The position numbers were made by a program, and so were the translations under genes. Shown one piece after another: positions 1 to 64,000 of a stretch of DNA of 64,000 bases. The notes under the pieces were generated by a model, which did not search any database, was not told the origin of the DNA, and saw only the letters and a program-made list of their open reading frames with translations. The stretch lies in IMG/VR virus record IMGVR_UViG_3300042922_000643, positions 124,001 to 188,000 of that record; one strand, given 5' to 3'. Every line of letters starts with the position of its first letter. Positions within the stretch are counted from its first letter, which is position 1.

Positions 1-2340
1 GACTTCCTCTTCTAGAATCTTAAGCGTTCGAACAAAGACGCGATTGTCAGGGACAATAATATCCTTCTGTTTTACACTGTTATAAATAACATCTATCTGG
101 TAAGGCTGAGCGGATACGATAGCTGCTGGATCGATTCTTGGGAGAATAATCCTAGCAGGAATAATAATTGTCTTTCCAATAGCGACTGGAGTGGTTAAAT
201 CCCCATTTGCAGATCGCAAATCGTATTCATCGACTTGGAATAATGCAGCGATGCTTTCGTAGGTATCTCCGTTTTTTGTAACATACTTCATCTCGACAGA
301 GTCTCCCGATTCTGGGGTGACGTGGGTTCGAATATAGTCACCACGAAGATCGTTAAGATTAACTGTGCCTGAATAGATTTTTTCTTCGGAAACCCAATCT
401 ACAAGGCCCCAAGTCGAATCTATAGAAACGAGTACAATTACCTTATCACTGAAAGTATTTGGGTTCCCGTTAATGATTTTATTATGGGCAGAAATTTCTG
501 TAACATTTGTTTTCGGTGTATTGATCTGTTCTGAACTCCAATACATGATAACATTATTATTAACCGTACCATTGTTGGGAGCTCCTGTCTCAGGATTGTA
601 CCATCCAGACATGAGGAAGTATCGATATTCTTTGGTATCATCCAGGGATGGTGTGAAAGAAGGAAGAAGTTCCATCTCGTCACCTTGGTTGATTACAACA
701 GAGCCACCGCCATACTGGAAATGTTTAAAGACACCTGTTGTGGTTGCGTCTTTCGGCGTTGTATCTACGTTAATTCTAGCCCAAATCCTATCGTTACGAG
801 AACTGGTATAGTTTGGACGCGAGATAGATGGAGGCAAATTGTTAGTACTCTCTAGATAAAGAACGATATCTCTTGGACGCTCGGTTCTATCTTCAAGATA
901 ATACAGAGGGGTTGTCGCTTCCGCTGGAGCTGTGAAGCTTAGTGTGCTCATATCAAGAATCATTTGTTCTCCTGTATTTAAATTATCTACAGCAGAGAAC
1001 TTGTATTTGTCTATGGATTTTCGTTCTTCATAGATTAAATTTGAAGTCAGCTGAATCGAGTCAACAACTGGCGTCGCCTTATCTACCCGTTTACTTAGGG
1101 AGATCTTAATCCGATAAGGCTTGTTTGCTACACGGCGACCAATCAAACTTCGATCTGATATATATTTGGGTTGATCAAGAGAAAGTAGCACGTTGTCTTG
1201 TTCATCAAGAAATTCATAAAGAATACGAACGCTCGATTCATCCAGAGGCATATAAGAAGTGTCATCCCAGCTTTCCCAATGGTCAATACGCAGATTAGGG
1301 TTTACGCTGGCGGGGTTAATTAAAGAGGTAATGATATACCCTTCATTAAATCCTTCCTTGATGCGTAGTCGATGTGTTGACTTTTTGTATGGAGCACTCA
1401 TTGCTGAATAGACCGTACTTGATGTTGTAGCCGCAGACCGACTACGTATAGTCAAGTTGGTTCCTGTTGGAACTGTAGATGTCCAGTCGATAGAAACTGT
1501 TTCTTTAAACGTGGTTCCTGTCGGGGTTGCGACATCAATCATGTTGATAGTCCCCGTCCAGCTACCATCTTCAGTACGATTGCTGGTGTCTCCAGCGTAT
1601 ACATCAAGTTCTTCTACGATTGGCGATTTATCATTATCAGAAGAAGCAAGCCATAGTCTGATCTTTACGTGATCCTTACCAGCATAGTTGGGAGAAGTAG
1701 CTGTTAGAGTATAGGCATCAGTACGTCCTGATATAGCTGTTTTTGTAAGTGGGATTTTAACATAAGAAGTATACGTTCCACCACTACCTGTTTTTGCTTG
1801 AATCTCAAGAGTAAACGCGCAGACCCGAGCTTGAATAGAACGAAGCTGCAAAGTCTTATTCGCTGCGTTATCACTTCCCAAGGAGATCTCAACAACCTGA
1901 TTGCCATAAGCCAACTCGTCAATTACATACTGCTTGTTAGTGATAGATACGCTCACACTTGAAAATGTGTAGTTAGTAATCACACTTGCTGTTCCAGGCT
2001 CAGTGGTCGTTACCTTCACCGTTACGTCTGTGCCATCAGGTCTTCCAATATAGTTAATGATCACTCGATCACACGTTGCTGTAAAGGTTAATTTCGCGGA
2101 CGGCGTGTCGTCGTAGATGGCTGTAGAGGTTCCGTTGACACGCCAGTTTCCATTTGTACGCACAATTTCTGTAGAGGTATAACCATAGGTTGCATCAGGT
2201 AGTACCGCGGTTAGACTTGTCGTACAGGTGGCTTTCAGGGTTTCTTCTGTTAAGATATCTGAAGTCTCGTATGTACCTGAGAACGCGTTTGTATTTCCAT
2301 AATAGGACGTTCCGTAGAAATTCTTTTGATACTGTGCCAT
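1..2340 (-). CDS. Large virion (baseplate/fibre) protein with a LysM domain; runs off the left edge (>780 aa)
   Basis: Not in the ORF track. ATG at 2340 after GGAGGTG RBS; I read the frame open to position 1 (MAQYQKNFYGTSYYG...EEEV). Thr/Ser-rich beta-type sequence; LysM-like KYVTKNGDTYESIAALFQVDEYDLRSANG...IGKTIIIP at about 150-285. Confidence 0.75.
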   Translation of the reverse strand, partial: MAQYQKNFYGTSYYGNTNAFSGTYETSDILTEETLKATCTTSLTAVLPDATYGYTSTEIVRTNGNWRVNGTSTAIYDDTPSAKLTFTATCDRVIINYIGRPDGTDVTVKVTTTEPGTASVITNYTFSSVSVSITNKQYVIDELAYGNQVVEISLGSDNAANKTLQLRSIQARVCAFTLEIQAKTGSGGTYTSYVKIPLTKTAISGRTDAYTLTATSPNYAGKDHVKIRLWLASSDNDKSPIVEELDVYAGDTSNRTEDGSWTGTINMIDVATPTGTTFKETVSIDWTSTVPTGTNLTIRSRSAATTSSTVYSAMSAPYKKSTHRLRIKEGFNEGYIITSLINPASVNPNLRIDHWESWDDTSYMPLDESSVRILYEFLDEQDNVLLSLDQPKYISDRSLIGRRVANKPYRIKISLSKRVDKATPVVDSIQLTSNLIYEERKSIDKYKFSAVDNLNTGEQMILDMSTLSFTAPAEATTPLYYLEDRTERPRDIVLYLESTNNLPPSISRPNYTSSRNDRIWARINVDTTPKDATTTGVFKHFQYGGGSVVINQGDEMELLPSFTPSLDDTKEYRYFLMSGWYNPETGAPNNGTVNNNVIMYWSSEQINTPKTNVTEISAHNKIINGNPNTFSDKVIVLVSIDSTWGLVDWVSEEKIYSGTVNLNDLRGDYIRTHVTPESGDSVEMKYVTKNGDTYESIAALFQVDEYDLRSANGDLTTPVAIGKTIIIPARIILPRIDPAAIVSAQPYQIDVIYNSVKQKDIIVPDNRVFVRTLKILEEEV

Positions 2341-2353
2341 TCTGCTTCACCTC

Positions 2354-2920
2354 CTATTGGATATTCATGTAACGTTTAAGTACCAATTTTGCTTGATCAG
2401 GTTTGCTTAGGGCATTGTAGCATGACGCCAGATTGCTCGCTGCTTTCCCCGTGTTGACATGCTTTCTTCCTACCAGATTTAGATACGAGATGTAGCTTTG
2501 AGCGGCTAACGCAACCTCCTGCTTCGTCTGATAGGCAAGTCCAAGCTCTAGATGGATCTCAGCACCATAGCTGTTTTCTGGATACTTTGTTTTCAGCTGG
2601 GTTAAGTCGTTAATGTATCGATCTACATCACCAGAGAATTTGTGGAGCAGAGCCAGGTCATAATAGACCTGTGCCCCATACTCCGCATCCTCTCCAAAAG
2701 TCTCAATCATCGCTGTAGATATGTTGCGACATTCTACGCCATCTTCCATCACTACATCTAGTTTGGATTTATATGCTTTATATAGAAGATCTCTGCATTC
2801 TTGATTTAGCCTCGCTTCAGTAATAACTAGCTCATACTTTGCTCTGGCTTTATCCAACTTACGCTGTTGCACGAAACTATTTCCAAGCTCATAATGAGCG
2901 GTAAGTTCCTCGCGTGTCAT
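2354..2920 (-). CDS. Tetratricopeptide-repeat protein
   Basis: Repeated TPR patterns (AHYELGNSF, VYYDLALLH, IHLELGLAY, ASNLASCY). Confidence 0.8.
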   Translation of the reverse strand: MTREELTAHYELGNSFVQQRKLDKARAKYELVITEARLNQECRDLLYKAYKSKLDVVMEDGVECRNISTAMIETFGEDAEYGAQVYYDLALLHKFSGDVDRYINDLTQLKTKYPENSYGAEIHLELGLAYQTKQEVALAAQSYISYLNLVGRKHVNTGKAASNLASCYNALSKPDQAKLVLKRYMNIQ

Positions 2921-2932
2921 GTGAATCCCCCT

Positions 2933-5473
2933 TTAATATTTGATATATGTCTGGTTAGTAGAATAAGTGAAATCCGTTACGTTACCGCCCCAATCAACTG
3001 CTCGAACCCGATACCAGTAACTGCCTTCTCCAGGGCTGTATGTCGTTACACTTGTATCTGCTCCAGAGTAAATCGAGTACCAATACCCATTTGGATTTGG
3101 CTCTGTTGCGTACCAATGCCGCTGCTGAGCTTCAACAATGTAGTATCTAACGCCATAATTCCCTGCCACTCCAGCATTGTACAAATTAAAGTTAACGTTT
3201 CTAGAGTTAGAAAGTCTACCATTTTTATCATACGCACGGTAGTACATATAATGACCTTCTGCGGGTTGATCAAGCAGAACGTATAAGTCTTGTCCTGCGA
3301 CAACTTGATCTGGTGTAAGATATAAATTTGTTGAATACGTTTTACCTTGATATCTTTGCTCATAATAAAGCTGGTAGTAGTAGATATCGTCGTCATCAGA
3401 CACTTTAAGATCTACATTTACCCCAGGAGGGTTGAAGACAGGAGCCGCCCAAGTGAGTCTAATATTAGGATCAACGTTGCTGTTATGTGCGGAAACTACA
3501 CTTAGAGGTTTACCAAAAGCACCTGCTGTGGAAGTGCCCGTTCCATCGTAGGATAGTGTGGGCCCAGAGTTGGAAAGATTTGTAATCAAAGATCTCATCA
3601 ATTTGATACTTGCTGCATTGAAGGTTGGATTCACAAAATCCATAGCAGGAGCTGCTAGTCCTTCTTTTCTGTACAGCTCTGTAAAGATTGCTCTAAGTTC
3701 ATCAAAGTCATTTCGTGAGGGAACAACCTTACCTGTGAACAACCGATCAATTCTGGAGGTCTCAAACCCAGCGTATTTACTCGCTTCATTCTTCAGCTTT
3801 GTTTGAATGTCCAAAAGGAAATCTTTTTTAATGGTAGCCTTCTTTAGTGGAAGACTTCCCCATGTTGGGAAACCTGGATAGCTTGCCAGAATCCGATATG
3901 TGAATCTAGCATTTGTAGAGTAAGCGCCACTTAATCCGTAATTGTCCCAAGTCATAACACTCCATTCATAAGAGGCTCCATTCTCAAGACCTAGTCCTCC
4001 TACATAGAGATACTGTGTCGATCCTGTTACAGTATAAGTTCCCACAGGCACCGTGCTATTTCCAGTCACTTTTGAAAGACGTACTGAAGCACTGCTTTGT
4101 ACATCTCCTTCATCCTGTCCTGTCTGGATAACTGTTTGTTTCACGGGAACGGAAACAATGGCACCCCAGTTACTTCCGAGGTCAAAATGTTCACCACCTG
4201 TAATGTCACAAAGAGCATTGGTTTCTCTATACCATGGGCCTACAACCGTACAACGGATAGAACGATTTCTCATTTCAACAGCAACATCTTCTGCATCATA
4301 AACAGACATGCCATCTCCGTCGTCTCCATCCCAAACGGTATCGTGGAAAGGGGCATCGGTAATCGCAATAATGTGTGCTTGTGCATTCGCATTGAATGGA
4401 AGAGTCAGCGCACCATTTCCATACTTCAATCCTTCAAGTAAAGATTCTTTCCAATCTCCACCGTATTTCCAGCTTATGGAGTCAAAGTTTCGAAGAAGTT
4501 GATTTGGATCTGAAGTGAAATCCCATCGGTCAATACTTTCCCCATTATAAATATCACTGAAAGTGACAATAGCTGCTCTCCAGGTGTAGCCAGCGCCCTG
4601 CATCCTATTGATATGATTAGCGATTTGCTCACGAATAGAATTAGCCATGCCATACATACTTCCTGATACGTCTACAAGATAGACTATATCCGTAGCTCCT
4701 TGAGTGATCTGAGGGATCGTATCTATGAATTTCCAGCGAAGATACATGGAGTCTGCGATCTGCGGACTTACAACGCTATTATAGTTAGGTCCAAGAATTC
4801 GTGGAGACTCTGGCGGAGTAGAGTAGGAGAGCTCTATGTAGGGACCATACTGGCCACTTCCAATATCTCTTGAATTCATATAGAGTCCGCCCTGGTCAAT
4901 ATGGTCATTTGCATATTTCATAATTAGACCATTGTTCAAGGCAGGATTACCATACCATTCATTTACTAGGTTTTTAATGTCAAAGTCCCAGTAATAGCTC
5001 GAAACGGACTGGGTTAAACTAGCAGCAGGGGTAGAGACAAAACTTCCTCCGCCTTGAGACCATCCGTAACCTGAAGCTTTACGCGTATAGAAACTTGCGC
5101 CAGAATACATGTTGTCCCAGTCTTGACCATTACCAAACCCTTCGTCCCAATCTTCTGTCACTTTATGGACTTGGATTGTAGGATTAGAATTAACGGCGAT
5201 ATAGCCTGAGTTCCAGCTACCTGGAGTAGTTCTATATAACGTTGTTTTGAGTTTAGCTGAAGTGATAACAGAACCCGCGGGTAAAGCGGGGAGAGAGAAC
5301 TGCATGAGCGCTCTCCCCTGTTTTGCATAGAATCCAGAATATGCTTTATCAGCCCAATCCCAGTTCCCAATCCACATGCTGCCGAATTTACCTGCTTGAA
5401 ACATCACCCAGTTTGACCAAGTAGGAGTGGATATATGTACATCTTTAAATGCATATAGCTTTACAGTAGGCAC
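2933..5473 (-). CDS. Multidomain fibre/adhesin-like virion protein: DNRLRE-like domain + vWA (MIDAS) + FN3-like domains
   Basis: RALMQFSLPALPAGSVITSAKL...NNGLIMK...GPYIELSY (DNRLRE-like); DIVYLVDVSGSM (DxSxS) with IIAITDAPFH; C-terminal YWYRVRAVDWGGN. Confidence 0.75.
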   Translation of the reverse strand: MPTVKLYAFKDVHISTPTWSNWVMFQAGKFGSMWIGNWDWADKAYSGFYAKQGRALMQFSLPALPAGSVITSAKLKTTLYRTTPGSWNSGYIAVNSNPTIQVHKVTEDWDEGFGNGQDWDNMYSGASFYTRKASGYGWSQGGGSFVSTPAASLTQSVSSYYWDFDIKNLVNEWYGNPALNNGLIMKYANDHIDQGGLYMNSRDIGSGQYGPYIELSYSTPPESPRILGPNYNSVVSPQIADSMYLRWKFIDTIPQITQGATDIVYLVDVSGSMYGMANSIREQIANHINRMQGAGYTWRAAIVTFSDIYNGESIDRWDFTSDPNQLLRNFDSISWKYGGDWKESLLEGLKYGNGALTLPFNANAQAHIIAITDAPFHDTVWDGDDGDGMSVYDAEDVAVEMRNRSIRCTVVGPWYRETNALCDITGGEHFDLGSNWGAIVSVPVKQTVIQTGQDEGDVQSSASVRLSKVTGNSTVPVGTYTVTGSTQYLYVGGLGLENGASYEWSVMTWDNYGLSGAYSTNARFTYRILASYPGFPTWGSLPLKKATIKKDFLLDIQTKLKNEASKYAGFETSRIDRLFTGKVVPSRNDFDELRAIFTELYRKEGLAAPAMDFVNPTFNAASIKLMRSLITNLSNSGPTLSYDGTGTSTAGAFGKPLSVVSAHNSNVDPNIRLTWAAPVFNPPGVNVDLKVSDDDDIYYYQLYYEQRYQGKTYSTNLYLTPDQVVAGQDLYVLLDQPAEGHYMYYRAYDKNGRLSNSRNVNFNLYNAGVAGNYGVRYYIVEAQQRHWYATEPNPNGYWYSIYSGADTSVTTYSPGEGSYWYRVRAVDWGGNVTDFTYSTNQTYIKY

Positions 5474-5486
5474 TTATATCTCCTCC

Positions 5487-6509
5487 TTATCTATCGTAAA
5501 TTGCTGGGTGAGTTGGCATGATCCAGGCACAATCAAAATCAACATTGATATTGTTCGATGTTGCTGGCTTCCAAACATGCATATGGGTATCTTTAGCTGC
5601 AACATTACTTCCATGTTCAAAGGTCAGATAGAATGTCTGCCATTGATTTGCTGCGTCAAAATCAGTTCCTTTGATATAGAGGTAATTCTGTAGAACCCAT
5701 CCCGTATTAAACATATCATGCATACGAAGATGAAGAACTTCTTCACTTACACGGCTGCTGACCCGAGCACGTACCGCTAACACATAGGTACCATACAGAA
5801 AGTTTTGTACGCTATGATGGAGATATCGTACTTGGACCGTACCTGCTCCACGAGCTGCCTTATTAATTAACGTAGTATAATCTGTAATTTGAGTTCCTTC
5901 GATAGAGTCTGTCGCATCCCACTCTCGGAATAAACGAGAAGCAAGTCTACCTTGAACTTCAAGATCTTTTCGAATAGTCCCGCCCTGACTAATAGAAAGC
6001 TTGTCATTAATCACTTCAGGAAGTTTACGGGCATCTGTACTAGAGAGGAATAGATCAGCGCCTGTGATTCCGCTAGAAGCATCGAAGCTAAGTTTCGACT
6101 TAGGCAAAGTTCCTTGAACCTCGGTGGACAAACTGATTTGAGAAGGATGTCCCAAAGCTCCTGTATGGCTATGCCCTACTAGAGTCTGAGTATTAATCCA
6201 GCCCGATCCACCGTATCGAGAATCATAATCTTTACCCTCTAAGAGTTTAATTCGATTAGCGACAGAGCTTCGGTCTACATTGTCTTTATCATACATTGGT
6301 TTGATACCTAGCGCACGTTGAAGCGCCATGACTGCATCTTCTAGAGCATTAACATGCTCCGCAAGTGCATAGTCTTTAAGATTCTCAAATCCCTTCATGT
6401 TCAAGTTGTTAACCCGAGTATCAATATTATCAGGATACTGAGTCATATTAAGGTCCGTATATATCGTTTTACCAACGATAGGATTCGCTTCACTCCGTGC
6501 CACTTGCAA
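5487..6509 (-). CDS. Tail fibre/baseplate-associated protein
   Basis: 340-aa ORF in baseplate block; N-terminal YPDNID...AEHVNALEDAVMALQRALG pattern typical of fibre N-termini; beta-rich C-terminus. Confidence 0.5.
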   Translation of the reverse strand: MQVARSEANPIVGKTIYTDLNMTQYPDNIDTRVNNLNMKGFENLKDYALAEHVNALEDAVMALQRALGIKPMYDKDNVDRSSVANRIKLLEGKDYDSRYGGSGWINTQTLVGHSHTGALGHPSQISLSTEVQGTLPKSKLSFDASSGITGADLFLSSTDARKLPEVINDKLSISQGGTIRKDLEVQGRLASRLFREWDATDSIEGTQITDYTTLINKAARGAGTVQVRYLHHSVQNFLYGTYVLAVRARVSSRVSEEVLHLRMHDMFNTGWVLQNYLYIKGTDFDAANQWQTFYLTFEHGSNVAAKDTHMHVWKPATSNNINVDFDCAWIMPTHPAIYDR

Positions 6510-6516
6510 TCACTCC

Positions 6517-8103
6517 TTATATTTTAGGTTGCACCAGCCGAATAGATCCGTCTGTCGTAATAATCGTATTCGCAAGACTGCCTTTGTTCCAGTCACCTTC
6601 CGTATTGATAACATGGTAGAAATCACCGAAACCTAATTCAACCGATCCTCCGACATTCGTAATAACATTCTGTTTCAAAGTCGTTAGCGTTGAGTCGTTA
6701 CGGTCAAAATCTACTTGTGTATCCATGATGAAGTTGTGCAAACCATTTGCAGTATCTCTCCATACAACTGTTAAGCTATCAAGTGTAGGTGTTTCTGTCT
6801 TGCTGCTAGTCTCCATAAAAGCTTCAATCTGAAGTAGAGGGTGAGCTTTGGGCGTTAAAATCTCTGTTCCTTCTACAACTTCTAATTGATTCCCTGTATC
6901 ATATCTGTATCCTGTTAACGAGGAAAAATCAATCGTTGTGAGGTAATTATATTGCTGGAATGCTCGCACAATGAAATAAACATAAATAATCTCTGAAGCT
7001 ACCACTGTGTACTTGTAACTTTCAGGGCGGCTTTCTTGATTCAAGATGCTGCCTCTTGCTGTAATCTTGTATTTAAAAGAGTGCTCAGGATAAACCATTG
7101 CTCCGCTTTTACGAACACCTCGTAATCCAACTAAATATGTATAGTCACGAGTATTACTCTCTTCTTTTGGTGCCGTTACCAGAAGATCATTTTCGTCGCC
7201 GATACCGCTCTGGATCTGATCATCATTCCATCCATCCATAGATACATCCCATACATGTGGGAGATAATCAAAACCAACATTTGCCTCTGATACGGAATGC
7301 CAGTAAGCTTCGTCCCAAGACATATTGTCCCAAGAGAAGCCTAGAAGTTTGTTGATCTTATCAGCGTAAGAAACCAGTTTAGCCGTAGGACTTCCATCCT
7401 CGTTTAGCAAGGTATCCTTAAAGGCAATGTTTGAAAGCTCGTTAATAACAACTGACTCTTTACTAACACCTAGCTCACGGCTCAGAGCATTAACCAAGCC
7501 TTGCTTTGTAGAGTTGCCAGGGTTTTTAAAGATATCAAGAATTCGATTTTTAAAAGCGCCATTACGTTCTCCATAGAGCCGATAAATGCCGAGTAGTAAA
7601 CCAAACTCATCAAAGGCATTCCAGATGGCATGAAGTATCATATCGTAATGAGATGCTTGATTGATCGTAAGGTAATCATACGGCTGGTTAATATTTGCAT
7701 CGATATAGCTTGAAGGTGGACGTACATAAATGATCCCATCTGTACGATCTACAATCGCAACGTGCTCATCTGGACCTGCGGAATAAAATTCCTGCAATGT
7801 AGAAACGATCTGAACCCTGTAAGAGGAACCATCCTTATAGGCGATTACGTTATCAATATCCTGTGTGTCCAAAATAATAGGCAGCGCGAGCGGGACCTTA
7901 TATGAAATATCAATCTGGGAAAGGTCCGCACTGCCAATAAATTGGTTCTGAGAAAGAAGCTCTAAATAATCCATAACATCTTCGAATTCTAGCCCGAAGA
8001 CATTGAGAAACTGAGCGCCCACTGACTCCGTATCTTTAGCTATTTTCATCCATTGCGGAAGCATAGCCTGCAATTGTTTTGTGTAAATACTGAATTGATC
8101 CAC
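6517..8103 (-). CDS. Baseplate wedge-type protein
   Basis: Follows the J-like gene; DEFGLLLGIYRLYGERN...FKNRILD motif typical of wedge proteins. Confidence 0.55.
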   Translation of the reverse strand: MDQFSIYTKQLQAMLPQWMKIAKDTESVGAQFLNVFGLEFEDVMDYLELLSQNQFIGSADLSQIDISYKVPLALPIILDTQDIDNVIAYKDGSSYRVQIVSTLQEFYSAGPDEHVAIVDRTDGIIYVRPPSSYIDANINQPYDYLTINQASHYDMILHAIWNAFDEFGLLLGIYRLYGERNGAFKNRILDIFKNPGNSTKQGLVNALSRELGVSKESVVINELSNIAFKDTLLNEDGSPTAKLVSYADKINKLLGFSWDNMSWDEAYWHSVSEANVGFDYLPHVWDVSMDGWNDDQIQSGIGDENDLLVTAPKEESNTRDYTYLVGLRGVRKSGAMVYPEHSFKYKITARGSILNQESRPESYKYTVVASEIIYVYFIVRAFQQYNYLTTIDFSSLTGYRYDTGNQLEVVEGTEILTPKAHPLLQIEAFMETSSKTETPTLDSLTVVWRDTANGLHNFIMDTQVDFDRNDSTLTTLKQNVITNVGGSVELGFGDFYHVINTEGDWNKGSLANTIITTDGSIRLVQPKI

Positions 8104-8115
8104 GTTCTATCCCCC

Positions 8116-8919
8116 TTACGCGACTTCCAATGTGCCAATCACAATCCGTTCGTACCAATCGGCTTCAATGTTTTTAATGAACTGAGCTATTCCGTCTGTC
8201 TTGAAGTTCAAGACACTAACGTCAGTGATCTTTGTGCTCGTGTTCATAGCAGCTTTAATTGCTTCATTCATAATAAAGCTACCTCCAACTTCAATTCCGT
8301 CCATATAGGCTTTTACACTCTGTGTGGCTGCCTGTCGTATCGTAGCTTTTTCTGCATCAGAGACCTTGTCGCTGAAAACGAGTCTAACCTTTAAGTCTGT
8401 CAAAATCAACGTTGGCGTCTTGATCTCGGCTAGAATGCCATACGCCTTGGAAGCCTCGACAACGTCCTCAACCTCATTGAGAATTGCCGAAGAGGTAACT
8501 GGATCATCTGTGACTACATACAACGTAAACGACCCAGTGCCGTTTGTAAATTCCCTAGTGATAATATTTTTTACGCCGTTTACTGAAAGGGCCTTTAAGC
8601 GAATTGATGTGTAGTTTGCGCCTTGAATAACGTAAACTTGATTAACGATACGAGACCTGTAGTTCGCATCGGTCTCACCAGAAACCCGAGTACAATTCAG
8701 AAGGGCACCAATAAGATCTAGGAAGTTGCCACCCGCGGTACTAACAAACCCCATCGTGGTGAATAGATCTAGCTCCGTGTAGAACTGATAAAATTCTTCC
8801 GAAAGAACTTCTGAGAATGCCCGCGCGATACTACCTGGGTCCACATCTGTAATATCCGTATTGCTTTTCAATCGGAGAAGTAGTTTATTCAAAATCTCCT
8901 CTTTATTTTTTCTGATCAC
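8116..8919 (-). CDS. Baseplate J-like protein
   Basis: TDVDPGSIARAFSE, ATGG-like STAGGNFLDLIG, GETDANYRSRI, LSVNGVKNI motifs. Confidence 0.85.
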   Translation of the reverse strand: MIRKNKEEILNKLLLRLKSNTDITDVDPGSIARAFSEVLSEEFYQFYTELDLFTTMGFVSTAGGNFLDLIGALLNCTRVSGETDANYRSRIVNQVYVIQGANYTSIRLKALSVNGVKNIITREFTNGTGSFTLYVVTDDPVTSSAILNEVEDVVEASKAYGILAEIKTPTLILTDLKVRLVFSDKVSDAEKATIRQAATQSVKAYMDGIEVGGSFIMNEAIKAAMNTSTKITDVSVLNFKTDGIAQFIKNIEADWYERIVIGTLEVA

Positions 8920-8923
8920 AAGA

Positions 8924-9415
8924 TCACTCCTCTTTTAAACCATGAGTTAGATTGAATGTAATAGGAAGGCGATAAGGTTCGTCATCGTCTAGTAAGATTG
9001 TAATGAAGAAAACAATCTCTTCTTCGCTAATTGGAACAGCTCTTACACTAAGCTGAGTAGCACTAAGGAAACTATGGTAGGTAAGAGACCTAGTGATGTA
9101 CTGTACACCGAGTTCACCTGTCTCTCGTGTATTTGGCTCTCCGATCAAATCCGTTAGGTTTCCTCCCATTCCAGGGTGATGATACCAATCAGGATCGTCA
9201 GTCTTAAGCCTATTGAAGATGACTTGTTTCCGAGCAGCTTTGCCTGCAACATAAGAAAGATCTCGTATCAGCTTTCCTTCTTTTCCTCCACGAACCTTGT
9301 TTGTATCTACAACATCATCATCGTGTAAATATAAGATCTGGTTATTTTCATTCACCTTCGGGGCTCCAAGAGCGATGTCTCCATCTTCTGTAAAGCTCCA
9401 GTCCATCTTAGCCAT
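8924..9415 (-). CDS. gp25/GpW-like baseplate sheath initiator
   Basis: RLKTDDPDWYHHPGMGGNLTDLIGEP pattern, directly upstream of baseplate J. Confidence 0.7.
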   Translation of the reverse strand: MAKMDWSFTEDGDIALGAPKVNENNQILYLHDDDVVDTNKVRGGKEGKLIRDLSYVAGKAARKQVIFNRLKTDDPDWYHHPGMGGNLTDLIGEPNTRETGELGVQYITRSLTYHSFLSATQLSVRAVPISEEEIVFFITILLDDDEPYRLPITFNLTHGLKEE

Positions 9416-9426
9416 AATTCTCCTCC

Positions 9427-10002
9427 TTACTCTGTAGGTAACCCTAGGGATTTCATAATCTGAATCATGCTATCGCTATATCTTGTTTTAGATGTGTTCT
9501 TTACCATTGAAGGAATTGACCACTCTCGGCGCTCCCAATGCCAGCCTTGTTCCTCATCATGAACCCAATAATTCTTTGTTCCTGATAAATATTGTTCTTT
9601 CTCCGTACTAGATTCAGCATAGAGTGAAGGATTCATCTGGTACTTATTCCAAGTGAGACCTGTTGGCTTTGTAACAATATTCATGTTCTTGGAAAAGAAG
9701 TTGAGTTGGTCTCCGAAGAAATTAATAGACTGCGTTTTAGGATCTACACGAATACCTAGGGTAGGAGAAGCGAATATATCAATATAGCCCTCATCCGTAA
9801 GCTTAATCATAGAGTCTAACGTCGGATGCTTTAAAGCAACCTCGTCTTCTTTTATAAGGTAATCTTTATCGTTCTCATCTGCAATATCTTTCACACCTTT
9901 TGCCATCTTTAGCGCAAGGTATCTCTGCTTCCAGTAGGGTAAATCAAGTTCAGTATCGTTTGTATCATTATTCGGATGGTCTGCCATAATGTTCACCCCC
10001 AT
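9427..10002 (-). CDS. Baseplate/spike-associated hypothetical protein
   Basis: 191-aa ORF in baseplate block; position only. Confidence 0.4.
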   Translation of the reverse strand: MGVNIMADHPNNDTNDTELDLPYWKQRYLALKMAKGVKDIADENDKDYLIKEDEVALKHPTLDSMIKLTDEGYIDIFASPTLGIRVDPKTQSINFFGDQLNFFSKNMNIVTKPTGLTWNKYQMNPSLYAESSTEKEQYLSGTKNYWVHDEEQGWHWERREWSIPSMVKNTSKTRYSDSMIQIMKSLGLPTE

Positions 10003-10358
10003 ATACCATAGGTAATTCCTTTAGGAATCCCCGCGGCACCCTTTGCGTAATAGTCTCTACGAGTGGATTCATTGTTGTAGATAATTGAGATATATGGATT
10101 GAAGTCACTTCCATTAATAAAACCAAGTTTTACACGCTGTCCAATCTTTGGACTCTGTTTAAATATTCCATTTCCATCTTGCGGCATAGACAACCCAAGA
10201 CTGGTATGGACTCCACCATGACGATCTGCCCATCGAACGTCTAAGGTCTGTTCATGATAGTTCACGGACATGATTTTACCATTAGCTTCATAGGTAATGG
10301 AATCAAGACTAGGCTTAACTACAGTATCATATATAAGCTGCTGAATAGGAGTTGTCAT
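9993..10358 (-). CDS. Baseplate spike OB-fold protein (gpV/gp5 N-terminal-like)
   Basis: GKIMSVNY...LDVRW...PKIGQRVKLGFINGSDFNPYI pattern. Confidence 0.6.
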   Translation of the reverse strand: MTTPIQQLIYDTVVKPSLDSITYEANGKIMSVNYHEQTLDVRWADRHGGVHTSLGLSMPQDGNGIFKQSPKIGQRVKLGFINGSDFNPYISIIYNNESTRRDYYAKGAAGIPKGITYGIWG

Positions 10359-10370
10359 TTCATCTCCTCC

Positions 10371-11093
10371 TTAATGGCTCGAAGGCCCTCTATATTTAGG
10401 TACACCTGGATAAGACCATCCTGAGATGGGGTCGGGTCCACAATCTATATGTACAAAAGATTGACCAATGGCAACGCCTCGAAGCCCAAGACTCCATGCA
10501 GCGTCTGCAATAGTATATCTTTCTTGTCCAAAAGAACCGATATCTATGGCGATTCCACACATATGAGGACTCCATTGCGATTGTACGGGGTCATGTCTAA
10601 ACCCTGAATTAATCTGTATCTTTTTCACACCGATCTTCGGAGCAATAACTTGATAGAGCAGTGGAAGAATATTAGCGAAGTCTGCTGCGAAAGTATTCTG
10701 CTTCGGATGTACAAAGTAGAATTGTTCTGTGCTCACAGGAACAAATCCTGCGAAATTCGCTTGTCTTGCTGCCAATATACGTGCTTTGTGATAGTCCTTT
10801 CTACTGCCTGTAGGGATAGTGACCGTGTTACCTGTCAAATAGGCTGACTTCATATTCCCAGGAATTACAATAGATGATGGATCTACGCTTGCTGTTACCA
10901 CATCGGTCTGTATAGGGCCGATAAAGTTAGGATCTGTGCTGGAGATACCAGTAACAGCGGAGGCACTAGCCGCAGCTAGTACCTTTCTGTTCTGAATACC
11001 TTCAACTTCAGAGCTGGCAATTTCGGAGATGTAGTTTACTTTCTCTACATAATCTTGCTCCCACTTGATCTTGCTACTAGATCTCTCCGCCAT
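10371..11093 (-). CDS. Peptidase M15-family (LAS) cell-wall peptidase, probably tail-associated
   Basis: INSGFR...SPHMCGIAIDI...FVHID zinc-ligand motifs. Confidence 0.85.
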   Translation of the reverse strand: MAERSSSKIKWEQDYVEKVNYISEIASSEVEGIQNRKVLAAASASAVTGISSTDPNFIGPIQTDVVTASVDPSSIVIPGNMKSAYLTGNTVTIPTGSRKDYHKARILAARQANFAGFVPVSTEQFYFVHPKQNTFAADFANILPLLYQVIAPKIGVKKIQINSGFRHDPVQSQWSPHMCGIAIDIGSFGQERYTIADAAWSLGLRGVAIGQSFVHIDCGPDPISGWSYPGVPKYRGPSSH

Positions 11094-11105
11094 ATGTCTC
11101 TCCCC

Positions 11106-14100
11106 TTATTCATTGTTCGTCCACGATTCTTCAATATAGGTGTCATTGGAGCCTGAACTTTCTGTCCGCTCTCCTGAGTTAATATAGTAGTCTACACTAC
11201 CTAAGCCTGCTTCTTCATCAAATGGATTTAGACTTTGATTATCGAAGAAGTAGTTGAGCGTCTTTCCTAACGCAGCCGTCCAATCGTCTGCTCCAGCATA
11301 CCCAGCCCCCATGTAGAACTGGTCCATTTTCCCTGGTTTACTGCCCACGACGGAACCAGCGTATCCATTAATCCCAGCGGTAAAATTACGTTGCTGATAT
11401 TTCATTGGCATGATCATAACAGCTTGACGTGCTTTTTTATTCCGAAGGAAGGCCTCAGCCCACGTTGCGGCAATATAACTTACGGCAAGCCCTGCAAGAA
11501 CATCTACAGCAATTAATGGCCCACCAACAAGGAATCCACCGACCTTGAGGAAGTTCATTGCATTCTTTCCTTCACCAAGGTTTTTCACTATGCCTTCTGA
11601 GACAGAGACTAACCCCTTACGACTCACTTTGCCAAGCTTTTTTAATCCCGTTCCTTCGATTGTGGATACTTTACCCTTCATTTTCTCAAGAACCTGACCC
11701 ATTTCCTCAATAACCTTAGCTTCGCTTCGTATAGCCCCAGGCTTTTTGACGTCATCATATTCACGAAGCAGCTCTTTGAACCGACCAAAGTCTGCATCAC
11801 CCTTCTCAGGTGAAAGCATCGAGGCAAGCCTTAACATCGCATTTCCTGTCACCGAACCTGTCCACTGTGCTGCCTTTGATACAGCTGCCGTTCCCATAAT
11901 CTTACTCATGGTTCTTGCAGCAAGGTATTTCCCTAGCACGTAAGAGGATAGGCCAATAGAGGCGGAACAGAACCAAGTTGCACGAGAAATTGTAGACATA
12001 TCGTCAACGACGACGACAGCATCAGGAGTGATCATCGTAATAAATCCTGTCTCTAAGGAGAAGCTGTGAGTCACGTCTTTTACAAGGAACGGACCATTCA
12101 TCTCATGCACAATGTCTGTCATATGACACATATCGTGTGGCTTTACTGATGGGTCACCTAGAACTGTTAGAGTTCCCTTGTACATATCCTTCACGGAGTC
12201 TCTCAGTACACTTTGAGCATAGTAATTGAGCTGCTTATCAATTGTCCAGAAGTCTGGGACCAATGGAGATGGGTCCGTCAGGTTAGTTTCAATAACCTTA
12301 GTCTTCTGTTTATCGTATCTGATATCAAAGTCTGCCTGTTGAAGCAAGCTCTGTTCTCCTGAAGCAGATCTAGCAATGATGTTTGTATAAACACCGTCTT
12401 CAGAAGCTTTTATTTTGTTGCCAATGATATCAGTGATGCTGTTATAAATATGGAACTGCTGGAATGGTTTGCGGACTTCTTTAGTAACAACCCGCTCCCA
12501 GTAGCTATCCAGTTCATTCCAGTTATACAAGCTATCATAACGATAAGCTACACGATAGTATGGTTTCCCGAAGAACAATGTTGATCTGGTTTCAAAAGGA
12601 AGCACGGCTGCAATATAGTCTGGAGATGTGTAAGCCAGTGTCTGGGCAACATCCCAAGTGCTCTGTCCATATAGCTTCATCTCAATGTCCATCTCGTCAC
12701 CACTCCACTGAGGAAGGAAGCCAAAGCCATTCCATTTTACGCCCATAGATGCACCATCTTGATACGTCCACTGGCTAAATGTATTCGCTCCATTACTGGA
12801 ATAGATATTTTGCACAGCTTCACCATATTGTGCATCCGTAATATGCCATCCGAAGATGCTTCCAATCGAAGCGTTGGTTCCTGGAGTCTTTACAGGATTA
12901 CCGAAGTGAAGAATACCTAGCGGATTATCTTTAAAGAATCTGCCGCCCGACTGGTAGTTGATTGCATCTTTGAACCAGTTCCCCTTAGAGGTCATTAACT
13001 TAGCCAGTAAATCACGAGGCTCTGTAAGCTTTTTCATGAAAGCATCGTTAGTCTCATCAGGGTCTGCGCTAATTACATTCGTAAGCTCGATACCATCACC
13101 TTGAGCAATGATCGTAATAAGATCATCAGTATCCATCTCTGTAATTGTTCCATTAAACATGACAGGAAGAGATGTTGCATCTGATCCATAACCCAAGCGC
13201 AGGTGTATACGAGCGCCTGTTTGTAGGAACATTCCATCGACTAGCTCTGTTCTTGCGTTTAGAAGCTCTTGCGTTGGTTGTCCAAAAATGAAGTTATCCC
13301 AGATACTATACTCCCAATCACCATATCGGTCTTCCATACGTCTAGAAGTCAAGTTACTATAGATGTTAGTCATCTTTACAACCGCAGTATCTGCTGCGAT
13401 GTTCCGACTCTTATGGACGTCAATGGAAGTTATAGCATTAAACCCATAGAAGTTGTCCCATAGACGATAGTTAGCCATCCATCGACCTTCATCAATAATA
13501 AACATTTGGAAGGTTGGGAACGCTCTAAGCATTCTTCCTCGTTGATCATACTCGCACATGTCCGTAAACATGTCTCTCCAAGTTTCTTGAGGTGTTTCAT
13601 TGTACTTCAAGTTGTTAATCCCCAGAGCTTTAGCTACAGTAGTATATTCTTGATACACTTGAAGGTCAGACTTTGGTGCTTGCTTTGCTGTTTCTAAAGA
13701 AAGTACTAGTGGGTTCTTATCCAAAACAAGAGGACTTTGAGAGTAAATCTTGTACATCTTCATCAGGATTTCATCACTTATTTTTTCTACCCGTTCATCT
13801 TTTACCCGCTGGTCAATAATGACACTATACTGCTGCTCGAATCGGATGATCTCCTTGATCATGGCTTCACGATCAGTACGGATGAGTGCTACAGCAGTGG
13901 AAGATACATTATTCAGATAGCTGTATACACTGTTATCCAGTTTGGCAGAAGGTGTTGCAAACTTTTTCTCCGTACTATTGTACCGACCTTCAAACCATTT
14001 TTCGATGACTGGAACATAGTACTCACTCTTGAGCTTTCTTTCCTTAAAGTTCTTTGGCTTGTTGTATGCAACGACAGCCCATTCCCATGTTCTAGAACGA

Positions 14101-17100
14101 ACTTGGATATCATCAGACTCATTCATCTTCTTGAGCTGGGCTTTAAAGATAGTTGCCATACGACGGATATTAAATTTCCAATCCCATGTTAACCGTCTCG
14201 CCTCAGACACGCTATAGGCATGGACAATCAAAGTGATCTGGCCAATACCTGCGGCAGCTTGTTTTCTCTGAGAAGAAGATTCGCCAGGATAGAGCTTGGC
14301 TGTATATCCGTTAGCTCCATGATAGAGTTGTTCCCATCCGCTTTCTTGACTAAGCAAGGACTTCAGGATGTTGGCAGCCCGTTCTCGCGTAATCATTCCT
14401 TTAGTAGCGTTCAAGTCGGAGTAAGGAATAGAACCAATAGAAATACTTGGAGCATTCTTCCATTTAGGATCACCAGAATGTTTCAGCCATAGATAAGATG
14501 CTTTCGCGTAATCATCCATGCTGGCATAGGTTAATTTTTCTTTGACCACCTTGCTTGAACTTTTTCGCTCATCGAATACAAAGCCAGCAAACAGCTCATC
14601 TATAATGGCATAAATCTCTTTATAAACTTCAAGCTTCGTTGGATTAACAAGGAACTGCTGAAGTGTTACACCACTAACTCCTGTCCAAGCATCAATTTCT
14701 GTCTGGGTTGGGAACGCAGTAACATTGCTGAAGTTCTCCATCCAGGAGTCCACAGACTGTCCTGAAGACTGTAGTGTCTTGCCAACGCCACCCCAGTTCG
14801 TTGTTGGCTCCGAGCCTTCTTCTGTCGAAAACGCAGTTCTAGCTGTTTCACTGCTGTCTTGGTTAGACATGAAAGACACTTTAGTTAGTTCAGTGCTTGC
14901 ATTACGAGCAGCCTCTGTATCTTGAGCGAGCTTATTAAACATAGCCATATTTGCATCGTCGGCATCAAAAATATTTTCGCTATCGAGCTTCGTAGTAGCT
15001 ACGAAACCAGAGTAGTCCTGTATTCTTGTCAGTCCAATCTCTGTTTCTGTTCCTGTCTCTTTTTCATACTTGTACTGTTTTAAATAGTTTCGATATGTCC
15101 ACGATGTGGAGATATAAAAGTCAGGGTCTACATATTTTGCGCCTGACGGATTGTGATAAGCGCGAATGCCCGCTTTAATATAACCGAGTGCGTTGTTTAA
15201 CTCTTGGTATGTAGGAAGTTCCAAGTCAGGATAAAGTTCAAGATCTTTCATCTTACGTTCAACAACGATAGGATCTCTACCTTCTACTGTAGAGACATGT
15301 CTCTCTTCGATCTTTGTAGAATCTGTTGCTGCAAATCCATCCAGAGTTTCTGATCTTTTTTGTGTCTTGTCAAATCCACAAAGAGTCATTTCAATCTGGA
15401 AACGGTTAGGGAATCCAGGCACAGTCCGAGTAACACAAGATTCGATCATCACGCTATTAACACCAAACAGGCGGGTCAGCTGATTCTCAAATCCAACGAA
15501 GCCTGAGGAGATTCCTAGTCTATATTTCTTAGAGTAATAATCAGACTTTTCGATAAGCTCTCGAATAGAACGGATAGCGTTACGATCATCGGTTTCCATC
15601 GTCACTTGAATATAAGGATCTTGTGATCCCATGTATTGATAAGTTGGGTGGTCCCCCATCTGAGTTGATACTTGAGCGAAGTTGTTTTCGTATGTCACAT
15701 TCATTGAAGTAATCAATACATTATCCACGTAGTAATCTTCCATGATAATAGTGCCTTCGCTTGAATTTGCTTTCTCTTGCAACTTTTGATAATTCACATT
15801 GTATGCCGTCTTCTGGAAATTTGCTTGGATCTCAGACTTATTGATCGTAACTAAATAACCCAAGTGTGTAGTATTGTTTGGGTCAAACGCATATAGATCT
15901 TGATTCTTATTATTCATAGCGACATCAGTTATAAGTAGCTTCTTTGGTATCTTAGCCCTATTGGTTTCGGCGCTTACCCGAAGAACAATCAGATCTGTAG
16001 TTCTGGATATCAATCCGAATGTACATTCCATAGGCAAGTAGAACGCATCGCTATTTGCTAAAGAGAAATTCTTTCCATAGATAGCCTCATAAACATCCTT
16101 ATTCAAAGTAGGACTGAATTTTGACGGAAAGTCTTTGCCTTTTCTGACTCTAAGAGAAGCACATCTATTCAGTTGATCAAGCGCTTGAGATACACGTTCT
16201 CCATCAATAGCCATACGGCCTAACAGGTTCTTACCATCAGCGTATTCGGTATTGAACTCGGAAGCACTGGATAGAAAGCGCAGTTCTTTGACAGAGTCCT
16301 GACGCTCAGCCAGATCGCTCTCACTTGCAATCGTAAAGTGAAAATCGTTTGTGAGTTCGCCTTCAATAGGAGCCAGATAGGATCTGTACGGATTCTTCTG
16401 ATCTCTCATTGTTTGTTGATAGTACCAACGAAACATTGGATAGTTAATTTGCTGATCAAGGAATTCTACGTGGGGCATATAAGCTTCATGATCGAACTGA
16501 GCTAGAATGAGGGTAGCCGCAATAGAATGAGGGAATCCTGGGACTGTAGCTACATTTAGGTTCACCAAAATGACATCATGAATATTCATAACTTCATTGA
16601 TGTATTCATTCTCGATAGGAAGAAAAGGCGCTTTTTTGAACTGAGCAATCAATGAACGAAGACCATCCATGTAATAGTACCCACCATCAGCCATCTTCAC
16701 AGGGTAACCGTTGATGGATTCAAGATCATGGAAATACAGCTGTAAGCTAATTGTCTGATGAGAAGATCCAGCCTTAACCATCATCGAAGACTTGGTACGG
16801 AGAGTTTTCACTTTCTCGATACTAGAGGTCGTATTCACTTGAATAGATAGCGGCGGAATAATAAACTGCACATCCCCAATACGCATATGATAAGGAGATG
16901 TCATAGATCTGCGATCATCCATACCTGAAAAGAAGTTCAGTGTATTATCCTGGATAGCTTCTGCGCCAACAACGAACTCATTTTGTTTCTGAGCTTCGGT
17001 AAGCTTAACTACAATAGGAACAACGATGCTTGTGATAGAAGGGTACAAAACGAAGTTGCCATTTTCATCAGGCAAAAGATTATTCGCACTAATCAGCGTA

Positions 17101-18335
17101 TTCTTATCGACTTCGTACCCTTTGCCAGCGAACTCTTTAACAATAGAAGATAGAGTATCTCCCTTTTTAATAATATAAGTATGAGTTGTTTTTGTTGTCA
17201 GCTCGTTGTCATAGCGCATCCGAGCAAGTTCTTCTTGAATCTTTTTTTCGGCAGCGACCTTTAGAGCTTCGTCTTCAGCCTGAATAGCCTGGACCTTATC
17301 GCTGGAGTCATAGCCTTCAACGTATTCCCAGTTAATCGTATCAAACTTTGTGTTGTTATTCTGATACTGATATGTTGCCGATGGGAAACCAAGAGGCACA
17401 TGTCTTTCTTTGCCTTGGTCATCAAAGTAAGTAAACTGCGTAGAGCTTGCAAGCAAACTTTTATTCGCATTGATGTACCATTCGCTGTCAGATAAAGCTT
17501 CGTCAGCCAGAGCATATACTGTCTTATAGACAACACCCATCCAACGGCTACCTGTTCCGTCTTTTGCGGGTGCATTATTCTTTACATCAATATCAACAAT
17601 AACTGTGCCTCCAGCAATGCTTAAGATATCGACAGTTGCTTGTTTGCCTAGCGCACCAATTTGATAGGTGGTATCCATATCGATCTTGTATTTTCTAGAG
17701 ATCTCATTATTCCGATTATCTGCATCCTCAGAAACAGAACCGTTAATGTTCTTAAGTGTCTCAGCAGTATCTACTCCTGCATAACGAATACGAATAGTTT
17801 TTCCTTCATCAAAATCATCGTATGTATTTAGGCTGTTCCCACGGCGAGATATTAAGACATCAATAGTATCTCCGTCGATAACTGTTCCTTTACCGACAAC
17901 TAACCAAGAACGGTCACCAGGGAGATGCTCCCAGACCAGGTCATATTTATTACCAAAGTAAAAAGTCTTTGTCCGTTCCTTACCGAGGTTCACGCTGTTG
18001 ATATCATACTTAGAAGGATTTAGCTCTTTCAAGATAAGATTATACGCTTGAATAGAGAGGTCAAGGCTGGAGACATTAATTCTCCCGCCCTCTGTCTCTT
18101 TAGTGTATTTCAGGTAAAAGTCTTCATCATATGTGACGCCGCTGTTCCATTTCCAGTCACTGTTCGCAGCTTCAAGCATGGCAATGACCTCAACCAAACG
18201 AGCACCTACAAAGGAAGCTACCTTATTATCTTTCCATATTGTCAATTCAGCTTTACCATCAGGAGTCAGGAAGCTCGCTTCCCAACTCTTACTATATGGA
18301 TTTCTATGTACCCGTGCTGCGTTTACTGAGATCAT
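11106..18335 (-). CDS. 2409-aa baseplate hub fusion: SNase fold + LysM + two tube-like repeats + lytic transglycosylase + gp27/GpD-like hub + hydrophobic C-terminus
   Basis: VIDGDT/RYAGVDTAE (SNase); YIIKKGDTLSSI (LysM); TVPGFP twice; LLSQESGW...AGIGQI...AVVAYN (SLT); IHLRLGYG...FNGTITE...GDPSVKPHD...VKDVTHSF (hub). Confidence 0.8.
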   Translation of the reverse strand: MISVNAARVHRNPYSKSWEASFLTPDGKAELTIWKDNKVASFVGARLVEVIAMLEAANSDWKWNSGVTYDEDFYLKYTKETEGGRINVSSLDLSIQAYNLILKELNPSKYDINSVNLGKERTKTFYFGNKYDLVWEHLPGDRSWLVVGKGTVIDGDTIDVLISRRGNSLNTYDDFDEGKTIRIRYAGVDTAETLKNINGSVSEDADNRNNEISRKYKIDMDTTYQIGALGKQATVDILSIAGGTVIVDIDVKNNAPAKDGTGSRWMGVVYKTVYALADEALSDSEWYINANKSLLASSTQFTYFDDQGKERHVPLGFPSATYQYQNNNTKFDTINWEYVEGYDSSDKVQAIQAEDEALKVAAEKKIQEELARMRYDNELTTKTTHTYIIKKGDTLSSIVKEFAGKGYEVDKNTLISANNLLPDENGNFVLYPSITSIVVPIVVKLTEAQKQNEFVVGAEAIQDNTLNFFSGMDDRRSMTSPYHMRIGDVQFIIPPLSIQVNTTSSIEKVKTLRTKSSMMVKAGSSHQTISLQLYFHDLESINGYPVKMADGGYYYMDGLRSLIAQFKKAPFLPIENEYINEVMNIHDVILVNLNVATVPGFPHSIAATLILAQFDHEAYMPHVEFLDQQINYPMFRWYYQQTMRDQKNPYRSYLAPIEGELTNDFHFTIASESDLAERQDSVKELRFLSSASEFNTEYADGKNLLGRMAIDGERVSQALDQLNRCASLRVRKGKDFPSKFSPTLNKDVYEAIYGKNFSLANSDAFYLPMECTFGLISRTTDLIVLRVSAETNRAKIPKKLLITDVAMNNKNQDLYAFDPNNTTHLGYLVTINKSEIQANFQKTAYNVNYQKLQEKANSSEGTIIMEDYYVDNVLITSMNVTYENNFAQVSTQMGDHPTYQYMGSQDPYIQVTMETDDRNAIRSIRELIEKSDYYSKKYRLGISSGFVGFENQLTRLFGVNSVMIESCVTRTVPGFPNRFQIEMTLCGFDKTQKRSETLDGFAATDSTKIEERHVSTVEGRDPIVVERKMKDLELYPDLELPTYQELNNALGYIKAGIRAYHNPSGAKYVDPDFYISTSWTYRNYLKQYKYEKETGTETEIGLTRIQDYSGFVATTKLDSENIFDADDANMAMFNKLAQDTEAARNASTELTKVSFMSNQDSSETARTAFSTEEGSEPTTNWGGVGKTLQSSGQSVDSWMENFSNVTAFPTQTEIDAWTGVSGVTLQQFLVNPTKLEVYKEIYAIIDELFAGFVFDERKSSSKVVKEKLTYASMDDYAKASYLWLKHSGDPKWKNAPSISIGSIPYSDLNATKGMITRERAANILKSLLSQESGWEQLYHGANGYTAKLYPGESSSQRKQAAAGIGQITLIVHAYSVSEARRLTWDWKFNIRRMATIFKAQLKKMNESDDIQVRSRTWEWAVVAYNKPKNFKERKLKSEYYVPVIEKWFEGRYNSTEKKFATPSAKLDNSVYSYLNNVSSTAVALIRTDREAMIKEIIRFEQQYSVIIDQRVKDERVEKISDEILMKMYKIYSQSPLVLDKNPLVLSLETAKQAPKSDLQVYQEYTTVAKALGINNLKYNETPQETWRDMFTDMCEYDQRGRMLRAFPTFQMFIIDEGRWMANYRLWDNFYGFNAITSIDVHKSRNIAADTAVVKMTNIYSNLTSRRMEDRYGDWEYSIWDNFIFGQPTQELLNARTELVDGMFLQTGARIHLRLGYGSDATSLPVMFNGTITEMDTDDLITIIAQGDGIELTNVISADPDETNDAFMKKLTEPRDLLAKLMTSKGNWFKDAINYQSGGRFFKDNPLGILHFGNPVKTPGTNASIGSIFGWHITDAQYGEAVQNIYSSNGANTFSQWTYQDGASMGVKWNGFGFLPQWSGDEMDIEMKLYGQSTWDVAQTLAYTSPDYIAAVLPFETRSTLFFGKPYYRVAYRYDSLYNWNELDSYWERVVTKEVRKPFQQFHIYNSITDIIGNKIKASEDGVYTNIIARSASGEQSLLQQADFDIRYDKQKTKVIETNLTDPSPLVPDFWTIDKQLNYYAQSVLRDSVKDMYKGTLTVLGDPSVKPHDMCHMTDIVHEMNGPFLVKDVTHSFSLETGFITMITPDAVVVVDDMSTISRATWFCSASIGLSSYVLGKYLAARTMSKIMGTAAVSKAAQWTGSVTGNAMLRLASMLSPEKGDADFGRFKELLREYDDVKKPGAIRSEAKVIEEMGQVLEKMKGKVSTIEGTGLKKLGKVSRKGLVSVSEGIVKNLGEGKNAMNFLKVGGFLVGGPLIAVDVLAGLAVSYIAATWAEAFLRNKKARQAVMIMPMKYQQRNFTAGINGYAGSVVGSKPGKMDQFYMGAGYAGADDWTAALGKTLNYFFDNQSLNPFDEEAGLGSVDYYINSGERTESSGSNDTYIEESWTNNE

Positions 18336-18349
18336 CCGCTCTACTCCTC

Positions 18350-21300
18350 CTATGAGATGATACGACCTCCGCTAATCGCTTGGGATACAATCCCTTGTAG
18401 CCATTGCTGATCTAGGTTCGTCGTATTATCTTGTACATTCATATTCATGTTTAACTGCATTGGCATCATAGCGTTAAGTTCTCCATGCACCAGTGCAGCG
18501 ATTTGTTGTTCACTCATCGTGGAGGCCTGCTTGCTGTTAATCGAGATATTAATGTGTTCTCCATCCTCGTTCGGTGTAACTCGTGCAGTAGGAGATTTAT
18601 CAAGCATTCCCATCGCAGAACCGCGAGGCATAGACTCTTCAATAACTCCATCCTTACCTCGAACTGTTTCTTCAGGAGTAGGACCACCTCTAGTGATTGC
18701 ACTAGCAGCCCAAAGCCCTCCGAAGACTAAACCAGCAGCTCTGATTGTGCCAAACCCTGCCGAACCTCCACCGCCAAAGCCTGCGGCAAATCTGTCAGCT
18801 AACTCCCGTACTTTTTCCCCAGAATTTTTAGCGGTAGTAGCTCCGCCTAGTAGTTCCTCGCTAAGAGGTGTTGCCTGAGATTCACGAAGTAGACTACCCA
18901 TATTTGGCTCTTCCAAGTTAGATGCTAAAGCCTTACTAGAGTATGATAAGGGTTTTTCTAGTGATTCCGCAATACGAGGATCAAAATTAATTAAATGTTG
19001 CATACCAGGTGTTTCTAAAATTGAAGTTCCTTTGCCTCGCAGCATGTTACTCAAGTCTTCTGGGGATTTGATCCCTTCAGAAACGAATAGTTTATCGGAT
19101 ACGTCATTGAAGAGTCCGCGGCTTCTTCCTGTATACTGCCCTGTCTTTTGCAGGCTATCAAGCATGTGTTCAAATTCAAATGGTTGAGCGTCAGTTGGAG
19201 TGAAGCCAGCGCCTGAAGCAGTATCGAAAATTCCAAGCACGGAGTTTGCTTTACGGATACGCTCAATACCATCACCATCAGGACGATTGATACCGCCTTT
19301 CAGGTCTTCTAAGGCAGCATCCCGTTGGATGAGGTTTGTTCGTGCATATTCCTGAGCAGCTTCAAGTGTTGCGCCTTCGTTATTCGCAATATAGCTCTGT
19401 ACGAAGTCCTCTATCTTGAATTTTTTGGAAGAGATTGCTTTCTGGGAAACGGCTCGACCAAAGTCATCCAAGTGACTTCTCATTGTTGATAGTTCAGCAG
19501 AGCGCTCTTCGGTTAGCATTCCGCCAGACTTGAGTGTCTCTTTAACCCCGTAAATCAAACTCGAAAGCTTATAACGAGTATTATCGAGGACCCCTACATC
19601 CGCTTTACCTAAACGTGCGATAGCTGTTTCAGCATCTTGAAGCGGACCGACTTTAGGTGCCCATTGCTCGTGGAATTCTTTACGGAACTCTGCACTTCTC
19701 CACAGCTCTTGAACTGTTACCCCTTGGGCCGATGCCTTGCTCTCGATATCTGAGCGAACTTCTTTAGCGACAGCTTCAAATTCTGGCAACGATCCTTGAT
19801 GGATTTTAGCCATAGCTTGATGAACTTCTGCGCCCTCTTGGTATTTATAATGAGCAAGCACATTAGAGATAAAGTCACCATCATAGTCGGCATTTAGAGA
19901 AGTTGCTGTACCAACAGTGAATAGTCCTGTTCGTGCGTTCGCTTTTGTCAGTTCGTTTGAGACCTCAACCTTAAGTACAGCGTTCGTACTTTCATGGATC
20001 GTTGGATAACGGTTTACAAATCCATATAAACCCTTCTCTTTGATTTCCGCAAGTGCTGCTTCGCGCATGAACATATTCTTCGGGATACGATCACTTGTCT
20101 TAAGATTCTTATTGGCTTCTTTCCATTCTGTAGAAAGTACATTATGTCTCTCTGCATTAGTAGCTCTTAGAACCTTGTCTTCAGCGCCATCGATCATTTC
20201 CAGCATCCGCTGTTCGCTAACGTACAGGGAACCTTCTTTAAAGTTTCCACTCGCTAGAGGATTCACAGTCTGAGCACGAAACCGACCTGACATGTCCTGC
20301 TGAGATGTTAAGAGCTTCTTCGCGATACTACCTTTAGATGAAGTGATCTCATATCGAACCTGCTCATCATAATTACTAATTGCATTACGAAGGGCTGTCT
20401 CTGTTTCAGGTGTCTGAGCTGCCTGATACTCTTTCGATTTTGATGCAATCTTAATTTGCGCTTTCTGAAGATCAGTAAGTACTGCCATACTCTCATCGGC
20501 ATTAATAGGCACACTAGCGATATGAGAATCAAAGAAACGAACATATTTTCTACCGAAGTTGTCCCCTGGCAATTCGAAGAGCGCTGTTCCACCATTTTGA
20601 CGGATAGCGTCACTCATCTTTTTACCAGTTGCTTTGCCGTTCTCAAAGAGTTCGACATGCTCTCCGCCCATTTGAATTACGGTATTACTATAATCTCCAA
20701 CAGTCCGCGTTTGTCCTTTGTAACCTGACTGTGGAGGGTCAGTGAAAGTGTGTGCGGATATTTCAGTGATACCGTTATTAATACGGCCTGCACGGATACC
20801 GTCTCTATCATTGATATGGAAAGAATCACCACGTGTACGAATAACAACTTCGCCCTCACGCAAGATCCCCTTTTGCTGAAGGTCAGTATCTGTTAAGTCT
20901 AAGGAAGCACTAATGAGATTACGAGCATATCCATCGATGTCTCTGTTCTGCGCACGAGCAGCTGCACTTACATGTTTATTTACCCATGAAGAGACAGCAT
21001 TCCCTTCGCCTAAGAAACGGTCTGCGCGATCACTGATTGCTCCTGTTTCTTTAATCCCCCAGCTAACAAGACCATCAATGCTTTCAACTTTTTTCATCCG
21101 TCCCGTACGAGGATCAAAACGTCCCTCGAAGGTAGCGCCCATTGAGTTTTCCCAGTTATAGACATCTGCGTTACCAAATGATTCCTGTCCATATTCAATG
21201 GTATTCTTGAGGAAGCCACCAGCACCAATCCATTTGTTCTCTTCTTTGTCAAACTCAGAAAGGAAGTTTTGGACACTCTGAAGATTGAATGAGCCCTGGG

Positions 21301-24300
21301 CATTTGCACCCAGATTAGAGTTCATAATCAACTGACCTTTAGAAAGCTTAACATCTCCCTCACTAAGACCGAAATGTTGTGTCATAAACCCACGGATTGC
21401 ACCCATCGCATTATCCATAGCTTCGACTCTTTTAACGTCTCCAACAGTAAATTGTTTATCGATTTGCTTTTGCGCTTCATCAATAACGAGTCGAACTTTT
21501 GAGTTCACAAATGATCCGTACTGTTCCTTCGAGAACTTCGCTTTTGGAAGAACGACATCCGCTTCAATGCCTAGCGCGTTAAGGATTTCATCAGAAGCAA
21601 CACGAGCCGTAACACGGTGACCAGCCTCAGAGATGATCTTTACACCATCAGACATGGATTGAAGCTCTTCGAAGATTAAGGAGTTGTTTGTAGTATCCAG
21701 ACCTTTAAAGATTGCTTTTTCACTACGTCCATTATAACGATATGATTCTCTAACCTTATCATCCTTCATTAAAGCTCCAACAGTGATATGCCCCTTTGTT
21801 GGGCTTCCGATACGATTGTCACGATCTAACAGAGACATGATATCGCGCTCAGATTCAGTTAGAGTTTCTTTAACACGGATAATACCATCTTCGCCTATCT
21901 CAGTACCGAGCATGTCCATCAATCTACGATCAATATTTGCACCTTCAGCCATACGTATACGGCTTTCGCGAGAAGTAACAAGCCCTTTGGCATAGCTTTC
22001 ACGAACAAGAACCATACCATCATAAGTTGTCATCATCGGATTGGACTTGCCCATCGTTTTTTCCATCATACCTTTAAGCTGGGAATCGTCGATATAGGCT
22101 GTCCGAGTACTCAGATATGCAAGTTCTTGGTCGTATATATTCTTACCAACATCTGTTACTAGTCCAGGAGTCAGATATCTACTGATCTGGTCAGCACTCT
22201 TTCCTCCACGACTTAGACCATCAACTACACGATTCCGATCAAGTGGAAGATAGTTGACAGACTTTTGGATATTTTCCTGCGTCATGGAGTTCCAGAAACC
22301 AAAAGGTGTGTCTTGTCTAGCATCGACACCAACCGCAGAAAGAATATTGTTGGCGGCTAAGGTATCCTTAACGTTCTGGAAATTGATATGGAGATTCAGT
22401 TTGCTTGCATAGGTAGGCGCTTCTTGATCGAACTTTCGACGTTCCTTCATGTTTAAAGAGTCGAGGAATGATCCTTTGAATTTGCTGGAGGCTTCATACT
22501 CTTTCTTTTTAAGAGCTTCACTACCATATTGATCTGCATACCAGCTTTTAGCAAGACCTGCTACATCAATCTGACCTGTGCGCAATCGTTTTGCACGGAG
22601 TGATTTACGAGCCTCTTCCTTCGTTAAACCATCTTCACTCATATATTTATTGTTCATAGAGAGAGATCCTATAGTTTGACGAACAATATTATTTCCCCAA
22701 GATTCACTTTCAGGTGCGCGACCTTGAAGTACAAGGTCTTTAATTTTCTTCGAGGAGCGAATCAGTTGCTGGCTCACAACATCGACACCAGAACCTAGCA
22801 TAAGCTTGCCGCGGTTGCGTCCCGTGCTCATCTCCATGGTCATAAGACGAGCAGATCTTTCCTGCCCAGGAACGAATACGTTGTTTTTCTCATTCAGAAG
22901 GGGCACCTTGATTGCGGCGACTTTACTGTGTTCAATAATCTCGTTTCCTTTAAGGCTGAAGATCTCTGCGGCTTGCTTTTTATTAGTCAGCGCCATTACT
23001 AGACCTTTATGCTTTTCATCATAAACAAATCCAACGGCAACGTCGTCAGAGGAGAATGCTCTTGCAAGATCCGTAAGTGTTTCAGAGATGCCTTGGCTTA
23101 CCAATGAAGAGTTTTTAGCTCCCGTGGATTCGAGTATATTATTGAATACCTTGTCATGAGTCTGGATCATCTGGTTAAAGATACTGTCTGTAGGATTGAT
23201 CAGGCCCTGACCTTGCCAGGAATTCGAGCGGAATGGAACGGCAGGAAGGATTGCGCGTTGATGAATCGATGCACGCTTACCGCCGTACCCACTACGAATT
23301 TTTTGAGCACGCAAAGGGTTCACATTAAAAGGATCTTCAACGGTCATAGTACTCATACCCATACCGTTGAGTCCTTTAGCTTGTTCATAGGTATGTTCTT
23401 GATGAATACGACCTGCAATTTCAGTGTAAAGTGTACCTAAAGAGTCATGGTCATCTAGGCGATCAATCAATCGGTACATTTCTTTAGCCGCTGAACCTGT
23501 AAGTCCTGAGCGACCTTTCGTACGTAGCTCATCGATCATTGTTTTGAGACGCTTTTTCGTAATACGCATCGATGGCTTGCCCATATCATAGCCGCTACCT
23601 ACAACACGTTTGATCCCCGACTCAACACTAGCAGGATCTTTTAATGAAATGTTATGTATTTCCCCATCCATCTTAATAGGGATTACTTTTTGGCTATCTG
23701 GAAGCTGAACTTCCATTGTGTTTCCACCAAATTCAGCGTCAATGATCTTACGATAGTTTTTCAGAGCTACGCCTTGGGCATATTTAGCACTAGAGCTGTC
23801 ACCTTGAAGCGGAGATTTCTCCAATTCAGAGATAAAGTCAAGGATATGATCCTTTTCCCCTGCTACACGCTTCTTCAAAAGCTGGTAGTCTCGAACAAAT
23901 TCAGGTTTTGCTTCTTGGAAGACGCCCTTATTGTCCATGTATCCAAGTGCTTTTCGGACTTCCTCTGGGGATTTGCCAGCTGCTTCAGCTTCAACCCCGC
24001 CAATCATTCGTTTAATCTGTGTAACGCCGCCTTCAGGACTGAATAAACGGTCCCAACGACGACGAGCGCGGTCAGCCATAGTGTTTCCTTGCAGTGTTTT
24101 ACGCTCAATTTCAGATAGATGATCCATAGGAATGAAATGCTGCCCAAAAACAGAACGCAATTCATCTTCGCTTTCTCTAAAAATCATGTGATAAAGGTCT
24201 TCGCCATCAGGAGTTTGGTTGCGAAGTACAGCTCCAAAGTGGCTTTTCCCATCAATCTGGAAATCTTTAACTGTTTTTTCTAATGTATAAGCTGTATTTT

Positions 24301-25618
24301 TATAAATTGGGTTCGGTTTAATATTTTCATACACAGGAACAAGCTGACCTTTTTCGTCTCGCTTATAAACCATATCAAATTTACCATTACGTGATGCTTC
24401 AAACGAAGACATGCCACTAACCGAGAATAAGGAGTCGCCCATTTTAAAAGGAGTTCTATCCCACGAAGCACTGAGAGGACCTTTCACTCCAATACCATTC
24501 GGACCAATCAGATTCTGAGAAGAAACCAGCTTGTTAAAAATGTCCGCGGAAGTGTTCAAGTCATCAATCGCTGTATGCGCAACACCCTTAGAGATACCAA
24601 GCATGTCTGCAACCTGCTCTTGTTTCAGGTTCTTACCAAATATACTAGCTTGATTGCGGAAAAACGTTCTAAAGATCTGAAGATTATCCACTACTCGACC
24701 TGAACCGAAGCTGTTTACTAACGCTGTTAGCTCTTTCTGTTGCTTAGGACTAGTAACTAGCGGGTTTAGATGGTTCATTAAATAGTCTTTCATCATTGGA
24801 ATATCGTAAGCATCAATGTTTGCGCCACCAATAATCGCATTCTTTCGCCCACCAATAACTCGTGCAAGCTCACTTACAACTTGTTCTGGTGAACTGCCGT
24901 AAGATAAGTTAGTACGACCTTTATGCATCCGCTTTACTTGGTCAGGAGTAAAGATAAATCCTGTAGGAGCCTGCTTGTCTCGAAGCTGTCTATTAAGATA
25001 GGTAGCGCCGTTTTTACCTTTACTGAAATAACCATTGCCAAATGGATCATCATCCCCATAGAGGATAAGGTCATTCAACGTACGGCGTTCATCTTTTGAC
25101 AATGAGCTTGTGGCATAACCATTACTCGCTACTTTCTGAAGCAGAGAATCAATATGAGCAAAGACATTGTCTGTAGGCCGAACAAGAAGAGATACCTCTT
25201 TGGACTTTGGCATTCTTTCAAAGGTATAATTGCTGGAAACTTTCCGCTGTCCAATCGCTATTTCTGTTGGGGAATACCAAGGGAGGCTATCGCTACCTTT
25301 GCCTCCGAAAGTACCCAGGTTTTCTATGTCCATCATAAATACATTGTCTCCAGGTCTTACGGATAACAAATTTTCGATGGTCTTTTGCGGACTCGAACCA
25401 AACCAATTGCCAGGGCTTACGCTACGGTAGATACCAAGCTCTTCAGCGGGAGCCCCAAGCATACCTTGTGCATTTCGGGCATAAATCTCCCCAAGCGGTT
25501 CGCTTCTTTTAAAAGATCCGCTTCGAATGCTAGACCAGACCAGGCGAGAATTCTCGCCCGATCCTATGTATGTATAATTCAGTTTAGCTTTCTTCGCTGC
25601 GTCTTCGTAACTAGCCAT
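18350..25618 (-). CDS. Single-chain double-psi-beta-barrel (multisubunit-type) RNA polymerase with N-terminal DEDDh exonuclease; putative virion RNAP
   Basis: NADYDGD at 19874-19894; FVNRYPTIHES at about 19988-20020; SKGSIAKKLLTSQQDMSGRF at about 20280-20340; beta-like TYDGMVLVRE and GVKIISEAGHRVT; DEDDh motifs MMDIENLG / GANIDAYD / AHTAIDD. Confidence 0.88.
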   Translation of the reverse strand: MASYEDAAKKAKLNYTYIGSGENSRLVWSSIRSGSFKRSEPLGEIYARNAQGMLGAPAEELGIYRSVSPGNWFGSSPQKTIENLLSVRPGDNVFMMDIENLGTFGGKGSDSLPWYSPTEIAIGQRKVSSNYTFERMPKSKEVSLLVRPTDNVFAHIDSLLQKVASNGYATSSLSKDERRTLNDLILYGDDDPFGNGYFSKGKNGATYLNRQLRDKQAPTGFIFTPDQVKRMHKGRTNLSYGSSPEQVVSELARVIGGRKNAIIGGANIDAYDIPMMKDYLMNHLNPLVTSPKQQKELTALVNSFGSGRVVDNLQIFRTFFRNQASIFGKNLKQEQVADMLGISKGVAHTAIDDLNTSADIFNKLVSSQNLIGPNGIGVKGPLSASWDRTPFKMGDSLFSVSGMSSFEASRNGKFDMVYKRDEKGQLVPVYENIKPNPIYKNTAYTLEKTVKDFQIDGKSHFGAVLRNQTPDGEDLYHMIFRESEDELRSVFGQHFIPMDHLSEIERKTLQGNTMADRARRRWDRLFSPEGGVTQIKRMIGGVEAEAAGKSPEEVRKALGYMDNKGVFQEAKPEFVRDYQLLKKRVAGEKDHILDFISELEKSPLQGDSSSAKYAQGVALKNYRKIIDAEFGGNTMEVQLPDSQKVIPIKMDGEIHNISLKDPASVESGIKRVVGSGYDMGKPSMRITKKRLKTMIDELRTKGRSGLTGSAAKEMYRLIDRLDDHDSLGTLYTEIAGRIHQEHTYEQAKGLNGMGMSTMTVEDPFNVNPLRAQKIRSGYGGKRASIHQRAILPAVPFRSNSWQGQGLINPTDSIFNQMIQTHDKVFNNILESTGAKNSSLVSQGISETLTDLARAFSSDDVAVGFVYDEKHKGLVMALTNKKQAAEIFSLKGNEIIEHSKVAAIKVPLLNEKNNVFVPGQERSARLMTMEMSTGRNRGKLMLGSGVDVVSQQLIRSSKKIKDLVLQGRAPESESWGNNIVRQTIGSLSMNNKYMSEDGLTKEEARKSLRAKRLRTGQIDVAGLAKSWYADQYGSEALKKKEYEASSKFKGSFLDSLNMKERRKFDQEAPTYASKLNLHINFQNVKDTLAANNILSAVGVDARQDTPFGFWNSMTQENIQKSVNYLPLDRNRVVDGLSRGGKSADQISRYLTPGLVTDVGKNIYDQELAYLSTRTAYIDDSQLKGMMEKTMGKSNPMMTTYDGMVLVRESYAKGLVTSRESRIRMAEGANIDRRLMDMLGTEIGEDGIIRVKETLTESERDIMSLLDRDNRIGSPTKGHITVGALMKDDKVRESYRYNGRSEKAIFKGLDTTNNSLIFEELQSMSDGVKIISEAGHRVTARVASDEILNALGIEADVVLPKAKFSKEQYGSFVNSKVRLVIDEAQKQIDKQFTVGDVKRVEAMDNAMGAIRGFMTQHFGLSEGDVKLSKGQLIMNSNLGANAQGSFNLQSVQNFLSEFDKEENKWIGAGGFLKNTIEYGQESFGNADVYNWENSMGATFEGRFDPRTGRMKKVESIDGLVSWGIKETGAISDRADRFLGEGNAVSSWVNKHVSAAARAQNRDIDGYARNLISASLDLTDTDLQQKGILREGEVVIRTRGDSFHINDRDGIRAGRINNGITEISAHTFTDPPQSGYKGQTRTVGDYSNTVIQMGGEHVELFENGKATGKKMSDAIRQNGGTALFELPGDNFGRKYVRFFDSHIASVPINADESMAVLTDLQKAQIKIASKSKEYQAAQTPETETALRNAISNYDEQVRYEITSSKGSIAKKLLTSQQDMSGRFRAQTVNPLASGNFKEGSLYVSEQRMLEMIDGAEDKVLRATNAERHNVLSTEWKEANKNLKTSDRIPKNMFMREAALAEIKEKGLYGFVNRYPTIHESTNAVLKVEVSNELTKANARTGLFTVGTATSLNADYDGDFISNVLAHYKYQEGAEVHQAMAKIHQGSLPEFEAVAKEVRSDIESKASAQGVTVQELWRSAEFRKEFHEQWAPKVGPLQDAETAIARLGKADVGVLDNTRYKLSSLIYGVKETLKSGGMLTEERSAELSTMRSHLDDFGRAVSQKAISSKKFKIEDFVQSYIANNEGATLEAAQEYARTNLIQRDAALEDLKGGINRPDGDGIERIRKANSVLGIFDTASGAGFTPTDAQPFEFEHMLDSLQKTGQYTGRSRGLFNDVSDKLFVSEGIKSPEDLSNMLRGKGTSILETPGMQHLINFDPRIAESLEKPLSYSSKALASNLEEPNMGSLLRESQATPLSEELLGGATTAKNSGEKVRELADRFAAGFGGGGSAGFGTIRAAGLVFGGLWAASAITRGGPTPEETVRGKDGVIEESMPRGSAMGMLDKSPTARVTPNEDGEHINISINSKQASTMSEQQIAALVHGELNAMMPMQLNMNMNVQDNTTNLDQQWLQGIVSQAISGGRIIS

Positions 25619-25632
25619 CGCTACATTCCCCT

Positions 25633-28600
25633 TTATCCAAATATTGAACCCATGTTATTGTTAAACTCCGAGACGATTTCATCTCTACGGTCTTTGATAA
25701 AGTCCATTGCAAGACTTATCTTATTCTCACCCTGTAAAGGTGAAGTCGTCATACTCACCTGCGCATCCTTAAGCCCTGCGCCTTGAAGAATCTTTTCGAT
25801 TCTAGTGATATCAATCGACATGCTAGGGCGGAATGGTTCAATTCGATTAACCCCAGAAGAGTCTGCATTCTTTACATCATCCTGCCACATTCCAAACTCT
25901 GTCAGTTCTAGACCTTCGTTTCGAACGACTTTAAGTTTGATATCGTCAAGATTGACATTGGCATCCCAGCCCTCCCACTTTGCATTAGGGAGATAGTGAT
26001 CCTTAAAGTACGAGTTTAAGCTCTCAGGCTCGTCTGTGTCCATACCCCATTTTGCTTGGTAGAACCGACGCTGATTCTTAGGAACCAACCGAAGAATTTC
26101 TTCTCTTTCTTTCGGAGCCGCAGTCATAAATTGAGTAAAGAATTCACGGTCCTTACTAGGAAGAGCTCGGAAGATCTTTGTCATGTCTCCATTCGGATCT
26201 GCCCCGTATAGTGTGGACTCATACTGCTCTTTATATTGCAGAGCTTGCATCGTCTTCGAACCGATACGGTAAGAACCGCGGTCTTGATCGATCATCTTGA
26301 GTCGGCTACGAACATTATCTAACTGTTCCTCGACTACGTCCTCGTCAACATAACCTATCTTCTTCGCCATGGAAAGCCATTTTTTCGAAGCATCCAGATA
26401 ATTACGAAGTTTTTTATTCTTTTGACCGCGGTCACCGCTGTCTCCGACAAGTTGATCGACGTCGATCCCCTCTTCGTCCTTAGCTCGCTCAGCAGCTCTC
26501 TCGTAGAGACCTTTATACTTCATGTATTTCAGAACATCGAAATACTCATTAATAGCACGTTCTTTTTCTCTTCGCTTAGGAATCCAGGCGTAGTCATCTC
26601 CACCAGGAGAACGACGACCTACAAATTCGTCGATGCTACGTGCAGCCGCGAGTCCACCAAAGACAGCAGCTCCAACCCACTTACCATAATACTTACCTGC
26701 GCCCTTCTTACCAAAGAGCCATCCAATACCATAGCCTTGTGCTGCACCAACCAGAGGATTCTGAGAGGCTGCGGTTTCCAACATCGGCTGAATCCATCCA
26801 CCCCAAGGATCTGTCCAAGGTCTCCAAGCTTTACCATAGACTTCATTCTTCTTGTACATTTCAAGTGGTGAACGAACCTGCATAAACTTGTCTGCAATTA
26901 CCCCAACGATTGGGATCTTCGGAATAGCATCATGAGTCATCCATTCCATCATGCGGCCTACGGTGACCTGCGTCTTGTCATACATAGCGATAGTGCCTAC
27001 ACCCGTATTTTCACCTGAAGCATTTACGCCGTCTTTCTTATCAAACTTACGAGCCAGCATTGCATTAACGGATTGCCCTTTGGTACTCATATAGAAAGGA
27101 TTGTGGTCATTGCCGTTACTATATACAACAGCGTGCATCGTGTTCATCGTATCGTCACGGACTCTATTGATTGGGTCAGCGTCTACACCAATCGTAATTT
27201 TAGCGCCCTCGTAGATATACTGCTGGAGCCATTCTTTCGCCTTCTCTGCATCCGCTTTTACCTTAACACCTGCAAGACGAATTGGATTGTTTGGATGTTC
27301 CGCAGTTAAGAAAGTATTCGCATCAAGAACCTTAGTAACAGTCACTTTCTGGTTATCGACTTCTGCATTGCGGAATTTGTTTGGATAGAAGTGGTATTTA
27401 TCTTTCTTAGCAGCCACTTGATCACGGACTTCTGCGTATTCATCTTCCATGCCCGTAGTCAGTGCGCCTGCTTCTTTCATCTGAGAAACCATTCGACGCC
27501 AGTATTTATATTCATCAGAGTAAGGTGCAACGTCAGCCAGGATCTTGAATCGATCAAATGCACCATAGTCTCCAAAGGTGTCAGGATGGAGCTTGTTAAG
27601 GCTCTCATACGCAGCGCCAGGAAGTCTCATTTCACCCTTAGCAACTTTAGTATATGGGTCTCCATGTTGGAAATCGATGAAGTAGTTAACGCCTGGCAAC
27701 CAATCAGGCATCTTATTTTGCAGAGGATTGTAATACTGTTTACGTGGATCTTTTGCTAGATAACGACGAGCAATTTCTGAGAACTCGCCGCCGAAGAATC
27801 CATCGGCACCGCCCATTTCCATATCCCAGAAGGAACGGCCATAACTCATCATACGGCTGGAGCGGTCTAACTTCTGACTCCGAATATTCGTATCTATTCC
27901 CATTGCCATATTTGCAGAGAAACCATAGATACCCGCTTGTTCTGTAAGGCCGTACCACATGTCTCCAAGGACCTGTGAGCCGCTGTACGGGCTTCCAATG
28001 TCCTTAAGGTCTGCTACAAAGTCTGGGTCACGAAGCGACTCCAGGCTGCTCATAGGGCGTGCTGGGAGCAACATACCGCCACCAGGTCCTACACCAGCAC
28101 CAGCGCCTGTTCCTCCAGCACCAGCAGCAACTATACCTGCGTTGATAGATCCGAGATTGTCCATAGCCAAAGCACCTGTAGTATAAGCGCCTGAGCTACT
28201 AGGACCACTTTTCCCATACCGAGTTAGCTGCGGAAGAGAAGGAGCATCTAATGAAGAAAGACCTTCACCAAAACCACCTCCGAAGGAGGAAGACTCAGAT
28301 AGCAGGTTGTATCCACCCGCAGGCATGAACTGAATAACGCCTTCACCTGTCGCGCTATCATACTGAGAAGTAATGTAATCATTAACTTCTTTCTGGTACT
28401 CACGGTGAGCCTTCGACAGGTCTTTGTTTTCACGATATGGATTGAGTAGACCACCAACTGTTCGATTTAGAGCAGGCCCAATAAGCGGGATCATTCCCAG
28501 CTCTTGAATGCCTCCACTAATTGGATAAGGGCGATCTTCAGCATGCTTTTTCTCATAGTGATCTGGATCAGTCAAGAAGTGCTTAATTGGAGCAAACGGA

Positions 28601-31600
28601 TGAGTAAGAGTAGGCATCCAACTATTAGCCCAGTACTCACTCTCACTACCGTACATTGTGTCTGTGAACTTATAATCAGACTTCATGCGGCGATACCAGT
28701 TAGGCTGGAAGCGGTCTATCTTTCCGCCTTCCCAAGGGGTTGTTGAGCCTATTCCCCACCAGCGGCCTTTGCGGACAGCGTCTTCTCCGCTTTCATAGTA
28801 ATGACGAAGTTCATCCTCACTACGAGTGTCCCCAAAGAATCCAAATGATCCATACTTAACAGCAGCACCAATAGGTGTTTTCCATAGCTGATCTAAGCCA
28901 GGTATCAATTCTGCGAACTCTTTACCGATCTGATTAATGCCAGTAAACTGTTTAAACCATGCAGTATCCAAAGACATGTTCGCATATGTATCCGCGGCTT
29001 TGTCACTGACTCTATCACCAGTCATACCGTCCAGGTGTTGCAACTGCTGAAGAGCAACATATGGAAGAACAATTCGCCGTCCAAACTGGTTGGTTATGAT
29101 ACTCTGCATCGATCCTCTATTTTTTTGAGAGAGACCAAGACCGATCTTCGCCAGGGAGTTGTCCAGACGTTCTGCAAAGTAGTACGGAATCATAGATGCC
29201 ATAGTAAAGTCTTGAATATTTTTGCGGCCTGCAAATGGTTGACCTAGAACCTTCATAGCAGAACTTGTTGATGCTTTTAGAGGACTTACTCCGTCTGTAA
29301 TTTGACGATTAATGTCTTCAAGCATCCAGTTCTTACCTCGGCCTTTATTCATGACGAGGTTACCGACTAAACCAAAAGGCTGTGGAGGTTGATCGCCAGG
29401 GCCCATGGACCATATTGGTGTGTAGTTTGTTACGGTATTAGAAAGAACTTCTCTGAAATCATCACGACGTATTAGATCGCCCTTAAAAGCTTCTAATGCT
29501 TCAGTCTTAGCTTGCGGACCTAAACGATAAACATCGTCCCAGTAGCGGTGTAACTCGTTAAGGACAGACAAATCCCCAACTTCTCTTGCTGCTTTCTCAG
29601 GAAGATTACCGTTCTTGATTCCTTCGCGAACGAGATCTGCTACAGAAACCTGAGCAGTTTGCTCGATCTGTTCAATAGCGTGCTGATGGATTAAGCGTTT
29701 AACATCGTCAATTCTATTTACTATATTAGTTTCGTGTACGTCTAAAGGCTGTAGAGGTCCCATGAGGTAAGGAGCATTGTCAGAGACAATACGCTTACCC
29801 TTTAGAAATTCCCCTTGGTTGTTGTGGTACTTCTCCCAAGTCTCGCTGACCTGACTGCCTACTTTACGCATGGCAATCCGACCATTCTTTTCACTCATAC
29901 CCGCACGAATACGGCCTAGAGACCCCATAATATCATCAGGCCCAAATAAGTTTCCTAGATCGATATTCGACTCTCCGTACGCTTGCTTCGCATAACTATT
30001 TAAGAAGTTTGCAGTATCATCGGACAAGGGCTTTGCTCTGGAGTTAATTTCTGCGTAGATATCCTTGTAAGAAGATTCTAAATCTTTGATCGTTGCATCA
30101 TCTTTAAAAATTGTTTTGTAGCGGTTACGCATCCAGTTTGGATCATCAAACTTGGTGAATGTGCTTAATGCTCGACTAAGAATAGTTTCAGACTCTTGTC
30201 CGCCGATATCAAATAATCGTTTAATGAATCCGCGATTAGCTCCAGCGCCCGTATGTAAGTTTGCAATGGAAGACATTGCTCTTGGAATAGCACCGAATCT
30301 AGCAGAGGCCAGCGTTACATTATCCTTAACAATTTCACCACTAACCAAATCCATAACTTTATTATTAGAGTACAGATAGTCTCGGCTCAGTACACCTACG
30401 GCAGCGTCTTGATTATGAGCCCGTGGATGTCTTAAGGTTTCGGCCACCCCATGTAAAGAAGGCTGGATAGTTCCTCGTTGCATCAAGTATGTTTTTGGAG
30501 CTTCTTTCATTGCTTCGTATGTGGTCCAGTGTGCAAGATCCAATGGGTTAAATCTCAGGAAAGGGACTTGGAAGTTTTGTTGAACGAACGAAGCAGACTT
30601 ATATAGACCTTCATGGAGACTTCTAGTATCTACGATATGTCCCGCATCATTAATGAATATACGGTGGTCTGCAACAAGATCAAGGAATCTGCTGTCTTTA
30701 TTGGCCATTGCAGCGATTTTATTACCTATACGGCCATTGACAGCCTCACCATTAATACGGCGGCGAATGACAGAGTCATTATCAAAGAGCTTATTGACCC
30801 ATTTTCCTGATTCATTCTTCTCTAGTAAATCTTTATTTACAACGGGACGGTATCCTGCACCACCCATCATTTTCGTAAGGAATGTTTCTTTCTTTTGATG
30901 GCGAGAAACAAAGTCATCAATGAGCTTGTTTTTCAGATTAACACTGCCCTGTACAGGAACACCATCAATAGATCCAGGCCGTTTTGCACCTCGAAGAACA
31001 CGACGGTCTAGTCGTCTAGCATCTGCTCTTTTTTGGAGAGTAGTGAACATTCCCTCAACAAATTCTTTACGAGCTGTCTCATCAGGAAGTTCTATCGAGA
31101 ATGCATTGTTATTCTTAACTTTATTTTCAGGACTGTATCTCTTCAACATATTCTCAATTCGTTCTACTCCAGGGTTCAGGAAGAAGTCCGAATCTTGAGC
31201 GTGAAGGTCATTAAGAATTTCACCAAGTCCTCTTTCAAAATGCTGAGGGAATTTGGTCTTGAGATCATTCATTGCCAACGTCTTTTGAGTAGAACGAATA
31301 TAACTTCGGCCTGTCGAAGAGAGATCAGTAATCAGCTGGCTATAATCTGTTTCAATATTAGTAGGCATACCGCCTAGTATACTTTGTTGTCTACGTATAG
31401 CTGTTTCGGTACTTCGAGATAAAGAGGATTCTAATCGCTGATTAAACCTCTCTGGGTTTAAAAAATGAGATACAGGGGAGCGTCGGTCTAAAGCATGATC
31501 AAGTGCTTTGATACCTGACATTGCATCCCCGATGAGGCCACCTATCTTAGGGGCCTGGTGAAGGTATGAAGCCGTTCTAAGAGCTGCACCCCCAACGATA

Positions 31601-31758
31601 CGGCCTGCGTCTCCAAGCGTCTCAGACGCCATCCTACGAGTTGCTGGGGACAGTGCGAGGGTGGCAGCAGCGCCAAGTGCAGCAATACCCCAGACCCCGT
31701 GATGAGTCTCTTGTTCTTTCTCACTATTCAGGTATCTTGAGTATTGGTTATCCGCCAC
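25633..31758 (-). CDS. 2041-aa tape-measure-like protein with a degenerate SNase-fold domain
   Basis: First gene after the tail chaperones; helical with Gly-rich hydrophobic segments at both ends; VTKVLDANTF...IRLAGVK...VNAMLARK at about 27040-27350. Confidence 0.6.
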   Translation of the reverse strand: MADNQYSRYLNSEKEQETHHGVWGIAALGAAATLALSPATRRMASETLGDAGRIVGGAALRTASYLHQAPKIGGLIGDAMSGIKALDHALDRRSPVSHFLNPERFNQRLESSLSRSTETAIRRQQSILGGMPTNIETDYSQLITDLSSTGRSYIRSTQKTLAMNDLKTKFPQHFERGLGEILNDLHAQDSDFFLNPGVERIENMLKRYSPENKVKNNNAFSIELPDETARKEFVEGMFTTLQKRADARRLDRRVLRGAKRPGSIDGVPVQGSVNLKNKLIDDFVSRHQKKETFLTKMMGGAGYRPVVNKDLLEKNESGKWVNKLFDNDSVIRRRINGEAVNGRIGNKIAAMANKDSRFLDLVADHRIFINDAGHIVDTRSLHEGLYKSASFVQQNFQVPFLRFNPLDLAHWTTYEAMKEAPKTYLMQRGTIQPSLHGVAETLRHPRAHNQDAAVGVLSRDYLYSNNKVMDLVSGEIVKDNVTLASARFGAIPRAMSSIANLHTGAGANRGFIKRLFDIGGQESETILSRALSTFTKFDDPNWMRNRYKTIFKDDATIKDLESSYKDIYAEINSRAKPLSDDTANFLNSYAKQAYGESNIDLGNLFGPDDIMGSLGRIRAGMSEKNGRIAMRKVGSQVSETWEKYHNNQGEFLKGKRIVSDNAPYLMGPLQPLDVHETNIVNRIDDVKRLIHQHAIEQIEQTAQVSVADLVREGIKNGNLPEKAAREVGDLSVLNELHRYWDDVYRLGPQAKTEALEAFKGDLIRRDDFREVLSNTVTNYTPIWSMGPGDQPPQPFGLVGNLVMNKGRGKNWMLEDINRQITDGVSPLKASTSSAMKVLGQPFAGRKNIQDFTMASMIPYYFAERLDNSLAKIGLGLSQKNRGSMQSIITNQFGRRIVLPYVALQQLQHLDGMTGDRVSDKAADTYANMSLDTAWFKQFTGINQIGKEFAELIPGLDQLWKTPIGAAVKYGSFGFFGDTRSEDELRHYYESGEDAVRKGRWWGIGSTTPWEGGKIDRFQPNWYRRMKSDYKFTDTMYGSESEYWANSWMPTLTHPFAPIKHFLTDPDHYEKKHAEDRPYPISGGIQELGMIPLIGPALNRTVGGLLNPYRENKDLSKAHREYQKEVNDYITSQYDSATGEGVIQFMPAGGYNLLSESSSFGGGFGEGLSSLDAPSLPQLTRYGKSGPSSSGAYTTGALAMDNLGSINAGIVAAGAGGTGAGAGVGPGGGMLLPARPMSSLESLRDPDFVADLKDIGSPYSGSQVLGDMWYGLTEQAGIYGFSANMAMGIDTNIRSQKLDRSSRMMSYGRSFWDMEMGGADGFFGGEFSEIARRYLAKDPRKQYYNPLQNKMPDWLPGVNYFIDFQHGDPYTKVAKGEMRLPGAAYESLNKLHPDTFGDYGAFDRFKILADVAPYSDEYKYWRRMVSQMKEAGALTTGMEDEYAEVRDQVAAKKDKYHFYPNKFRNAEVDNQKVTVTKVLDANTFLTAEHPNNPIRLAGVKVKADAEKAKEWLQQYIYEGAKITIGVDADPINRVRDDTMNTMHAVVYSNGNDHNPFYMSTKGQSVNAMLARKFDKKDGVNASGENTGVGTIAMYDKTQVTVGRMMEWMTHDAIPKIPIVGVIADKFMQVRSPLEMYKKNEVYGKAWRPWTDPWGGWIQPMLETAASQNPLVGAAQGYGIGWLFGKKGAGKYYGKWVGAAVFGGLAAARSIDEFVGRRSPGGDDYAWIPKRREKERAINEYFDVLKYMKYKGLYERAAERAKDEEGIDVDQLVGDSGDRGQKNKKLRNYLDASKKWLSMAKKIGYVDEDVVEEQLDNVRSRLKMIDQDRGSYRIGSKTMQALQYKEQYESTLYGADPNGDMTKIFRALPSKDREFFTQFMTAAPKEREEILRLVPKNQRRFYQAKWGMDTDEPESLNSYFKDHYLPNAKWEGWDANVNLDDIKLKVVRNEGLELTEFGMWQDDVKNADSSGVNRIEPFRPSMSIDITRIEKILQGAGLKDAQVSMTTSPLQGENKISLAMDFIKDRRDEIVSEFNNNMGSIFG

Positions 31759-31763
31759 TTATC

Positions 31764-32270
31764 TCATCTCTCTTCTTCGAGTTCTATACCATCAAATGTT
31801 TTGAGTACCCACTTAGCTCTTGAGTAGAACCACATTGTTTTATCGATTCCCCATGTCTCAATTTCTTCGAGTCTATACTGAGGAAATGCCTTCCCGATAA
31901 CACAAGTAAGCTGATTATCAAATGAATTCATCTCGTTATCATATTTAAACATAAGTTCTTTAACGATACTTTGTCCATCAATAAAGCCCGATTGAGTGAG
32001 GATCTCTGTTGTTATTGTCTCTGGAATACCCGCGCCTAGATCCGAAGTGTAATCAATCCCCGCAGGATCAAGAACACAGACAGAACAAACATACTCTGCG
32101 CGGTCAAATTCATCTTCATACATCTCCATAGCTTTGCGGTATTCAGAACGACTAAGAGCTCTAAATACATAGAATGTTTCTCCTATTTCAACAGCATACA
32201 CGTTTTGATAGATCTCTTTCCATTTCTCAATCTGGATTCTGGCTTGCTTCTCTGTTAGTTGTTCAGCCAC
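31764..32270 (-). CDS. Tail assembly chaperone (paralog 2)
   Basis: KWKEIYQNVY...VFRALSRSEY...GIPETI...SGF; GTG start at 32270 after GGAGGAG (ORF-track start 32303 lies in a hairpin). Confidence 0.7.
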   Translation of the reverse strand: MAEQLTEKQARIQIEKWKEIYQNVYAVEIGETFYVFRALSRSEYRKAMEMYEDEFDRAEYVCSVCVLDPAGIDYTSDLGAGIPETITTEILTQSGFIDGQSIVKELMFKYDNEMNSFDNQLTCVIGKAFPQYRLEEIETWGIDKTMWFYSRAKWVLKTFDGIELEEER

Positions 32271-32283
32271 GGTTTCTCCTCCT

Positions 32284-32317
32284 AAATAAAGAGAGGCCCT
32301 CATAAGAAGGCCTCTCT
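32284..32317 (-). terminator. Intrinsic terminator-like hairpin between the two chaperone genes
   Basis: AGAGAGGCC-10nt-GGCCTCTCT perfect 9-bp stem followed by a T-rich run on the minus strand. Confidence 0.6.
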
Positions 32318-32327
32318 GGGATATGTA

Positions 32328-32816
32328 CTACAGGCGATAGGCCCCTGTCTTCGCAGTGAAACCAGATTTCTCCATCACCAATTCAAAGATGAGGGTGGGG
32401 ATACCTGCTTTACCTGTTCTCACCTTTTGGAAACCGTAATTTTCAGGCCAGAGCAATACGGTGCTGAAAATCTTTTCTTCTTTATAGTAGTTGTCAGCGT
32501 TTGGAATCTTCATTGCATCTTTGTATTCTTGACGATTCAATGGACGCCATACAAGCATTTCTCCGCTTTCAAACTCCGTCAGATAAACTTCATTGTACCG
32601 AGAGCGCCACTCCGCTACTAGGTCTGCTGTTGGGCCATTAGGGAACTCCAGCAAATTTCCTGCTTCGTCATACATAGTAGCTTCTTCTTGATAGATAAGC
32701 TCACTCTCCCCCGCTTCACCCCATTCAGAGATGTCGGCTTGACCACCCTCGACAAGAAGTGATTCTACTTCTGGAGCCTCCACCGCTACTTGAACTTCCT
32801 GTTTCTTACCTGCCAT
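32328..32816 (-). CDS. Tail assembly chaperone (paralog 1)
   Basis: EWRSRYNEVY...VWRPLNRQEY...GIPTLI...SGF; follows the tube genes. Confidence 0.75.
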   Translation of the reverse strand: MAGKKQEVQVAVEAPEVESLLVEGGQADISEWGEAGESELIYQEEATMYDEAGNLLEFPNGPTADLVAEWRSRYNEVYLTEFESGEMLVWRPLNRQEYKDAMKIPNADNYYKEEKIFSTVLLWPENYGFQKVRTGKAGIPTLIFELVMEKSGFTAKTGAYRL

Positions 32817-32845
32817 GATTAATTCCTCCCATAATCTTTTATCTA

Positions 32846-33652
32846 TTATGACTCGACCCCAAAGCTGTATCTAGGATCGGATTCATACATATTAACGTTC
32901 TCGTTGATATCCCGACCTATAAAACTATATTCTTCATAGATAGGTTGACCACTACCATCAACGACTTGGCTGACGCCTGTAAGGTAGACTCCTGTGATCG
33001 TAGTAGCTGTGCTGGCTACATTCTCCGTGAGTGCTCCAGTTGCATAGTTCTGCGTGTAAGGACCATATAGTAGTTCTATAGTGAATCCTTTTTTAGCTAG
33101 ATTAGGTCTGGACTTTGTAGGCGTAAAATAACTGTCCGACCCACGGCTATTCGTGTTAGACTGCATACCTGTATTTGTTGTTACTCCCCAGAGAGACTCC
33201 TCAAATTCATAGGCAAGCTGCTCGAATTTTGCAGAGTTACTTGTTGATACAGCAAGCATATGTTCAGGACTTACAAGGTCCTTTGTCTTCGTCGGATTAC
33301 TCTGTGCATATACTTTAGCCTCACTCAATTCTGACTCTAATCTATTAGTTATGAAATGTAAATAGTAACTCTCCTTAAAATTTATACGAAAAGTTCCTAC
33401 TACTTGCCGACTTCCTACGGCCATTCGGTCATAAGTATAGGAGGCGTATCCTAGGATAGGAGCAGCATTTTCTTGCAGGTTATATTGGATGCCTACAATT
33501 TCATCGACCCAGGTATTACCAAAATAGATACGAACGTCTTGGCCCGAAAAATACTCTTCGCTGAACCGTTTAAACTCGGCATTCGCTGTTGGCTTTCGGT
33601 TGTACGAATTCTGTAGATGCTGACTGAAGTTATAATCTACTGCTTTTGCCAT
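32846..33652 (-). CDS. Divergent tail-tube-like protein (paralog 3)
   Basis: FSGQDVRIYF...GSRQVVGTFRINF...FTIELLYG...TITGVYL aligns by eye with the other two tube paralogs. Confidence 0.6.
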   Translation of the reverse strand: MAKAVDYNFSQHLQNSYNRKPTANAEFKRFSEEYFSGQDVRIYFGNTWVDEIVGIQYNLQENAAPILGYASYTYDRMAVGSRQVVGTFRINFKESYYLHFITNRLESELSEAKVYAQSNPTKTKDLVSPEHMLAVSTSNSAKFEQLAYEFEESLWGVTTNTGMQSNTNSRGSDSYFTPTKSRPNLAKKGFTIELLYGPYTQNYATGALTENVASTATTITGVYLTGVSQVVDGSGQPIYEEYSFIGRDINENVNMYESDPRYSFGVES

Positions 33653-33663
33653 GCTCCTACCTC

Positions 33664-34221
33664 CTATTCCTCAGTATAGTTATAATTTGCTTGTGCGCCG
33701 TAGTCCATCAAATCTATATCCATTGCCATATACTGCATCGTATTTTCTGTGATCATATCTTCGATAGACATTGTCTGTCCTTCTGTAAGAATATAGACCC
33801 CGTATATAGTAAGTGTTGCGGAGTTTCCATACTCATTGAGGAAATGAATATTGATATCGAAAGGGGGAAGTTCATCAGTTTTTGCATAATTCCGAAGATC
33901 GGTAATGTCGGCTTCTGTAAATCCGTAGCTGGTCTTAAAAGAGTTTTCTTGTTTGCGATAAACATCCATCACGCTCTTTAGTACGTGACGATCAAATACG
34001 GTAAAGATTAAAGAACCTGCAATTGTTCTTGGGCCGCGGGTAATTCCCTTAGGACCAATCCGTCCTAACGCAGTTACAGCAGAAACAGGACGGTAGATAC
34101 TATAAGAAATTGTTTGAATCTCGCCAAAAACAATTGGTTTCCCTCCTTGAGGTGTAATACTAGCTACAATATCTGCACCTGAGAAGGAAGTATATGTTTT
34201 GGAATATTTATTTTCTGCCAT
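33664..34221 (-). CDS. Tail tube protein (paralog 2)
   Basis: SFSGADIVA...IAGSLIFTVFDR...DELPPFDINIHFLNEYG...TIYGV; near-identical motifs to 34278-34862. Confidence 0.8.
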   Translation of the reverse strand: MAENKYSKTYTSFSGADIVASITPQGGKPIVFGEIQTISYSIYRPVSAVTALGRIGPKGITRGPRTIAGSLIFTVFDRHVLKSVMDVYRKQENSFKTSYGFTEADITDLRNYAKTDELPPFDINIHFLNEYGNSATLTIYGVYILTEGQTMSIEDMITENTMQYMAMDIDLMDYGAQANYNYTEE

Positions 34222-34235
34222 TTCTTCTCCCCCTA

Positions 34236-34272
34236 ATAAAATAGAGAGGGCCCTGTGAGAGCCCTCCCCGTT
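34236..34272 (-). terminator. Intrinsic terminator after the major tube gene
   Basis: Minus strand GGGGAGGGCTC-TCACA-GGGCCCTCTC then TATTTTATT. Confidence 0.7.
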
Positions 34273-34277
34273 TGGTG

Positions 34278-34862
34278 TTAGTTGATTGTTGGTTCTGTGA
34301 AGGCATCTGGTTTCATGTCGTCAATCGCACGGGCGATAAACGTACAAGCTTTTTCAGTGGTGATATCGTCAATCGACATCCCCATACCTTCATTCAGGAT
34401 TTCAACTCCGTAGATAGTCATTACAGAAGACTGACCATACTCATTCAGGAAGTTGATTGTGATATCGAATGGAGGAATTTCATCCGCATACGCGATTTCA
34501 GATCCACGGTTCCAGGCTTCGATACCTGCGGAAGTTACAGCATTTTGATCGACATCCTGAATCGGGTTTGGACTAAGCTGTCCCGAAGTATTCAGCTGCT
34601 GTCTGTAGACCTTTGCATCTTTCTTCAACTGGTGAAGAGCGTTGCGGTCAAAGACTGTGAATACCAAGCTACCTGCAATCCCGCGTTTACCACGGGAGAA
34701 GGATACAGGGTTTGGATTACCCATTACGTAAATCGGACCTTTTTCACGAGTTACGGAATATGTAATAGCTTGGAGTTCGCCGACAACCACTTGGTTAAAG
34801 GTAGCAATGATATCTGCACCAGAATACGAAGTGAATGTTTTTGTATAGTTGGAAGTAGCCAC
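34278..34862 (-). CDS. Major tail tube protein
   Basis: SYSGADIIA...IAGSLVFTVFDR...DEIPPFDITINFLNEYG; directly after the sheath; strong codon bias; followed by a terminator. Confidence 0.85.
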   Translation of the reverse strand: MATSNYTKTFTSYSGADIIATFNQVVVGELQAITYSVTREKGPIYVMGNPNPVSFSRGKRGIAGSLVFTVFDRNALHQLKKDAKVYRQQLNTSGQLSPNPIQDVDQNAVTSAGIEAWNRGSEIAYADEIPPFDITINFLNEYGQSSVMTIYGVEILNEGMGMSIDDITTEKACTFIARAIDDMKPDAFTEPTIN

Positions 34863-34876
34863 TAGTTAGTTCCTCC

Positions 34877-36484
34877 TTAGCTCAGCAGCGGACGCAGGGA
34901 CACGTCTACCGAGATCTTTGTATTTTCGAATGCAGGGACGAGTTGCACAGTAATCTTCGTCTGACCGATTTGACTTCCCGCTTGAGTAACCGTGAAAGCA
35001 TAATCGGATACTGCCCCAGCAGATCTCATACCGATGAAGCCGCTATTCAGAGCCGAGTTCAGGGCATTACGCTGAGGAACACCAGAAGGTTCACCGATAA
35101 ATGGTTCCGATACCTGACGGATCATGTTGATCGCCGCATGCGTGATACGCAGGGTAGACAGGCGAGTGTAGTCCGATTTGTTGGTTTGGTTACCAATCAC
35201 GATATCAGGAGCAGTTGTAATACCGTCTGTCACATACACACCACCGTTTTTGAAGCGGAAGGATACGTATTTGTTTCCAGACAGGGAGTTCAACTGACGC
35301 AGGGACAGGTTGTATGCTAGACCAGCAACACCAGAAACAGCCTTGTTGGTTGGAGCAGACTGTGCTGGCAAAGTCGAAACCAGAGCGGCATAAGTTACTG
35401 CGCCATTAGCGTAGTAGTAGCCAGATTTACCTGGAACGCTATATGCCAGTTCAGGACCAGCAGTTACACTCAGGTGTCCGCTATACTCGTTGTTCAGAGC
35501 AACAGCAGCATCAACAGCAGTCTTGATATCTGTTAGAGTAGTAGACAAAGGAGCAGAAACTCCGATGAACCCCTTAACAGTGTTATGGTTGATGGTTTGA
35601 TCTTCACAGTAGTCCTTCAGAAGCTCAGCGAAGTTACCAACATAGAGAGTACCTTCGTCATGACGAGTCTTCACAGCAACAGCATCAGCAGTCATTTTCA
35701 GAGCAGCGGTAGCATCGCCAGCAGTACCTACTTTGTAAGTGAATGCAGTGTCACCCAGGATAACCAGCTTGTTTTCTTCGATGAGAACGTTGAAGTTTTC
35801 CAGGCCAGCAGCAGCAGTCAAGTCTTCTTTAATGTCAGCAGCCAGATCAGCAAAAGTTTTGCCAGATGTGCCGTCATAGACTTTAGGGCCAATAGTTACG
35901 GTCTTGTCAGTTCCAATGTTCAGAACAAAGGAATCGGAAGTTCCCGTAGCGATAGTGACAGGATAGCTTAGAGCAGTACTTGCCACTTTAAATCCGTACT
36001 TCAGAACTCCACCTACGTTAGGGAAGTTTGCAACATCTTCAGGGTTAGTGAAGTCAGCAGCAGTCAGTACAGTTGTTTCTTTATCTGCGAAATAATCACG
36101 CAGAGCAATATTGTCGATAGTGAAGTCAGCCAGGATACCGAAGAACAGGTTATGCATTTTAAGGAATGCACTCTTTGTTTTTGCAGCAGCATCGGCACCT
36201 TCACCATTAACAGCCAGCAGGTATGTACGACGGTTTCCACCTTCGAATGCGGCCTTCCATGCGGCAGTAATCGGATTAACTACACCGTTTTTGTCAGTAA
36301 AAGCGCCGAAGTAAGTTACTGCGTCGCTCGATTGACGAGCCAAGGTAGGATCAGCTGGAACCTCGGTGGCAGTAGAAGGAGCAATGATAAGCAAGCTCTC
36401 TGTAGTGCCGTCCTCTGGTAAAATCAAACCACCATCTTGGGCCGATACTTCAATCCCTGGCAGGTTTGGATAGGAAATGGACAT
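34877..36484 (-). CDS. Major tail sheath protein
   Basis: N-terminal YPNLPGIEV; C-terminal YTRLSTLRI...SEPFIGEP...ITVQLVPAFE..I sheath signature. Confidence 0.9.
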   Translation of the reverse strand: MSISYPNLPGIEVSAQDGGLILPEDGTTESLLIIAPSTATEVPADPTLARQSSDAVTYFGAFTDKNGVVNPITAAWKAAFEGGNRRTYLLAVNGEGADAAAKTKSAFLKMHNLFFGILADFTIDNIALRDYFADKETTVLTAADFTNPEDVANFPNVGGVLKYGFKVASTALSYPVTIATGTSDSFVLNIGTDKTVTIGPKVYDGTSGKTFADLAADIKEDLTAAAGLENFNVLIEENKLVILGDTAFTYKVGTAGDATAALKMTADAVAVKTRHDEGTLYVGNFAELLKDYCEDQTINHNTVKGFIGVSAPLSTTLTDIKTAVDAAVALNNEYSGHLSVTAGPELAYSVPGKSGYYYANGAVTYAALVSTLPAQSAPTNKAVSGVAGLAYNLSLRQLNSLSGNKYVSFRFKNGGVYVTDGITTAPDIVIGNQTNKSDYTRLSTLRITHAAINMIRQVSEPFIGEPSGVPQRNALNSALNSGFIGMRSAGAVSDYAFTVTQAGSQIGQTKITVQLVPAFENTKISVDVSLRPLLS

Positions 36485-37128
36485 TAGAAATTTCCTCCTC
36501 TATTGAATTTAAAGTCTATTGCTTCTGTATAATGATCTTGGTCACCTGACATTGTAGATCGGAGTTCGACCTTGCCAATAACCTCCTTGATCACCGCGGA
36601 CGGTATCGCAACTTGCTTTTCTAGCCTTACTAGATAAGTGAACTTACGGCAGGTCGCCGACTCTTTTAAAGTCGAACCATTAGCGCCTGTCATCTCTAGG
36701 AAAATCAGCTGGTTCACTCCACGACTCATAAGGTATCCCGTACAAATCGTTATAAGATCTTCGAACTGATTAGCTAGCTTATTTAGCTTTGCATTGTTCT
36801 CTTCCCACACTTCAAAGATGACAGTGTAATCGAATATCTGAGAATAGACATTGATGACTTCCGCATTTTCATCGGCAGCATCAGGAACTCGAAACATCTC
36901 TCTAAATCTAGGTTTTATTTCCTTAACTCCCTTGCCGAATTCACCAGGCACTTTCTTAGAAAGGGCATAAGTAATAATAGGGAATTCAACGTCAGTAGGG
37001 TCAGTTCCATTGGGAAATGCTTCGCAGAATGTGCCCCAGTTTTCGCCCCAAGATTCGTGGAGGATTTTATAGAGCATGTCTGTGAAATCTTCAAAGGAAC
37101 AAGATGATTCTGCTTGTGTTCTACTCAT
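36484..37128 (-). CDS. Tail completion/terminator-type protein
   Basis: Between the two sheath genes; FPIITY...FDYTVIFEVW pattern. Confidence 0.55.
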   Translation of the reverse strand: MSRTQAESSCSFEDFTDMLYKILHESWGENWGTFCEAFPNGTDPTDVEFPIITYALSKKVPGEFGKGVKEIKPRFREMFRVPDAADENAEVINVYSQIFDYTVIFEVWEENNAKLNKLANQFEDLITICTGYLMSRGVNQLIFLEMTGANGSTLKESATCRKFTYLVRLEKQVAIPSAVIKEVIGKVELRSTMSGDQDHYTEAIDFKFNRGGNF

Positions 37129-38675
37129 AGGGAGCCTCCCTTCGAGAAGGGGATAGTAACAGAAGAGGAAACAGAAGCGGCATGAGAGGTGGGAATAAAG
37201 TAGATCATCACATACATTTCCGTGAAGTTGGAGTTGTAGGAGAATTTCACATCATAGCTGCGAATAGAACCAATTCTTGAGTATTCGTTCATAAACTCGA
37301 AGACTCTAGCTTGTGCTCTACTGCGAGATACGGAGGTACTTGCTTCCCCAATGTATGGGTCTAGGTAGTAGACAGCGCGTCTAGCAATTTCATGCACTGT
37401 GCGAACAACATGTGGATAACGAAGCAGAGAATTTTTGTTTTCCGTGGATGCAGTCACTGCGCTGAAAGGGACAAGCCCTTTGCGTACAGAACTCACAATA
37501 GATATATAACCATTAGCGGCCAAATTAGCAATATCTTCTTTGGAAAAAGAATAATTAATTCGTGCTGCTCCTCGTAAACTCTTGTTTGTCATGTTTGTTT
37601 GATGTGAAAGCATTGCCTGGGTTCCCGCATAAGAGTAGGCAAGGCTGAGTAGTTTTGGTGCTTCGGCAAGCACACTAGAGATAAGGACATCTCCTGTAAC
37701 AATTTGAATATGGCTGTAAGGACTAGCTTCGCCATACCCTTCAGTCTCACCAATAGAAGAAGCAAGATCGCCTGCTTTCTTTTGCATCAAGTTCATAGCT
37801 AGGTTATGGATACTTTCTGCCGTTGGATCAATGAGGGGTTTAACTCCTATAACTCCAATGGTCCCCGTATGACTAGTAGAGAACTTGTTATAGCAAAACT
37901 TCGCCAACATCTTTGTATACTCAGCACCATCATCATGAAACATGTCTACTAGACAGGCAACGCCGAAGTCCATTAAGCCGAGTGTGCTATTAGGTTCGAA
38001 GTTTGCTTGGTCCGTAATATCTTCTCCGAAGAGAGCTACGTTCAGCATCGATTCTAACTGCTCTAGCTGCTCCTCAGGGACCTCGGAAGTAAATCTATCA
38101 ACAACTACACTAGCTTCTGTGTCAGCGCCCTGTAGGGCTGCTGTGTAGAGGTGATTCTCATCGAATAATCCCATCTGGAAAGAATGAGAAAGTGATTTAG
38201 CTGTAAACTCGATCAAGCCATACATAGCGTCAATATTAAGAGCATCGGCAAGTAGTGTGGCACTAGGATAGTCCGCAAAATAATAATTACGAATGTCTCC
38301 TCCGCTGCTCGATACAACGAGACGACCATCACCTGCGGAAATGGTGATATTATTACTGTCATCATTAGCAGAAACAGAGTGGAATGACATTACGTCTTCT
38401 CTAGTTCCCATTTCAGTATCTATGTAAGTCAGAGTAGCATCTGCATGTTTACCATTAATACGGTACAATAAGATGCTTGTTACCCCTGTCGAATATGCCA
38501 GATTATAGGCATGAGCCAAGGGGCAGTCTCCGATAATATCAATGACATCAGCACTAGAAGAAAGAGCGAAGGGGGCATGACTTGGCCCATCTTTTGCAAC
38601 GCCAATGAGAATAAGAGTATTCTCTGGGTTAGCTACGGTTTCTACGACTTCGAATTGTGCTTGAGTAGCTGTCAT
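37125..38675 (-). CDS. Second tail-sheath-like protein
   Basis: LILIGVAKDGP...LLYRING N-terminus; LRYPHVVRTV...LDPYIGEA...VMIYFIP sheath C-terminal pattern. Confidence 0.75.
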   Translation of the reverse strand: MTATQAQFEVVETVANPENTLILIGVAKDGPSHAPFALSSSADVIDIIGDCPLAHAYNLAYSTGVTSILLYRINGKHADATLTYIDTEMGTREDVMSFHSVSANDDSNNITISAGDGRLVVSSSGGDIRNYYFADYPSATLLADALNIDAMYGLIEFTAKSLSHSFQMGLFDENHLYTAALQGADTEASVVVDRFTSEVPEEQLEQLESMLNVALFGEDITDQANFEPNSTLGLMDFGVACLVDMFHDDGAEYTKMLAKFCYNKFSTSHTGTIGVIGVKPLIDPTAESIHNLAMNLMQKKAGDLASSIGETEGYGEASPYSHIQIVTGDVLISSVLAEAPKLLSLAYSYAGTQAMLSHQTNMTNKSLRGAARINYSFSKEDIANLAANGYISIVSSVRKGLVPFSAVTASTENKNSLLRYPHVVRTVHEIARRAVYYLDPYIGEASTSVSRSRAQARVFEFMNEYSRIGSIRSYDVKFSYNSNFTEMYVMIYFIPTSHAASVSSSVTIPFSKGGSL

Positions 38676-39203
38676 CTATTCCCCTCCATCCCTCAATATC
38701 TCATAGTTCTTGATACCATTCGTATTTGCAATTCGAATGCCTCGAATGTTTCGCTCTACGCTTTCTCCTGCTACATATACCTTTTGAAAAGCAACCTCTC
38801 CACGCTCAAAACGGTTTCTATCAATATAGTTAATCTCCGAAATCTCTCCACCGTTGTAGATCGGCTTACCTGTTGGAGACCAGTCTACTTCTAGAATCAA
38901 ATCTTTCAATGCAATCTTGACATCAGACTTGAAGAAATAGGCTTTACCTGACATAGCTAGTGGTCCAAATGAGCTATCCTGTACGGCCCTAGGCAACGTC
39001 TGTGGTATAGATACGGTCATAGCTCGTACTGTATGTTTCTCAACAACAGGAACTGTGCCTATACCAAAACAGACAGGGCAGGTTTTGTCCGCGGACATGG
39101 TTTTTTCATGCCAGCAAGAGCATTTCAGTTTACTCTCTTGTCGAACTACGAGTACATTGTGACCGTAGTCTCGCAAGATATTATTGAATTCATCTTTTAG
39201 CAC
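38676..39203 (-). CDS. Head-tail connector/closure protein with Cys cluster
   Basis: KCSCW...CPVCFG; neck position between capsid and sheath genes. Confidence 0.6.
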   Translation of the reverse strand: MLKDEFNNILRDYGHNVLVVRQESKLKCSCWHEKTMSADKTCPVCFGIGTVPVVEKHTVRAMTVSIPQTLPRAVQDSSFGPLAMSGKAYFFKSDVKIALKDLILEVDWSPTGKPIYNGGEISEINYIDRNRFERGEVAFQKVYVAGESVERNIRGIRIANTNGIKNYEILRDGGE

Positions 39204-39213
39204 TACGGATCAC

Positions 39214-40767
39214 CTACTCATAAATGTCTGTGAGATCTCTTGTGAAGTAATCAGGGTATGTTTCGACATCCTCACCCTTAACAGTAACAAGTGGCTTAGC
39301 ATATCCACGCTGAGTCAATCCATACAGTTGGTCTTTCCAAGGCTGAATACGGCTTTTGAATACCGAGACGTAAGGCGTAAGATCTACATCAGCACTTTCT
39401 CCAATACTAAGGTCAGCCAATGTACGGGAAGAGCCCATATCTGAAGATTTCTCCATCAAAAGATTAACCAGCAAATCATAATCTGTTTGAGTTCGTACAT
39501 ATTCTGCGAGATAGCGAGGAGGATCAGCGAAGAAAGCTTCTTCATCTGTCGGTGCCTGGACTGTGATTACGATATCTCTAGCAGTAATACTAGCGTCTCT
39601 CATATACTGATAAAGGGCTTTATCATTTAGGCTACTAACAAAGCCTTTGATATCGCCACGGATTCTTTCAGGGTCACCATAAAGAGGACTATAAACGGAT
39701 GTGAAAGAAAACGCATATGCTTCGCCTAGCAACTGCCCTGAAGCGCTCTTAATACTTTCCCGAAGGATAATTGTAAACTCCTGATTATCAATGAACAGAG
39801 TCGGATCTACTATTAAAGATAGAAGGTTCGGATAATCTGTTGCTTCGATAGTATAGGGGACAGCATTAGAAGGACCATAGGTAGTCATCAAGTCAATGAA
39901 TGATAGTTGTGACGGAGCTTTCTTATTTAAAATGTAGAGGCTTTGTGGGTTGAATGTTGATAGGTCTATCGGGGAGGTGAACAGAACCTTAATACTAGAT
40001 GGTTTGATATGAACATCACCGTTTTTCGGGAATGTTTCTAAGATATCAAACATCGTATCATCGCCGCCGCCAGATCCTCCAGGAATCTCTACGACCTCTT
40101 CTTCAATAACAATCTGCAAAGACGCCCATGCTCCATTATTATCCTCAGAAACCCCGCGGACATAGATATAGTAACTACCTGGATCTAAATCTTTTCTGGC
40201 TTTGACTGAGGTCTGTGTAATACGACCAATTGTATCCGTAGCTAATGGCCATACTACAGAACCAGGATCTTGATCAGGATCTAAATTAGTTAGACTGATA
40301 TAGACCTGATAGTAAGGAATTTTCCCTAGATCATAGATATCTGGTTGCAACCATTGGATTTGAAGATGGTCTTTCTTTTGCTCAGCGGCAAGATTCTTAG
40401 GAGCAGTAATAAGCACATCCTGTGTAGTTGTAAACACATACTCTCTGGAGGCAGCGAGCGTTGTGCCAATAGAACTCTTAATCCCCTGCGTTCCTCCCAG
40501 TGCAGTTAGCCGATAAGATGTTCCCTTTTGAAGAGGGGCATTTGGCTGAACATGAGCAAGTCTTTCTACCCTGCTATAGGTAACTGTTACTGGAATAGAT
40601 TCACCGTTTACTTCATGAAGAAATAATGTTCCTGAACTGATTGTATTGATGTCCATATCCATAACAAATCGAACAGTCATCCCTTGATTGATAGGAACAC
40701 TTTTCTCTTTATTAGCAGGACTAACCTCTACAATTAGGAACCCGTTGTTGTACATCTTAACCTTCAC
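39214..40767 (-). CDS. Neck/adaptor protein with two Ig-like and one FN3-like domain
   Basis: VSPANKEKSVPIN...PLQKGTSYRL...FTT; APKNLAAE...YYIYVRG; TFPKNGDVHI...FSFTS; helical adaptor-like C-terminus. Confidence 0.65.
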   Translation of the reverse strand: MKVKMYNNGFLIVEVSPANKEKSVPINQGMTVRFVMDMDINTISSGTLFLHEVNGESIPVTVTYSRVERLAHVQPNAPLQKGTSYRLTALGGTQGIKSSIGTTLAASREYVFTTTQDVLITAPKNLAAEQKKDHLQIQWLQPDIYDLGKIPYYQVYISLTNLDPDQDPGSVVWPLATDTIGRITQTSVKARKDLDPGSYYIYVRGVSEDNNGAWASLQIVIEEEVVEIPGGSGGGDDTMFDILETFPKNGDVHIKPSSIKVLFTSPIDLSTFNPQSLYILNKKAPSQLSFIDLMTTYGPSNAVPYTIEATDYPNLLSLIVDPTLFIDNQEFTIILRESIKSASGQLLGEAYAFSFTSVYSPLYGDPERIRGDIKGFVSSLNDKALYQYMRDASITARDIVITVQAPTDEEAFFADPPRYLAEYVRTQTDYDLLVNLLMEKSSDMGSSRTLADLSIGESADVDLTPYVSVFKSRIQPWKDQLYGLTQRGYAKPLVTVKGEDVETYPDYFTRDLTDIYE

Positions 40768-40806
40768 CTCCTAGATTAAGGAATAGGCGGATTTCTCCGC
40801 CTGTTA

Positions 40807-41130
40807 TTATTTCTTCTTTGCAGTTTTAGCTTTTGGAGCTGCAACTTCTTCTGCCTGGACATTCTCAGCTACAGTTTCTCCAGCAATCTCAGGCTCTTGA
40901 ACAGCGGCCTGGACTACCTCAACTTTTTTCTCTGTAGGAGCAGGGATTTCGCCTTCTAAGAGAATAAGGATATTCATACGAAGAGCATTACGAACACCAT
41001 CAAGATTTAGCTCATTGCTAACATCATAAGTGATAATCTCGCCGTACCTTCCTTTTTGAAAAACAAGACCACTCACCGCGTCTTCATATTTCCCATCATT
41101 AAAGAATGGGGAAAGTGCTACCTTCAACAT
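40807..41130 (-). CDS. Small head-associated protein
   Basis: 107-aa ORF with RBS after the capsid gene; acidic/Ala/Lys-rich tail. Confidence 0.55.
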   Translation of the reverse strand: MLKVALSPFFNDGKYEDAVSGLVFQKGRYGEIITYDVSNELNLDGVRNALRMNILILLEGEIPAPTEKKVEVVQAAVQEPEIAGETVAENVQAEEVAAPKAKTAKKK

Positions 41131-41205
41131 TGATTTTCCTCCTTATTTAGAACAGAAAGCCCCCACATAAAGTGGTGGGCTTCCCGAGGGTATGGGTCAA
41201 ATCTA

Positions 41206-42309
41206 TTAAATTTGATCCTTTTTAGACATCTTAGTAGCGTCAGTGAAGTCACTAGGCAGCGGCATGAGGTCGAATGCACGTTCTGGAGCTGGCCAGGTCT
41301 TTGCATACTTGATGTTACGGGCAACAGCGATACCAAGACCACCATAGAGAATACCTACGCCGTAACGCTCTTTAACCTTCAGCGTCTGGATATCACGAAG
41401 CGGATCATCAAACTGCTCAGTGGAGATTTCGTCTTTTACCACGATAACCCCAATGTTATTACGGTCAATGACATAGAAGTCGAACTTCTTGTCAGCTTGA
41501 TGGAAGCCGATGAATGGCGAGAAGATGATATTCAGGCCAAGAGAGTTGTTGGCATTGTACTCACGAGGATCTTTGAAGTACTGACCTTGGCCGAAAGCAG
41601 CGATGTCGTTCTGACCGAGCATAGCGTTTTTAGCGAACAATGCCCAGCACAGAGGGTGCATGATGATATCGGTAGGTGTAAAACCTGCGGACATGATGGA
41701 AACCGCCATGTCAACCATATCTTCAGCAGTCATAGTACCGTTGAATTCACCAGAGAAGCCGCGGCCTGTCGGATAACCGTCATCACCAGGAGCATATTTA
41801 TCAGCATCGAATACTACGTGACCATGTTTGTTGAACTCTTCGAAGATAATTTCTTCTTTCAAACGAGCCATTGCACGGCCAGCAGCACGCAAGTGAAGTC
41901 CAATTACGTCCCATTGGGAGTCAGCGATCATTTCGTCAGTAATAGGCACTTTCAAACCGTATTTCTTGACTTTAACATCTACCGACTGTGCAATACCTTG
42001 TCCTGTCAGGTTCAACAGCTGATCTCTGTATTCTTGACCTTCGCCAACTTCGAACGCCCGTACAGCACCAAAGTGCATAAACTCAATGGAGCGTCCTTCA
42101 TTCAGCTGGACCTGCTGGAAGAACTGGGAAGCCAAGTACAACGGCTCAGCAGCTTCAACAACAACCTGCGAAATGACTTTCGGGATGAGCAAGTTAGCAT
42201 CGGCAGTAGTCAGTGCCTCTGTAACTGTTACACGAGATTCACGATCTCTCCGACCTTCGAAGCTCATCATTTTTGTATATTTTTCTTGCAGTTCAAGAGC
42301 AGTCGTCAT
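41206..42309 (-). CDS. Major capsid protein (HK97-type)
   Basis: EALTTADANLLIPKVI, VGEGQEY, KYGLKVPITDEMIADSQWD, QTLKVKERYG; strong codon bias. Confidence 0.85.
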   Translation of the reverse strand: MTTALELQEKYTKMMSFEGRRDRESRVTVTEALTTADANLLIPKVISQVVVEAAEPLYLASQFFQQVQLNEGRSIEFMHFGAVRAFEVGEGQEYRDQLLNLTGQGIAQSVDVKVKKYGLKVPITDEMIADSQWDVIGLHLRAAGRAMARLKEEIIFEEFNKHGHVVFDADKYAPGDDGYPTGRGFSGEFNGTMTAEDMVDMAVSIMSAGFTPTDIIMHPLCWALFAKNAMLGQNDIAAFGQGQYFKDPREYNANNSLGLNIIFSPFIGFHQADKKFDFYVIDRNNIGVIVVKDEISTEQFDDPLRDIQTLKVKERYGVGILYGGLGIAVARNIKYAKTWPAPERAFDLMPLPSDFTDATKMSKKDQI

Positions 42310-42376
42310 TAGTATGAGTCCTCCTTCATATTTATATGGTGGGGAGGTCTCCCTCCCTCACCATGAGGTTTGTTAA

Positions 42377-43681
42377 TTAGCGTTGCAGCAAGATGCGCAC
42401 GGCACCTACGGAACCAGCATAATCCCACTCTGTAGGAATGCCTGCGACAGGATCTACAACCAGCTTGGCATCAACAGTAACTGCATTCACAGTCACGCCT
42501 GCTTCCAAGTAGAGAACTACCAGGTTGTTCGTGTAGTCAATATGTACGTCGCTAGCGGATACGGCAACGCCGTCTGCTTTTACAACAACAGGATTATCTT
42601 CAACACGGTCGATTGGATGACGAAGCTTGATGAACAAAGCGTTGTTGCGAGTATCGGCGGAAACTTTCGCGCCCTTATCTACAACATTGTTAGCCGATGG
42701 AGTGAATGTACCCGTTACATCATGACCGAAAGTAATGCCACCGCTAAAGATAACGGACTCAACATGACCATCGTTGTTCGTAGATGCATTGTAGATATCA
42801 TCCATAGCAATACCAGTTACGACTTGTTTAGCCTTGAAGTAACCGTCTGTCAGGAATGGAATACCGCGGTTGATTACTGGGTTCAGCAATTTCTCGAAGT
42901 CAGTTTTCCAGCCGTGCAGTTTCCAAGGGTAACCGAATGGATATGCTCCAGCATCACCAGTACCACCAGCAGGAGCAAGTGGATCATTAGGATACGAAGG
43001 GGCCGATGTGCCATTCTTACCTGGGGATGGAGCGTAAGAGCTGTCTTTGATGAAGGCTTCAAGTTCATCAATTTTCAGATCCATGAAGTAGGCCAGCAAA
43101 CCAGCAGGTGGCAATTCTTTTTCTACGGCCCATACTTGACCGATGATCTGGAATGCGTTGTCAGCAGTTGTGTCCAGCTTCGTAAAGTTACCATTTGCGC
43201 CTACTTTAACGTAGTCACCTGGTTTCAATGCCCCAGCAGTACCATAAGCTGCACCGAATTTCATTGCATCTGCAAAGCCTTGAGCAGTAGACAAGGTTGC
43301 GTGTTCGAACAATGGAACTTCGATATAGTTACGGGTAATAACTGTAGCTGCGTTACCAGAGAAACGGTCACGTTTGCGTTCGTACAAGTTGTGATGGTTG
43401 ACACCAACAGCAGCCTTGGAGTCAGCAGCAGCTTGTTTTACAGTCAATACTTTGTAGCCAGTTTCGTAATCGAATTCAGGTTCGCCAAGTTCTACGACTT
43501 TACCTTTTGCGATAACAACGTTCTGATTACCTTCTGGTCCGTAAGCATAGTTGAATTTAACGCCTTCAGACTTTGCTGGAATCATTTTCTCCGAAGGGGC
43601 GACACCCTCGGATACGACGAGACCCGTATGAGTCTTGCCTTTGAAATACATATCGCCTGTTGTACCAGGGAATAATGGCAT
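42377..43681 (-). CDS. Head decoration/cement protein
   Basis: Between protease and MCP; strong codon bias; ALKPGDYVKVGANGNF..IIGQV beta-tulip-like pattern. Confidence 0.6.
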   Translation of the reverse strand: MPLFPGTTGDMYFKGKTHTGLVVSEGVAPSEKMIPAKSEGVKFNYAYGPEGNQNVVIAKGKVVELGEPEFDYETGYKVLTVKQAAADSKAAVGVNHHNLYERKRDRFSGNAATVITRNYIEVPLFEHATLSTAQGFADAMKFGAAYGTAGALKPGDYVKVGANGNFTKLDTTADNAFQIIGQVWAVEKELPPAGLLAYFMDLKIDELEAFIKDSSYAPSPGKNGTSAPSYPNDPLAPAGGTGDAGAYPFGYPWKLHGWKTDFEKLLNPVINRGIPFLTDGYFKAKQVVTGIAMDDIYNASTNNDGHVESVIFSGGITFGHDVTGTFTPSANNVVDKGAKVSADTRNNALFIKLRHPIDRVEDNPVVVKADGVAVSASDVHIDYTNNLVVLYLEAGVTVNAVTVDAKLVVDPVAGIPTEWDYAGSVGAVRILLQR

Positions 43682-43710
43682 GAGTATATATCCTCCTCTA
43701 GATAATTGAT

Positions 43711-45126
43711 TTATTTCTTTTTGCTAGTAGCCCCACTAAACAAACCTTTTAAAACTTGTTCGTGAGTAACGGGTTCCTTCTTCTTATCCGCCTCAGTAGT
43801 AGCAACTGTACTAGTAGTGACGTTAGATTCCTTACCGTCTCCTACAACAGAGACGCCAGGATTAGCGGCTTCAGTGACAACACGCACTGTTGGAGTGTTT
43901 GTAGTCGCTTCAACAAGCAAATCTACTAGAGAGTCAGATAGCGATTCAGTAGTACGACCAACGTGCTGCTCCAAGGCTTCTTCGCGGTTAGAAACCTTAC
44001 CTAGAACCAACTTCAGGTCTACAACGCGCTCAGCCGTAGCTTTGTGCATTTTACTAGACAAATCAGTATTCTGATCTAGCAAAGATTCTCTTTCCGACTC
44101 CAAACCTTTCACAGATTCAGTCAGTGTCACAACTTCAGCTTCAGCAGCTTCTTTAGCTTTGACGGCTTCTGTCAGCTCGGATTCTTTCTGAGCGAGTTCG
44201 GACGTCTTTGTTTCCAGAGCGCTTTTGGCTTCTAGCAATTGGTTATCTACTTCACTCTTTTCAGTAGTAACCTTTTCAAGAGCTTCCGTCAACTGTGTAT
44301 TTTGATTTTTCACACTTTCGAGCTCTTCTTGCATAAGTTTGATCTGTTCTTCAGTCAAAATGTTCAAATCTCCCTTCTCATTAGTTTCTAGTAGCCCCTT
44401 CTCCTTAGCGGATTCAGTAGTTACTAGCCACTCTTTTTTACTTCTGCCGAGGTCGATGATCCCTTCGCCTGTTTGAGCAAACGCCTCAGACATTTGGATT
44501 TCTCCTACATCTGTAACCATTGCATCAGAATCAGCAGGAACGTTTACCCAGCTCAGTTCATCAAACCACACTTGGCCTATGATCCAGTCGCAGACATGAC
44601 CATCATAGACCGCGCCTTTGTCGTGACCACACCATCCTTCATCGATGATGTCAGTACCACAAATGCTACAGGTACAAGAGTCTGTTGTTGCACCAATACT
44701 TACTGTCATCAGACGCCCATCTAGTAGAGCTTGCACAGCGCTTGCTTCTGAGATTTTTGGAACAACGATGATACCTGGCCGACCAGCCTTTGTCTCTTTC
44801 GAGAAGAACGCACTTTGCACGCGTCCAGCAGGAGCGGTTTCAACATCATGGTTGTAAATAACTGGCTTCTGGTAAGGTTGAGTCCAACTATAGATACCAC
44901 TCTTATTCAAAGGATCGCCTTTTAAACGGTCTGCTAGATAGCGAGTGTTATTACGAGTTGTCCCTTCGTGAATTGCTTCAATACGAGGAAGTAAGAACGA
45001 GGCTCCACCTTTAGCGCTCTCTTGAAGTGCTTTGTGATTGCCTTTTAAAACATTCAAGGAGGTGGTGGTAGATTCATTGACCTTTCTGGGATCAATTTCT
45101 AGACCTTTCCACTTTAAAACTTCCAT
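43711..45126 (-). CDS. Prohead protease with C-terminal coiled-coil scaffold
   Basis: KPVIYNHD...GRV, TVSIG, FDELSWVNVPAD; heptad-rich C-terminal half; ATG 45126 after GGAGGTG. Confidence 0.8.
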   Translation of the reverse strand: MEVLKWKGLEIDPRKVNESTTTSLNVLKGNHKALQESAKGGASFLLPRIEAIHEGTTRNNTRYLADRLKGDPLNKSGIYSWTQPYQKPVIYNHDVETAPAGRVQSAFFSKETKAGRPGIIVVPKISEASAVQALLDGRLMTVSIGATTDSCTCSICGTDIIDEGWCGHDKGAVYDGHVCDWIIGQVWFDELSWVNVPADSDAMVTDVGEIQMSEAFAQTGEGIIDLGRSKKEWLVTTESAKEKGLLETNEKGDLNILTEEQIKLMQEELESVKNQNTQLTEALEKVTTEKSEVDNQLLEAKSALETKTSELAQKESELTEAVKAKEAAEAEVVTLTESVKGLESERESLLDQNTDLSSKMHKATAERVVDLKLVLGKVSNREEALEQHVGRTTESLSDSLVDLLVEATTNTPTVRVVTEAANPGVSVVGDGKESNVTTSTVATTEADKKKEPVTHEQVLKGLFSGATSKKK

Positions 45127-45130
45127 TCGG

Positions 45131-47260
45131 TTACACCTCCTCTTCGGACGGATTAACGTATACGGTACATGTGCAGTTCGTATGGTGTGGTGGAATTGCA
45201 TCCATCAAGTCAGGCTGGTTCAATGTGATAGGATGACCTGACTTCTCAAGACATGCTTCACAATTTCCTTCGTGCTTGGTGTAAACAAATTCTTTGTCAC
45301 TATATTTGGCTGCAATCGCGATACCAAAATTGTAGGCTCGGTAGAGCTCGGTGTTCGTAATAAACTGAAGACGATAAGTATTAGAGTTGAAAACACCCAT
45401 AAGCTTAGATAGTTTCTCTGTAGGGCTTTCTTCATTAAGAGCCTTGAAGATTTGAGTCTTCATTTCGTTTACTAGACGATCTACAAAAGAAGCTGTATAT
45501 TTCTTGAGCTTTTCAGCTTCGAAATATGCTTGTCCAAGAGGCGTGCTGCTCTTCAGCTCACGTACACCTTGGTTCAATCCATAATGGAATGATTGAGTAA
45601 CACTCTTTTCAATCTTAGATCGTAAGTTCTGTTTCACAAGCTGGATAACGAATCCTTCGATTCGGCTTTCCGACTCTCCCGTTTTTGCCATTCTCATGAC
45701 ATCATCACGGAATGCAGACCACATACGAAGTAGATCATTGTGTGTGTCAATGATTTTCAATTCAGTTTGAAGATTAACCATTTGAACGGTATCCGTCAAT
45801 ACGTTTTCCAAAATTTCTGCTTTATTCTCCTTACTGGCCTTTGGAGCGGCTTTACTACGCTTCGGTTTGCCTGGAGAACCTTGCGTTCCACTTTGGTTTG
45901 TCGGCTGATCCTTATTGGTTCCTGCACTATTTGCAGCACTTGCAGCATCTTGAGCTGCCTGCGCACTAAGAGCTGCGGTAACCATATTAAAGTATAGTCG
46001 GCCTTCATCGGATACAGGGTCTTGCCCCATACCTGCACGTAGTTCTTCATGAGTAATCGCATTCTGAGTGAAGAGCTGAACAAGATGATTCTCTTTCTTG
46101 ATCTTGGCATCAAGCTCAATTTCAAGGAGATTGAACACAGCTTCATGTTCTTTATTCGCTACAGGGTCATACCCACCTTCAAACAAAAGCTCATTAATAA
46201 TCTCGCGCTGGACTGTATTCCTTAGTACGGATTGGAATTCTTTCGTACCATCGATCATTTCCGCAGTGAGGTTATCTGCTGTTCCTGTAGACACACCACC
46301 GATACCCATTACAACATCGGATACGCCGAGACCAGAGAAAACACGCTGACGGTAGATCTTCATGTACGGTTCCACATTCATAACTGCACTATTACTACTT
46401 ACAACAGTAATATTGTGGCGTTCAGGAACAACGAGTGCCCCATCCATAGGCACACTACGGATTTCGTCACGCAATTCTTCAATTTCTTCAGGTGTTGCTT
46501 CAAATCCTGGCTTATCAAGACCAACCTTATACTGGTAGAGAGGAAACAGATTCCGATAGATCAAACGAGAAACATTATCTTCTACTTGACGAAGCATCTT
46601 AACATCATTAAGAGCAGGCCATACATAAGGTACGCCAAAAGCGCGACCACGCGGTCTTTTATATGCAAAGTGGATAATGTCTTCAGGTTTAAAGTCTATA
46701 GTAGATCCAGTTCCTGCATCTTGCTGATAGGCTGTGATCTTACCTTTTTCATCACGCGAAATCTTGATTGTCCAAGGAGGTAGCACAAAATACCCGTTAA
46801 TCGGCTTCGTACTAGAGTAACCTACAGCCTTAACCCCAGATACGCTAGACGATCCTGATTGTCTCGATTTTACGACGAATGCATTTCCGTACATAACGAT
46901 ATCCTCACAAATCTCTTTTAAGAGGTTGTCGATAGATTGGGAAGTACCTTCTTCAATAAGCTTCAGACGCAGCCATAGATAGTCTGAGATTGCCTCGTCT
47001 TTTGCGGAGACTTCCCAACCTGCTTTCAGCATAAGTTCTGAGTATTTATCAATTGCTCGTTTGACATAAGAGTCCGTATTGTATGCCATCGTAACGATAT
47101 TAAAGTCAACGGGCTGCTCCTCAAAGTCACCGCCGCCACTGCCTTTAATAGGGCTACCTAGTCGTTTGACAGCTACCTTTTTAGGATCTCGCTTTGCGCC
47201 TGAAGCTTCTGTAGAGTAGCCTAGCGCATTTACAATCCTTTGTTTTAACTTGTCGAACAT
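45131..47260 (-). CDS. Portal protein fused to a C-terminal MuF-like domain
   Basis: IVMYGNAFV, IIHFAY...AFGVPYV, GALVVP portal motifs; C-terminal TELYRAYN...CEAC...IPPHHTNCTC. Confidence 0.85.
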   Translation of the reverse strand: MFDKLKQRIVNALGYSTEASGAKRDPKKVAVKRLGSPIKGSGGGDFEEQPVDFNIVTMAYNTDSYVKRAIDKYSELMLKAGWEVSAKDEAISDYLWLRLKLIEEGTSQSIDNLLKEICEDIVMYGNAFVVKSRQSGSSSVSGVKAVGYSSTKPINGYFVLPPWTIKISRDEKGKITAYQQDAGTGSTIDFKPEDIIHFAYKRPRGRAFGVPYVWPALNDVKMLRQVEDNVSRLIYRNLFPLYQYKVGLDKPGFEATPEEIEELRDEIRSVPMDGALVVPERHNITVVSSNSAVMNVEPYMKIYRQRVFSGLGVSDVVMGIGGVSTGTADNLTAEMIDGTKEFQSVLRNTVQREIINELLFEGGYDPVANKEHEAVFNLLEIELDAKIKKENHLVQLFTQNAITHEELRAGMGQDPVSDEGRLYFNMVTAALSAQAAQDAASAANSAGTNKDQPTNQSGTQGSPGKPKRSKAAPKASKENKAEILENVLTDTVQMVNLQTELKIIDTHNDLLRMWSAFRDDVMRMAKTGESESRIEGFVIQLVKQNLRSKIEKSVTQSFHYGLNQGVRELKSSTPLGQAYFEAEKLKKYTASFVDRLVNEMKTQIFKALNEESPTEKLSKLMGVFNSNTYRLQFITNTELYRAYNFGIAIAAKYSDKEFVYTKHEGNCEACLEKSGHPITLNQPDLMDAIPPHHTNCTCTVYVNPSEEEV

Positions 47261-47275
47261 TTTCCTATCACATCC

Positions 47276-48157
47276 CTACATATCGACTCGAATATCTTTG
47301 CGATCTCCTTTGAATTCAAAGCGTACTAGCCCCGTAATGGAAGGAGTTAATGCCTTCATTTCACTATAGCCGCCGTATTCTAAGAAGGAGCCGCACACTG
47401 CAAAGATTCTTCGGTGGGCAACTAGGTTTTCATTTTCTTCATCGAACAGATAGATCAGGTCATCATGCCACATACGTCCGTGTGTGTGTCCTGAGATATA
47501 AAGATCTGCATTAGGTACAATCTTTGCTACTTTTTCAGCAGTATTTGCTCTCGATCCTGAGGTTGCGCCGCCGCCACTGCCATGATAGGCATTGACACGG
47601 TAGGTTTGTGTACCAACATTGAGACGGAAGTAACCCTGATAGCCTACGTATGGAACATTAAGGCGTTCAGCCAGCATTTCCATTGGATTGATACCGATCA
47701 AGTTTGCTACCCGTTCTTCATGGTTACCTGGAAGGATTCCAAGAATTTTACCAGCCTGTGCTAGTGGGCGAAGAATATCTGTCAGAACATTCAACTGTTC
47801 AGGAATATTCATTTCTTCTTCGAACATCGCTGCGCCTACACTGACTTTTGTAGCCGTTTCGCCAAGATCACCATTCAAAATGGTTACACAATTAGGGACA
47901 GAGAGTATGTATTGAACAAATGCTTTAAAGTATGGGATATTACACTGGCGAGATCCAAGATGTACATCGGTAATTGGAACGATAATTAAACCGTCTTTCT
48001 CGAATGCTTCACCGACGAAGTCATATTTGTAAACAAGTTTTCCTTTTCGGACATAAGAATCCCGCACTTGGTAAAACGCTTCTAGTGAATCCTCTGCGGT
48101 GATCGGTTGCAGTCCCATCTTCGCCAAAATTTCTTCCGTCTTCTTCTGAATAGACAT
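47276..48157 (-). CDS. Calcineurin-like metallophosphoesterase
   Basis: DVHLG, NGDLGE, GNHE, HG, GHTH motifs. Confidence 0.9.
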   Translation of the reverse strand: MSIQKKTEEILAKMGLQPITAEDSLEAFYQVRDSYVRKGKLVYKYDFVGEAFEKDGLIIVPITDVHLGSRQCNIPYFKAFVQYILSVPNCVTILNGDLGETATKVSVGAAMFEEEMNIPEQLNVLTDILRPLAQAGKILGILPGNHEERVANLIGINPMEMLAERLNVPYVGYQGYFRLNVGTQTYRVNAYHGSGGGATSGSRANTAEKVAKIVPNADLYISGHTHGRMWHDDLIYLFDEENENLVAHRRIFAVCGSFLEYGGYSEMKALTPSITGLVRFEFKGDRKDIRVDM

Positions 48158-48169
48158 AAAATCCTCCCT

Positions 48170-49594
48170 TTATAACCCCTTATATTTGACAAACTCTTCA
48201 ACCCAACTAGATAACTGGCTATTATTTGGCCATCCCTTTTCTTTCCCGTAGGATATTAGAGACTCAATTATCTGGTAGAGCTGTCTTGCCCCGTCCTTAT
48301 CCACGACTTGCGACAACTTCTGTCGATACAGCTCCGAATCCATATAGTGGATTTTGTGGAAGTCCCCTGATTGTTCGGCGTAGATATTATCCGTCTCTGC
48401 AACACTGTCCATAATGTACGCACCAACCATTTCGAAGGTGGAGTCTTTAGGTGCATCTATTGAATCTAGTAGATCATGGACGCTATTATAGACCTCATTA
48501 CGAAGATGTACGCCCTGAGTCAGGGAGGTGTTTACATTAACTTTGTTTCTGTTACTTGCAATGCCATCAAGATCTGTTTTTGTATTTTGTACCGTATTGA
48601 TTTTCCCATCAATAGAGAGTCTCAATAGTGCCTGTACTTTTCGTAACCCATTTTCGGCAGATTGTCTAGTAATATAAGGAGATAAAATAGAATAAAGAGT
48701 AGAACTTATTTCAGAATCATAGGGTTCATAGCTTGAGAAGTTATTGATTGACGCTACAAGTGACTCTGTATTAGCAGCCTTATACTGTACAAGATCAACG
48801 ACTTCCTTCTTCGTATACAGCTTTCGTTCAATAGAACTTAATATTTTTGCAGATTCTTCGTAAGCATATTCGGCATCGTAATAGTCCGAAGTATCTGGAC
48901 TTGTCATATAAGCTACACGTAGGTCTTCGAAGTTTGCATCGTTTAAATCTTTCGCTGCAATATACTGATCACTTAAAGCTTTTTCAGCGGCCTCGACGAG
49001 TGCGAGTACAGATCCGTTATCAGTCCCAGCTTTCGGAAGGTTTTTGGAATCTACAATCTGTAATAGTAGAGCACTGTTAATGAAGTCTTGCATAGACTGC
49101 CAATCCTGTCCGATAGAGATAATATCTGCATAGAGTTCTCCAGCAATACTACCGTTTACGTCTAGGTAATAGTCGTCAAAGATGTCTTTCAATATATCTC
49201 TAGCTAAAGAATTCTCGCTAAGAATAACCTTTTTATACAAATCAAAAGGAAGCCCATTATTACTGACAGCAACGCCATAGCTTGCGGCAGCTTGTGCTGC
49301 ATCCGTCAGCTTTGCAGTTGGGATCGTAATATAGTCATCCTTTAGCTGGTCATACAGTATTTGTTCAACATCCCGAATCGAATCGATAATTTCCTCTGAC
49401 TTTATCCAAACTTCCACAGTCTCGACGGCCAAAAATGGCGCTTCAACGACAGGAGCTGTAGGGTAGGTATAGCCATTCGGATTAAGAGCGGGTTGCTCAT
49501 ATTGAATCTTAGGTCGATATTGAATTTGATCACGCTCTCGCTGTGTATCAATCCCTGGTCCATTCTTTTCGATAAAGTCCTCCATGAAATTCAC
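48170..49594 (-). CDS. Hypothetical helical, acidic protein (474 aa)
   Basis: Long ORF in operon orientation; no motif recognised. Confidence 0.6.
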   Translation of the reverse strand: MNFMEDFIEKNGPGIDTQRERDQIQYRPKIQYEQPALNPNGYTYPTAPVVEAPFLAVETVEVWIKSEEIIDSIRDVEQILYDQLKDDYITIPTAKLTDAAQAAASYGVAVSNNGLPFDLYKKVILSENSLARDILKDIFDDYYLDVNGSIAGELYADIISIGQDWQSMQDFINSALLLQIVDSKNLPKAGTDNGSVLALVEAAEKALSDQYIAAKDLNDANFEDLRVAYMTSPDTSDYYDAEYAYEESAKILSSIERKLYTKKEVVDLVQYKAANTESLVASINNFSSYEPYDSEISSTLYSILSPYITRQSAENGLRKVQALLRLSIDGKINTVQNTKTDLDGIASNRNKVNVNTSLTQGVHLRNEVYNSVHDLLDSIDAPKDSTFEMVGAYIMDSVAETDNIYAEQSGDFHKIHYMDSELYRQKLSQVVDKDGARQLYQIIESLISYGKEKGWPNNSQLSSWVEEFVKYKGL

Positions 49595-49613
49595 CTGCCC
49601 AATATTATAGTGT

Positions 49614-49740
49614 AAAAAAGCGCAAAGACCCGAGGGAGGGGAGGGGGTTTCCCAGGGGCCTTTGCAAAGGAAAGGGAGGGGAAGAAACTTGCAAGGACGA
49701 ACGCGGCGAGGTAGAGGAAGGAGGGGTTCTCCGTTCTACA
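49614..49740 (-). ncRNA. Candidate ~125-nt small RNA/leader with three C/U-rich (anti-SD-like) tracts
   Basis: Bounded by a sigmaA-type promoter and a GCAAAGGCCC/GGGTCTTTGC stem plus T6. Confidence 0.55.
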
Positions 49741-49745
49741 TTCGC

Positions 49746-49774
49746 AGAATAAGCTATTGATGATAGCCCGTCAA
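49746..49774 (-). promoter_or_regulatory. sigmaA-type promoter with an internal inverted repeat
   Basis: TTGACG-17nt-TATTCT; spacer contains GCTAT-N5-ATAGC. Confidence 0.7.
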
Positions 49775-49781
49775 TACAAAA

Positions 49782-51587
49782 TTACCAAGTTGGTCTTCCT
49801 CGCATCGCATTTCCTGACGAACCACGGGATGCCCAGTTCTCTGTCTGGTTTTTAGCCTTCGAATATCCAAGACGAACTTTCTTTAAAGGAGCTGGTCCTG
49901 GCTCATCCCATTCTGGTTCTTTACTTAATGTATTGGTCCCTCTACCCATGGATAATTCCTTGAGTGGATCGTATTGAACAGTCTTCGCCGAAAACATGGT
50001 ACGAGCGACTTCAATTTGGAAGATCGTATTCGTAAGTTCAGGCATTTCAATTGTAAACGCAAGAAGAGATAGCATGAATGCATCTAGTGCATGCTCATCT
50101 TTATTGGTAAAGGTGGCCTCACCAGTTTTCGCAGCGATCTTTACGACCTGATAGTTTGTCATCTGGCGGAAGACTTCTTCGTCCACTTTGACACTAGGAA
50201 TACGTAACATCCCACGTTCGAGAAGGAGAACGGCCTGGTTAACCATGAATGGCTTGATTGGTTTTCGTTCAAATACACGAGAGATTGGATCTCGAACTTC
50301 ATAAGAGGAACCTAAGTGGATACCTTTAACCTTGTCACCGAGTGCTTTACGAAGCATTTCGATCTGGTATTCACCAGCACCTCGGTCAGGATAGATAAAA
50401 GCGGGGTTGTAAATACGGTCTAGCCTCATAACTTCTTTAACTGCATTGTCGTAGGTGAGTTCACTTTTTGGAATCTCTACACGCTGTATAATACGGAATC
50501 GTCCATCACCTATCCAAATATTGTTTTCTACACGACGAGAATCACTAGGTTCGTATTGAGTAACAACAATCTGAGTTGCTGTTCCGTACTTATCCCAGTC
50601 AATCCCGATGCAGATTGGACCATTATGCTGAGGTGCATTCAAGAAGGGGTAAGAAATACTTGCTGCTTCATCAATAAAGTCCTTGTTGAATACCCCGACC
50701 ATTTCAGTACCAAACTCAGCCAGGATTTCATGTTCATAAGCCATCTGAGTGTACATACCTCTAAGTTCAGCTTCCATGTTCGGATTCCACTCAGGGTTGA
50801 CCATTGTAGGGAAGTAGAATTCTACCCAGCCCTTTGCTGTTTTACGGCGATATTTATCTACATTCTGAAACAACTTTTCTTCCCGATTGTATGTAATAGG
50901 AACTTCTGGACCCAGATTTTCATCGTCGATCTTTCCATCTGCACCAATAATAGCCTCTGGATAGTTCTTAAATTTCTGTTGTGTACAAATATTATAGAAC
51001 ATACCGCGGCGACCCGTAGGTGTGGACGCAGCCATGATTCCGATACGGTCTGGTGCTTCCATGGAAATAGCAAAAATCGTTTCGAAGTCTTTATCAGAAA
51101 GATAATCCATCTCATCAAGATAGAGCCAGTCTGCTTTCTGACCACGCATCGATCCGCCCTCTGCACCTGAACGCGTACCCGCAGTAAAGAGCTTAATACG
51201 AGAATTGTTTTTGAATTTAATAAGATATGGATTTTTCGTCATAGTGTCAACGCTCTGTGCTAAGATCGGGTTATTCTCGATAAACGTTTTCAGCTGATCG
51301 AAAATTTCTCGTGCTTGAGAGTCATAAGGCGTAGCTACTAGACAGGTCGCACCCTTTTTGATATTTTTGCCACCATTACAGGTGAAAGCAACCCACAGCA
51401 TATGTGCTGTCATCGTCCAAGTTTTTCCAATACGTCGGCCACATCGTAGTATTTTACGATGATGGGGGTGCTTGAGAATTTCTTCTTGATACCAGCGAGG
51501 TGGTTCACCCAAGTGATGAGCGGCCCATTTCGCGGGATCAGACATGATCTCAATCATCTCTTCATCATATTTTGTGAATCTAGCCAT
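49782..51587 (-). CDS. terL: Terminase large subunit
   Basis: CGRRIGKT (Walker A), WLYLDEMD (Walker B), ASTPTG, GIDWDK and HALDA nuclease motifs. Confidence 0.95.
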   Translation of the reverse strand: MARFTKYDEEMIEIMSDPAKWAAHHLGEPPRWYQEEILKHPHHRKILRCGRRIGKTWTMTAHMLWVAFTCNGGKNIKKGATCLVATPYDSQAREIFDQLKTFIENNPILAQSVDTMTKNPYLIKFKNNSRIKLFTAGTRSGAEGGSMRGQKADWLYLDEMDYLSDKDFETIFAISMEAPDRIGIMAASTPTGRRGMFYNICTQQKFKNYPEAIIGADGKIDDENLGPEVPITYNREEKLFQNVDKYRRKTAKGWVEFYFPTMVNPEWNPNMEAELRGMYTQMAYEHEILAEFGTEMVGVFNKDFIDEAASISYPFLNAPQHNGPICIGIDWDKYGTATQIVVTQYEPSDSRRVENNIWIGDGRFRIIQRVEIPKSELTYDNAVKEVMRLDRIYNPAFIYPDRGAGEYQIEMLRKALGDKVKGIHLGSSYEVRDPISRVFERKPIKPFMVNQAVLLLERGMLRIPSVKVDEEVFRQMTNYQVVKIAAKTGEATFTNKDEHALDAFMLSLLAFTIEMPELTNTIFQIEVARTMFSAKTVQYDPLKELSMGRGTNTLSKEPEWDEPGPAPLKKVRLGYSKAKNQTENWASRGSSGNAMRGRPTW

Positions 51588-51771
51588 TGCTTATCCTCTT
51601 TTCATTTTTACATATGTAGCATTCAACAGCGCAGTCGCTTCGAATGAGCATAGTATAATGAGGATGGATAGGGCATTGGAACCGCCGATACCCATCCTCA
51701 ACCATATTGTCTTCAAACTCCTGCATTGCTTTATCTAGCTCTACCCCGCGTTTCCCCCTACGTCTTCCCAT
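51580..51771 (-). CDS. Small zinc-ribbon-like protein
   Basis: CPIH...CAVECYIC; GGAGGAG RBS; overlaps the terL start. Confidence 0.6.
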   Translation of the reverse strand: MGRRRGKRGVELDKAMQEFEDNMVEDGYRRFQCPIHPHYTMLIRSDCAVECYICKNEKRISNG

Positions 51772-51782
51772 GGTTACTCCTC

Positions 51783-52253
51783 CTAGTAGTTACTATTTTG
51801 AGAGAGTAGCTTTGCTTCTCCACCCAAAGCACTTCGAGCGTTAAGCTTAGACCCTTGGATAGCCTGCACCGCAGACTGACGCATGGTGAGCGCACGCTGT
51901 GTGTCTCGATAGTTACCACCGAAGTTTGGAAGAAACTGTTGATTCCACCAAGCTTCCTTCTGACGCTTCCAACTTGCTACACCATTGATAGCAGCAGGTG
52001 CGATTTGAGCAACTGAAGCAGCAGTCATAATACCAGGCATAGTATGCCAAAGCATACCTGTGAAAGCCCCTTTAACAGCCGCAGTTCCGAAGTCATCACC
52101 TGATTTCATGTTTAAGAACGTATCAATAGCAAAACCGCCAGCAAAAGCTCTGCCGCCTGAGAATTTTTTTCCACTGATTCTTGGTACTTCACTAGCTAGT
52201 CTTTCGGAATCAGCGACTCTACGACGGAGTTCATCTTTCATTGCACTATCCAT
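51783..52253 (-). CDS. Gly/Ala-rich basic protein with hydrophobic helices (putative internal/ejection protein)
   Basis: AFAGGFAID, GTAAVKGAFTGMLW, IMTAASVAQIAPAAINGV. Confidence 0.55.
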   Translation of the reverse strand: MDSAMKDELRRRVADSERLASEVPRISGKKFSGGRAFAGGFAIDTFLNMKSGDDFGTAAVKGAFTGMLWHTMPGIMTAASVAQIAPAAINGVASWKRQKEAWWNQQFLPNFGGNYRDTQRALTMRQSAVQAIQGSKLNARSALGGEAKLLSQNSNY

Positions 52254-52256
52254 TTA

Positions 52257-52682
52257 TTATCCCCTCCGCATCGAGTTCAGCCCGAATACTAGAGAACCGC
52301 TTGCGCCAAGACTTGGTGCTCTAGACGCACCCATACCATCTGCGGTCATAATCGGGGCTTCGCCATATTCTGTCTGCCCTGCAACTGGAGTGCCTTTCGC
52401 TTTAAGACTGGTAATACCGCCATAAGCTGCTGCAACTCCGAATGCTCCAAGCGTTGCTTTCTTTGTTGGAGCTAGCCCCGTATATCCATTATAGAAAGTT
52501 GCAGGAGTTTCTCTGGTTAATCCGCTTTTAAGGCCTCTTGCTGTTTTACCAAGACCTCTTTCGACGAGATGATTTACGTCCTCGATTGCAGAACCAATAA
52601 CTCCAGCTTCTTTACCTGCTTGCCCTACGGAGACTTTAAAAGCGCCACCCATTCTCATGGCGCGTATACCTTTACCGATCAT
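52257..52682 (-). CDS. Gly/Ala-rich basic protein with a hydrophobic helix
   Basis: ATLGAFGVAAAYGGIT; SLGASGSLVFGL. Confidence 0.55.
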   Translation of the reverse strand: MIGKGIRAMRMGGAFKVSVGQAGKEAGVIGSAIEDVNHLVERGLGKTARGLKSGLTRETPATFYNGYTGLAPTKKATLGAFGVAAAYGGITSLKAKGTPVAGQTEYGEAPIMTADGMGASRAPSLGASGSLVFGLNSMRRG

Positions 52683-52695
52683 GAGAAATCCTCCT

Positions 52696-53223
52696 TTAGA
52701 GTCTAGCTCCGCCGTTCATAACGCTGCCCGCGGTTCTAGCAGTTTGTGTATTCCGCTGAATTGCTTTCACCTGATTACTTACTGCTGGCTTCATTTGATT
52801 GAATGCCTCACCAAAAGCACCTTTGCGACCAAAAGGATTACGAGAAGTCGCACCTGTAGCAGTTTTGAGCGTGCGATATCCAGCGTATCCAACCGCACCG
52901 TTGAATGCTCCTGATTTTGCGCCTGTCCAGAAACTTCCGCCTTTAGACCATTCCATAGTACCGCCAATAGCAGCACCACCTACTGCACCTCTAGCTGCAT
53001 GTTTCAGTGTGGCACTTGCAATATCCCATCCATCTCCATGCGCTTCACCAAGGCGACCTTTCCATTGAGAGAGCACATCTCCCATTGTAGACTTGTTGCT
53101 AGCCTTTAAAGTCTCACCTAGTCCACCGCCACCCTTAACACGAGCTTTAAAAGCCCCACCTGCTGCACCAGGAATACTTCTGGATTTTCTAAGAGCCTTT
53201 AGTTCTCTTAAGTTCACAGCCAT
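52696..53223 (-). CDS. Gly/Ala-rich basic protein with GxxxG helices
   Basis: AARGAVGGAAIGGTME; GAKSGAFNGAVGYAGY. Confidence 0.55.
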   Translation of the reverse strand: MAVNLRELKALRKSRSIPGAAGGAFKARVKGGGGLGETLKASNKSTMGDVLSQWKGRLGEAHGDGWDIASATLKHAARGAVGGAAIGGTMEWSKGGSFWTGAKSGAFNGAVGYAGYRTLKTATGATSRNPFGRKGAFGEAFNQMKPAVSNQVKAIQRNTQTARTAGSVMNGGARL

Positions 53224-53236
53224 GTATTCTCACTCC

Positions 53237-53890
53237 TTATTTGAATTTGGAATTACCCATTAGATGATGACCAATTCGATCATCCCACATATCCATGACA
53301 ATCTGACCCATATCCAAAGGTTTGTCGTAGCCAAATAGCTCACGCTGGGTCTTTTTCTGCTTGCTCTCTTTTCGAACAAGCTTGGTTTCCTGCCTAGCCT
53401 TTTCTCTTTCGACAGCAAGCTTGTCATCCATACTATTTCGAGCACTTGCTAGAGTACCTACAGCAATCAAGGCACCAATACCTTTCGCTCCGATGTTAAA
53501 TCCTCTAGCTGCTCTTCTAGCTGTTTTCGCAGACACAGCTTCGACATCTCGAATAACATTAGCCTCGGTCATTGCGCCTACACTAATCGTCTTCTTCATC
53601 CCAAACGATTCTTTAATATCGGACCCGAATTGGTCTACGAAAAGATCCAAGGATTGAGAACCTATAATACTGGCAGTGGCTCCGATTCCCGTATCAAGAA
53701 TAGTCTTGCCTAGCCCTGCATCTTCAGATCTTGAATGTAGAAACCCTGCGGCCCCACCGACAGCACCAGCTAGACGGAGACGTCCGCCTAGAGTAAGAGA
53801 TCTATATTCGCCATACCCACTTTTAACAATGTCTCCTACAGTCGTTTGCTGTTTAAAGGCACCTTGAGGGTGTAAAGGAGAGTCTGCCAT
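53237..53890 (-). CDS. Gly/Ala-rich protein with hydrophobic helices and a coiled coil
   Basis: LAGAVGGAAGFL; GIGATASIIG; GAKGIGALIAVGTLASA. Confidence 0.55.
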   Translation of the reverse strand: MADSPLHPQGAFKQQTTVGDIVKSGYGEYRSLTLGGRLRLAGAVGGAAGFLHSRSEDAGLGKTILDTGIGATASIIGSQSLDLFVDQFGSDIKESFGMKKTISVGAMTEANVIRDVEAVSAKTARRAARGFNIGAKGIGALIAVGTLASARNSMDDKLAVEREKARQETKLVRKESKQKKTQRELFGYDKPLDMGQIVMDMWDDRIGHHLMGNSKFK

Positions 53891-54585
53891 TATTCATCAT
53901 CGCCTTCGTATTCGATAGGCGTAACATCAATAATGCCTTGCTTAGAAGCTTCCATCGCTGCAACTTGGGCCATCAATTGAGCTGCATAGGTAGAAGGATC
54001 TGTTTGAACTGTAATTTTACTTCCCGCCTTGTCTTTACGAGTACTGTTCAGTAATTGCAAGATGCCATGTCTATTTTTCAAGAGACGCTCTTTATACTCA
54101 ACAGCTTTATGTATTGCAGGGTTTGTGATCTCGTCGCCATCTTCTGTTATGTTGATAACAACATCTTGAATAAACTCACCACCGTCAATAGACAAACGAT
54201 TATCTGCCCGTTTAATCTGAACATCCAGATCGATCAGGTCTTTAATCAGTGTCATATCTATAATATTGTCATAGTCGTCGATATTGAGTTCGCGAGTGTA
54301 GGATTCAAAGCGAAGTAAGATTTCGGAGATTTCAATCGGGCAACGTTCGCCAACAGGGTGCTCATTCACTGCGAACAGAGGACAAGTTTCTTTATACGCA
54401 CAAGTTTCTCCACGGCAAACCATAGGAATCGCTGAATAAAGGCCATGTTTTACTCTTCCATTTGCTAAGGACTTCTCAATACCTTTTTTGATTTTCGTAG
54501 AGCTACCCCATGCAGACGGAAGTTCGACAGCCATCAAGTCCTCAATACGCTCAGACTTTGGAACTGGTAATTTATCGTCACTCAT
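53890..54585 (-). CDS. Probable terminase small subunit with a Cys cluster
   Basis: First gene of the morphogenesis operon; CRGETCAYKETC...CP; helical core and ITNPAIH pattern; ATG 54585 after GGGAGGAG. Confidence 0.6.
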   Translation of the reverse strand: MSDDKLPVPKSERIEDLMAVELPSAWGSSTKIKKGIEKSLANGRVKHGLYSAIPMVCRGETCAYKETCPLFAVNEHPVGERCPIEISEILLRFESYTRELNIDDYDNIIDMTLIKDLIDLDVQIKRADNRLSIDGGEFIQDVVINITEDGDEITNPAIHKAVEYKERLLKNRHGILQLLNSTRKDKAGSKITVQTDPSTYAAQLMAQVAAMEASKQGIIDVTPIEYEGDDE

Positions 54586-54605
54586 CTTTTTTCTCCTCCC
54601 TAGAT

Positions 54606-54654
54606 AAACTAAAAAGCCAGGAACACCTAACTCTAGCGTTAAGCATCCTGGCTT
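54606..54654 (-). terminator. Strong intrinsic terminator immediately upstream of the terS RBS
   Basis: AAGCCAGGA...TCCTGGCTT stem followed by TTTAGTTT on the minus strand. Confidence 0.75.
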
Positions 54655-54862
54655 ATAACGAAGCGGATAGCTAGGTTTTCCCACCCGTACCATAACCGAT
54701 TCGTTTTAAATTTACAATATGTAGTTGTCTATTTGCGATCATCCTCGAAATTCCTATGCTGAGAGAAAGGCACTACTCTCGAACCGCGGTATCATTCCAT
54801 TTAGGTCGTGTGACGCGTTTAGGAAGCACCTTTCTCTTAGCATGGGAATATCTTACCTCTTA
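54606..54862 (-). ncRNA. Candidate ~250-nt structured leader/sRNA with a long rod (54751-54848)
   Basis: About 24-bp imperfect stem; bounded by a promoter and a terminator. Confidence 0.45.
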
Positions 54863-54867
54863 AATTC

Positions 54868-54896
54868 ACTTTAACCTTTAGCCAATATCTAGTCAA
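54868..54896 (-). promoter_or_regulatory. sigmaA-type promoter
   Basis: TTGACT-17nt-TAAAGT. Confidence 0.6.
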
Positions 54897-54897
54897 T

Positions 54898-54923
54898 AAA
54901 AAAGCTACGCCCGTAAGCGTAGC
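54898..54923 (-). terminator. Intrinsic terminator
   Basis: GCTACGC-TTACGG-GCGTAGC followed by TTTTTT. Confidence 0.75.
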
Positions 54924-54969
54924 GGATATACATATGTATCCAAGGAGTACCATCACATGTTCTAAATCT

Positions 54970-54999
54970 AGTATACTAGACGTTACTAGATTGTGTCAA
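54970..54999 (-). promoter_or_regulatory. sigmaA-type promoter with a palindromic operator over the -10
   Basis: TTGACA-18nt-TATACT; perfect palindrome TCTAGTATACTAGA at 54967-54980. Confidence 0.65.
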
Positions 55000-55040
55000 A
55001 CTTTATCTGTAATTTGAATCAGAAAAAGGAAAAGCACCTC

Positions 55041-56135
55041 CTAAGATCTAGGAGGCACCTTCACCCACAGTTTACGAATCGCATTGTTGTTCATATCCGA
55101 AAACAAATAACCTGATCCGTCCCAAATGAAATCGGTAGGGTTGTCCATTGCAGCTTCGTCTCGAACTCCATCTACGAAACCGAGGCCACCGCCTGCTACA
55201 AGGAATGGATCTTCACTCTGGAAGTCTAAAGCTTTGATCTGGTAATGAACGTTGTCACCAAGCACCCAATAGAGAACCTTGTCATTATCACTCCAGGAAT
55301 CGAGAATCTTTCCTTCATTCGTATCGATATAGGTGAGACTCTTTCTAGGGAAGATTTTTTCATACCATACATATCCTAGTTCAGATGATACTGTTATACC
55401 TAGATCATGAACAAAGAAGTTAGACGCATTTGGATACTCCTTGGGCTCTAGGATCTGTTCGATCTTTCTAGTCGAAGGATCGTAGCTTACAAAGCCATAG
55501 GTATAGTTCTTGCGGAATAGCATCAAGATAAGTTTATCTTTGTAAGACTTCATACGATAAACGTATTCATACTTATTATCCTTCATCCAGGTTTTAATCT
55601 TTTCATCTGCAACGGTTGCTCTCTCGTTTGTATATAGATACACTTTTTCTTCAGAGGAGAAGTATACCTTATCTTTGACCACAGCTACACCTGTCTTAAA
55701 GAACTCGCCTTCTCTAGCGGTGACTGTATTTTTCGTAAGATCTAGCAAGGTTTTAGCTTGATTGTTTTTAACCACTCTAAGTTTCGCGCTCTTCTGTGTT
55801 CCATCTAGGAAATAAATATTCCCTTTGGAATCTGGTGCTGGATACCTAGGATGGTCTAGCATATAGCTGCTTTCACCAACGACACCATTGCCTGCTACCG
55901 TAGTAACTTCTCCATACTCACCATCCGTCTTAATATCAGTAGAAGGGTTATGCTCTGTAACCTTCTCATGCTGCGTATAAGGCACTGTAGCTGTTGCGGT
56001 AGGCGAAGGACTAGGACTGACTGTAACGGACGGCGTAGGCTGTACCATGGCCATCTGAGGGGCTATGGTCTTCTCTACATCTCCACCATGTACCAAGAAA
56101 TTGAACACTAACATTACTATCGCGATTACGCTCAT
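55041..56135 (-). CDS. Secreted/membrane-anchored NHL-repeat beta-propeller protein
   Basis: Hydrophobic N-terminus, Pro/Thr/Ser linker, PRYPAPDSKGNIYFLD and NPTDFIWDGSGYLFSDMNNNAIRK; ATG 56135 after AAGGAG. Confidence 0.75.
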   Translation of the reverse strand: MSVIAIVMLVFNFLVHGGDVEKTIAPQMAMVQPTPSVTVSPSPSPTATATVPYTQHEKVTEHNPSTDIKTDGEYGEVTTVAGNGVVGESSYMLDHPRYPAPDSKGNIYFLDGTQKSAKLRVVKNNQAKTLLDLTKNTVTAREGEFFKTGVAVVKDKVYFSSEEKVYLYTNERATVADEKIKTWMKDNKYEYVYRMKSYKDKLILMLFRKNYTYGFVSYDPSTRKIEQILEPKEYPNASNFFVHDLGITVSSELGYVWYEKIFPRKSLTYIDTNEGKILDSWSDNDKVLYWVLGDNVHYQIKALDFQSEDPFLVAGGGLGFVDGVRDEAAMDNPTDFIWDGSGYLFSDMNNNAIRKLWVKVPPRS

Positions 56136-56177
56136 CTCTATCACGCTCCTTAGTACTAATATACCCATAAAAGTACA

Positions 56178-56207
56178 TTGACATACATGCACTTTATATT
56201 ATATTAT
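56178..56207 (+). promoter_or_regulatory. sigmaA-type promoter for the RHH gene
   Basis: TTGACA-18nt-TATTAT. Confidence 0.6.
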
Positions 56208-56297
56208 GGTTATGTGAAGAACGTACAAAGGAGGCGTGTGTCATGATCACGTCGAGAGTTAAAACTACATTAATACTACAAGGAGGTAAGGTCAGTT

Positions 56298-56489
56298 ATG
56301 GGCAAGAAGAGTTTGAAAACAAGATCGCAGTTCACCAGCACCTTACGAAATGATCTTTATGCAGAGCTTCAACAAGCATCACAAAACAGTGATATACCGA
56401 TCTCTAGGATTTTAGATCGCGCATTAGAAAAACATTTGGAGGAATTTGACTCCACTTCTAAAAGTTTAGACAGGTATAAAAAGGAATAA
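56298..56489 (+). CDS. Ribbon-helix-helix DNA-binding protein
   Basis: FTSTLRNDLYAELQQAS...IPISRILDRALEKHL. Confidence 0.8.
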   Translation: MGKKSLKTRSQFTSTLRNDLYAELQQASQNSDIPISRILDRALEKHLEEFDSTSKSLDRYKKE

Positions 56490-56742
56490 GGTAGTCCATA
56501 CTATTAGAGTCCAGAAGACTCCCTTTAACAGCCCTTGGGACTCAGACCCCAGGGGCCTCCTTATGGGACTAAGGTCTATACGAACAGCTAAGGTAAATGT
56601 TGTAATCTATTGAAAAGTGCTCACAAACGAGTAAAAATGTTTTATACTATAGAAACTAAGATGTTTCATCTCGAAAGAATGCGGTTATAACACTCATACA
56701 GCAAGATGATACGTACTTAGAAGACTTTTGGGAGGATTGAGG

Positions 56743-57393
56743 ATGGGAACAATGACTAGAGAGATCAAAAACCTACGTGGTAAACGTGCCGCTAAGAGAA
56801 TCCAGGAGGCGCAAGACGCTGTTAGAGAGTCTGAGCAGAATGCAGTTCGCTACCAAGAAACTGAAAACACAACGGCAGGATATCTACAGCAGCTATACTT
56901 CGGTATCGATCAGCTAATCCAGATCGCAATCCGACAGGACGAGGAAATTAAGAACCTAGTGGAGCAAGTCGCCATGATCACAGACAAAGGCCGAGCGCCA
57001 GTGCCTGTAGCCGCAACGATCTTGGAACCAGTCACATATACAAAGCCAGAGCTTACTACTTACGAACCTAGTCCAGTAACGGCTGTACGGAAAAAGGGCG
57101 CACAGAAGAATGTACTTACACTGGCTAAAGCTTTTAGCTTAATTGAGAAGTACCGTTCTAGCCAGGGCAGAATCTTGTGGTCTCAAGCTCCAAAACCAAA
57201 GAAGCTCGTTTTCGCTTATCTACAAAAGGCAGAGCTCGAAAAGCTGGATATTGAAAGCACGATGGTTATGCAGAGTATTCCTGAGTATCGCCGAGTATTC
57301 CAGTATGTTGTTTATCACATCGGACCTTGGAGAGAGATCGTAGAGGAATATAAGAGTGAGCGTGGGGATTTGAAAAAACAGGAGGCCGTATAA
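56743..57393 (+). CDS. Hypothetical protein: coiled coil plus C-terminal helical domain
   Basis: ATG after GGAGG; heptad N-terminal half. Confidence 0.6.
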   Translation: MGTMTREIKNLRGKRAAKRIQEAQDAVRESEQNAVRYQETENTTAGYLQQLYFGIDQLIQIAIRQDEEIKNLVEQVAMITDKGRAPVPVAATILEPVTYTKPELTTYEPSPVTAVRKKGAQKNVLTLAKAFSLIEKYRSSQGRILWSQAPKPKKLVFAYLQKAELEKLDIESTMVMQSIPEYRRVFQYVVYHIGPWREIVEEYKSERGDLKKQEAV

Positions 57394-57432
57394 ACTATAT
57401 GGCGGATGATGAATCGGAGATTCAACAAGAAT

Positions 57433-57477
57433 AAATAGGAGAGTCCTCTTCATAACAGAGGGGCTCTCCTATTTTGT
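57433..57477. terminator. Bidirectional terminator between convergent genes
   Basis: AAATAGGAGAGTCCTCT-loop-AGAGGGGCTCTCCTATTT with A/T flanks. Confidence 0.75.
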
Positions 57478-57657
57478 TTATCTGCGGTTAAGGGATTCTT
57501 CAGCGATCTGGATCAATCTCTTCGTAATGTTGCCACCAATAATCCCAGCTTCTCTAGACGTCAGGTTACCATTGTAGTCACTCAGTTGAATACCAAACTC
57601 TTGTGCAATTTCAAACTTCATCCGATCTAGTGCCTGTCTCGCTTGTGGAACTTGCAT
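57478..57657 (-). CDS. alpha/beta-type small acid-soluble spore protein (59 aa; below ORF-track cutoff)
   Basis: MQVPQARQALDRMKFEIAQEFGIQLSDYNGNLTSREAGIIGGNITKRLIQIAEESLNRR; GGAGGTGA RBS. Confidence 0.92.
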   Translation of the reverse strand: MQVPQARQALDRMKFEIAQEFGIQLSDYNGNLTSREAGIIGGNITKRLIQIAEESLNRR

Positions 57658-57686
57658 ATGTATTCACCTCCCTAAGTTTATAGGGA

Positions 57687-57715
57687 TAGCATTTCCATCC
57701 ATGGCGATTTTATAC
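57687..57715 (-). promoter_or_regulatory. Candidate forespore (sigmaG/sigmaF-type) promoter for the SASP gene
   Basis: GTATA-17nt-AATGCTA, just downstream of a terminator. Confidence 0.45.
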
Positions 57716-57748
57716 AAAATAAAAACTGCCCTCACTTGGAGAGCAGCT
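57716..57748 (-). terminator. Intrinsic terminator isolating the SASP gene
   Basis: CTGCTCTC-CAAGT-GAGGGCAG followed by TTTTTATTTT. Confidence 0.75.
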
Positions 57749-57753
57749 ACACA

Positions 57754-57954
57754 TTAGCCCCAGTAGTATCCATCGCTTTGAACCTTAGCCCATTGCTCTG
57801 TATCCCATATCTGCGTAGACTGTTGTTTATTACCATAGCAATTAGCGATAAGAACGACCTTTAGGAAATCACGACCAGGAAAAGAAGGTGTCCAGTCAGA
57901 TACATAAGGTTCAACAGAGATGATCTCTTCGATATAGTTCTCCAATAAGTTCAT
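57754..57954 (-). CDS. Hypothetical phage protein (66 aa)
   Basis: ORF with GGGGGG RBS, in operon orientation. Confidence 0.55.
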   Translation of the reverse strand: MNLLENYIEEIISVEPYVSDWTPSFPGRDFLKVVLIANCYGNKQQSTQIWDTEQWAKVQSDGYYWG

Positions 57955-57966
57955 TTTGTACCCCCC

Positions 57967-58728
57967 TTAGGATTGAGACAATAGTTCTTCGAATGCGCGT
58001 TTTCCATTTTCATTGTATAGAAAGTTCTCTACTTGCTTATTAGCGTATCTAGCCTGATCAAGGATAATAATCCCGTTCAGTGGTGTCTTCAGTCCATGCA
58101 GATTAGCTAGACGACCAACCTTCTGCTTAGATATGCCTAGAGACTCAGCAATCTGTGTAGCGGTATAGCTCTTTGCGATTTGAGGCTTCGGTAGAGAAAG
58201 TGTAGGGATCGCTGTCTCCGCAGCCGTATTAGCAAGGAGCTGGATAGAAGGAGGACTCAAGATGCCTTGAAAGTTTGCGACCATTTGCATAAGAAGATTA
58301 GCTTTATCTATCCGAAGCTGCTCTTTCCTTACCTCTAGGTCTTCGTTCACGATTGGAGCATGAGGAGCCTGAACTAGACGTCCTTTACGGTACTCCTCAA
58401 TAATCTTCCATGTCCAATCCATGAACTGATTTGCCTTGGGCTGTCTGCTCCAACGACAGATCTCATACACACCCATAGAGCTATAAACATATGCCTCTCG
58501 CTCTACTGTGCGACCTCCTTCAACTTGGCTCAGTTTGAGCTGGGTTGAGAAGTGATTTAATCTATCCTCATATCTGGCATGTATATTCTTTATTGCAGTA
58601 CCTGGATTCGAATATCCTAAAGCTCTGCCGATTTGCTCACGAGTTAACCAGACCTCATGATCTCCTTCTGAAAAGAAATCACATTGTGCCTCTTCAAATC
58701 GCTCATTTCGTATAACTGATAATTGCAT
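57967..58728 (-). CDS. Bro-N domain antirepressor-like protein
   Basis: VWLTREQIGRALGYSNP...YSSMGVYEICRWSRQPKANQFMDW; C-terminal YTATQIAESLG HTH; ATG 58728 after GAGGAGG. Confidence 0.85.
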   Translation of the reverse strand: MQLSVIRNERFEEAQCDFFSEGDHEVWLTREQIGRALGYSNPGTAIKNIHARYEDRLNHFSTQLKLSQVEGGRTVEREAYVYSSMGVYEICRWSRQPKANQFMDWTWKIIEEYRKGRLVQAPHAPIVNEDLEVRKEQLRIDKANLLMQMVANFQGILSPPSIQLLANTAAETAIPTLSLPKPQIAKSYTATQIAESLGISKQKVGRLANLHGLKTPLNGIIILDQARYANKQVENFLYNENGKRAFEELLSQS

Positions 58729-59098
58729 CGTTACCCGCCTCCTCAATTGTGCAATCATAATATTTGACCTTATATGGAGGTCCGTATTTCTTTAGCCACT
58801 TCTTTTGGATGCGGCGATTCTTGGTCATTCTCTGACGGCTCTTTGGCATTCCTTTTTTTGAGATGATAATATCGAATGCAGGCATCTGCTCACCGAGCAA
58901 TTGATTCCTAAAATGATCTTGGTCATCCCACTTTACATTCGTCAAGGTAAAGCTTCTCGTGAAGCTGATAGGCTTATTACCTCCTGATACACGCAGTGGT
59001 TCATTCTCGATACTGATGGATTTAAGCTCGCCGATGGGTTCACCATTGAAGGTCGCTGTTATACTTTCGATCTCTCTATTCCCCCACATCTCAATCAA
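58703..59098 (-). CDS. Hypothetical phage protein
   Basis: 131-aa ORF in operon orientation. Confidence 0.5.
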   Translation of the reverse strand: MIEMWGNREIESITATFNGEPIGELKSISIENEPLRVSGGNKPISFTRSFTLTNVKWDDQDHFRNQLLGEQMPAFDIIISKKGMPKSRQRMTKNRRIQKKWLKKYGPPYKVKYYDCTIEEAGNDAIISYTK

Positions 59099-59246
59099 CC
59101 TCCCTATAAGTCAGAACAATTACATTATCCGAAGCAATAACAGAGATAACTTCAATTTCATCGCCATTTCTGTCCATCCACTTTTGGTACTGTACTGCTA
59201 CTGCATAAAAGCTCAATGTACTGTTGAACACCTCTACATTAATCAT
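59091..59246 (-). CDS. Small protein (51 aa, not in ORF track); weak resemblance to Cse60-like small proteins
   Basis: MINVEVFNSTLSFYAVAVQYQKWMDRNGDEIEVISVIASDNVIVLTYREVD after GAGGAGGGG RBS; family resemblance judged by eye only. Confidence 0.5.
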   Translation of the reverse strand: MINVEVFNSTLSFYAVAVQYQKWMDRNGDEIEVISVIASDNVIVLTYREVD

Positions 59247-59257
59247 AAAACCCCTCC

Positions 59258-59698
59258 TCAGCTAAATTCACGGTCCCACCAAAAGTAACCCTCTCCGTCC
59301 TGACGAACCCCTCGCTCACGCTGGTTCTGCTCCCCAGGCCAATCAATAAGATTACTCTTCAGCTCTTCCCAGGTCAGCACTCTATCGTACTGGTCTACGA
59401 TCTCATACTTAAACTGAGTATCCTTATAGAACCTTCTCAGTTCTTTCACCGATCTGAAGTTTTCATTCTCCTGAAACAATGGCTTCCATCCTACGGACCT
59501 TTTCCCTATGTGAATCATTTCACATTCATAGTAGGTATGCTCTCTGATCTTCCACTCAATTTCAACCAGATGCCTATCCACAATAACAACCTTCTTTAAG
59601 ATGTCCAAGGCTTCCCTGATCGCATAGTCTACTCTTTCGTCGTACTGAATTTTAGCAATGTAATCTTGTTTATTACGGAAGTAATAGTTCGTTCCCAC
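59258..59698 (-). CDS. Hypothetical phage protein
   Basis: GTG start (MGTNYY...) after GGAGGGG; IHIGKRSVGWKPLF motif seen in phage proteins. Confidence 0.6.
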   Translation of the reverse strand: MGTNYYFRNKQDYIAKIQYDERVDYAIREALDILKKVVIVDRHLVEIEWKIREHTYYECEMIHIGKRSVGWKPLFQENENFRSVKELRRFYKDTQFKYEIVDQYDRVLTWEELKSNLIDWPGEQNQRERGVRQDGEGYFWWDREFS

Positions 59699-59936
59699 AT
59701 CTTCCCCTCCTCTAAAAAATGCCGCGGTGATTACGCACAGATGTTTTTTGTCGTGCCATAACATACATTAACTTTCTTATCTCCACTATATTATATGAGG
59801 GCCAAAAATGCAACAATTTCCATAGGGGAAAATAAAAATAAGAAAAATTTTTTTGGGATGTAGTAAAACAGCGAGAGGGGTACCCCCTTCGTTCTGCCGC
59901 CCACCCCCTTCCTCACAACACTTCCTATCTAAGATG

Positions 59937-59950
59937 CGAACATATGTTCC
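59937..59950. promoter_or_regulatory. LexA (DinR/Cheo) box
   Basis: CGAACATATGTTCC matches the Bacillus consensus CGAACRNRYGTTYC at all positions. Confidence 0.75.
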
Positions 59951-60086
59951 ATTACTATATCAAAACCATTGTGTGGAAAAACCACGACAAGCTACTTATG
60001 ATGCTTTAATCCTGGGCTGAAACCGAGCCCACGGGGTATCTGCCAACAAGCCACAGACAGTGGATGAGGTGAAGGGAGCAATTAAA

Positions 60087-60485
60087 ATGACAAATCATGT
60101 ACAAATCCAAGCAATCCTAGAGGAAGTATTCGTACCTAAGAAGGTAGTAGATAGTATCACTACCTATATGGTACATGCAGGGAAAGATGTATTGCTTAAC
60201 CTTATTACTAATAATGAGTATGAGTATATCCTTGCTGATACTGAGCACAACACACGAGGATATGTAGCTGAGGATACGTACTTATTCAATATTACACCTG
60301 AGCAGTCTAGTGTAATAGAAGAGGCAGTAGATGCATACTATCAAATGATAGAGGATGAGATGGATGCTACCTATGATGACTCTGATGATGCGAAGATACA
60401 GCAAGACTCAGTAGCTCGTAGGGATGACTATGGGTATCGCGGCCCTGCTATGTACGACCCATCATTTGACCCATTCACTAATTAA
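60087..60485 (+). CDS. Highly acidic first gene of the rightward operon
   Basis: ATG after AAGGGAG; about 27 D/E versus 8 K/R in 132 aa (hand count). Confidence 0.65.
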   Translation: MTNHVQIQAILEEVFVPKKVVDSITTYMVHAGKDVLLNLITNNEYEYILADTEHNTRGYVAEDTYLFNITPEQSSVIEEAVDAYYQMIEDEMDATYDDSDDAKIQQDSVARRDDYGYRGPAMYDPSFDPFTN

Positions 60486-60509
60486 TCCATATAGAGGAGG
60501 ATACTAATA

Positions 60510-60755
60510 ATGAATACTAATACTGATCTAGTAACTAAGATTGGCCGTCTTACTATGCTTAACAATATCGATGAGGACATCCTTGCTGATGCATCTGAGG
60601 TGGGTAATATGGAGCTGGCTAGACTAGCTAGTCAGGCTATTGCTGATCGTACTAAGGAGATAGCAGCACTACAGGCACAGCTATCTGCAATGCTCATAGT
60701 AGAGGATATGCACCCTGTAGTAGGTAGGAGGCTAGCAGTAGTAAGGCATAGATAG
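60510..60755 (+). CDS. Hypothetical helical protein
   Basis: GAGGAGG RBS; 81 aa. Confidence 0.6.
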   Translation: MNTNTDLVTKIGRLTMLNNIDEDILADASEVGNMELARLASQAIADRTKEIAALQAQLSAMLIVEDMHPVVGRRLAVVRHR

Positions 60756-60807
60756 GTACTAATAGGTTGAAATAGGGGTGCTATAGGTCTATATAGGCCC
60801 CTATAGG
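60752..60807 (+). repeat. Six helically phased ATAGG pentamers
   Basis: ATAGG starts at 60752, 60762, 60772, 60783, 60793, 60803. Confidence 0.85.
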
Positions 60808-60873
60808 TGCGTAATGCGTACCCTGATGAGACCATCAGTCGTGGGTAATCCCCACTAAGGAGGATGTACATCT

Positions 60874-61161
60874 ATGAGTATCAAGATTAAGAAAGTCACA
60901 TCTATGAACACCTTTGCTAATTCTTTCTTCCGTATGAACGGGCTGATTCATGACGTAAAGACTCTAGTGGATAGCAAGGAGAAGTCAGCTGTTGCTGTTG
61001 CTCTTATTCAGCGTGAGGCTAGTCTACTGTGTATTAGTGATACAGTAGGTAAGGAGTCATTCAAGGCTATTATGAATGACTATGGATTCGACATCCGTTA
61101 TGCAGGGTCATCTGGTTATATCCTGCATGGTGATGTATATATTGCATTCCCACTACTATGA
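60874..61161 (+). CDS. Hypothetical protein
   Basis: AAGGAGG RBS; 95 aa. Confidence 0.6.
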   Translation: MSIKIKKVTSMNTFANSFFRMNGLIHDVKTLVDSKEKSAVAVALIQREASLLCISDTVGKESFKAIMNDYGFDIRYAGSSGYILHGDVYIAFPLL

Positions 61162-61176
61162 AAGGAGGTGATATGG

Positions 61177-61311
61177 ATGAAGCATGGGCTTAGGTTACTG
61201 GCATTCATTATTGTGGTCTTGCTGCTGTGGAAGTTCAAATGGTGGATTGTTACCATTGGCGGCATCGTTGTTGGCGCGTATCTTCTTAGACAAACCAAGG
61301 GAGGAAATTAA
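61177..61311 (+). CDS. Small two-helix membrane peptide (44 aa; not in ORF track)
   Basis: MKHGLRLLAFIIVVLLLWKFKWWIVTIGGIVVGAYLLRQTKGGN after AAAGGAGGTG. Confidence 0.65.
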   Translation: MKHGLRLLAFIIVVLLLWKFKWWIVTIGGIVVGAYLLRQTKGGN

Positions 61312-61312
61312 C

Positions 61313-61516
61313 ATGTACATTTACCGTAACCAAGAAAGAAGCCTACTTATGAGAAAGTCGTCTAGTGGAAAGCACCGCCTGTATCTGAATGATGCAGGTC
61401 AGGTATTTAAGATTCACAATTTCCAAGGGGGACTAGCCCATATCCAGCGTAACCTCTATGGGGTGCGCCGTGCTGTAGCTACTGTTAAATTACTGCTTGT
61501 TGCTGTACTGCTCTAA
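61313..61516 (+). CDS. Hypothetical basic protein (67 aa)
   Basis: ATG after GGGAGG; the ORF-track start at 61184 is over-extended. Confidence 0.55.
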   Translation: MYIYRNQERSLLMRKSSSGKHRLYLNDAGQVFKIHNFQGGLAHIQRNLYGVRRAVATVKLLLVAVLL

Positions 61517-61558
61517 TCTAAATTATCGGCTAGCAACCTACTGCTAGGAGGAATTCCT

Positions 61559-62086
61559 ATGTTTATAACTCGCGAGAAAGCTCTCGTAATCGCAAACAAA
61601 ATCATCTCTGTTCATGCACCTTTGATTCTGAAAGAGCTTGGTCTGGATCAAGAAAACGATGGGATATTAGATCGTATTACAGCAGTTTATAAGGAGGTGA
61701 CGCCTAAAGAAAACTATTGTGGAATATTCAATTATGTCGTAAGGAAAACAACGATTGGATTCTTTACCGATACTTACGAATATTTAGAAGGTACTGGGTC
61801 CATCGAAATCAACATGAAAGCTGCTTTTACTACAAAAACGAAGGAAGGAGTATACAAAACGTTTTGGCCATCTCAAATCCTTGGATCAGATAAGAAGTTA
61901 AAAGCTTGGGTCCTGTTTGCTCTTGCTCATGAGCTTCGTCATTATTGGCAATATGTGACTGGGGAAATATGGAGCAAATCCCTTCAAATCGATGGGGTTA
62001 GCCTCATGCCTTATGCATGGAGATGGGAAGAAACTGATGCTAATGAGTTCGCCTCTGCCTATGGGAAGAAGGTAGCAAAAGGATGA
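61559..62086 (+). CDS. HExxH zinc metallopeptidase (ImmA/IrrE/SprT-like)
   Basis: FALAHELRHYWQ...WEETDANEFA. Confidence 0.75.
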   Translation: MFITREKALVIANKIISVHAPLILKELGLDQENDGILDRITAVYKEVTPKENYCGIFNYVVRKTTIGFFTDTYEYLEGTGSIEINMKAAFTTKTKEGVYKTFWPSQILGSDKKLKAWVLFALAHELRHYWQYVTGEIWSKSLQIDGVSLMPYAWRWEETDANEFASAYGKKVAKG

Positions 62087-62205
62087 ACTTTATTAACTTC
62101 TGCGAAATGATCTTCGGGCGCTATCCGAATATGGATGGCGCTTTATTGTTGTCGATGTGTGACGTCGCCTACCAAGAGCTCTTAGAGGAGGAACAGGGAA
62201 TATGA
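62083..62205 (+). CDS. 40-aa peptide translationally coupled on both sides
   Basis: ATGA overlaps with both the upstream stop and the downstream start; MNFINFCEMIFGRYPNMDGALLLSMCDVAYQELLEEEQGI. Confidence 0.45.
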   Translation: MNFINFCEMIFGRYPNMDGALLLSMCDVAYQELLEEEQGI

Positions 62206-62402
62206 GGCATCCTATTTTCCAAGTTATCTCTGATGAGCGTATCAAGCAATCCCTTACTATAGGTGCTCTTGCTGACAGATCGGGTTTGCCTTGTTCACTT
62301 GTCATTCGCGCAGTCGTTACTGGAGAAGGAAACATGAATACCGTCATCACATTATTAGATACTCTCGGTTTTGAAGTCGAAGTCAAGAGAAAGGAGGTGT
62401 AG
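62202..62402 (+). CDS. XRE-family HTH protein
   Basis: ERIKQSLTIGALADRSGL...ITLLDTLGF. Confidence 0.75.
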   Translation: MRHPIFQVISDERIKQSLTIGALADRSGLPCSLVIRAVVTGEGNMNTVITLLDTLGFEVEVKRKEV

Positions 62403-62404
62403 TC

Positions 62405-62617
62405 TTGAAAACAGAAATCGCCAAATTAATAAGAGATGAACGTATTAAGCAAGGCCTGTCTATTCGCAGTTTAGCTGATAAGGCGGACTTGCATCACCCA
62501 CAAATTGTTCGCCTGGAACAAGGTAAGGGTGATCTTACCACTTTCGAAAAGACACTGGCGGTGTTAGGCTACAAACTTCAAGTCATCAAGACGAATGAAG
62601 AATCATCTGAAAAATAA
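62405..62617 (+). CDS. XRE-family HTH protein (tandem paralog)
   Basis: ERIKQGLSIRSLADKADLHHPQIVRLEQG. Confidence 0.85.
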   Translation: MKTEIAKLIRDERIKQGLSIRSLADKADLHHPQIVRLEQGKGDLTTFEKTLAVLGYKLQVIKTNEESSEK

Positions 62618-62633
62618 AGGAGAACTACCACTA

Positions 62634-62852
62634 ATGCATACAACTTCAATCACACCTAAATTCACAACTCTGCTCGATCTGCTAGAATCACAGCACGTTG
62701 CATGGGGCTTTTATATGCACGAAGAAAATGGAGAAGAGTCTGAACGCATCAAATTAACGAACATACCTAGTGATTACTTCTACAGAGATGAAGATGTTAA
62801 CGGTAAAGCTGTCTATTGCTTAGGCTTTATCCCTCAGTCGCTCGTAGCTTAA
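62634..62852 (+). CDS. Hypothetical protein
   Basis: ATG after AAAGGAG. Confidence 0.5.
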   Translation: MHTTSITPKFTTLLDLLESQHVAWGFYMHEENGEESERIKLTNIPSDYFYRDEDVNGKAVYCLGFIPQSLVA

Positions 62853-62894
62853 TCACGCATATAACTAAAAATATAACTATATGGAGGAATTACA

Positions 62895-63458
62895 ATGACT
62901 ACACCTACAAGACAAATGATGAACAAGGCTAACAAGATGAATGCAGAAGGAGCTAACAAATTCTTGGATTTCGAATCAATGATGTTCAACAACATGGAAA
63001 AGTATAAGAACACTGCTGTCGTGGCAGAGAATGCTCGTATGTATGCCTATGAGGAAGTCCTCAAGGAATGTGTACGTGAGATTCACAAGCTCAGTAAGGT
63101 TATCGACAAACAAAATCAAAAGATAGAGGAGTTGGTAAATAAGAACGATGTACTGGCTATGCGTCTCACTCGTAACAAAAACATCCTGATCGAGGAAAAG
63201 GTTACAGAGACAACCATCACGGTATCTTCTGAGCAACCTGATCGTCCTTTCGTTCGTGAATCTAAATGGACTAAGGATACGATCTTCCGCACGTTTGATA
63301 TCTACAGAAGAGATCACTATCTCTTTAGTAATATCACACCTGAGATTGTGCGGGACAACTGGAGATCAGTATACAACTACTGCAAGAAGTACACTGGTAT
63401 GACGCTTAAAGAGCTGCTCAGAGAATATGCTGATGAGCGGAATCTCAACTTTGCCTAA
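62895..63458 (+). CDS. Hypothetical protein: coiled coil plus C-terminal helical domain
   Basis: GGAGG RBS; same broad architecture as 56743-57393. Confidence 0.6.
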   Translation: MTTPTRQMMNKANKMNAEGANKFLDFESMMFNNMEKYKNTAVVAENARMYAYEEVLKECVREIHKLSKVIDKQNQKIEELVNKNDVLAMRLTRNKNILIEEKVTETTITVSSEQPDRPFVRESKWTKDTIFRTFDIYRRDHYLFSNITPEIVRDNWRSVYNYCKKYTGMTLKELLREYADERNLNFA

Positions 63459-63535
63459 ATGTTTACGACATGGGCCTGTATAGATATAGAAAGAGATAAA
63501 TAAAAACTAACCCAAATTAAAAGGAGACTATTTCA

Positions 63536-63799
63536 ATGGACAAAATTATTCGCGTTACTGCAAAATCAAACACAAATTCGGTTGCTGGGTATCTCGCAAT
63601 GGCTCTGCGTGAACATGGACGGGTTGAGATTCACGCTATTGGCGGGGGTGCTGTAAATCAAGGGGTCAAGGCTATTGCAATCGCTCGCGGATATGTTGCT
63701 CCAAGCGGTGTTGATTTGATTTGCATTCCTGCCTTTGATCACACAGAGATCAACGGTGAAAGTAAAGTCCAGATCAAGTTCATCGTTGAACCTCGCTAA
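63536..63799 (+). CDS. spoVS: Stage V sporulation protein S
   Basis: NSVAG...AIGGGAVNQGVKAIAIARGYVAPSGVDLICIPAF...IKFIVEPR closely follows B. subtilis SpoVS. Confidence 0.95.
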   Translation: MDKIIRVTAKSNTNSVAGYLAMALREHGRVEIHAIGGGAVNQGVKAIAIARGYVAPSGVDLICIPAFDHTEINGESKVQIKFIVEPR

Positions 63800-63869
63800 A
63801 TCGTACTTCGCTTATTCCCTAGCTCACACCTTATGTATACCTAAAATTAAAAATGAGGAGTGTTTATTC

Positions 63870-64000
63870 ATGCAAAGATTGCAAGGTATCGTGTCAGAAA
63901 TCCCTACCCCTCCAGTTGCTACTCCTGTTCAAGAAGAGAAAGCACCTATGCCTATTAAGCCTGCGCGGGAATTCAATGCTTATTCTCCGTACTCTTATGG
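63870..64000 (+). CDS. Partial CDS running off the right edge
   Basis: ATG after GAGGAG; MQRLQGIVSEIPTPPVATPVQEEK... Confidence 0.5.
   Translation, partial: MQRLQGIVSEIPTPPVATPVQEEKAPMPIKPAREFNAYSPYSY

What the first reader, a model, noticed from the sequence alone, without database searches (positions are those of the whole stretch)
11106..31758. Three-giant cassette (about 6,870 aa): nuclease-fold proteins flanking the RNAP as a possible injected enzyme package
Seen: three consecutive 2.0-2.4k-aa genes replace the usual tape measure plus small hub genes. The 2409-aa protein has an SNase fold with intact DGDT and RYAGVDTAE motifs. The 2041-aa protein has a degenerate one (VLDANT/RLAGVK). 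All three have Gly-rich hydrophobic helices. Known: crAss-like phages eject three large cargo proteins including their RNAP. Inference: an analogous ejectosome here, combining membrane channel, polymerase and nuclease or DNA-binding modules in a myovirus.
Basis: partly seen in the sequence, partly recalled or inferred. Interest (0 to 1): 0.65.

Follow-up and report, generated by a model that had tools for sequence, protein, structure and literature searches.

The report
Tail giants carrying a virion RNA polymerase
Three consecutive giant tail genes of a 251-kb soil jumbo phage sit where the tape-measure and baseplate-hub genes normally lie, and the middle one carries a previously unreported exonuclease plus single-chain RNA polymerase, probably delivered into the host through the contractile tail.

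Summary
Three back-to-back minus-strand ORFs of 2041, 2422 and 2409 aa fill 11106-31758.

- **Nuclease folds:** the 2409-aa protein has an SNase domain with a full catalytic set. The 2041-aa protein has a catalytically dead SNase-derived domain. Both rest on transitive Pfam evidence.
- **RNA polymerase:** the middle protein is a real two-barrel RNAP with beta-like and beta'-like barrels in one chain, fused to a DEDDh exonuclease.
- **Hydrophobic segments:** all three proteins carry Gly-rich hydrophobic segments.

The giants do not replace the tape measure and hub. They are enlarged positional counterparts of Bacillus phage 0305phi8-36 gp145, gp146 ("tape measure") and gp147 (gp27-like hub), and they lie directly after two tail-chaperone paralogues. 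The better analogue is therefore the tape-measure-fused virion RNAP of Thermus phage P23-45, not crAss capsid cargo.

The trio is widespread. Of 76 IMG/VR loci with a gp145-like gene followed by an ORF of at least 600 aa, 47 have D-x-D-G-D in that ORF. The SNase on the hub was already noted in 2007. I found no report of the RNAP/exonuclease in these "tape measures". Virion location and ejection are inferred from relatives and synteny, not shown here.

The parts
25633..31758 (-). Giant 1 (P0001, 2041 aa): gp145-like conserved virion protein of unknown core function, directly after the tail chaperones
   Evidence: ORF. tblastn to 0305phi8-36 ORF145 'virion structural protein', WH1 gp096 and KLEB27-3 gp031-033. 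850 relatives. No Pfam, PHROG, NCBIfam or PDB match for the whole protein.
27049..27366 (-). Degenerate SNase-derived (OB-fold) domain of giant 1, aa ~1465-1570; catalytic residues lost (LDANT, RLAGVKVKAD)
   Evidence: Homologues P0122 and P0125 pass the Pfam SNase cut-off here (26.6 and 21.6 bits against 21). P0122 aligns to P0001. hhalign against the hub SNase is weak (P 0.0024). Atlas score only 0.77.
26644..26757 (-). Gly-zipper-like hydrophobic segment of giant 1 (aa 1668-1705). Further segments lie at 28060-28158 (aa 1201-1233, G/A-rich and uncharged) and 31639-31698 (aa 21-40).
   Evidence: Hydropathy and charge scan. Sequence. Weak Gly-zipper_YMGG hit in homologue P0122.
18350..25618 (-). 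Giant 2 (P0002, 2422 aa): DEDDh exonuclease plus single-chain beta/beta' two-barrel RNA polymerase plus hydrophobic segment plus conserved C-terminal module; positional counterpart of gp146 'tape measure'
24419..25441 (-). DEDDh (DnaQ-like) 3'-5' exonuclease domain, aa ~60-400; D97, E99, D272, H348 and D353 are invariant in 40 family members
   Evidence: phrog_192 E 4.6e-9. Family profile against PDB hits exodeoxyribonuclease, PolC exonuclease and ExoI, E 1.8e-4 to 0.02. Invariant columns.
21179..22621 (-). Beta-like half of the RNAP (aa ~1000-1480), with motif G-x-K-x-x-S-x-x-G-x-R-x-T at aa 1325-1337 (window 21608-21646)
   Evidence: K1327 is invariant; G1333, R1335 and T1337 are nearly so. 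The profile hits RNAP beta 6j9e_C at its GDKMAGRHGNKG motif, E 0.0028.
18929..21181 (-). Beta'-like half of the RNAP (aa ~1480-2230): DMSGRFR (1775-1781), NRYPTIH (1869-1875, window 19994-20014), NADYDGD (1909-1915, window 19874-19894)
   Evidence: R1870, P1872, D1911, D1913, G1914 and D1915 are invariant in 58 sequences. Profile against PDB: phiKZ gp55 E 9.4e-6, RPA1, AR9 and bacterial beta'. 11 of 58 members hit PF00623. AF2 model pLDDT 88.6. Foldseek top hits are all beta'. VIA Z about 10.
18353..18796 (-). Gly-rich hydrophobic segment (aa ~2275-2310) and conserved C-terminal module (aa 2311-2422) shared with otherwise unrelated 'middle giants'
   Evidence: Invariant P2313, P2315, P2343, A2345, D2397 and N2398. 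hhalign to the Moorella phage CDS0031 C-terminus gives 96.5%; to the last 90 aa of 0305phi8-36 gp146, P 3.9e-4.
11106..18335 (-). Giant 3 (P0003, 2409 aa): enlarged baseplate hub protein (gp147-like) carrying SNase, LysM and lytic-transglycosylase-like modules and a C-terminal transmembrane-like helix
   Evidence: phrog_20474 E 1.5e-225. tblastn to 0305phi8-36 ORF147 'baseplate hub protein', ME3 hub and KLEB27-3 'putative baseplate protein'. gp27/gpD homology of gp147 is given in PMC2147016.
17331..17963 (-). SNase (thermonuclease) domain, aa ~125-335, with equivalents of D21, R35, D40, T41, E43 and R87 all present (D156, R184, D189, T190, E192, R264)
17013..17180 (-). LysM peptidoglycan-binding motif, aa 386-441
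   Evidence: PF01476 at 22.6 bits against a cut-off of 20.9 when the N-terminal piece is scanned alone. Also.
14016..14378 (-). SLT-like lytic transglycosylase region, aa ~1320-1440 (QESGW at 1330-1334, GIGQI at 1363-1367)
   Evidence: Weak PF01464 hit, E 0.043. Motifs read and located. 0305phi8-36 gp147 has a transglycosylase domain (PMC2147016).
11946..13268 (-). gp27/gpD-type hub core, aa ~1690-2130
   Evidence: tblastn to the Acinetobacter phage ME3 baseplate hub protein over aa 1690-2130, E 2e-17. Weak YQBQ-like hit. phrog_8809.
11445..11561 (-). Strongly hydrophobic helix of giant 3, aa 2259-2297
   Evidence: Kyte-Doolittle maximum 2.0.
31764..32816 (-). [quoted passage not shown]
   Evidence: Both hit phrog_29362. 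Syntenic with WH1 'tail chaperonin' gp097/gp098 and 0305phi8-36 ORF143/144 (PMC2147016).
10371..11093 (-). 240-aa peptidase/lysin-like gene directly downstream of the hub giant
   Evidence: phrog_25247 peptidase and phrog_894 endolysin. Weak MepK-like hit. Relatives have an LT-like structural protein or an amidase at this position.

Best explanation
The cassette is the central tail-lumen and baseplate-hub module of a 0305phi8-36-type jumbo myovirus, with its three proteins enlarged by enzyme domains.

**Giant 1 (gp145-like)** is a conserved virion protein with Gly-zipper segments and an inactive SNase/OB domain.

**Giant 2** occupies the tape-measure position. It consists of an invariant DEDDh exonuclease, a single-chain beta/beta' two-barrel RNAP, a Gly-rich hydrophobic segment and a conserved C-terminal module.

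**Giant 3** is the gp27/gpD-type hub, carrying an apparently active SNase, LysM and a lytic transglycosylase.

**Proposed mechanism (inferred).** On sheath contraction the hub enzymes open the wall, and the nuclease acts at or near the envelope. The lumen proteins leave ahead of the DNA and their hydrophobic segments insert into the membrane. The RNAP, the only polymerase of this kind in the genome, then transcribes the first genes as the DNA enters, as proposed for P23-45. A phage sigma factor later redirects the host RNAP.

**What is shown:** domain identities, conserved catalytic residues, synteny and wide distribution.

**What is inferred:** virion location for this phage, ejection, catalytic activity, and which giant sets tail length.
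For: **Synteny.** Two sheath paralogues, tube-like genes and two chaperone paralogues lie upstream. A lysin and baseplate wedge genes lie downstream. The same order occurs in KLEB27-3, WH1, 0305phi8-36, Moorella MTATph1 and Acinetobacter ME3.

**Virion presence in a relative.** gp145 and gp146 of 0305phi8-36 are annotated 'identified as virion protein by mass spectrometry'.

**RNAP.**
- Invariant R-x-P and D-x-D-G-D across 58 diverse members.
- PDB profile hits to phiKZ gp55 (E 9.4e-6), RPA1, AR9 and bacterial beta'.
- Beta-motif hit to 6j9e_C.
- PF00623 in 11 of 58 members.
- AF2 model pLDDT 88.6. Every Foldseek hit shown (about 50 of at least 500 significant matches) is an RNAP beta' chain. 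VIA Z about 10 to Rpo1N, Rpb1, vaccinia, QDE-1 and AR9.

**Exonuclease.**

**Only RNAP in the genome.** No other large ORF carries D-x-D-G-D, and there is no other PF00623 or PF05183 match. The PF05183 control did not ring, so that negative is weak. One sigma-70-like ORF is present.

**C-terminal module** is shared with other middle giants.

**SNase domains.**

**Distribution.** 47 of 76 IMG/VR trios have D-x-D-G-D in the middle giant, against a rough chance expectation of about 0.04 per protein from assumed residue frequencies. Enterococcus and Cytobacillus episome-like contigs have it too.

**Precedent.** TMP-fused virion RNAP of P23-45 (PMC10770324).
Against: - There is no proteomics, structure or expression data for this phage. 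Only soil DNA runs hold it.
- Giant 2 is almost entirely globular enzyme domains, with no obvious long ruler segment.
- Giant 1, not giant 2, directly follows the chaperones, so the tape-measure role may belong to giant 1 or be shared.
- The 'tape measure' label for gp146 in 0305phi8-36 rested mainly on a length correlation (PMC2147016).
- The beta-like barrel rests on a single PDB hit at E 0.0028 plus motif spacing.
- The C-terminal similarity to gp146 is weak (probability 36%).
- The complex prediction of the giant 2 C-terminus with the hub core gave no answer.
- No repeated promoter-like motif was found in the genome.
Confidence: 0.68

Rival explanations
1. One reading: the three giants are capsid-packaged cargo, a crAss-like ejectosome stored with the DNA and expelled through the tail. 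They would not be tail-lumen or hub components.
For: - crAss-like and N4-like phages package giant virion RNAPs fused to large unknown regions (stated in PMC10770324).
- Folded enzyme domains of this size fit more easily in a capsid than in a tube lumen.
- The RNAP model also resembles phi14:2 gp66 (Z 6.4).
Against: - The genes lie between the tail chaperones and the baseplate wedge, not in the head module.
- Giant 3 is homologous to a gp27/gpD-type hub (PMC2147016).
- Giant 2 shares its C-terminal module with proteins annotated as tape measure.
- The fold is closer to cellular-type beta' (Z about 10) than to gp66.
Confidence: 0.12
2. Giant 1 is the true tape measure, because it is adjacent to the chaperones, has a variable N-terminal 840 aa and has Gly-zipper segments. 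Giant 2 would then be a separate pilot enzyme protein riding in the tail tip or lumen rather than a ruler.
For: - Giant 1 directly follows the chaperone pair.
- Its N-terminal about 840 aa are poorly conserved while its C-terminal 1200 aa are conserved.
- It has three hydrophobic or Gly-rich segments.
- Giant 2 is filled with globular domains.
Against: - Hardies et al. assigned the tape measure to gp146 by length correlation (PMC2147016).
- The conservation of giant 1's C-terminal part (up to 77% identity) is atypical for tape measures.
- No data relate tail length to either protein in this clade.
Confidence: 0.3
3. The enzyme-like domains are structural relics or act only outside the cell (wall and extracellular DNA clearance). 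No polymerase would be delivered, and early transcription would rely on the host RNAP.
For: - The SNase of giant 1 is clearly degenerate.
- SNase-type enzymes are typically extracellular and Ca-dependent (general knowledge).
- The genome encodes a sigma-like factor.
- 0305phi8-36 manages without an RNAP in gp146.
Against: - Strict invariance of the Asp triad, the R-x-P motif, the beta lysine and the five DEDDh residues across proteins down to 15-20% identity indicates selection for catalysis.
- 0305phi8-36 has a separate YonO-like RNAP, orf99 (PMC2147016), whereas this genome has no other RNAP.
Confidence: 0.08

Closest known systems
Thermus phage P23-45 gp96: tape-measure-fused virion RNAP (PMC10770324)
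   Same: - A two-barrel RNAP with D-x-D-G-D lies inside the giant protein encoded at the tape-measure locus.
- That protein also carries transmembrane segments.
- The proposed role is transcription of the first genes during DNA entry.
- The structural match to the model is Z 7.5.
   Different: - P23-45 is a siphovirus, its RNAP is N-terminal and its protein is 5002 aa with a metallopeptidase.
- Here the phage is a contractile-tailed jumbo phage, the RNAP is in the C-terminal 60% and a DEDDh exonuclease sits at the N-terminus.
- There is no detectable sequence relationship. The fold is closer to cellular-type beta' (Z about 10).
- P23-45 has a second, non-virion RNAP. This genome shows none.
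Bacillus phage 0305phi8-36 gp145, gp146 (tape measure) and gp147 (hyperplastic gp27 hub) (PMC2147016)
   Same: - The same three-gene block follows a two-gene chaperone.
- gp145 and gp147 are sequence homologues of giants 1 and 3.
- gp146 shares the exonuclease-type DIETTG motif and, weakly, the C-terminal module.
- gp145 and gp146 are proven virion proteins.
- An SNase domain on the hub of the BtI1 relative was already noted there.
   Different: - gp146 has no D-x-D-x-D motif and no RNAP similarity.
- That phage has a separate YonO-like RNAP instead.
- gp147 lacks the SNase and carries NlpC/P60 and M23 domains.
crAss-like phage phi14:2 gp66 virion RNAP and crAss cargo proteins
   Same: Giant single-chain two-barrel virion RNAP delivered with the DNA; structural match Z 6.4.
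   Different: - crAss RNAP and cargo are capsid-stored, and the phage is podovirus-like (from memory and PMC10770324).
- Gene context differs.
- gp66 is of the QDE-1/YonO type, whereas this one carries beta and beta' sequence motifs.
phiKZ and AR9 multisubunit virion and non-virion RNAPs
   Same: Jumbo-phage RNAPs of beta/beta' descent. The best sequence-profile hit is phiKZ gp55 (E 9.4e-6), and AR9 beta' is also hit.
   Different: Those are split into 4-5 separate polypeptides, encoded outside the tail module, and packaged in the head. Here a single chain is fused to an exonuclease in the tail module.
Staphylococcal nuclease (SNase, PF00565)
   Same: The hub N-terminal domain keeps DGDT, R-x4-D-T-x-E and G-x-R. 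Homologous copies pass the Pfam cut-off.
   Different: - It is embedded in a 2409-aa baseplate hub protein.
- The window copy itself scores below Pfam detection.
- The copy in giant 1 has lost the D21, D40 and E43 equivalents.

Membership tests
Two-barrel (beta/beta'-type) RNA polymerases | Beta'-type double-psi beta-barrel with a metal-binding D-x-D-x-D (NADFDGD-like) and an upstream N-R-x-P-[ST]-x-H motif | tested here: met
   NRYPTIH at 1869-1875 and NADYDGD at 1909-1915. R, P, D, D, G and D are invariant in 58 sequences. PDB profile hits are aligned on this motif. PF00623 in 11 of 58 members.
Two-barrel (beta/beta'-type) RNA polymerases | Second (beta-type) barrel supplying two basic residues 8 apart (GDKxxxRHGxKG) | tested here: inconclusive
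   G-x-K1327-x-x-S-x-x-G-x-R1335-x-T has the same spacing. K is invariant and R nearly so. There is one PDB hit to RNAP beta at that motif, E 0.0028. This region was not modelled structurally.
Two-barrel (beta/beta'-type) RNA polymerases | Overall fold of the largest-subunit core | tested here: met
   AF2 model of aa 1480-2290: pLDDT 88.6, pTM 0.86. Every Foldseek hit shown (about 50 of at least 500 significant matches) is an RNAP beta' chain, best E 8.9e-7. VIA Z 9-10 with 280-450 aligned residues.
Two-barrel (beta/beta'-type) RNA polymerases | Template-dependent RNA synthesis | not testable with these tools
   Needs a biochemical assay.
Tail tape measure protein | Encoded between the tail chaperone(s) and the baseplate hub; hydrophobic segment(s); C-terminus conserved with other tape measures of the lineage | tested here: met
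   Synteny. Hydrophobic segment. C-terminal module shared with the Moorella middle giant (96.5%) and weakly with gp146. Giant 1, however, lies between the chaperones and giant 2.
Tail tape measure protein | Protein length determines tail length; extended, mostly helical chain in the tube lumen | not testable with these tools
   There are no tail measurements for this uncultured phage. Giant 2 is mostly globular domains, which argues for caution.
DEDDh (DnaQ-like) 3'-5' exonucleases | Exo I (D-x-E), Exo II (D) and Exo III (H-x4-D) motifs | tested here: met
   D97, E99, D272, H348 and D353 are invariant in 40 members. phrog_192 E 4.6e-9. PDB profile hits to exonucleases.
Staphylococcal nuclease family (giant 3 copy) | SNase fold with the Ca-binding and catalytic set (D21, D40, T41, E43, R35, R87) | tested here: met
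   All six equivalents are present. Three of the five aligned N-termini scanned (the window protein plus four homologues) pass Pfam SNase, best E 1.8e-6. Atlas 0.90-0.91. The window copy itself is below the Pfam threshold. The fold was not modelled.
Staphylococcal nuclease family (giant 1 copy) | The same catalytic set | tested here: not met
   Homology to SNase is supported transitively. However, the D21, D40 and E43 equivalents are replaced (LDANT; RLAGVKVKAD), so this is an SNase-derived fold and not a nuclease.
gp27/gpD-type baseplate hub | Homology to the hub core domains; gene located before the baseplate wedge genes | tested here: met
   tblastn to the annotated hub proteins of 0305phi8-36 and ME3. 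The gp27 relationship of gp147 was shown by HMM comparison in PMC2147016. Wedge genes lie downstream. Direct Pfam evidence here is only weak (YQBQ-like, E 0.0096).
crAss-type capsid cargo / ejectosome | Proteins stored in the capsid and ejected through the tail | not testable with these tools
   The gene context argues against a capsid location but does not exclude it.

The most novel reading that the evidence does not exclude
A large, widespread lineage of jumbo myoviruses of Firmicutes and some Gram-negative bacteria delivers a previously unrecognised single-chain beta/beta' RNA polymerase through the contractile tail lumen. The polymerase is fused to a proofreading-type exonuclease and forms part of a three-giant, membrane-inserting tape-measure/hub complex. 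This would make tail-lumen coupling of DNA entry and first transcription a general strategy rather than a peculiarity of P23-45. It would also mean the 'tape measures' annotated in this lineage since 2007 are in most cases enzymes.
Probability: 0.4. Interest if true: 0.75.

Novelty: new variant of a known kind. Interest (0 to 1): 0.62.

Why it matters
- **A new RNAP clade.** It would add a structurally distinct clade of single-chain cellular-type RNAPs: 76 cluster representatives, nearly all 2.2-2.8-kaa giants.
- **A recurring solution.** It would show that fusing a virion RNAP to tail-lumen proteins recurs in contractile-tailed jumbo phages.
- **Annotation.** It corrects the 'tape measure', 'structural protein' and 'hypothetical' labels used across this lineage.
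- **Testable questions.** It makes a long-standing question testable in culturable relatives (KLEB27-3, WH1, Edson): how do non-nucleus-forming jumbo phages start transcription, and how could 270-kDa enzymes pass through a tail tube?
- **Unexplained combination.** An invariant exonuclease next to the polymerase, and an intact SNase on the hub, are unexplained and experimentally tractable.

Tried and rejected
- **Direct family scans.** Pfam, NCBIfam and PDB scans of the three whole proteins gave almost nothing. Single-sequence PDB searches of both SNase regions gave only chance hits. Pfam SNase did not score the window's own copy.
- **Word search.** A search with the isolated SNase domain found no stand-alone relatives. 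tblastn of it against phages found only the hub giants.
- **First RNAP model.** The first AF2 model, from an 8-sequence alignment, was unusable (pLDDT 51.6). The 8-sequence profile found no PDB relatives. Both were solved by the 58-sequence alignment.
- **Giant 1.** Its family profile found no solved structure.
- **SNase-to-SNase comparison.** hhalign of the hub SNase against the giant 1 domain was weak (probability 12%).
- **Complex prediction.** The giant 2 C-terminus with the hub core gave no answer (score 0.01). This is no evidence either way.
- **Promoter search.** A k-mer search for a repeated promoter-like motif found nothing above 7 copies.
- **BpSp rejected as kin.** Bacillus phage vB_BpuM_BpSp was considered and rejected. 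It carries a separate RNAP beta-subunit gene (found in its virions) and a different structural module.
- **Other RNAP families.** The PF05183 and PF00940 searches of the genome are uninformative because their controls did not ring.
- **Read mapping.** Not done, because only soil DNA runs hold the sequence.

Full report
**Source and observation.** The window is bases 124001-188000 of a 251,543-bp IMG/VR virus record rated complete. The sequence occurs only in soil metagenome runs. On the minus strand, three ORFs of 2041, 2422 and 2409 aa occupy 25633-31758, 18350-25618 and 11106-18335, separated by 11-14 nt. I call them P0001, P0002 and P0003; they are transcribed in that order. The stated coordinates are exact.

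**Context.** Upstream lie two sheath paralogues, tube-like genes and two small paralogues that share phrog_29362. Downstream lie a peptidase/lysin-like gene and baseplate wedge genes of the gp25-like and J-like types. The nearest cultured relatives are the Bacillus jumbo myophages vB_BauM_KLEB27-3, vB_BceM_WH1 and Edson. More distant relatives are 0305phi8-36, Moorella phage MTATph1 and Acinetobacter phage ME3.

All of these have the same block: two chaperone genes, a gp145-like giant, a variable middle giant, and a hub giant. In 0305phi8-36 these are ORF145 (virion protein by mass spectrometry), ORF146 ("hypothetical tape measure protein", also found by mass spectrometry) and ORF147 (baseplate hub). 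[quoted passage not shown] So the three giants do not replace the tape measure and hub. They are the enlarged versions of those genes in this lineage.

**Middle giant (P0002).** Whole-protein scans gave only a weak PF00623 hit and phrog_192, a DNA polymerase exonuclease subunit family.

- *Family size.* The word search found 5 relatives. The exhaustive HMMER search found 76 cluster representatives, nearly all of 2.2-2.8 kaa with the match at the same relative position; the remainder are shorter sequences, mostly apparent fragments, and there was no significant match to canonical multisubunit RNAP subunits.
- *Invariant residues.* In a 40-sequence full-length alignment the invariant residues are D97, E99, D272, H348 and D353 (a DEDDh exonuclease); K1327; R1870 and P1872; D1911, D1913, G1914 and D1915; and a few C-terminal positions.
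- *Beta' region.* The beta'-region profile hits phiKZ gp55 (E 9.4e-6), RPA1, AR9 beta' and bacterial beta', all aligned on N-R-x-P-T ... A-D-x-D-G-D. Eleven of 58 members hit PF00623.
- *Beta region.* The upstream profile hits RNAP beta at GDKMAGRHGNKG (E 0.0028). The family motif G-x-K-x-x-S-x-x-G-x-R-x-T has the same 8-residue spacing.
- *Structure.* With the 58-sequence alignment, AlphaFold2 gave pLDDT 88.6 and pTM 0.86 for aa 1480-2290. Every Foldseek match shown (about 50 of at least 500 significant) is an RNAP beta' chain. VIA-align gives Z about 10 to archaeal Rpo1N, Pol I and Pol II, vaccinia, QDE-1, RDR2 and AR9; 7.5 to P23-45 gp96; and 6.4 to crAss phi14:2 gp66.
- *Architecture.* Exonuclease (~60-400), unassigned region (~400-1000), beta-like half (~1000-1480), beta'-like half (~1480-2230), Gly-rich hydrophobic segment (~2275-2310), and a conserved C-terminal module.
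- *Uniqueness in the genome.* It is the only ORF of at least 60 aa with D-x-D-G-D apart from a 93-aa ORF, and the only PF00623 match. One sigma-70-like ORF lies elsewhere in the genome.

**Relation to "tape measures".** 0305phi8-36 gp146 and the transposase-interrupted Moorella gene lack any RNAP signal. They do share the exonuclease: Moorella at 98.3% probability, and gp146 through a DIETTG motif and a weak alignment. They also share the C-terminal module: Moorella at 96.5%, and the last 90 aa of gp146 at P 3.9e-4. This matches the 2007 remark that only the last 60 residues align between such genes.

0305phi8-36 instead has a separate YonO-like RNAP, orf99 (PMC2147016). ME3_36 has a divergent D-H-D-Q-D, and its predicted structure matches my model.

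**Flanking nuclease folds.**

- *P0003.* It carries IDGDT, R-x4-DTAE and G-x-R, which are the equivalents of SNase D21, R35, D40, T41, E43 and R87. The domain is conserved at the N-terminus of the hub giants. Three of the five aligned N-termini scanned (the window protein plus four homologues) match Pfam SNase, best E 1.8e-6. Atlas features agree. The domain is followed by LysM, which is above the cut-off when scanned alone; an SLT-like region; the hub core; and a strong hydrophobic helix. Hardies et al. already noted an SNase domain on the BtI1 hub homologue and found it unexplained.
- *P0001.* It belongs to a large family of 850 hits with no known domain except one. Members P0122 and P0125 pass Pfam SNase in a region that, by direct alignment for P0122, corresponds to aa 1493-1560 of P0001. 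The catalytic residues are replaced throughout the family, so this is an inactive SNase/OB fold.

**Survey.** In 79 IMG/VR loci found with the gp145-like profile, 76 have an ORF of at least 600 aa next downstream, most of 1.9-3.3 kaa. Of these, 47 contain D-x-D-G-D at about 75-82% of their length, against a rough chance expectation of about 0.04 per protein. Thirty match the exonuclease HMM and 36 the C-terminal HMM. The same holds on 205-240-kb contigs in Enterococcus casseliflavus and Cytobacillus oceanisediminis assemblies, whose hubs show canonical DGDT...[VI]D[SA][PA]E.

**Known or new.** The closest precedent is P23-45, whose 5002-aa tape measure has an N-terminal two-barrel virion RNAP that transcribes the pre-early genes (PMC10770324). 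I found no paper or supplement that mentions an RNAP or exonuclease in the 0305phi8-36-type middle giants. The library is incomplete, so this is not proof of absence.

**Verdict.** Virion location, ejection and catalytic activity remain inferences for this uncultured phage.

Noticed in passing
window 41206-42312, 42377-43681 and 34272-34865: Three genes (367, 434 and 194 aa, minus strand) each have an almost full-length open reading frame on the opposite strand (366, 430 and 197 aa). They lie in the head/tube part of the module. This is probably a codon-usage effect in highly expressed structural genes, but it is unusual in extent.
   Followed up: no
G000:C1:218393-218608 (outside the window): A 228-aa ORF matches Sigma70_r2 above the Pfam cut-off. 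This suggests later transcription by host RNAP redirected by a phage sigma factor.
   Followed up: partly
L004 (Moorella phage MTATph1) 12513-19869: The middle giant of this phage is split by a transposase gene into an N-terminal part with the exonuclease and a small C-terminal part that keeps the conserved end module.
   Followed up: partly
P0062, P0110, P0112, P0120 (gp145-like homologues): Some gp145-like proteins are about 400 aa longer and carry a LAGLIDADG_3 (PF14528) hit. This suggests intein or homing-endonuclease insertions in this conserved virion gene. The KLEB27-3 homologue is also split into three ORFs.
   Followed up: no
L015 (CP065512.1, Cytobacillus oceanisediminis, 240,207 bp) and L013 (Enterococcus casseliflavus contig, 205,576 bp): Whole replicon-sized contigs in bacterial genome assemblies carry the same trio. 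Jumbo phages of this lineage therefore seem to persist with, or contaminate, cultured isolates. Enterococcus would be a host genus beyond Bacillus.
   Followed up: partly
window 34877-36484 and 37125-38675; 33664-34221 and 34278-34862: The tail sheath and a tube-like protein (annotated 'major head protein' in PHROGs) each occur as two paralogues, as in KLEB27-3 and 0305phi8-36.
   Followed up: no
window 31522-31758: The start of giant 1 is uncertain. The longest ORF starts at a GTG 5 nt after the upstream stop (2041 aa), while the public collection holds a 1962-aa version from a later start. The N-terminal hydrophobic segment (aa 21-40) exists only in the long form.
   Followed up: partly
BFVD hits: The RNAP model also matches a 'minor tail protein' of an uncultured siphovirus (ctnpt50), a Microcystis phage MaMV-DC protein and a Microbacterium phage Burro protein. 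This hints that tail-protein-embedded two-barrel RNAPs occur in further, unrelated phage groups.
   Followed up: no

Follow-up and report, generated by a model that had tools for sequence, protein, structure and literature searches.

A 2,422-residue protein encoded at the tape-measure position of the tail module of a jumbo contractile-tailed phage contains a conserved predicted RNA polymerase core of the cellular type, together with an exonuclease domain. The phage therefore probably delivers its own transcription enzyme into the host with its DNA, although catalysis and packaging are inferred from sequence, predicted structure and synteny. The gene lies in a 64,000-nucleotide window (positions 124,001 to 188,000 of the IMG/VR record IMGVR_UViG_3300042922_000643). 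The reading frame at window positions 18350-25618 on the minus strand is uninterrupted and comprises 2,422 codons plus the stop. The sequence-only reading had proposed that both barrels of a multisubunit-type RNA polymerase are carried by this single chain, and every motif it rested on is present: TYDGMVLVRE at aa 1198-1207, GVKIISEAGHRVT at aa 1325-1337, EADVVLP at aa 1352-1358, SKGSIAKKLLTSQQDMSGRFRAQTV at aa 1761-1785, FVNRYPTIHES at aa 1867-1877, and NADYDGD at aa 1909-1915 (nt 19874-19894). The protein and its neighbours are organized as follows.

18350..25618 (-), the whole ORF, 2,422 aa, the second of three giant genes in the tail module
24524..25366 (-), N-terminal DEDDh (DnaQ/ExoI/TREX-like) 3'-5' exonuclease domain, aa ~85-365
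22322..24523 (-), aa 366-1099, with no Pfam, PHROG or PDB sequence match, moderately conserved within the family
19229..22321 (-), predicted polymerase module, aa 1100-2130
21494..22051 (-), beta-like barrel (barrel B), aa ~1190-1375, with [ED]1200-G, K1327-x7-[RK]1335 and DVVLP
19844..20326 (-), beta'-like barrel (barrel A), aa ~1765-1925, with SGRFR, NRYPTIH and NADYDGD
19874..19888 (-), DYDGD metal-binding triad, aa 1911-1915
19424..19645 (-), two long helices after barrel A carrying the invariant residues R2002, G2009, N2013, Q2059 and K2065, which may be the bridge-helix or funnel equivalent
18353..18841 (-), C-terminal module, aa ~2260-2422, with a Gly-rich hydrophobic stretch, PTPE, PTAR, the INISIN strands and a terminal DN...W motif, the most conserved part of the protein
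31764..32816 (-), two paralogous tail-chaperonin-like genes immediately upstream of the giants
25633..31758 (-), giant 1, 2,041 aa, of unknown function, counterpart of 0305phi8-36 gp145
11106..18335 (-), giant 3, 2,409 aa, hub or cell-wall-degrading protein, counterpart of 0305phi8-36 gp147

The co-occurrence of these motifs exceeds chance expectation. The DxDGD pattern occurs only once in all six frames of the 64-kb window. RxP followed 30-50 residues later by DxDGD appears in 39 of 20,000 shuffles of the protein, and in 24 of 20,000 when the upstream K-x7-[KR] is added. The protein belongs to a family of about 66 clusters at 50% identity, nearly all of whose members are 2,334-2,564 aa long, and the contigs checked for ten clusters reach 200-250 kb. 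A scan of viral contigs found only six loci, one of them the window itself. We used HMM-guided alignment to compare up to 63 family members, many of them only about 20% identical to the window protein. The eight residues that define two-barrel RNA polymerases (PMC2919709) are invariant or nearly so. D1911, D1913 and D1915, corresponding to the metal-binding triad of barrel A (Rpb1 D481/483/485; beta' NADFDGD), are each conserved in 63/63 members, as is G1914. R1870 and P1872, which lie 41 residues before D1911 and correspond to Rpb1 R446/P448 of the NRxPxxH motif, are likewise each 63/63. In barrel B, K1327 is 56/56 and R/K1335 is 53/54, matching the two basic residues eight apart in Rpb2 (K979/K987). 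D/E1200 is 54/55, followed by G1201 at 46/55 and a hydrophobic strand; its equivalence to Rpb2 D837 rests on motif order and not on a scored alignment. The GRFR motif is only semi-conserved, with R1779 at 26/61.

A single-sequence search of the PDB found nothing, whereas the family profile aligns over RxPT...DxDGD to phiKZ gp55 (7ogp_A, E=1e-3 to 4e-3), where the corresponding stretch reads HRNPTLQ, and more weakly to bacterial (8x6f_D, E=7e-3) and AR9 beta'. PF00623 is the only Pfam family that recurs among members, being hit by 8 of 23. All sequence matches to known RNA polymerases are below curated thresholds: the Pfam score is 13.5 bits for the whole protein and 14.6 for the aa 1100-2130 slice, against a cut-off of 25.3. 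An AlphaFold2 model of aa 1100-2130 built from five sequences reached a pLDDT of only 46 and was unusable, but a 46-sequence alignment gave pLDDT 85.8 and pTM 0.83. Foldseek with this model gave 463 PDB hits at E<=1e-3, and the top 50 are all RNA polymerase beta' chains, with E about 1e-6 and probability 1.00. The model has pLDDT 93-97 over barrel A and 86-95 over the core strands of barrel B. The beta fold of barrel B is less firmly supported: hits in BFVD include beta'-type (RPO147-like) as well as beta-type viral subunits, among them poxvirus RPO132 at E=5e-6 and several 'subunit beta' entries with 400-560 aligned columns, but these hits carry no query coordinates, and a sequence profile of this barrel alone finds no beta subunit in the PDB. 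Neither the predicted structure nor the conservation of the aspartates refutes the two-barrel reading.

The sequence-only reading overlooked a conserved N-terminal exonuclease. The Exo I (D97-x-E99), Exo II (N267...D272) and Exo III (H348...D353) residues of DEDDh enzymes occur in order and are conserved in 51-52 of 52 members. The domain matches phrog_192 at E=4.6e-9, and the family profile hits ExoI, TREX1 and PolC exonuclease in the PDB at E about 1e-4. Hydropathy analysis shows no strong transmembrane segment in the protein.

The genomic setting is that of a contractile-tailed phage, with terminase, portal, major capsid protein, two sheath genes, three tube genes, two tail chaperonins, three giant genes and baseplate J. 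The same order holds in KLEB27-3, WH1, 0305phi8-36 and four metagenomic contigs, and full-length relatives at 28-42% identity occupy the same synteny in Bacillus jumbo myoviruses and in metagenomic contigs. Both chaperonin-like genes match phrog_29362, and the same two-gene arrangement was described for 0305phi8-36 orf143/144 (Hardies 2007). Giant 1 has no Pfam, PHROG or PDB hit and is not paralogous to the polymerase-bearing protein. Giant 3 matches phrog_20474 at E=1.5e-225 and has weak LysM hits; a gp27-like hub is described by Hardies 2007. The sequence-only reading placed the gene between the tape-measure-like and hub genes. It is instead itself the positional counterpart of 0305phi8-36 gp146, annotated as a hypothetical tape measure and detected in virions by mass spectrometry, although no canonical tape-measure domain was found in any of the three giants. 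The C-terminal module aligns end-to-end with the last ~160 aa of gp146 (E=2e-8 in a three-protein search). Two relatives are labelled 'structural protein'. Support for virion packaging is indirect; gp146 lacks the polymerase module, having no DxDGD and no middle-region match, and no biochemical or proteomic data exist for the present protein.

We consider it likely that the gene encodes a giant virion protein of a ~250-kb phage, in which an N-terminal exonuclease precedes a single-chain two-barrel RNA polymerase, with the beta-like barrel first, and a C-terminal module that ties the protein into tail assembly. Under this hypothesis, the protein is built into the particle through its C-terminal module, leaves through the tail tube at infection, and transcribes the first phage genes independently of the host enzyme. 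Later genes are probably read by host RNA polymerase redirected by phage sigma factors. The 91% of the KLEB27-3 genome that was examined contains two sigma factors, no YonO-like gene and no second polymerase copy. A folded polymerase core of roughly 115 kDa is unlikely to fit inside a tail tube, and its storage is unexplained, as it is for P23-45. Precedent is provided by the tape-measure-fused virion RNA polymerase of P23-45 (PMC10770324).

Other explanations appear less likely. An active polymerase might serve mainly as an envelope-anchored motor pulling the ~250-kb genome into the cell, might make primers, or might copy nucleic acid together with the exonuclease as a proofreading pair, by analogy with the two-barrel DNA polymerase PolD. 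The exonuclease and polymerase are fused in every one of the 52 near-full-length (>=2,150 aa) members examined, transcription coupled to genome translocation has been proposed for P23-45, and PolD, which also appears in the structural comparisons of PMC10770324, indicates that the two-barrel fold can probably make DNA. However, the motifs are those of RNA polymerase beta', namely [AG]D[FY]DGD and NRxPT[IL]H with the invariant Arg that in cellular enzymes appears to read the ribose 2'-OH. The top 50 structural hits are RNA polymerases and not PolD, and Hardies 2007 argued that transcription alone is too slow to internalise a genome of this size. It is more doubtful still that the protein is a non-virion polymerase that merely happens to be encoded in the tail module. 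No direct proteomic evidence exists for any polymerase-bearing member, and the basis of the 'structural protein' labels is unknown, but the gene is invariably placed between the tail chaperonins and the hub, apparently co-transcribed with late structural genes, and a late-made enzyme could not serve early transcription unless it were packaged. The homology of the C-terminal module to that of gp146 and the nearly constant length across the family also speak against this reading. A catalytically dead relic used as a structural or spacer domain, although compatible with the tape-measure position, the constant length and the absence of the module from 0305phi8-36, is very unlikely given the invariance or near-invariance of the catalytic residues in up to 63 clusters sharing only about 20-45% identity overall, a pattern indicative of selection on chemistry rather than on shape, which the exonuclease residues also show.

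A more speculative and rather improbable possibility is that the three modules act together as a self-contained genome-entry machine. The C-terminus would hold the protein at the tail-tip or membrane channel, the nuclease would resect the first-entering genome end to expose a single-stranded promoter or template, and the polymerase would both transcribe the first genes and help reel in the 250-kb genome; alternatively, the pair might form a proofreading two-barrel polymerase. BFVD hits to a 'minor tail protein' of an uncultured siphovirus and to an Acinetobacter jumbo phage protein suggest, equally tentatively, that polymerase modules hidden in tail proteins may be a widespread, overlooked way for phages to start infection.

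Only one case of a tape-measure-locus protein carrying an RNA polymerase is established, in a thermophilic siphovirus reported in 2024. The present protein would extend this principle to contractile-tailed jumbo phages whose cultured relatives infect Bacillus, and would define a new, deeply divergent family of single-chain cellular-type RNA polymerases. Members whose source names were checked are named only 'structural protein', 'virion structural protein' or 'DNA polymerase III epsilon subunit-like protein'. In the literature found, there is no report of a polymerase in the tail proteins of this lineage, nor of a DEDDh exonuclease fused to this kind of enzyme.

The closest analogue is gp96 of Thermus phage P23-45 (PMC10770324), a single-chain two-barrel RNA polymerase with a DxDGD triad, embedded in a giant protein at the tape-measure locus and proposed to transcribe pre-early genes on entry. 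P23-45 is a siphovirus with a non-contractile tail, and its polymerase is N-terminal in a 5,002-aa protein that also has metallopeptidase and membrane domains but no exonuclease, whereas here the polymerase sits in the middle of a 2,422-aa protein of a jumbo myovirus. No sequence similarity between the two was detected, as PDB sequence searches gave no hits other than beta'-type and exonuclease chains, even at E<=10. [quoted passage not shown] Bacillus phage 0305phi8-36 gp146 shares the gene position, after two chaperonins and one giant and before the hub, a similar length (2,537 aa), the C-terminal ~160 aa and a DEDDh-like domain, which in gp146 lies mid-protein. That phage carries a separate YonO-like gene, gp99, near the genome end, which WH1, Edson and the examined 91% of KLEB27-3 lack; the present clade may instead start transcription with a delivered enzyme. 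SPbeta YonO and QDE-1-type polymerases (PF05183) also have both barrels in one chain and the same eight invariant residues, but the profile-profile comparison with this family is not significant (hhalign E=0.17, probability below 1%) and no PF05183 hit was found; the present family looks closer to beta'-type enzymes. Corynebacterium glutamicum NCgl1702, a 2,169-aa beta::beta' fusion of a putative mobile element (PMC2919709), is a giant single chain with the same beta-then-beta' order and only the barrel, switch-2 and funnel motifs recognisable; as the family profile found nothing outside the family among 1.84 billion proteins at E<=1e-3, any link would be remote. The split multisubunit RNA polymerases of the phiKZ and AR9 jumbo phages give the best sequence-level hits to barrel A (7ogp_A, 7s01_d), and those phages also package a virion RNA polymerase, but their enzymes consist of four or five separate polypeptides and are packaged in the head rather than encoded in the tail module.

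The region 18350-25618 on the minus strand of the window is a single uninterrupted ORF of 2,422 codons, the middle one of three giant minus-strand ORFs. Every peptide from which the sequence-only reading had inferred a hidden RNA polymerase is present in the translation at its correct residue number, and the NADYDGD motif maps to nucleotides 19874-19894. The DxDGD motif occurs only once in all six frames of the window, and the combination RxP-(30-50)-DxDGD arises in 0.2% of shuffles of this protein. PHROG scans place the ORF within a structural module with the following features, in order on the minus strand:

49782-51587 (-), large terminase
45131-47260 (-), portal
41206-42309 (-), major capsid protein
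two sheath paralogues (-)
three tube paralogues (-)
32328-32816 (-) and 31764-32303 (-), two paralogous chaperonin-like genes
25633-31758 (-), giant 1, 2,041 aa
18350-25618 (-), giant 2, 2,422 aa, the polymerase-like protein
11106-18335 (-), giant 3, 2,409 aa
a peptidase or lysin (-)
baseplate proteins (-), including a baseplate J homologue at 8116-8919

A DNA-repair-exonuclease-like gene (47276-48157, minus strand) lies between the portal and the terminase, an anti-repressor-like gene (57967-58758, minus strand) lies upstream of the structural module, and no tRNA genes occur in the window. The portal ORF (709 aa) also matches a head-maturation-protease family over aa 386-700, and overlaps the next ORF (43711-45201) by about 70 nt. 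Three real minus-strand genes, those of the major capsid protein (41206-42309), its neighbour (42377-43681) and a tube paralogue (34278-34862), each have an almost full-length mirror ORF on the plus strand (41212-42312, 42383-43675 and 34272-34865, respectively), probably as a result of codon bias that avoids the reverse complements of stop codons. Giants 1 and 2 together have 4,463 residues and contain no cysteine at all, against 0.3% in giant 3.

The window lies on a contig of about 250 kb (the IMG/VR record is 251,543 bp, and a 254,273-bp copy is also listed), so the phage is a jumbo phage with a contractile tail. The only cultured relatives are three Bacillus jumbo myoviruses, KLEB27-3, WH1 and Edson, which are 28-31% identical over the full length and have the same gene order; four metagenomic contigs show this order as well. 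In KLEB27-3 the counterpart of giant 1 is split into genes of 1,340 aa and 677 aa with a small gene between them (gp031-gp033, positions 12647-19800 of the KLEB27-3 locus L001), while giant 2 is never split in any of the eight loci examined. The architecture is that of Bacillus phage 0305phi8-36, which has the chaperonins orf143/144, gp145 (1,930 aa), gp146 (2,537 aa) and the hub-lysin gp147. The gp146 protein is annotated as a 'hypothetical tape measure protein' and was found in virions by mass spectrometry. The polymerase-like protein is therefore the positional counterpart of the annotated tape measure itself, and not, as the sequence-only reading proposed, a gene lying between the tape measure and the hub.

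A profile of aa 1100-2130 searched against 1.84 billion representative proteins found 66 clusters, nearly all of 2,334-2,564 aa, with no cellular RNAP or YonO among them. The source names seen are 'structural protein', 'virion structural protein' and 'DNA polymerase III epsilon subunit-like protein'. For the ten clusters looked up, the longest contigs range from under 10 kb to about 247 kb, five of them being above 200 kb. In an HMM-guided alignment of these members, many of which are only about 20% identical to the window protein, only 26 columns of the 1,031 are at least 85% conserved, and these include exactly the signature of two-barrel RNA polymerases: K1327 is conserved in 56/56 members, and R1870, P1872, D1911, D1913, G1914 and D1915 in 63/63 each. 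Two further signature positions are conserved as a residue class rather than as one residue, R/K1335 in 53/54 and D/E1200 in 54/55. The signature positions correspond to Rpb2 D837, K979 and K987, and to Rpb1 R446, P448, D481, D483 and D485, the eight residues shared by all known members of the superfamily (PMC2919709). The beta-like barrel (barrel B) precedes the beta'-like barrel (barrel A). The GRFR motif, which the sequence-only reading had also matched to beta', is only semi-conserved, with R1779 in 26/61. Further invariant residues (G2009, N2013, Q2059, K2065) lie in long helices after barrel A.

Similarity to known polymerases is weak at the level of single sequences: the window protein finds nothing in the PDB, and Pfam gives only a sub-threshold PF00623 hit. 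Family profiles, on the other hand, hit the beta'-like subunit of the phiKZ non-virion RNAP (7ogp_A, E=0.0012-0.0044), aligned from the RxPT motif to DxDGD, as well as bacterial beta' (8x6f_D, E=0.007) and, more weakly, the beta' of AR9 and B. subtilis. When members are scanned one by one, PF00623 is hit by 8 of 23, and no other Pfam family is hit by more than two. A profile-profile comparison with a YonO-family alignment, comprising SPbeta-type YonO, BUCT082, Perkons and 0305phi8-36 gp99, picks the same region but is not significant (E=0.17). The family is therefore not YonO-like, and at sequence level it leans toward beta'-type enzymes.

An AlphaFold2 model of aa 1100-2130 built with 46 diverse sequences reached pLDDT 85.8 and pTM 0.83 (against pLDDT 46 with five sequences), with 93-97 over barrel A and 86-95 over the core strands of barrel B. 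Foldseek comparison of the model with the PDB returned 463 hits at E<=1e-3, of which the top 50 are all RNAP beta' chains, from Thermus, E. coli, the cyanobacterial gamma subunit and AR9, at probability 1.00 and about 260-280 aligned columns. Against BFVD, the best hit is a family member (26% identity, E=2e-53), followed by a whole-module match to a 'minor tail protein' of an uncultured siphovirus (A0A8S5SD80_1, E=3.9e-20, 1,051 columns, 13% identity) and a partial match to an uncharacterised protein of Acinetobacter jumbo phage ME3 (A0A172Q021_2). Similar hidden polymerases may thus sit in tail proteins of other phage groups. After these come both beta'-type (poxvirus RPO147 type, giant-virus 'subunit') and beta-type (poxvirus RPO132, several 'subunit beta') proteins. 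As the Foldseek matches are not resolved to query coordinates, the beta-type fold of barrel B and the mutual geometry of the barrels are supported only indirectly, and a sequence profile of barrel B alone finds no beta subunit. Within these limits, the predicted structure does not refute the two barrels proposed by the sequence-only reading.

The N-terminus of the protein (aa ~85-365) is a DEDDh exonuclease: it matches phrog_192 at E=4.6e-9, the family profile hits ExoI, TREX1, PolC exonuclease and DnaQ, and residues D97, E99, N267, D272, H348 and D353 are conserved in 51-52 of 52 members. The C-terminal ~160 aa are the most conserved part of the protein, and align end-to-end with the C-terminus of 0305phi8-36 gp146 (NC_009760 52623-60236, corresponding to 22623-30236 of the locus L015). 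This matches the remark of Hardies that only the last 60 residues align among the tape-measure candidates of that lineage. The gp146 protein also has an unannotated DEDDh-like domain at aa ~1198-1493, but no polymerase module and no DxDGD. Instead, 0305phi8-36 has a separate YonO-like gene, gp99, near its right end. No gp99 homologue was found by tblastn in KLEB27-3, WH1 or Edson. We also examined 91% of the genome of KLEB27-3, the closest cultured relative (OM634661.1), where no YonO-like ORF, no second copy of this polymerase and no other annotated or detectable second RNA polymerase are found, but two sigma factors are annotated (gp089, 103068-103910, and gp210, 179700-180716). This suggests two alternative solutions within one lineage, and a cascade in which a delivered polymerase acts first and the host polymerase, with phage sigma factors, acts later, although both points are inferred.

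Pending biochemical and proteomic confirmation, the protein is most likely a virion-delivered single-chain RNA polymerase for the first phage transcripts, tied into tail assembly by its C-terminal module. It appears less likely that an active polymerase serves mainly in genome translocation, in priming, or in proofread copying together with the exonuclease, and an enzyme that is not packaged is more doubtful still. A dead structural relic is the least probable, as the invariance of every catalytic residue argues against it.

We found no paper reporting a polymerase in these proteins. The survey of viral two-barrel RNAPs in the P23-45 study (PMC10770324), a list of genomes with two RNAPs, does not include WH1, KLEB27-3 or 0305phi8-36, and Iyer et al. 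2021 credit 0305phi8-36 only with the YonO-like enzyme. The principle of a polymerase inside a giant protein of the tape-measure locus is known from one siphovirus, P23-45, whose gp96 (PMC10770324) is the analogue of the delivered polymerase proposed here. The sequence family, the setting of a contractile-tailed jumbo phage, the mid-protein position of the polymerase and the fused DEDDh exonuclease are the new elements.

Follow-up and report, generated by a model that had tools for sequence, protein, structure and literature searches.

A predicted DnaQ-type exonuclease and a predicted RNA polymerase in one giant tail-module protein of a jumbo phage

To characterize the locus, we analysed a 64,000-nucleotide window (positions 124,001 to 188,000) of the IMG/VR record IMGVR_UViG_3300042922_000643, which belongs to a ~251-kb phage. 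The window contains three giant genes on the minus strand, lying between the tail chaperones and the baseplate of a jumbo myophage related to Bacillus phages WH1, Edson and KLEB27-3. Two paralogous small genes (31764-32816, minus strand, both phrog_29362) occupy the position of the two-gene tail chaperonin; WH1 gp097 and gp098 are annotated 'tail chaperonin', as are 0305phi8-36 ORF143 and ORF144. They are followed by giant C (25633-31758, minus strand, 2041 aa), the first member of the conserved trio, which has an N-terminal hydrophobic segment and sits in the slot of 0305phi8-36 ORF145, then by giant B (18350-25618, minus strand, 2422 aa), and finally by giant A (11106-18335, minus strand, 2409 aa), a baseplate hub with a cell-wall hydrolase that is homologous to 0305phi8-36 ORF147 (phrog_20474 at E 1e-225; tblastn match to the ORF147 'baseplate hub protein'). 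The three giants are not paralogues. Giant B is preceded by a Shine-Dalgarno-like AGGGGA (25627-25632, minus strand), 8-9 nt upstream of its ATG at 25616-25618. It is encoded in the tape-measure slot, which giant C shares, at the place of 0305phi8-36 gp146. Homologues of giant B are 2200-2600 aa long; the WH1 homologue gp095 is annotated 'virion structural protein' and that of KLEB27-3 'structural protein', from which we infer a virion protein here. We first considered a crAss-like phage, but rejected this identity because tblastn finds only Bacillus jumbo myophages and the gene context is a contractile-tail module.

An earlier note, made from the sequence alone, had claimed an intact DEDDh 3'-5' exonuclease at 24540-25345, fused to the N-terminus of an RNA polymerase, and this observation is confirmed. 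The domain spans aa ~85-372 (24503-25366, minus strand), and its motifs lie where the note placed them: ExoI in MMDIENLG at aa 95-102 (25313-25336), with D97-x-E99 at 25322-25330; ExoII in GGANIDAYDIPMM at aa 264-276 (24791-24829), with N267...D272 at 24803-24820; and ExoIII in VAHTAIDD at aa 346-353 (24560-24583), with H348-x4-D353 at 24560-24577. A further acidic residue, D311 of the 'VDNL' strand (24686-24688), we equate with the epsilon-type 'D-T/S-L' motif.

Four lines of evidence show that this is not a chance motif match. PHROG family phrog_192 'DNA polymerase exonuclease subunit' hits aa 241-367 at E 5e-9, and a profile of the N-terminus finds bona fide Pfam RNase_T proteins among 1.8 billion sequences. 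The AF2 model has pLDDT 85-95 over aa ~80-370, and its top 50 PDB matches are almost all DEDDh-type exonucleases or exonuclease domains; the model of aa ~91-366 superposes on Pol III epsilon over 170 of 175 residues (rmsd 2.5 Å, Z 14.3). More broadly, the fold (Z 13-14, rmsd 2.5-3.5 Å over ~170-190 residues) and the D-E-D-H-D catalytic set are shared with E. coli Pol III epsilon, Exonuclease I, RNase T and Orn. In 79 giant homologues (cluster representatives at 50% identity or less), D97, D272, D311 and D353 are kept in 79/79 and E99, N267 and H348 in 78/79, while neighbouring columns vary freely. Since these sequences share as little as ~15-30% identity, such retention makes a catalytically silent scaffold, kept only for assembly or tail-length determination, the least likely of the readings considered; nothing specific speaks for it beyond the failure of the Pfam RNase_T model to reach threshold.

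The domain is nevertheless divergent. Pfam searches of the whole protein and of its N-terminus gave no RNase_T hit, only sub-threshold DUF6576, HTH_3 and Rpb1_2 hits, and no PF00929 hit was found anywhere in the genome at E<=1. The HTH_3 and Sigma70_r4 hits at aa 329-344 are the normal helix that precedes ExoIII, not a DNA-binding HTH. PDB sequence searches with the single protein found nothing, whereas profile searches gave only sub-threshold but motif-correct hits, aligning ExoII with the RB69/T4 polymerase ExoII motif and ExoIII with that of Exonuclease I. A pattern scan of IMG/VR with the N-terminal profile found no relatives. A family-specific insert of ~80 aa (aa ~166-243; 24890-25123, minus strand), modelled as helix, hairpin, helix, separates the ExoI and ExoII elements. 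It carries a conserved RR motif, DERRTLNDLILYG (25055-25093), which is invariant in the 8 close homologues, and in the 79 giants R179 is kept in 64 and Y187 in 75.

Downstream of the exonuclease lies a conserved block (aa ~395-535; 24014-24436, minus strand; TPLxxGD ... DRARRRY), which is poorly modelled and has no assigned fold, and an ESM Atlas search with aa 370-1420 gave only weak leads. Residues ~1490-2110 (19289-21151, minus strand) form a predicted single-chain two-barrel RNA polymerase core, with the predicted catalytic DYDGD, the metal-binding loop of a beta'-type double-psi barrel, at aa 1911-1915 (19874-19888) and NRYPTIH at aa 1869-1875 (19994-20014). The AF2 model of aa 1420-2120 has pLDDT 89, and it hits bacterial beta' at Foldseek E ~4e-8 and QDE-1, Rpb1, vaccinia Rpo147 and RDR2 at Z ~10-11, QDE-1 being the best fold match that spans the core. 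For the second, beta-type barrel, judged by alignment without inspection of the barrel itself, QDE-1 and RDR2 align over model residues 58-694, and G1516, G1521 and K1523 are invariant in the 8 close homologues. PDB sequence searches with the protein and its family profiles returned no RNA polymerase entry. Towards the C-terminus, a conserved Gly/Ala-rich hydrophobic segment at the hydropathy maximum (aa 2287-2309; 18692-18760, minus strand) is a possible membrane-inserting element, a role that is inferred, and it is followed by a conserved C-terminal domain (aa 2340-2422; 18353-18601, minus strand) that matches the C-terminus of Moorella phage MTATph1 CDS0031 at E 2e-9.

The note had set conservation of the fusion and of the catalytic residues as tests, and both hold. 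All 79 giants found with the exonuclease profile carry the domain at or near the N-terminus, and 78 of them have the polymerase core. DxDGD occurs once in 73 of the 79; three of the six others have DxDSD or DxDAD, and five of the six hit the polymerase-core HMM. R1870, P1872 and D-x-D-G-D are invariant in 73 sequences, although that alignment was anchored on the motif. Conversely, all 25 proteins found with the polymerase core carry the exonuclease, the single exception, from B. stercoris, being a split gene whose upstream piece holds the exonuclease.

Next, we asked whether the exonuclease depends on the polymerase. 0305phi8-36 gp146, annotated 'hypothetical tape measure protein' and marked in its record as a virion protein identified by mass spectrometry, lies in the same slot between ORF145 and the hub ORF147. 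Together with 7 relatives it keeps DIETTG, GQNVADAD and GLHLARAD plus the downstream block, but has no DxDGD and no polymerase-core HMM hit. Its exonuclease module is internal (aa ~1200-1700), with large inserts, and the YonO-like polymerase of that phage, gp99, is a separate gene outside the structural (virion) gene arm. The module is not annotated in the record, and 'exonuclease' occurs only once in the 2007 paper, for a different gene. The match to gp146 is weak by single-domain score (16.9 bits) and there is no Pfam or PHROG hit; hhalign of the exonuclease profile against the gp146-family profile aligned only ExoIII plus the TPLxxGD block, at 6% probability. The link therefore rests on collinear motifs, on family conservation and on a transitive connection through MTATph1, whose CDS0027 has an internal exonuclease (HMM E 2e-34; phrog_192 E 5e-11) together with the downstream block. 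The MTATph1 gene is broken by a transposase, so its lack of a polymerase may be secondary and it is ambiguous on this point. A further giant, P0108, occupies the same slot of a trio, has the exonuclease together with the downstream block and also lacks the polymerase.

The association with the polymerase is thus not obligate: the exonuclease belongs to the tail protein rather than to the polymerase, which argues against RNA proofreading. The interpretation in the note was only partly supported: its structural claim stands, but it had not recognised a tail-module (tape-measure-slot) protein of a jumbo myophage, a context that changes how the domain should be read, and of its three functional options we favour one. 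The first, a built-in RNA proofreader or 3'-trimmer that would remove misincorporated or backtracked 3' nucleotides and stand in for Gre/TFIIS-type factors, is unlikely. Within this clade the two domains always occur together, Orn, RNase T, ERI and 3'hExo appear among the fold matches, and nidovirus nsp14 shows that a DEDDh domain can proofread RNA synthesis. However, besides the polymerase-less relatives, more than 1100 residues separate the two active sites, two-barrel polymerases have intrinsic transcript cleavage, a virion polymerase that makes a few early transcripts is under little pressure for fidelity, and the nearest sequence relatives are DNA-polymerase-type exonucleases.

The second option, degradation of defence signalling oligonucleotides, is unlikely for cyclic signals, because DEDD exonucleases need a free 3'-OH end, though linear oligonucleotides are not excluded. 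A broader version, an injected anti-defence or host-takeover nuclease acting on linear signals, retron or other defence single-stranded DNA, host mRNA, primers or nicked host DNA, also seems unlikely, though less so than proofreading. Delivery with the virion would give the earliest possible action, the same fold occurs in Orn, the CBASS-associated Cap18 and TREX, a neighbouring hub-slot giant in one relative has a weak SNase hit, which may point to nucleases as a recurring theme in ejected tail proteins, and this reading does not need the polymerase, which fits the polymerase-less relatives. Yet only a few copies enter per infecting virion, which makes bulk degradation implausible, and no recognisable targeting domain was found. 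A role as proofreading partner of the phage replicase, with the epsilon-like domain newly made or proteolytically released, is very unlikely. The genome encodes a DnaE-type Pol III alpha (245735-248374 of the phage genome, G000) but no recognisable free epsilon, and JGI labels a homologue of giant B 'DNA polymerase III epsilon subunit-like protein', in line with the phrog_192 match; but the gene sits in the late structural operon, its product is inferred to be a virion protein, and the alpha subunit has its own PHP domain, which can proofread in some DnaE enzymes.

The third option, processing of incoming DNA ends, is the one we tentatively prefer. The two folds, the conservation of the catalytic residues, the gene position and the conservation of the fusion are what our analysis shows, whereas exonuclease activity, template-dependent RNA synthesis, presence in the virion of this phage, ejection and the following mechanism are inferred. 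In this view giant B would leave through the tail on infection, its C-terminal end would stay with the membrane conduit, and the enzymatic domains would fold in the cytoplasm where the phage DNA emerges. The exonuclease would then resect the 3'-ended strand of the entering, terminally redundant genome end, exposing single-stranded DNA, the template form that this class of polymerase prefers, for host-independent pre-early transcription, and leaving a long 5' tail that can anneal with the other terminal repeat and is a poor substrate for AddAB/RecBCD-type nucleases. The epsilon-type relatives lean towards DNA, although the substrate (DNA or RNA) cannot be read from a DEDDh fold. crAss-like gp66 transcribes single-stranded or denatured DNA but hardly double-stranded DNA, and QDE-1 behaves likewise (bioRxiv 10.1101/2020.03.07.982082), and P23-45 gp96 offers a precedent for a tape-measure-fused virion polymerase acting at the entry pore (PMC10770324). 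The lineage has terminal repeats (PMC2147016; WH1 gp299 annotation). The genome has a sigma-70-like gene, and searches for a second RNA polymerase with DxDGD, RdRP/YonO PF05183 and T7-type PF00940 found none, the PF00940 result being weak because its control gave no hit anywhere; this fits a virion polymerase for the first genes and host polymerase later. A difficulty is direction: resecting the 3' strand leaves the 5'-ended strand, so a polymerase using it as template would run towards the genome end, opposite to the inward early transcription of T7 and N4. Gene orientation at the ends could not be compared with the model, since no end repeats were found, the ends of this record fall inside genes, and those of the WH1 record also look arbitrary.

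Among described systems, Thermus phage P23-45 gp96 (Chaban et al., Nat Commun 2024, PMC10770324) is likewise a giant tail-module protein with a single-chain two-barrel polymerase and DxDGD, proposed to transcribe pre-early genes at the entry pore. P23-45, however, is a siphovirus with a second, non-virion polymerase, the gp96 polymerase lies at the N-terminus, the paper does not contain the word exonuclease, and we saw no detectable sequence similarity. [quoted passage not shown] Archaeal PolD, with a two-barrel DP2 polymerase and a DP1 exonuclease, and nidovirus nsp14 ExoN also pair a polymerase with a dedicated 3'-5' exonuclease. The PolD exonuclease is Mre11-like and PolD makes DNA, while nsp14 serves a right-hand RdRp, and in both the exonuclease is tied to its polymerase, whereas here it also occurs without one. 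Papers on these systems are PMC7281927 and 10.1101/2023.08.09.552591. Virion RNA polymerases fused to ejection or tape-measure proteins are thus already known, but literature searches for this fusion with an exonuclease, or for papers on WH1, KLEB27-3 or Edson, found nothing.

A bolder possibility, which the data leave standing but which we consider doubtful, is a self-contained 'resect-and-transcribe' ejection machine, in which an injected tail-lumen protein turns the entering double-stranded genome end into single-stranded template with its own exonuclease and transcribes it with its own QDE-1-class polymerase, without host factors, supercoiling or promoter melting. More broadly, DnaQ-type exonucleases would then be an ancestral and so far unrecognised component of tape-measure-slot ejection proteins across a large lineage of big myophages of Bacillota.

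Virion RNA polymerases fused to giant ejection or tape-measure proteins are known from N4, crAss-like phages and P23-45, and how they get access to template on freshly entering linear DNA is an open question. A strictly conserved predicted nuclease on the same polypeptide offers a concrete and testable answer, and it would add DNA-end processing at the entry site to what tail tape-measure-slot proteins are thought to do. The finding extends predicted two-barrel virion polymerases to jumbo myophages of Bacillus-type hosts, including the cultivable phages WH1, Edson and KLEB27-3, and it flags an unannotated putative exonuclease module in the well-studied 0305phi8-36 'tape measure'.

The candidate exonuclease lies within a 7.3-kb ORF at window positions 18350-25618 on the - strand, which encodes a protein of 2422 aa (giant B) and whose ATG is preceded by a Gram-positive-style AGGGGA ribosome-binding site, in a 251,543-bp virus record that CheckV rates complete and of which the window is bases 124001-188000. 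The earlier note had described an intact DEDDh 3'-5' exonuclease fused to the N-terminus of an RNA polymerase, and this observation held: the three motifs it named are present at aa 95-102 (MMDIENLG), aa 264-276 (GGANIDAYDIPMM) and aa 346-353 (VAHTAIDD). Its functional interpretation, which ranged over RNA proofreading or trimming, degradation of defence signals and processing of incoming DNA ends, is only partly supported.

Four independent lines of evidence identify the N-terminal region as a real DEDDh exonuclease domain by sequence and predicted fold. First, although Pfam misses it, the PHROG family phrog_192 'DNA polymerase exonuclease subunit' matches aa 241-367 at E 5e-9, and a profile of the N-terminal 460 aa, searched against 1.8 billion representatives, reaches small proteins that are bona fide Pfam RNase_T members. 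Second, an AlphaFold model built on 8 homologues is confident over aa ~80-370 (pLDDT 85-95), and Foldseek and VIA-align searches with it return almost only DEDDh-type enzymes. Pol III epsilon aligns over 170 of 175 residues at rmsd 2.5 Å and Z 14.3, followed by Exonuclease I, Orn, RNase T, 3'hExo/ERI, TREX, the DinG N-domain and Cap18, while in the viral library the matches are phage DEDDh and epsilon-like proteins. Third, sub-threshold PDB profile hits fall exactly on ExoII of the RB69/T4 polymerase and on ExoIII of Exonuclease I. Fourth, we examined 79 giant homologues (cluster representatives at 50% identity or less, many only 15-30% identical to this protein) and found the catalytic columns essentially invariant: D97 is kept in 79/79, E99 in 78/79, N267 in 78/79, D272 in 79/79, H348 in 78/79 and D353 in 79/79, and D311, in an epsilon-type 'D-x-L' strand, in 79/79. 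Other columns drift, e.g., T103 is kept in 37/79 and R178 in 41/79. This pattern contradicts the reading of the domain as an inactive scaffold, which we consider very improbable.

A family-specific insert of about 80 aa (aa ~166-243: helix, hairpin, helix) sits between the ExoI and ExoII elements and contains DERRTLNDLILYG, which is invariant among the close homologues. The segment NLKQEQVADMLGISKG (window 24587-24634, aa 329-344) gives weak HTH_3 and Sigma70_r4 hits, but it is the ordinary helix that precedes ExoIII in DnaQ-like domains and not a DNA-binding HTH.

The fusion to a predicted RNA polymerase was also confirmed. DYDGD lies at aa 1911-1915 and is preceded by NRYPTIH, a beta'-like signature. 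A model of aa 1420-2120 built on 73 sequences has pLDDT 89 and hits bacterial beta' subunits at Foldseek E ~4e-8, and an exhaustive structural comparison ranks QDE-1 first (Z 10.8, spanning model residues 58-694), followed by vaccinia, archaeal and eukaryotic largest subunits, plant RDR2 and jumbo-phage RNA polymerases. By predicted structure it is therefore a single-chain two-barrel polymerase of the QDE-1, crAss and YonO kind. The fusion holds in both directions. Namely, 73 of the 79 giants found through the exonuclease profile have one DxDGD, and of the six without it five hit the polymerase-core HMM and three show DxDSD or DxDAD variants. Conversely, all 25 proteins found through the polymerase core carry the exonuclease, the single exception being a B. 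stercoris gene that is split in that assembly and whose upstream piece holds the exonuclease. This Bacillus stercoris assembly (L017; GCA_030143775.1) contains a contig (JASMRE010000002.1, 223,644 bp) that looks like a phage of this kind, based on the conserved tail-module gene order in the 23-kb stretch that we read. All three giant genes are broken into pieces there, and the breaks could be sequencing frameshifts or real decay.

The only phage isolates with this protein are three Bacillus jumbo myophages, WH1, Edson and KLEB27-3, at ~30% identity, in which it is annotated as a virion or structural protein. In the window, the gene order on the - strand is the major capsid protein, two sheath-like genes, two tube-like genes, two paralogous chaperone-like genes, giant C (2041 aa), giant B, giant A (2409 aa), a peptidase/lysin and baseplate genes. 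The two sheath-like genes and the two paralogous ~190-aa genes in the tube position lie at window 33664-34221, 34278-34862, 34877-36484 and 37125-38675. The best PHROG for the ~190-aa genes is labelled 'major head protein', a label that looks wrong for genes in this position. Additionally, nearly full-length open frames lie on the strand opposite real structural genes, including the major capsid gene (window 34272-34865(+)/34278-34862(-), 41212-42312(+)/41206-42309(-) and 42383-43675(+)/42377-43681(-)), and these are probably a codon-composition artefact.

The trio of giants is conserved even around remote family members, and the three are not paralogues. Giant A (window 11106-18335) is a baseplate hub with a wall hydrolase and a C-terminal hydrophobic segment, homologous to ORF147 of phage 0305phi8-36, the baseplate hub with wall-degrading domains. 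Giant B therefore occupies the slot of 0305phi8-36 ORF146, a protein of 2537 aa that was verified as a virion protein by mass spectrometry and was assigned as the tape measure. Giant C (window 25633-31758), which has an N-terminal hydrophobic segment and no family hit, occupies the slot of ORF145. The three giants have similar lengths across the family, and there is more than one candidate for the protein that measures the tail. Giant B itself ends with a Gly/Ala-rich hydrophobic segment (aa 2287-2309) and a conserved C-terminal domain.

Outside the window, at G000:C1 241564-243789, 245735-248374 and 218393-218608, the genome encodes a kinase/phosphatase/T4-type RNA-ligase fusion, which we read as a likely tRNA-repair protein, a DnaE-type Pol III alpha and a sigma-70-like factor. 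We detected no second RNA polymerase, no other DnaQ-like domain and no free epsilon-like gene anywhere in the genome. The absence of any other epsilon-like gene might suggest that the domain serves in trans as a proofreader for the phage Pol III alpha, but this is at odds with late, structural expression and we regard it as very unlikely.

The result that changes the interpretation is that the exonuclease module is not confined to proteins that carry the polymerase. The 0305phi8-36 gp146 protein, encoded by ORF146 (locus L026, EF583821, 8600-16213) and annotated 'hypothetical tape measure protein', has no DxDGD and no match to the polymerase-core HMM. It carries an unannotated internal DEDDh-like module at about locus positions 12200-13900, namely the collinear set DIETTG (~aa 1222), GQNVADADW (~1440), VLDTL (~1485) and GLHLARADV (~1684), as well as the conserved block that follows the exonuclease in giant B. 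These motifs are conserved in seven gp146 homologues, none of which has a polymerase. The direct match is weak, with HMMER scores of 16.9 and 13.7 bits, an hhalign alignment of only the ExoIII region and no Pfam or PHROG hit, but it is bridged by Moorella phage MTATph1 (locus L027, OR602862, 9787-17143). The slot-B gene of that phage has an internal exonuclease at aa 830-1080 that matches our family profile at E 2e-34 and phrog_192 at E 5e-11, and the gp146-family profile matches the same protein at E 1e-9. That gene is interrupted by a transposase gene (CDS0028), so that the upstream piece holds the internal exonuclease and the last piece holds the conserved C-terminal domain, and its lack of a polymerase is ambiguous. 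A further relative, P0108 (1954 aa), sits in slot B of an intact trio and has the exonuclease, partly duplicated, and no polymerase core. Tandem duplicated exonuclease modules occur in some relatives (P0108, P0073 and P0095). The hub-slot giant next to P0108 (L028 15865-22626) has a weak staphylococcal-nuclease (SNase) Pfam hit, so a second nuclease may sit in an ejected or hub protein.

The polymerase-less relatives weaken the reading of the domain as an RNA proofreader or trimmer, as do the long separation of the two domains, the intrinsic cleavage activity of two-barrel polymerases and the low need for fidelity in early transcripts, and we consider this reading unlikely. An injected anti-defence or host-attack nuclease is compatible with the polymerase-less relatives and with the timing of delivery, but it is limited by copy number and is excluded for cyclic signals, which lack a 3' end. 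It remains possible yet doubtful.

Full-text searches, which did not cover many subscription-journal papers, found no description of an exonuclease in a virion or two-barrel RNA polymerase protein and no paper on WH1, KLEB27-3 or Edson. The word 'exonuclease' is absent from the P23-45 and phi14:2 papers and occurs only once in the 0305phi8-36 paper, for a different gene. One JGI automatic label, 'DNA polymerase III epsilon subunit-like protein', shows that pipelines see the domain without its context. Virion RNA polymerases fused to an ejection or tape-measure protein are already known, and here the same protein also carries an exonuclease.

The analysis itself establishes two intact predicted enzyme folds on one tail-module protein, annotated as a virion protein in its relatives, and strict purifying selection on the catalytic residues, whereas enzymatic activity, ejection and the mechanism that follows are inferred. 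In this view the protein is ejected through the tail, as proposed for P23-45 gp96 and crAss gp66, its C-terminal hydrophobic end stays with the membrane conduit, and the enzymatic domains act where the DNA emerges. We favour DNA-end processing, tentatively as a whole, although we are much more confident in two of its parts, that the domain is an active exonuclease and that it forms part of an ejected virion RNA polymerase protein. The main weakness is direction: removing the 3' strand leaves the 5'-ended strand, so transcription on it would run outward, an objection that this record, whose true ends are undetermined, does not remove. In favour of this reading, the function must make sense without a polymerase in cis, only a few copies would enter each cell, which suits a stoichiometric substrate such as the phage's own DNA ends, and the nearest sequence relatives are epsilon-type DNA exonucleases. 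The lineage has terminal repeats, so limited resection is harmless, and it would also yield annealable ends that resist AddAB. This class of polymerase prefers single-stranded template in vitro, so in the clade that carries the polymerase, resection would also supply template. Given the polymerase-less relatives, the exonuclease, together with its downstream block, is a module of the slot-B tail protein, inferred to be ejected, across a wider lineage, and the polymerase is present in one large clade of that lineage.
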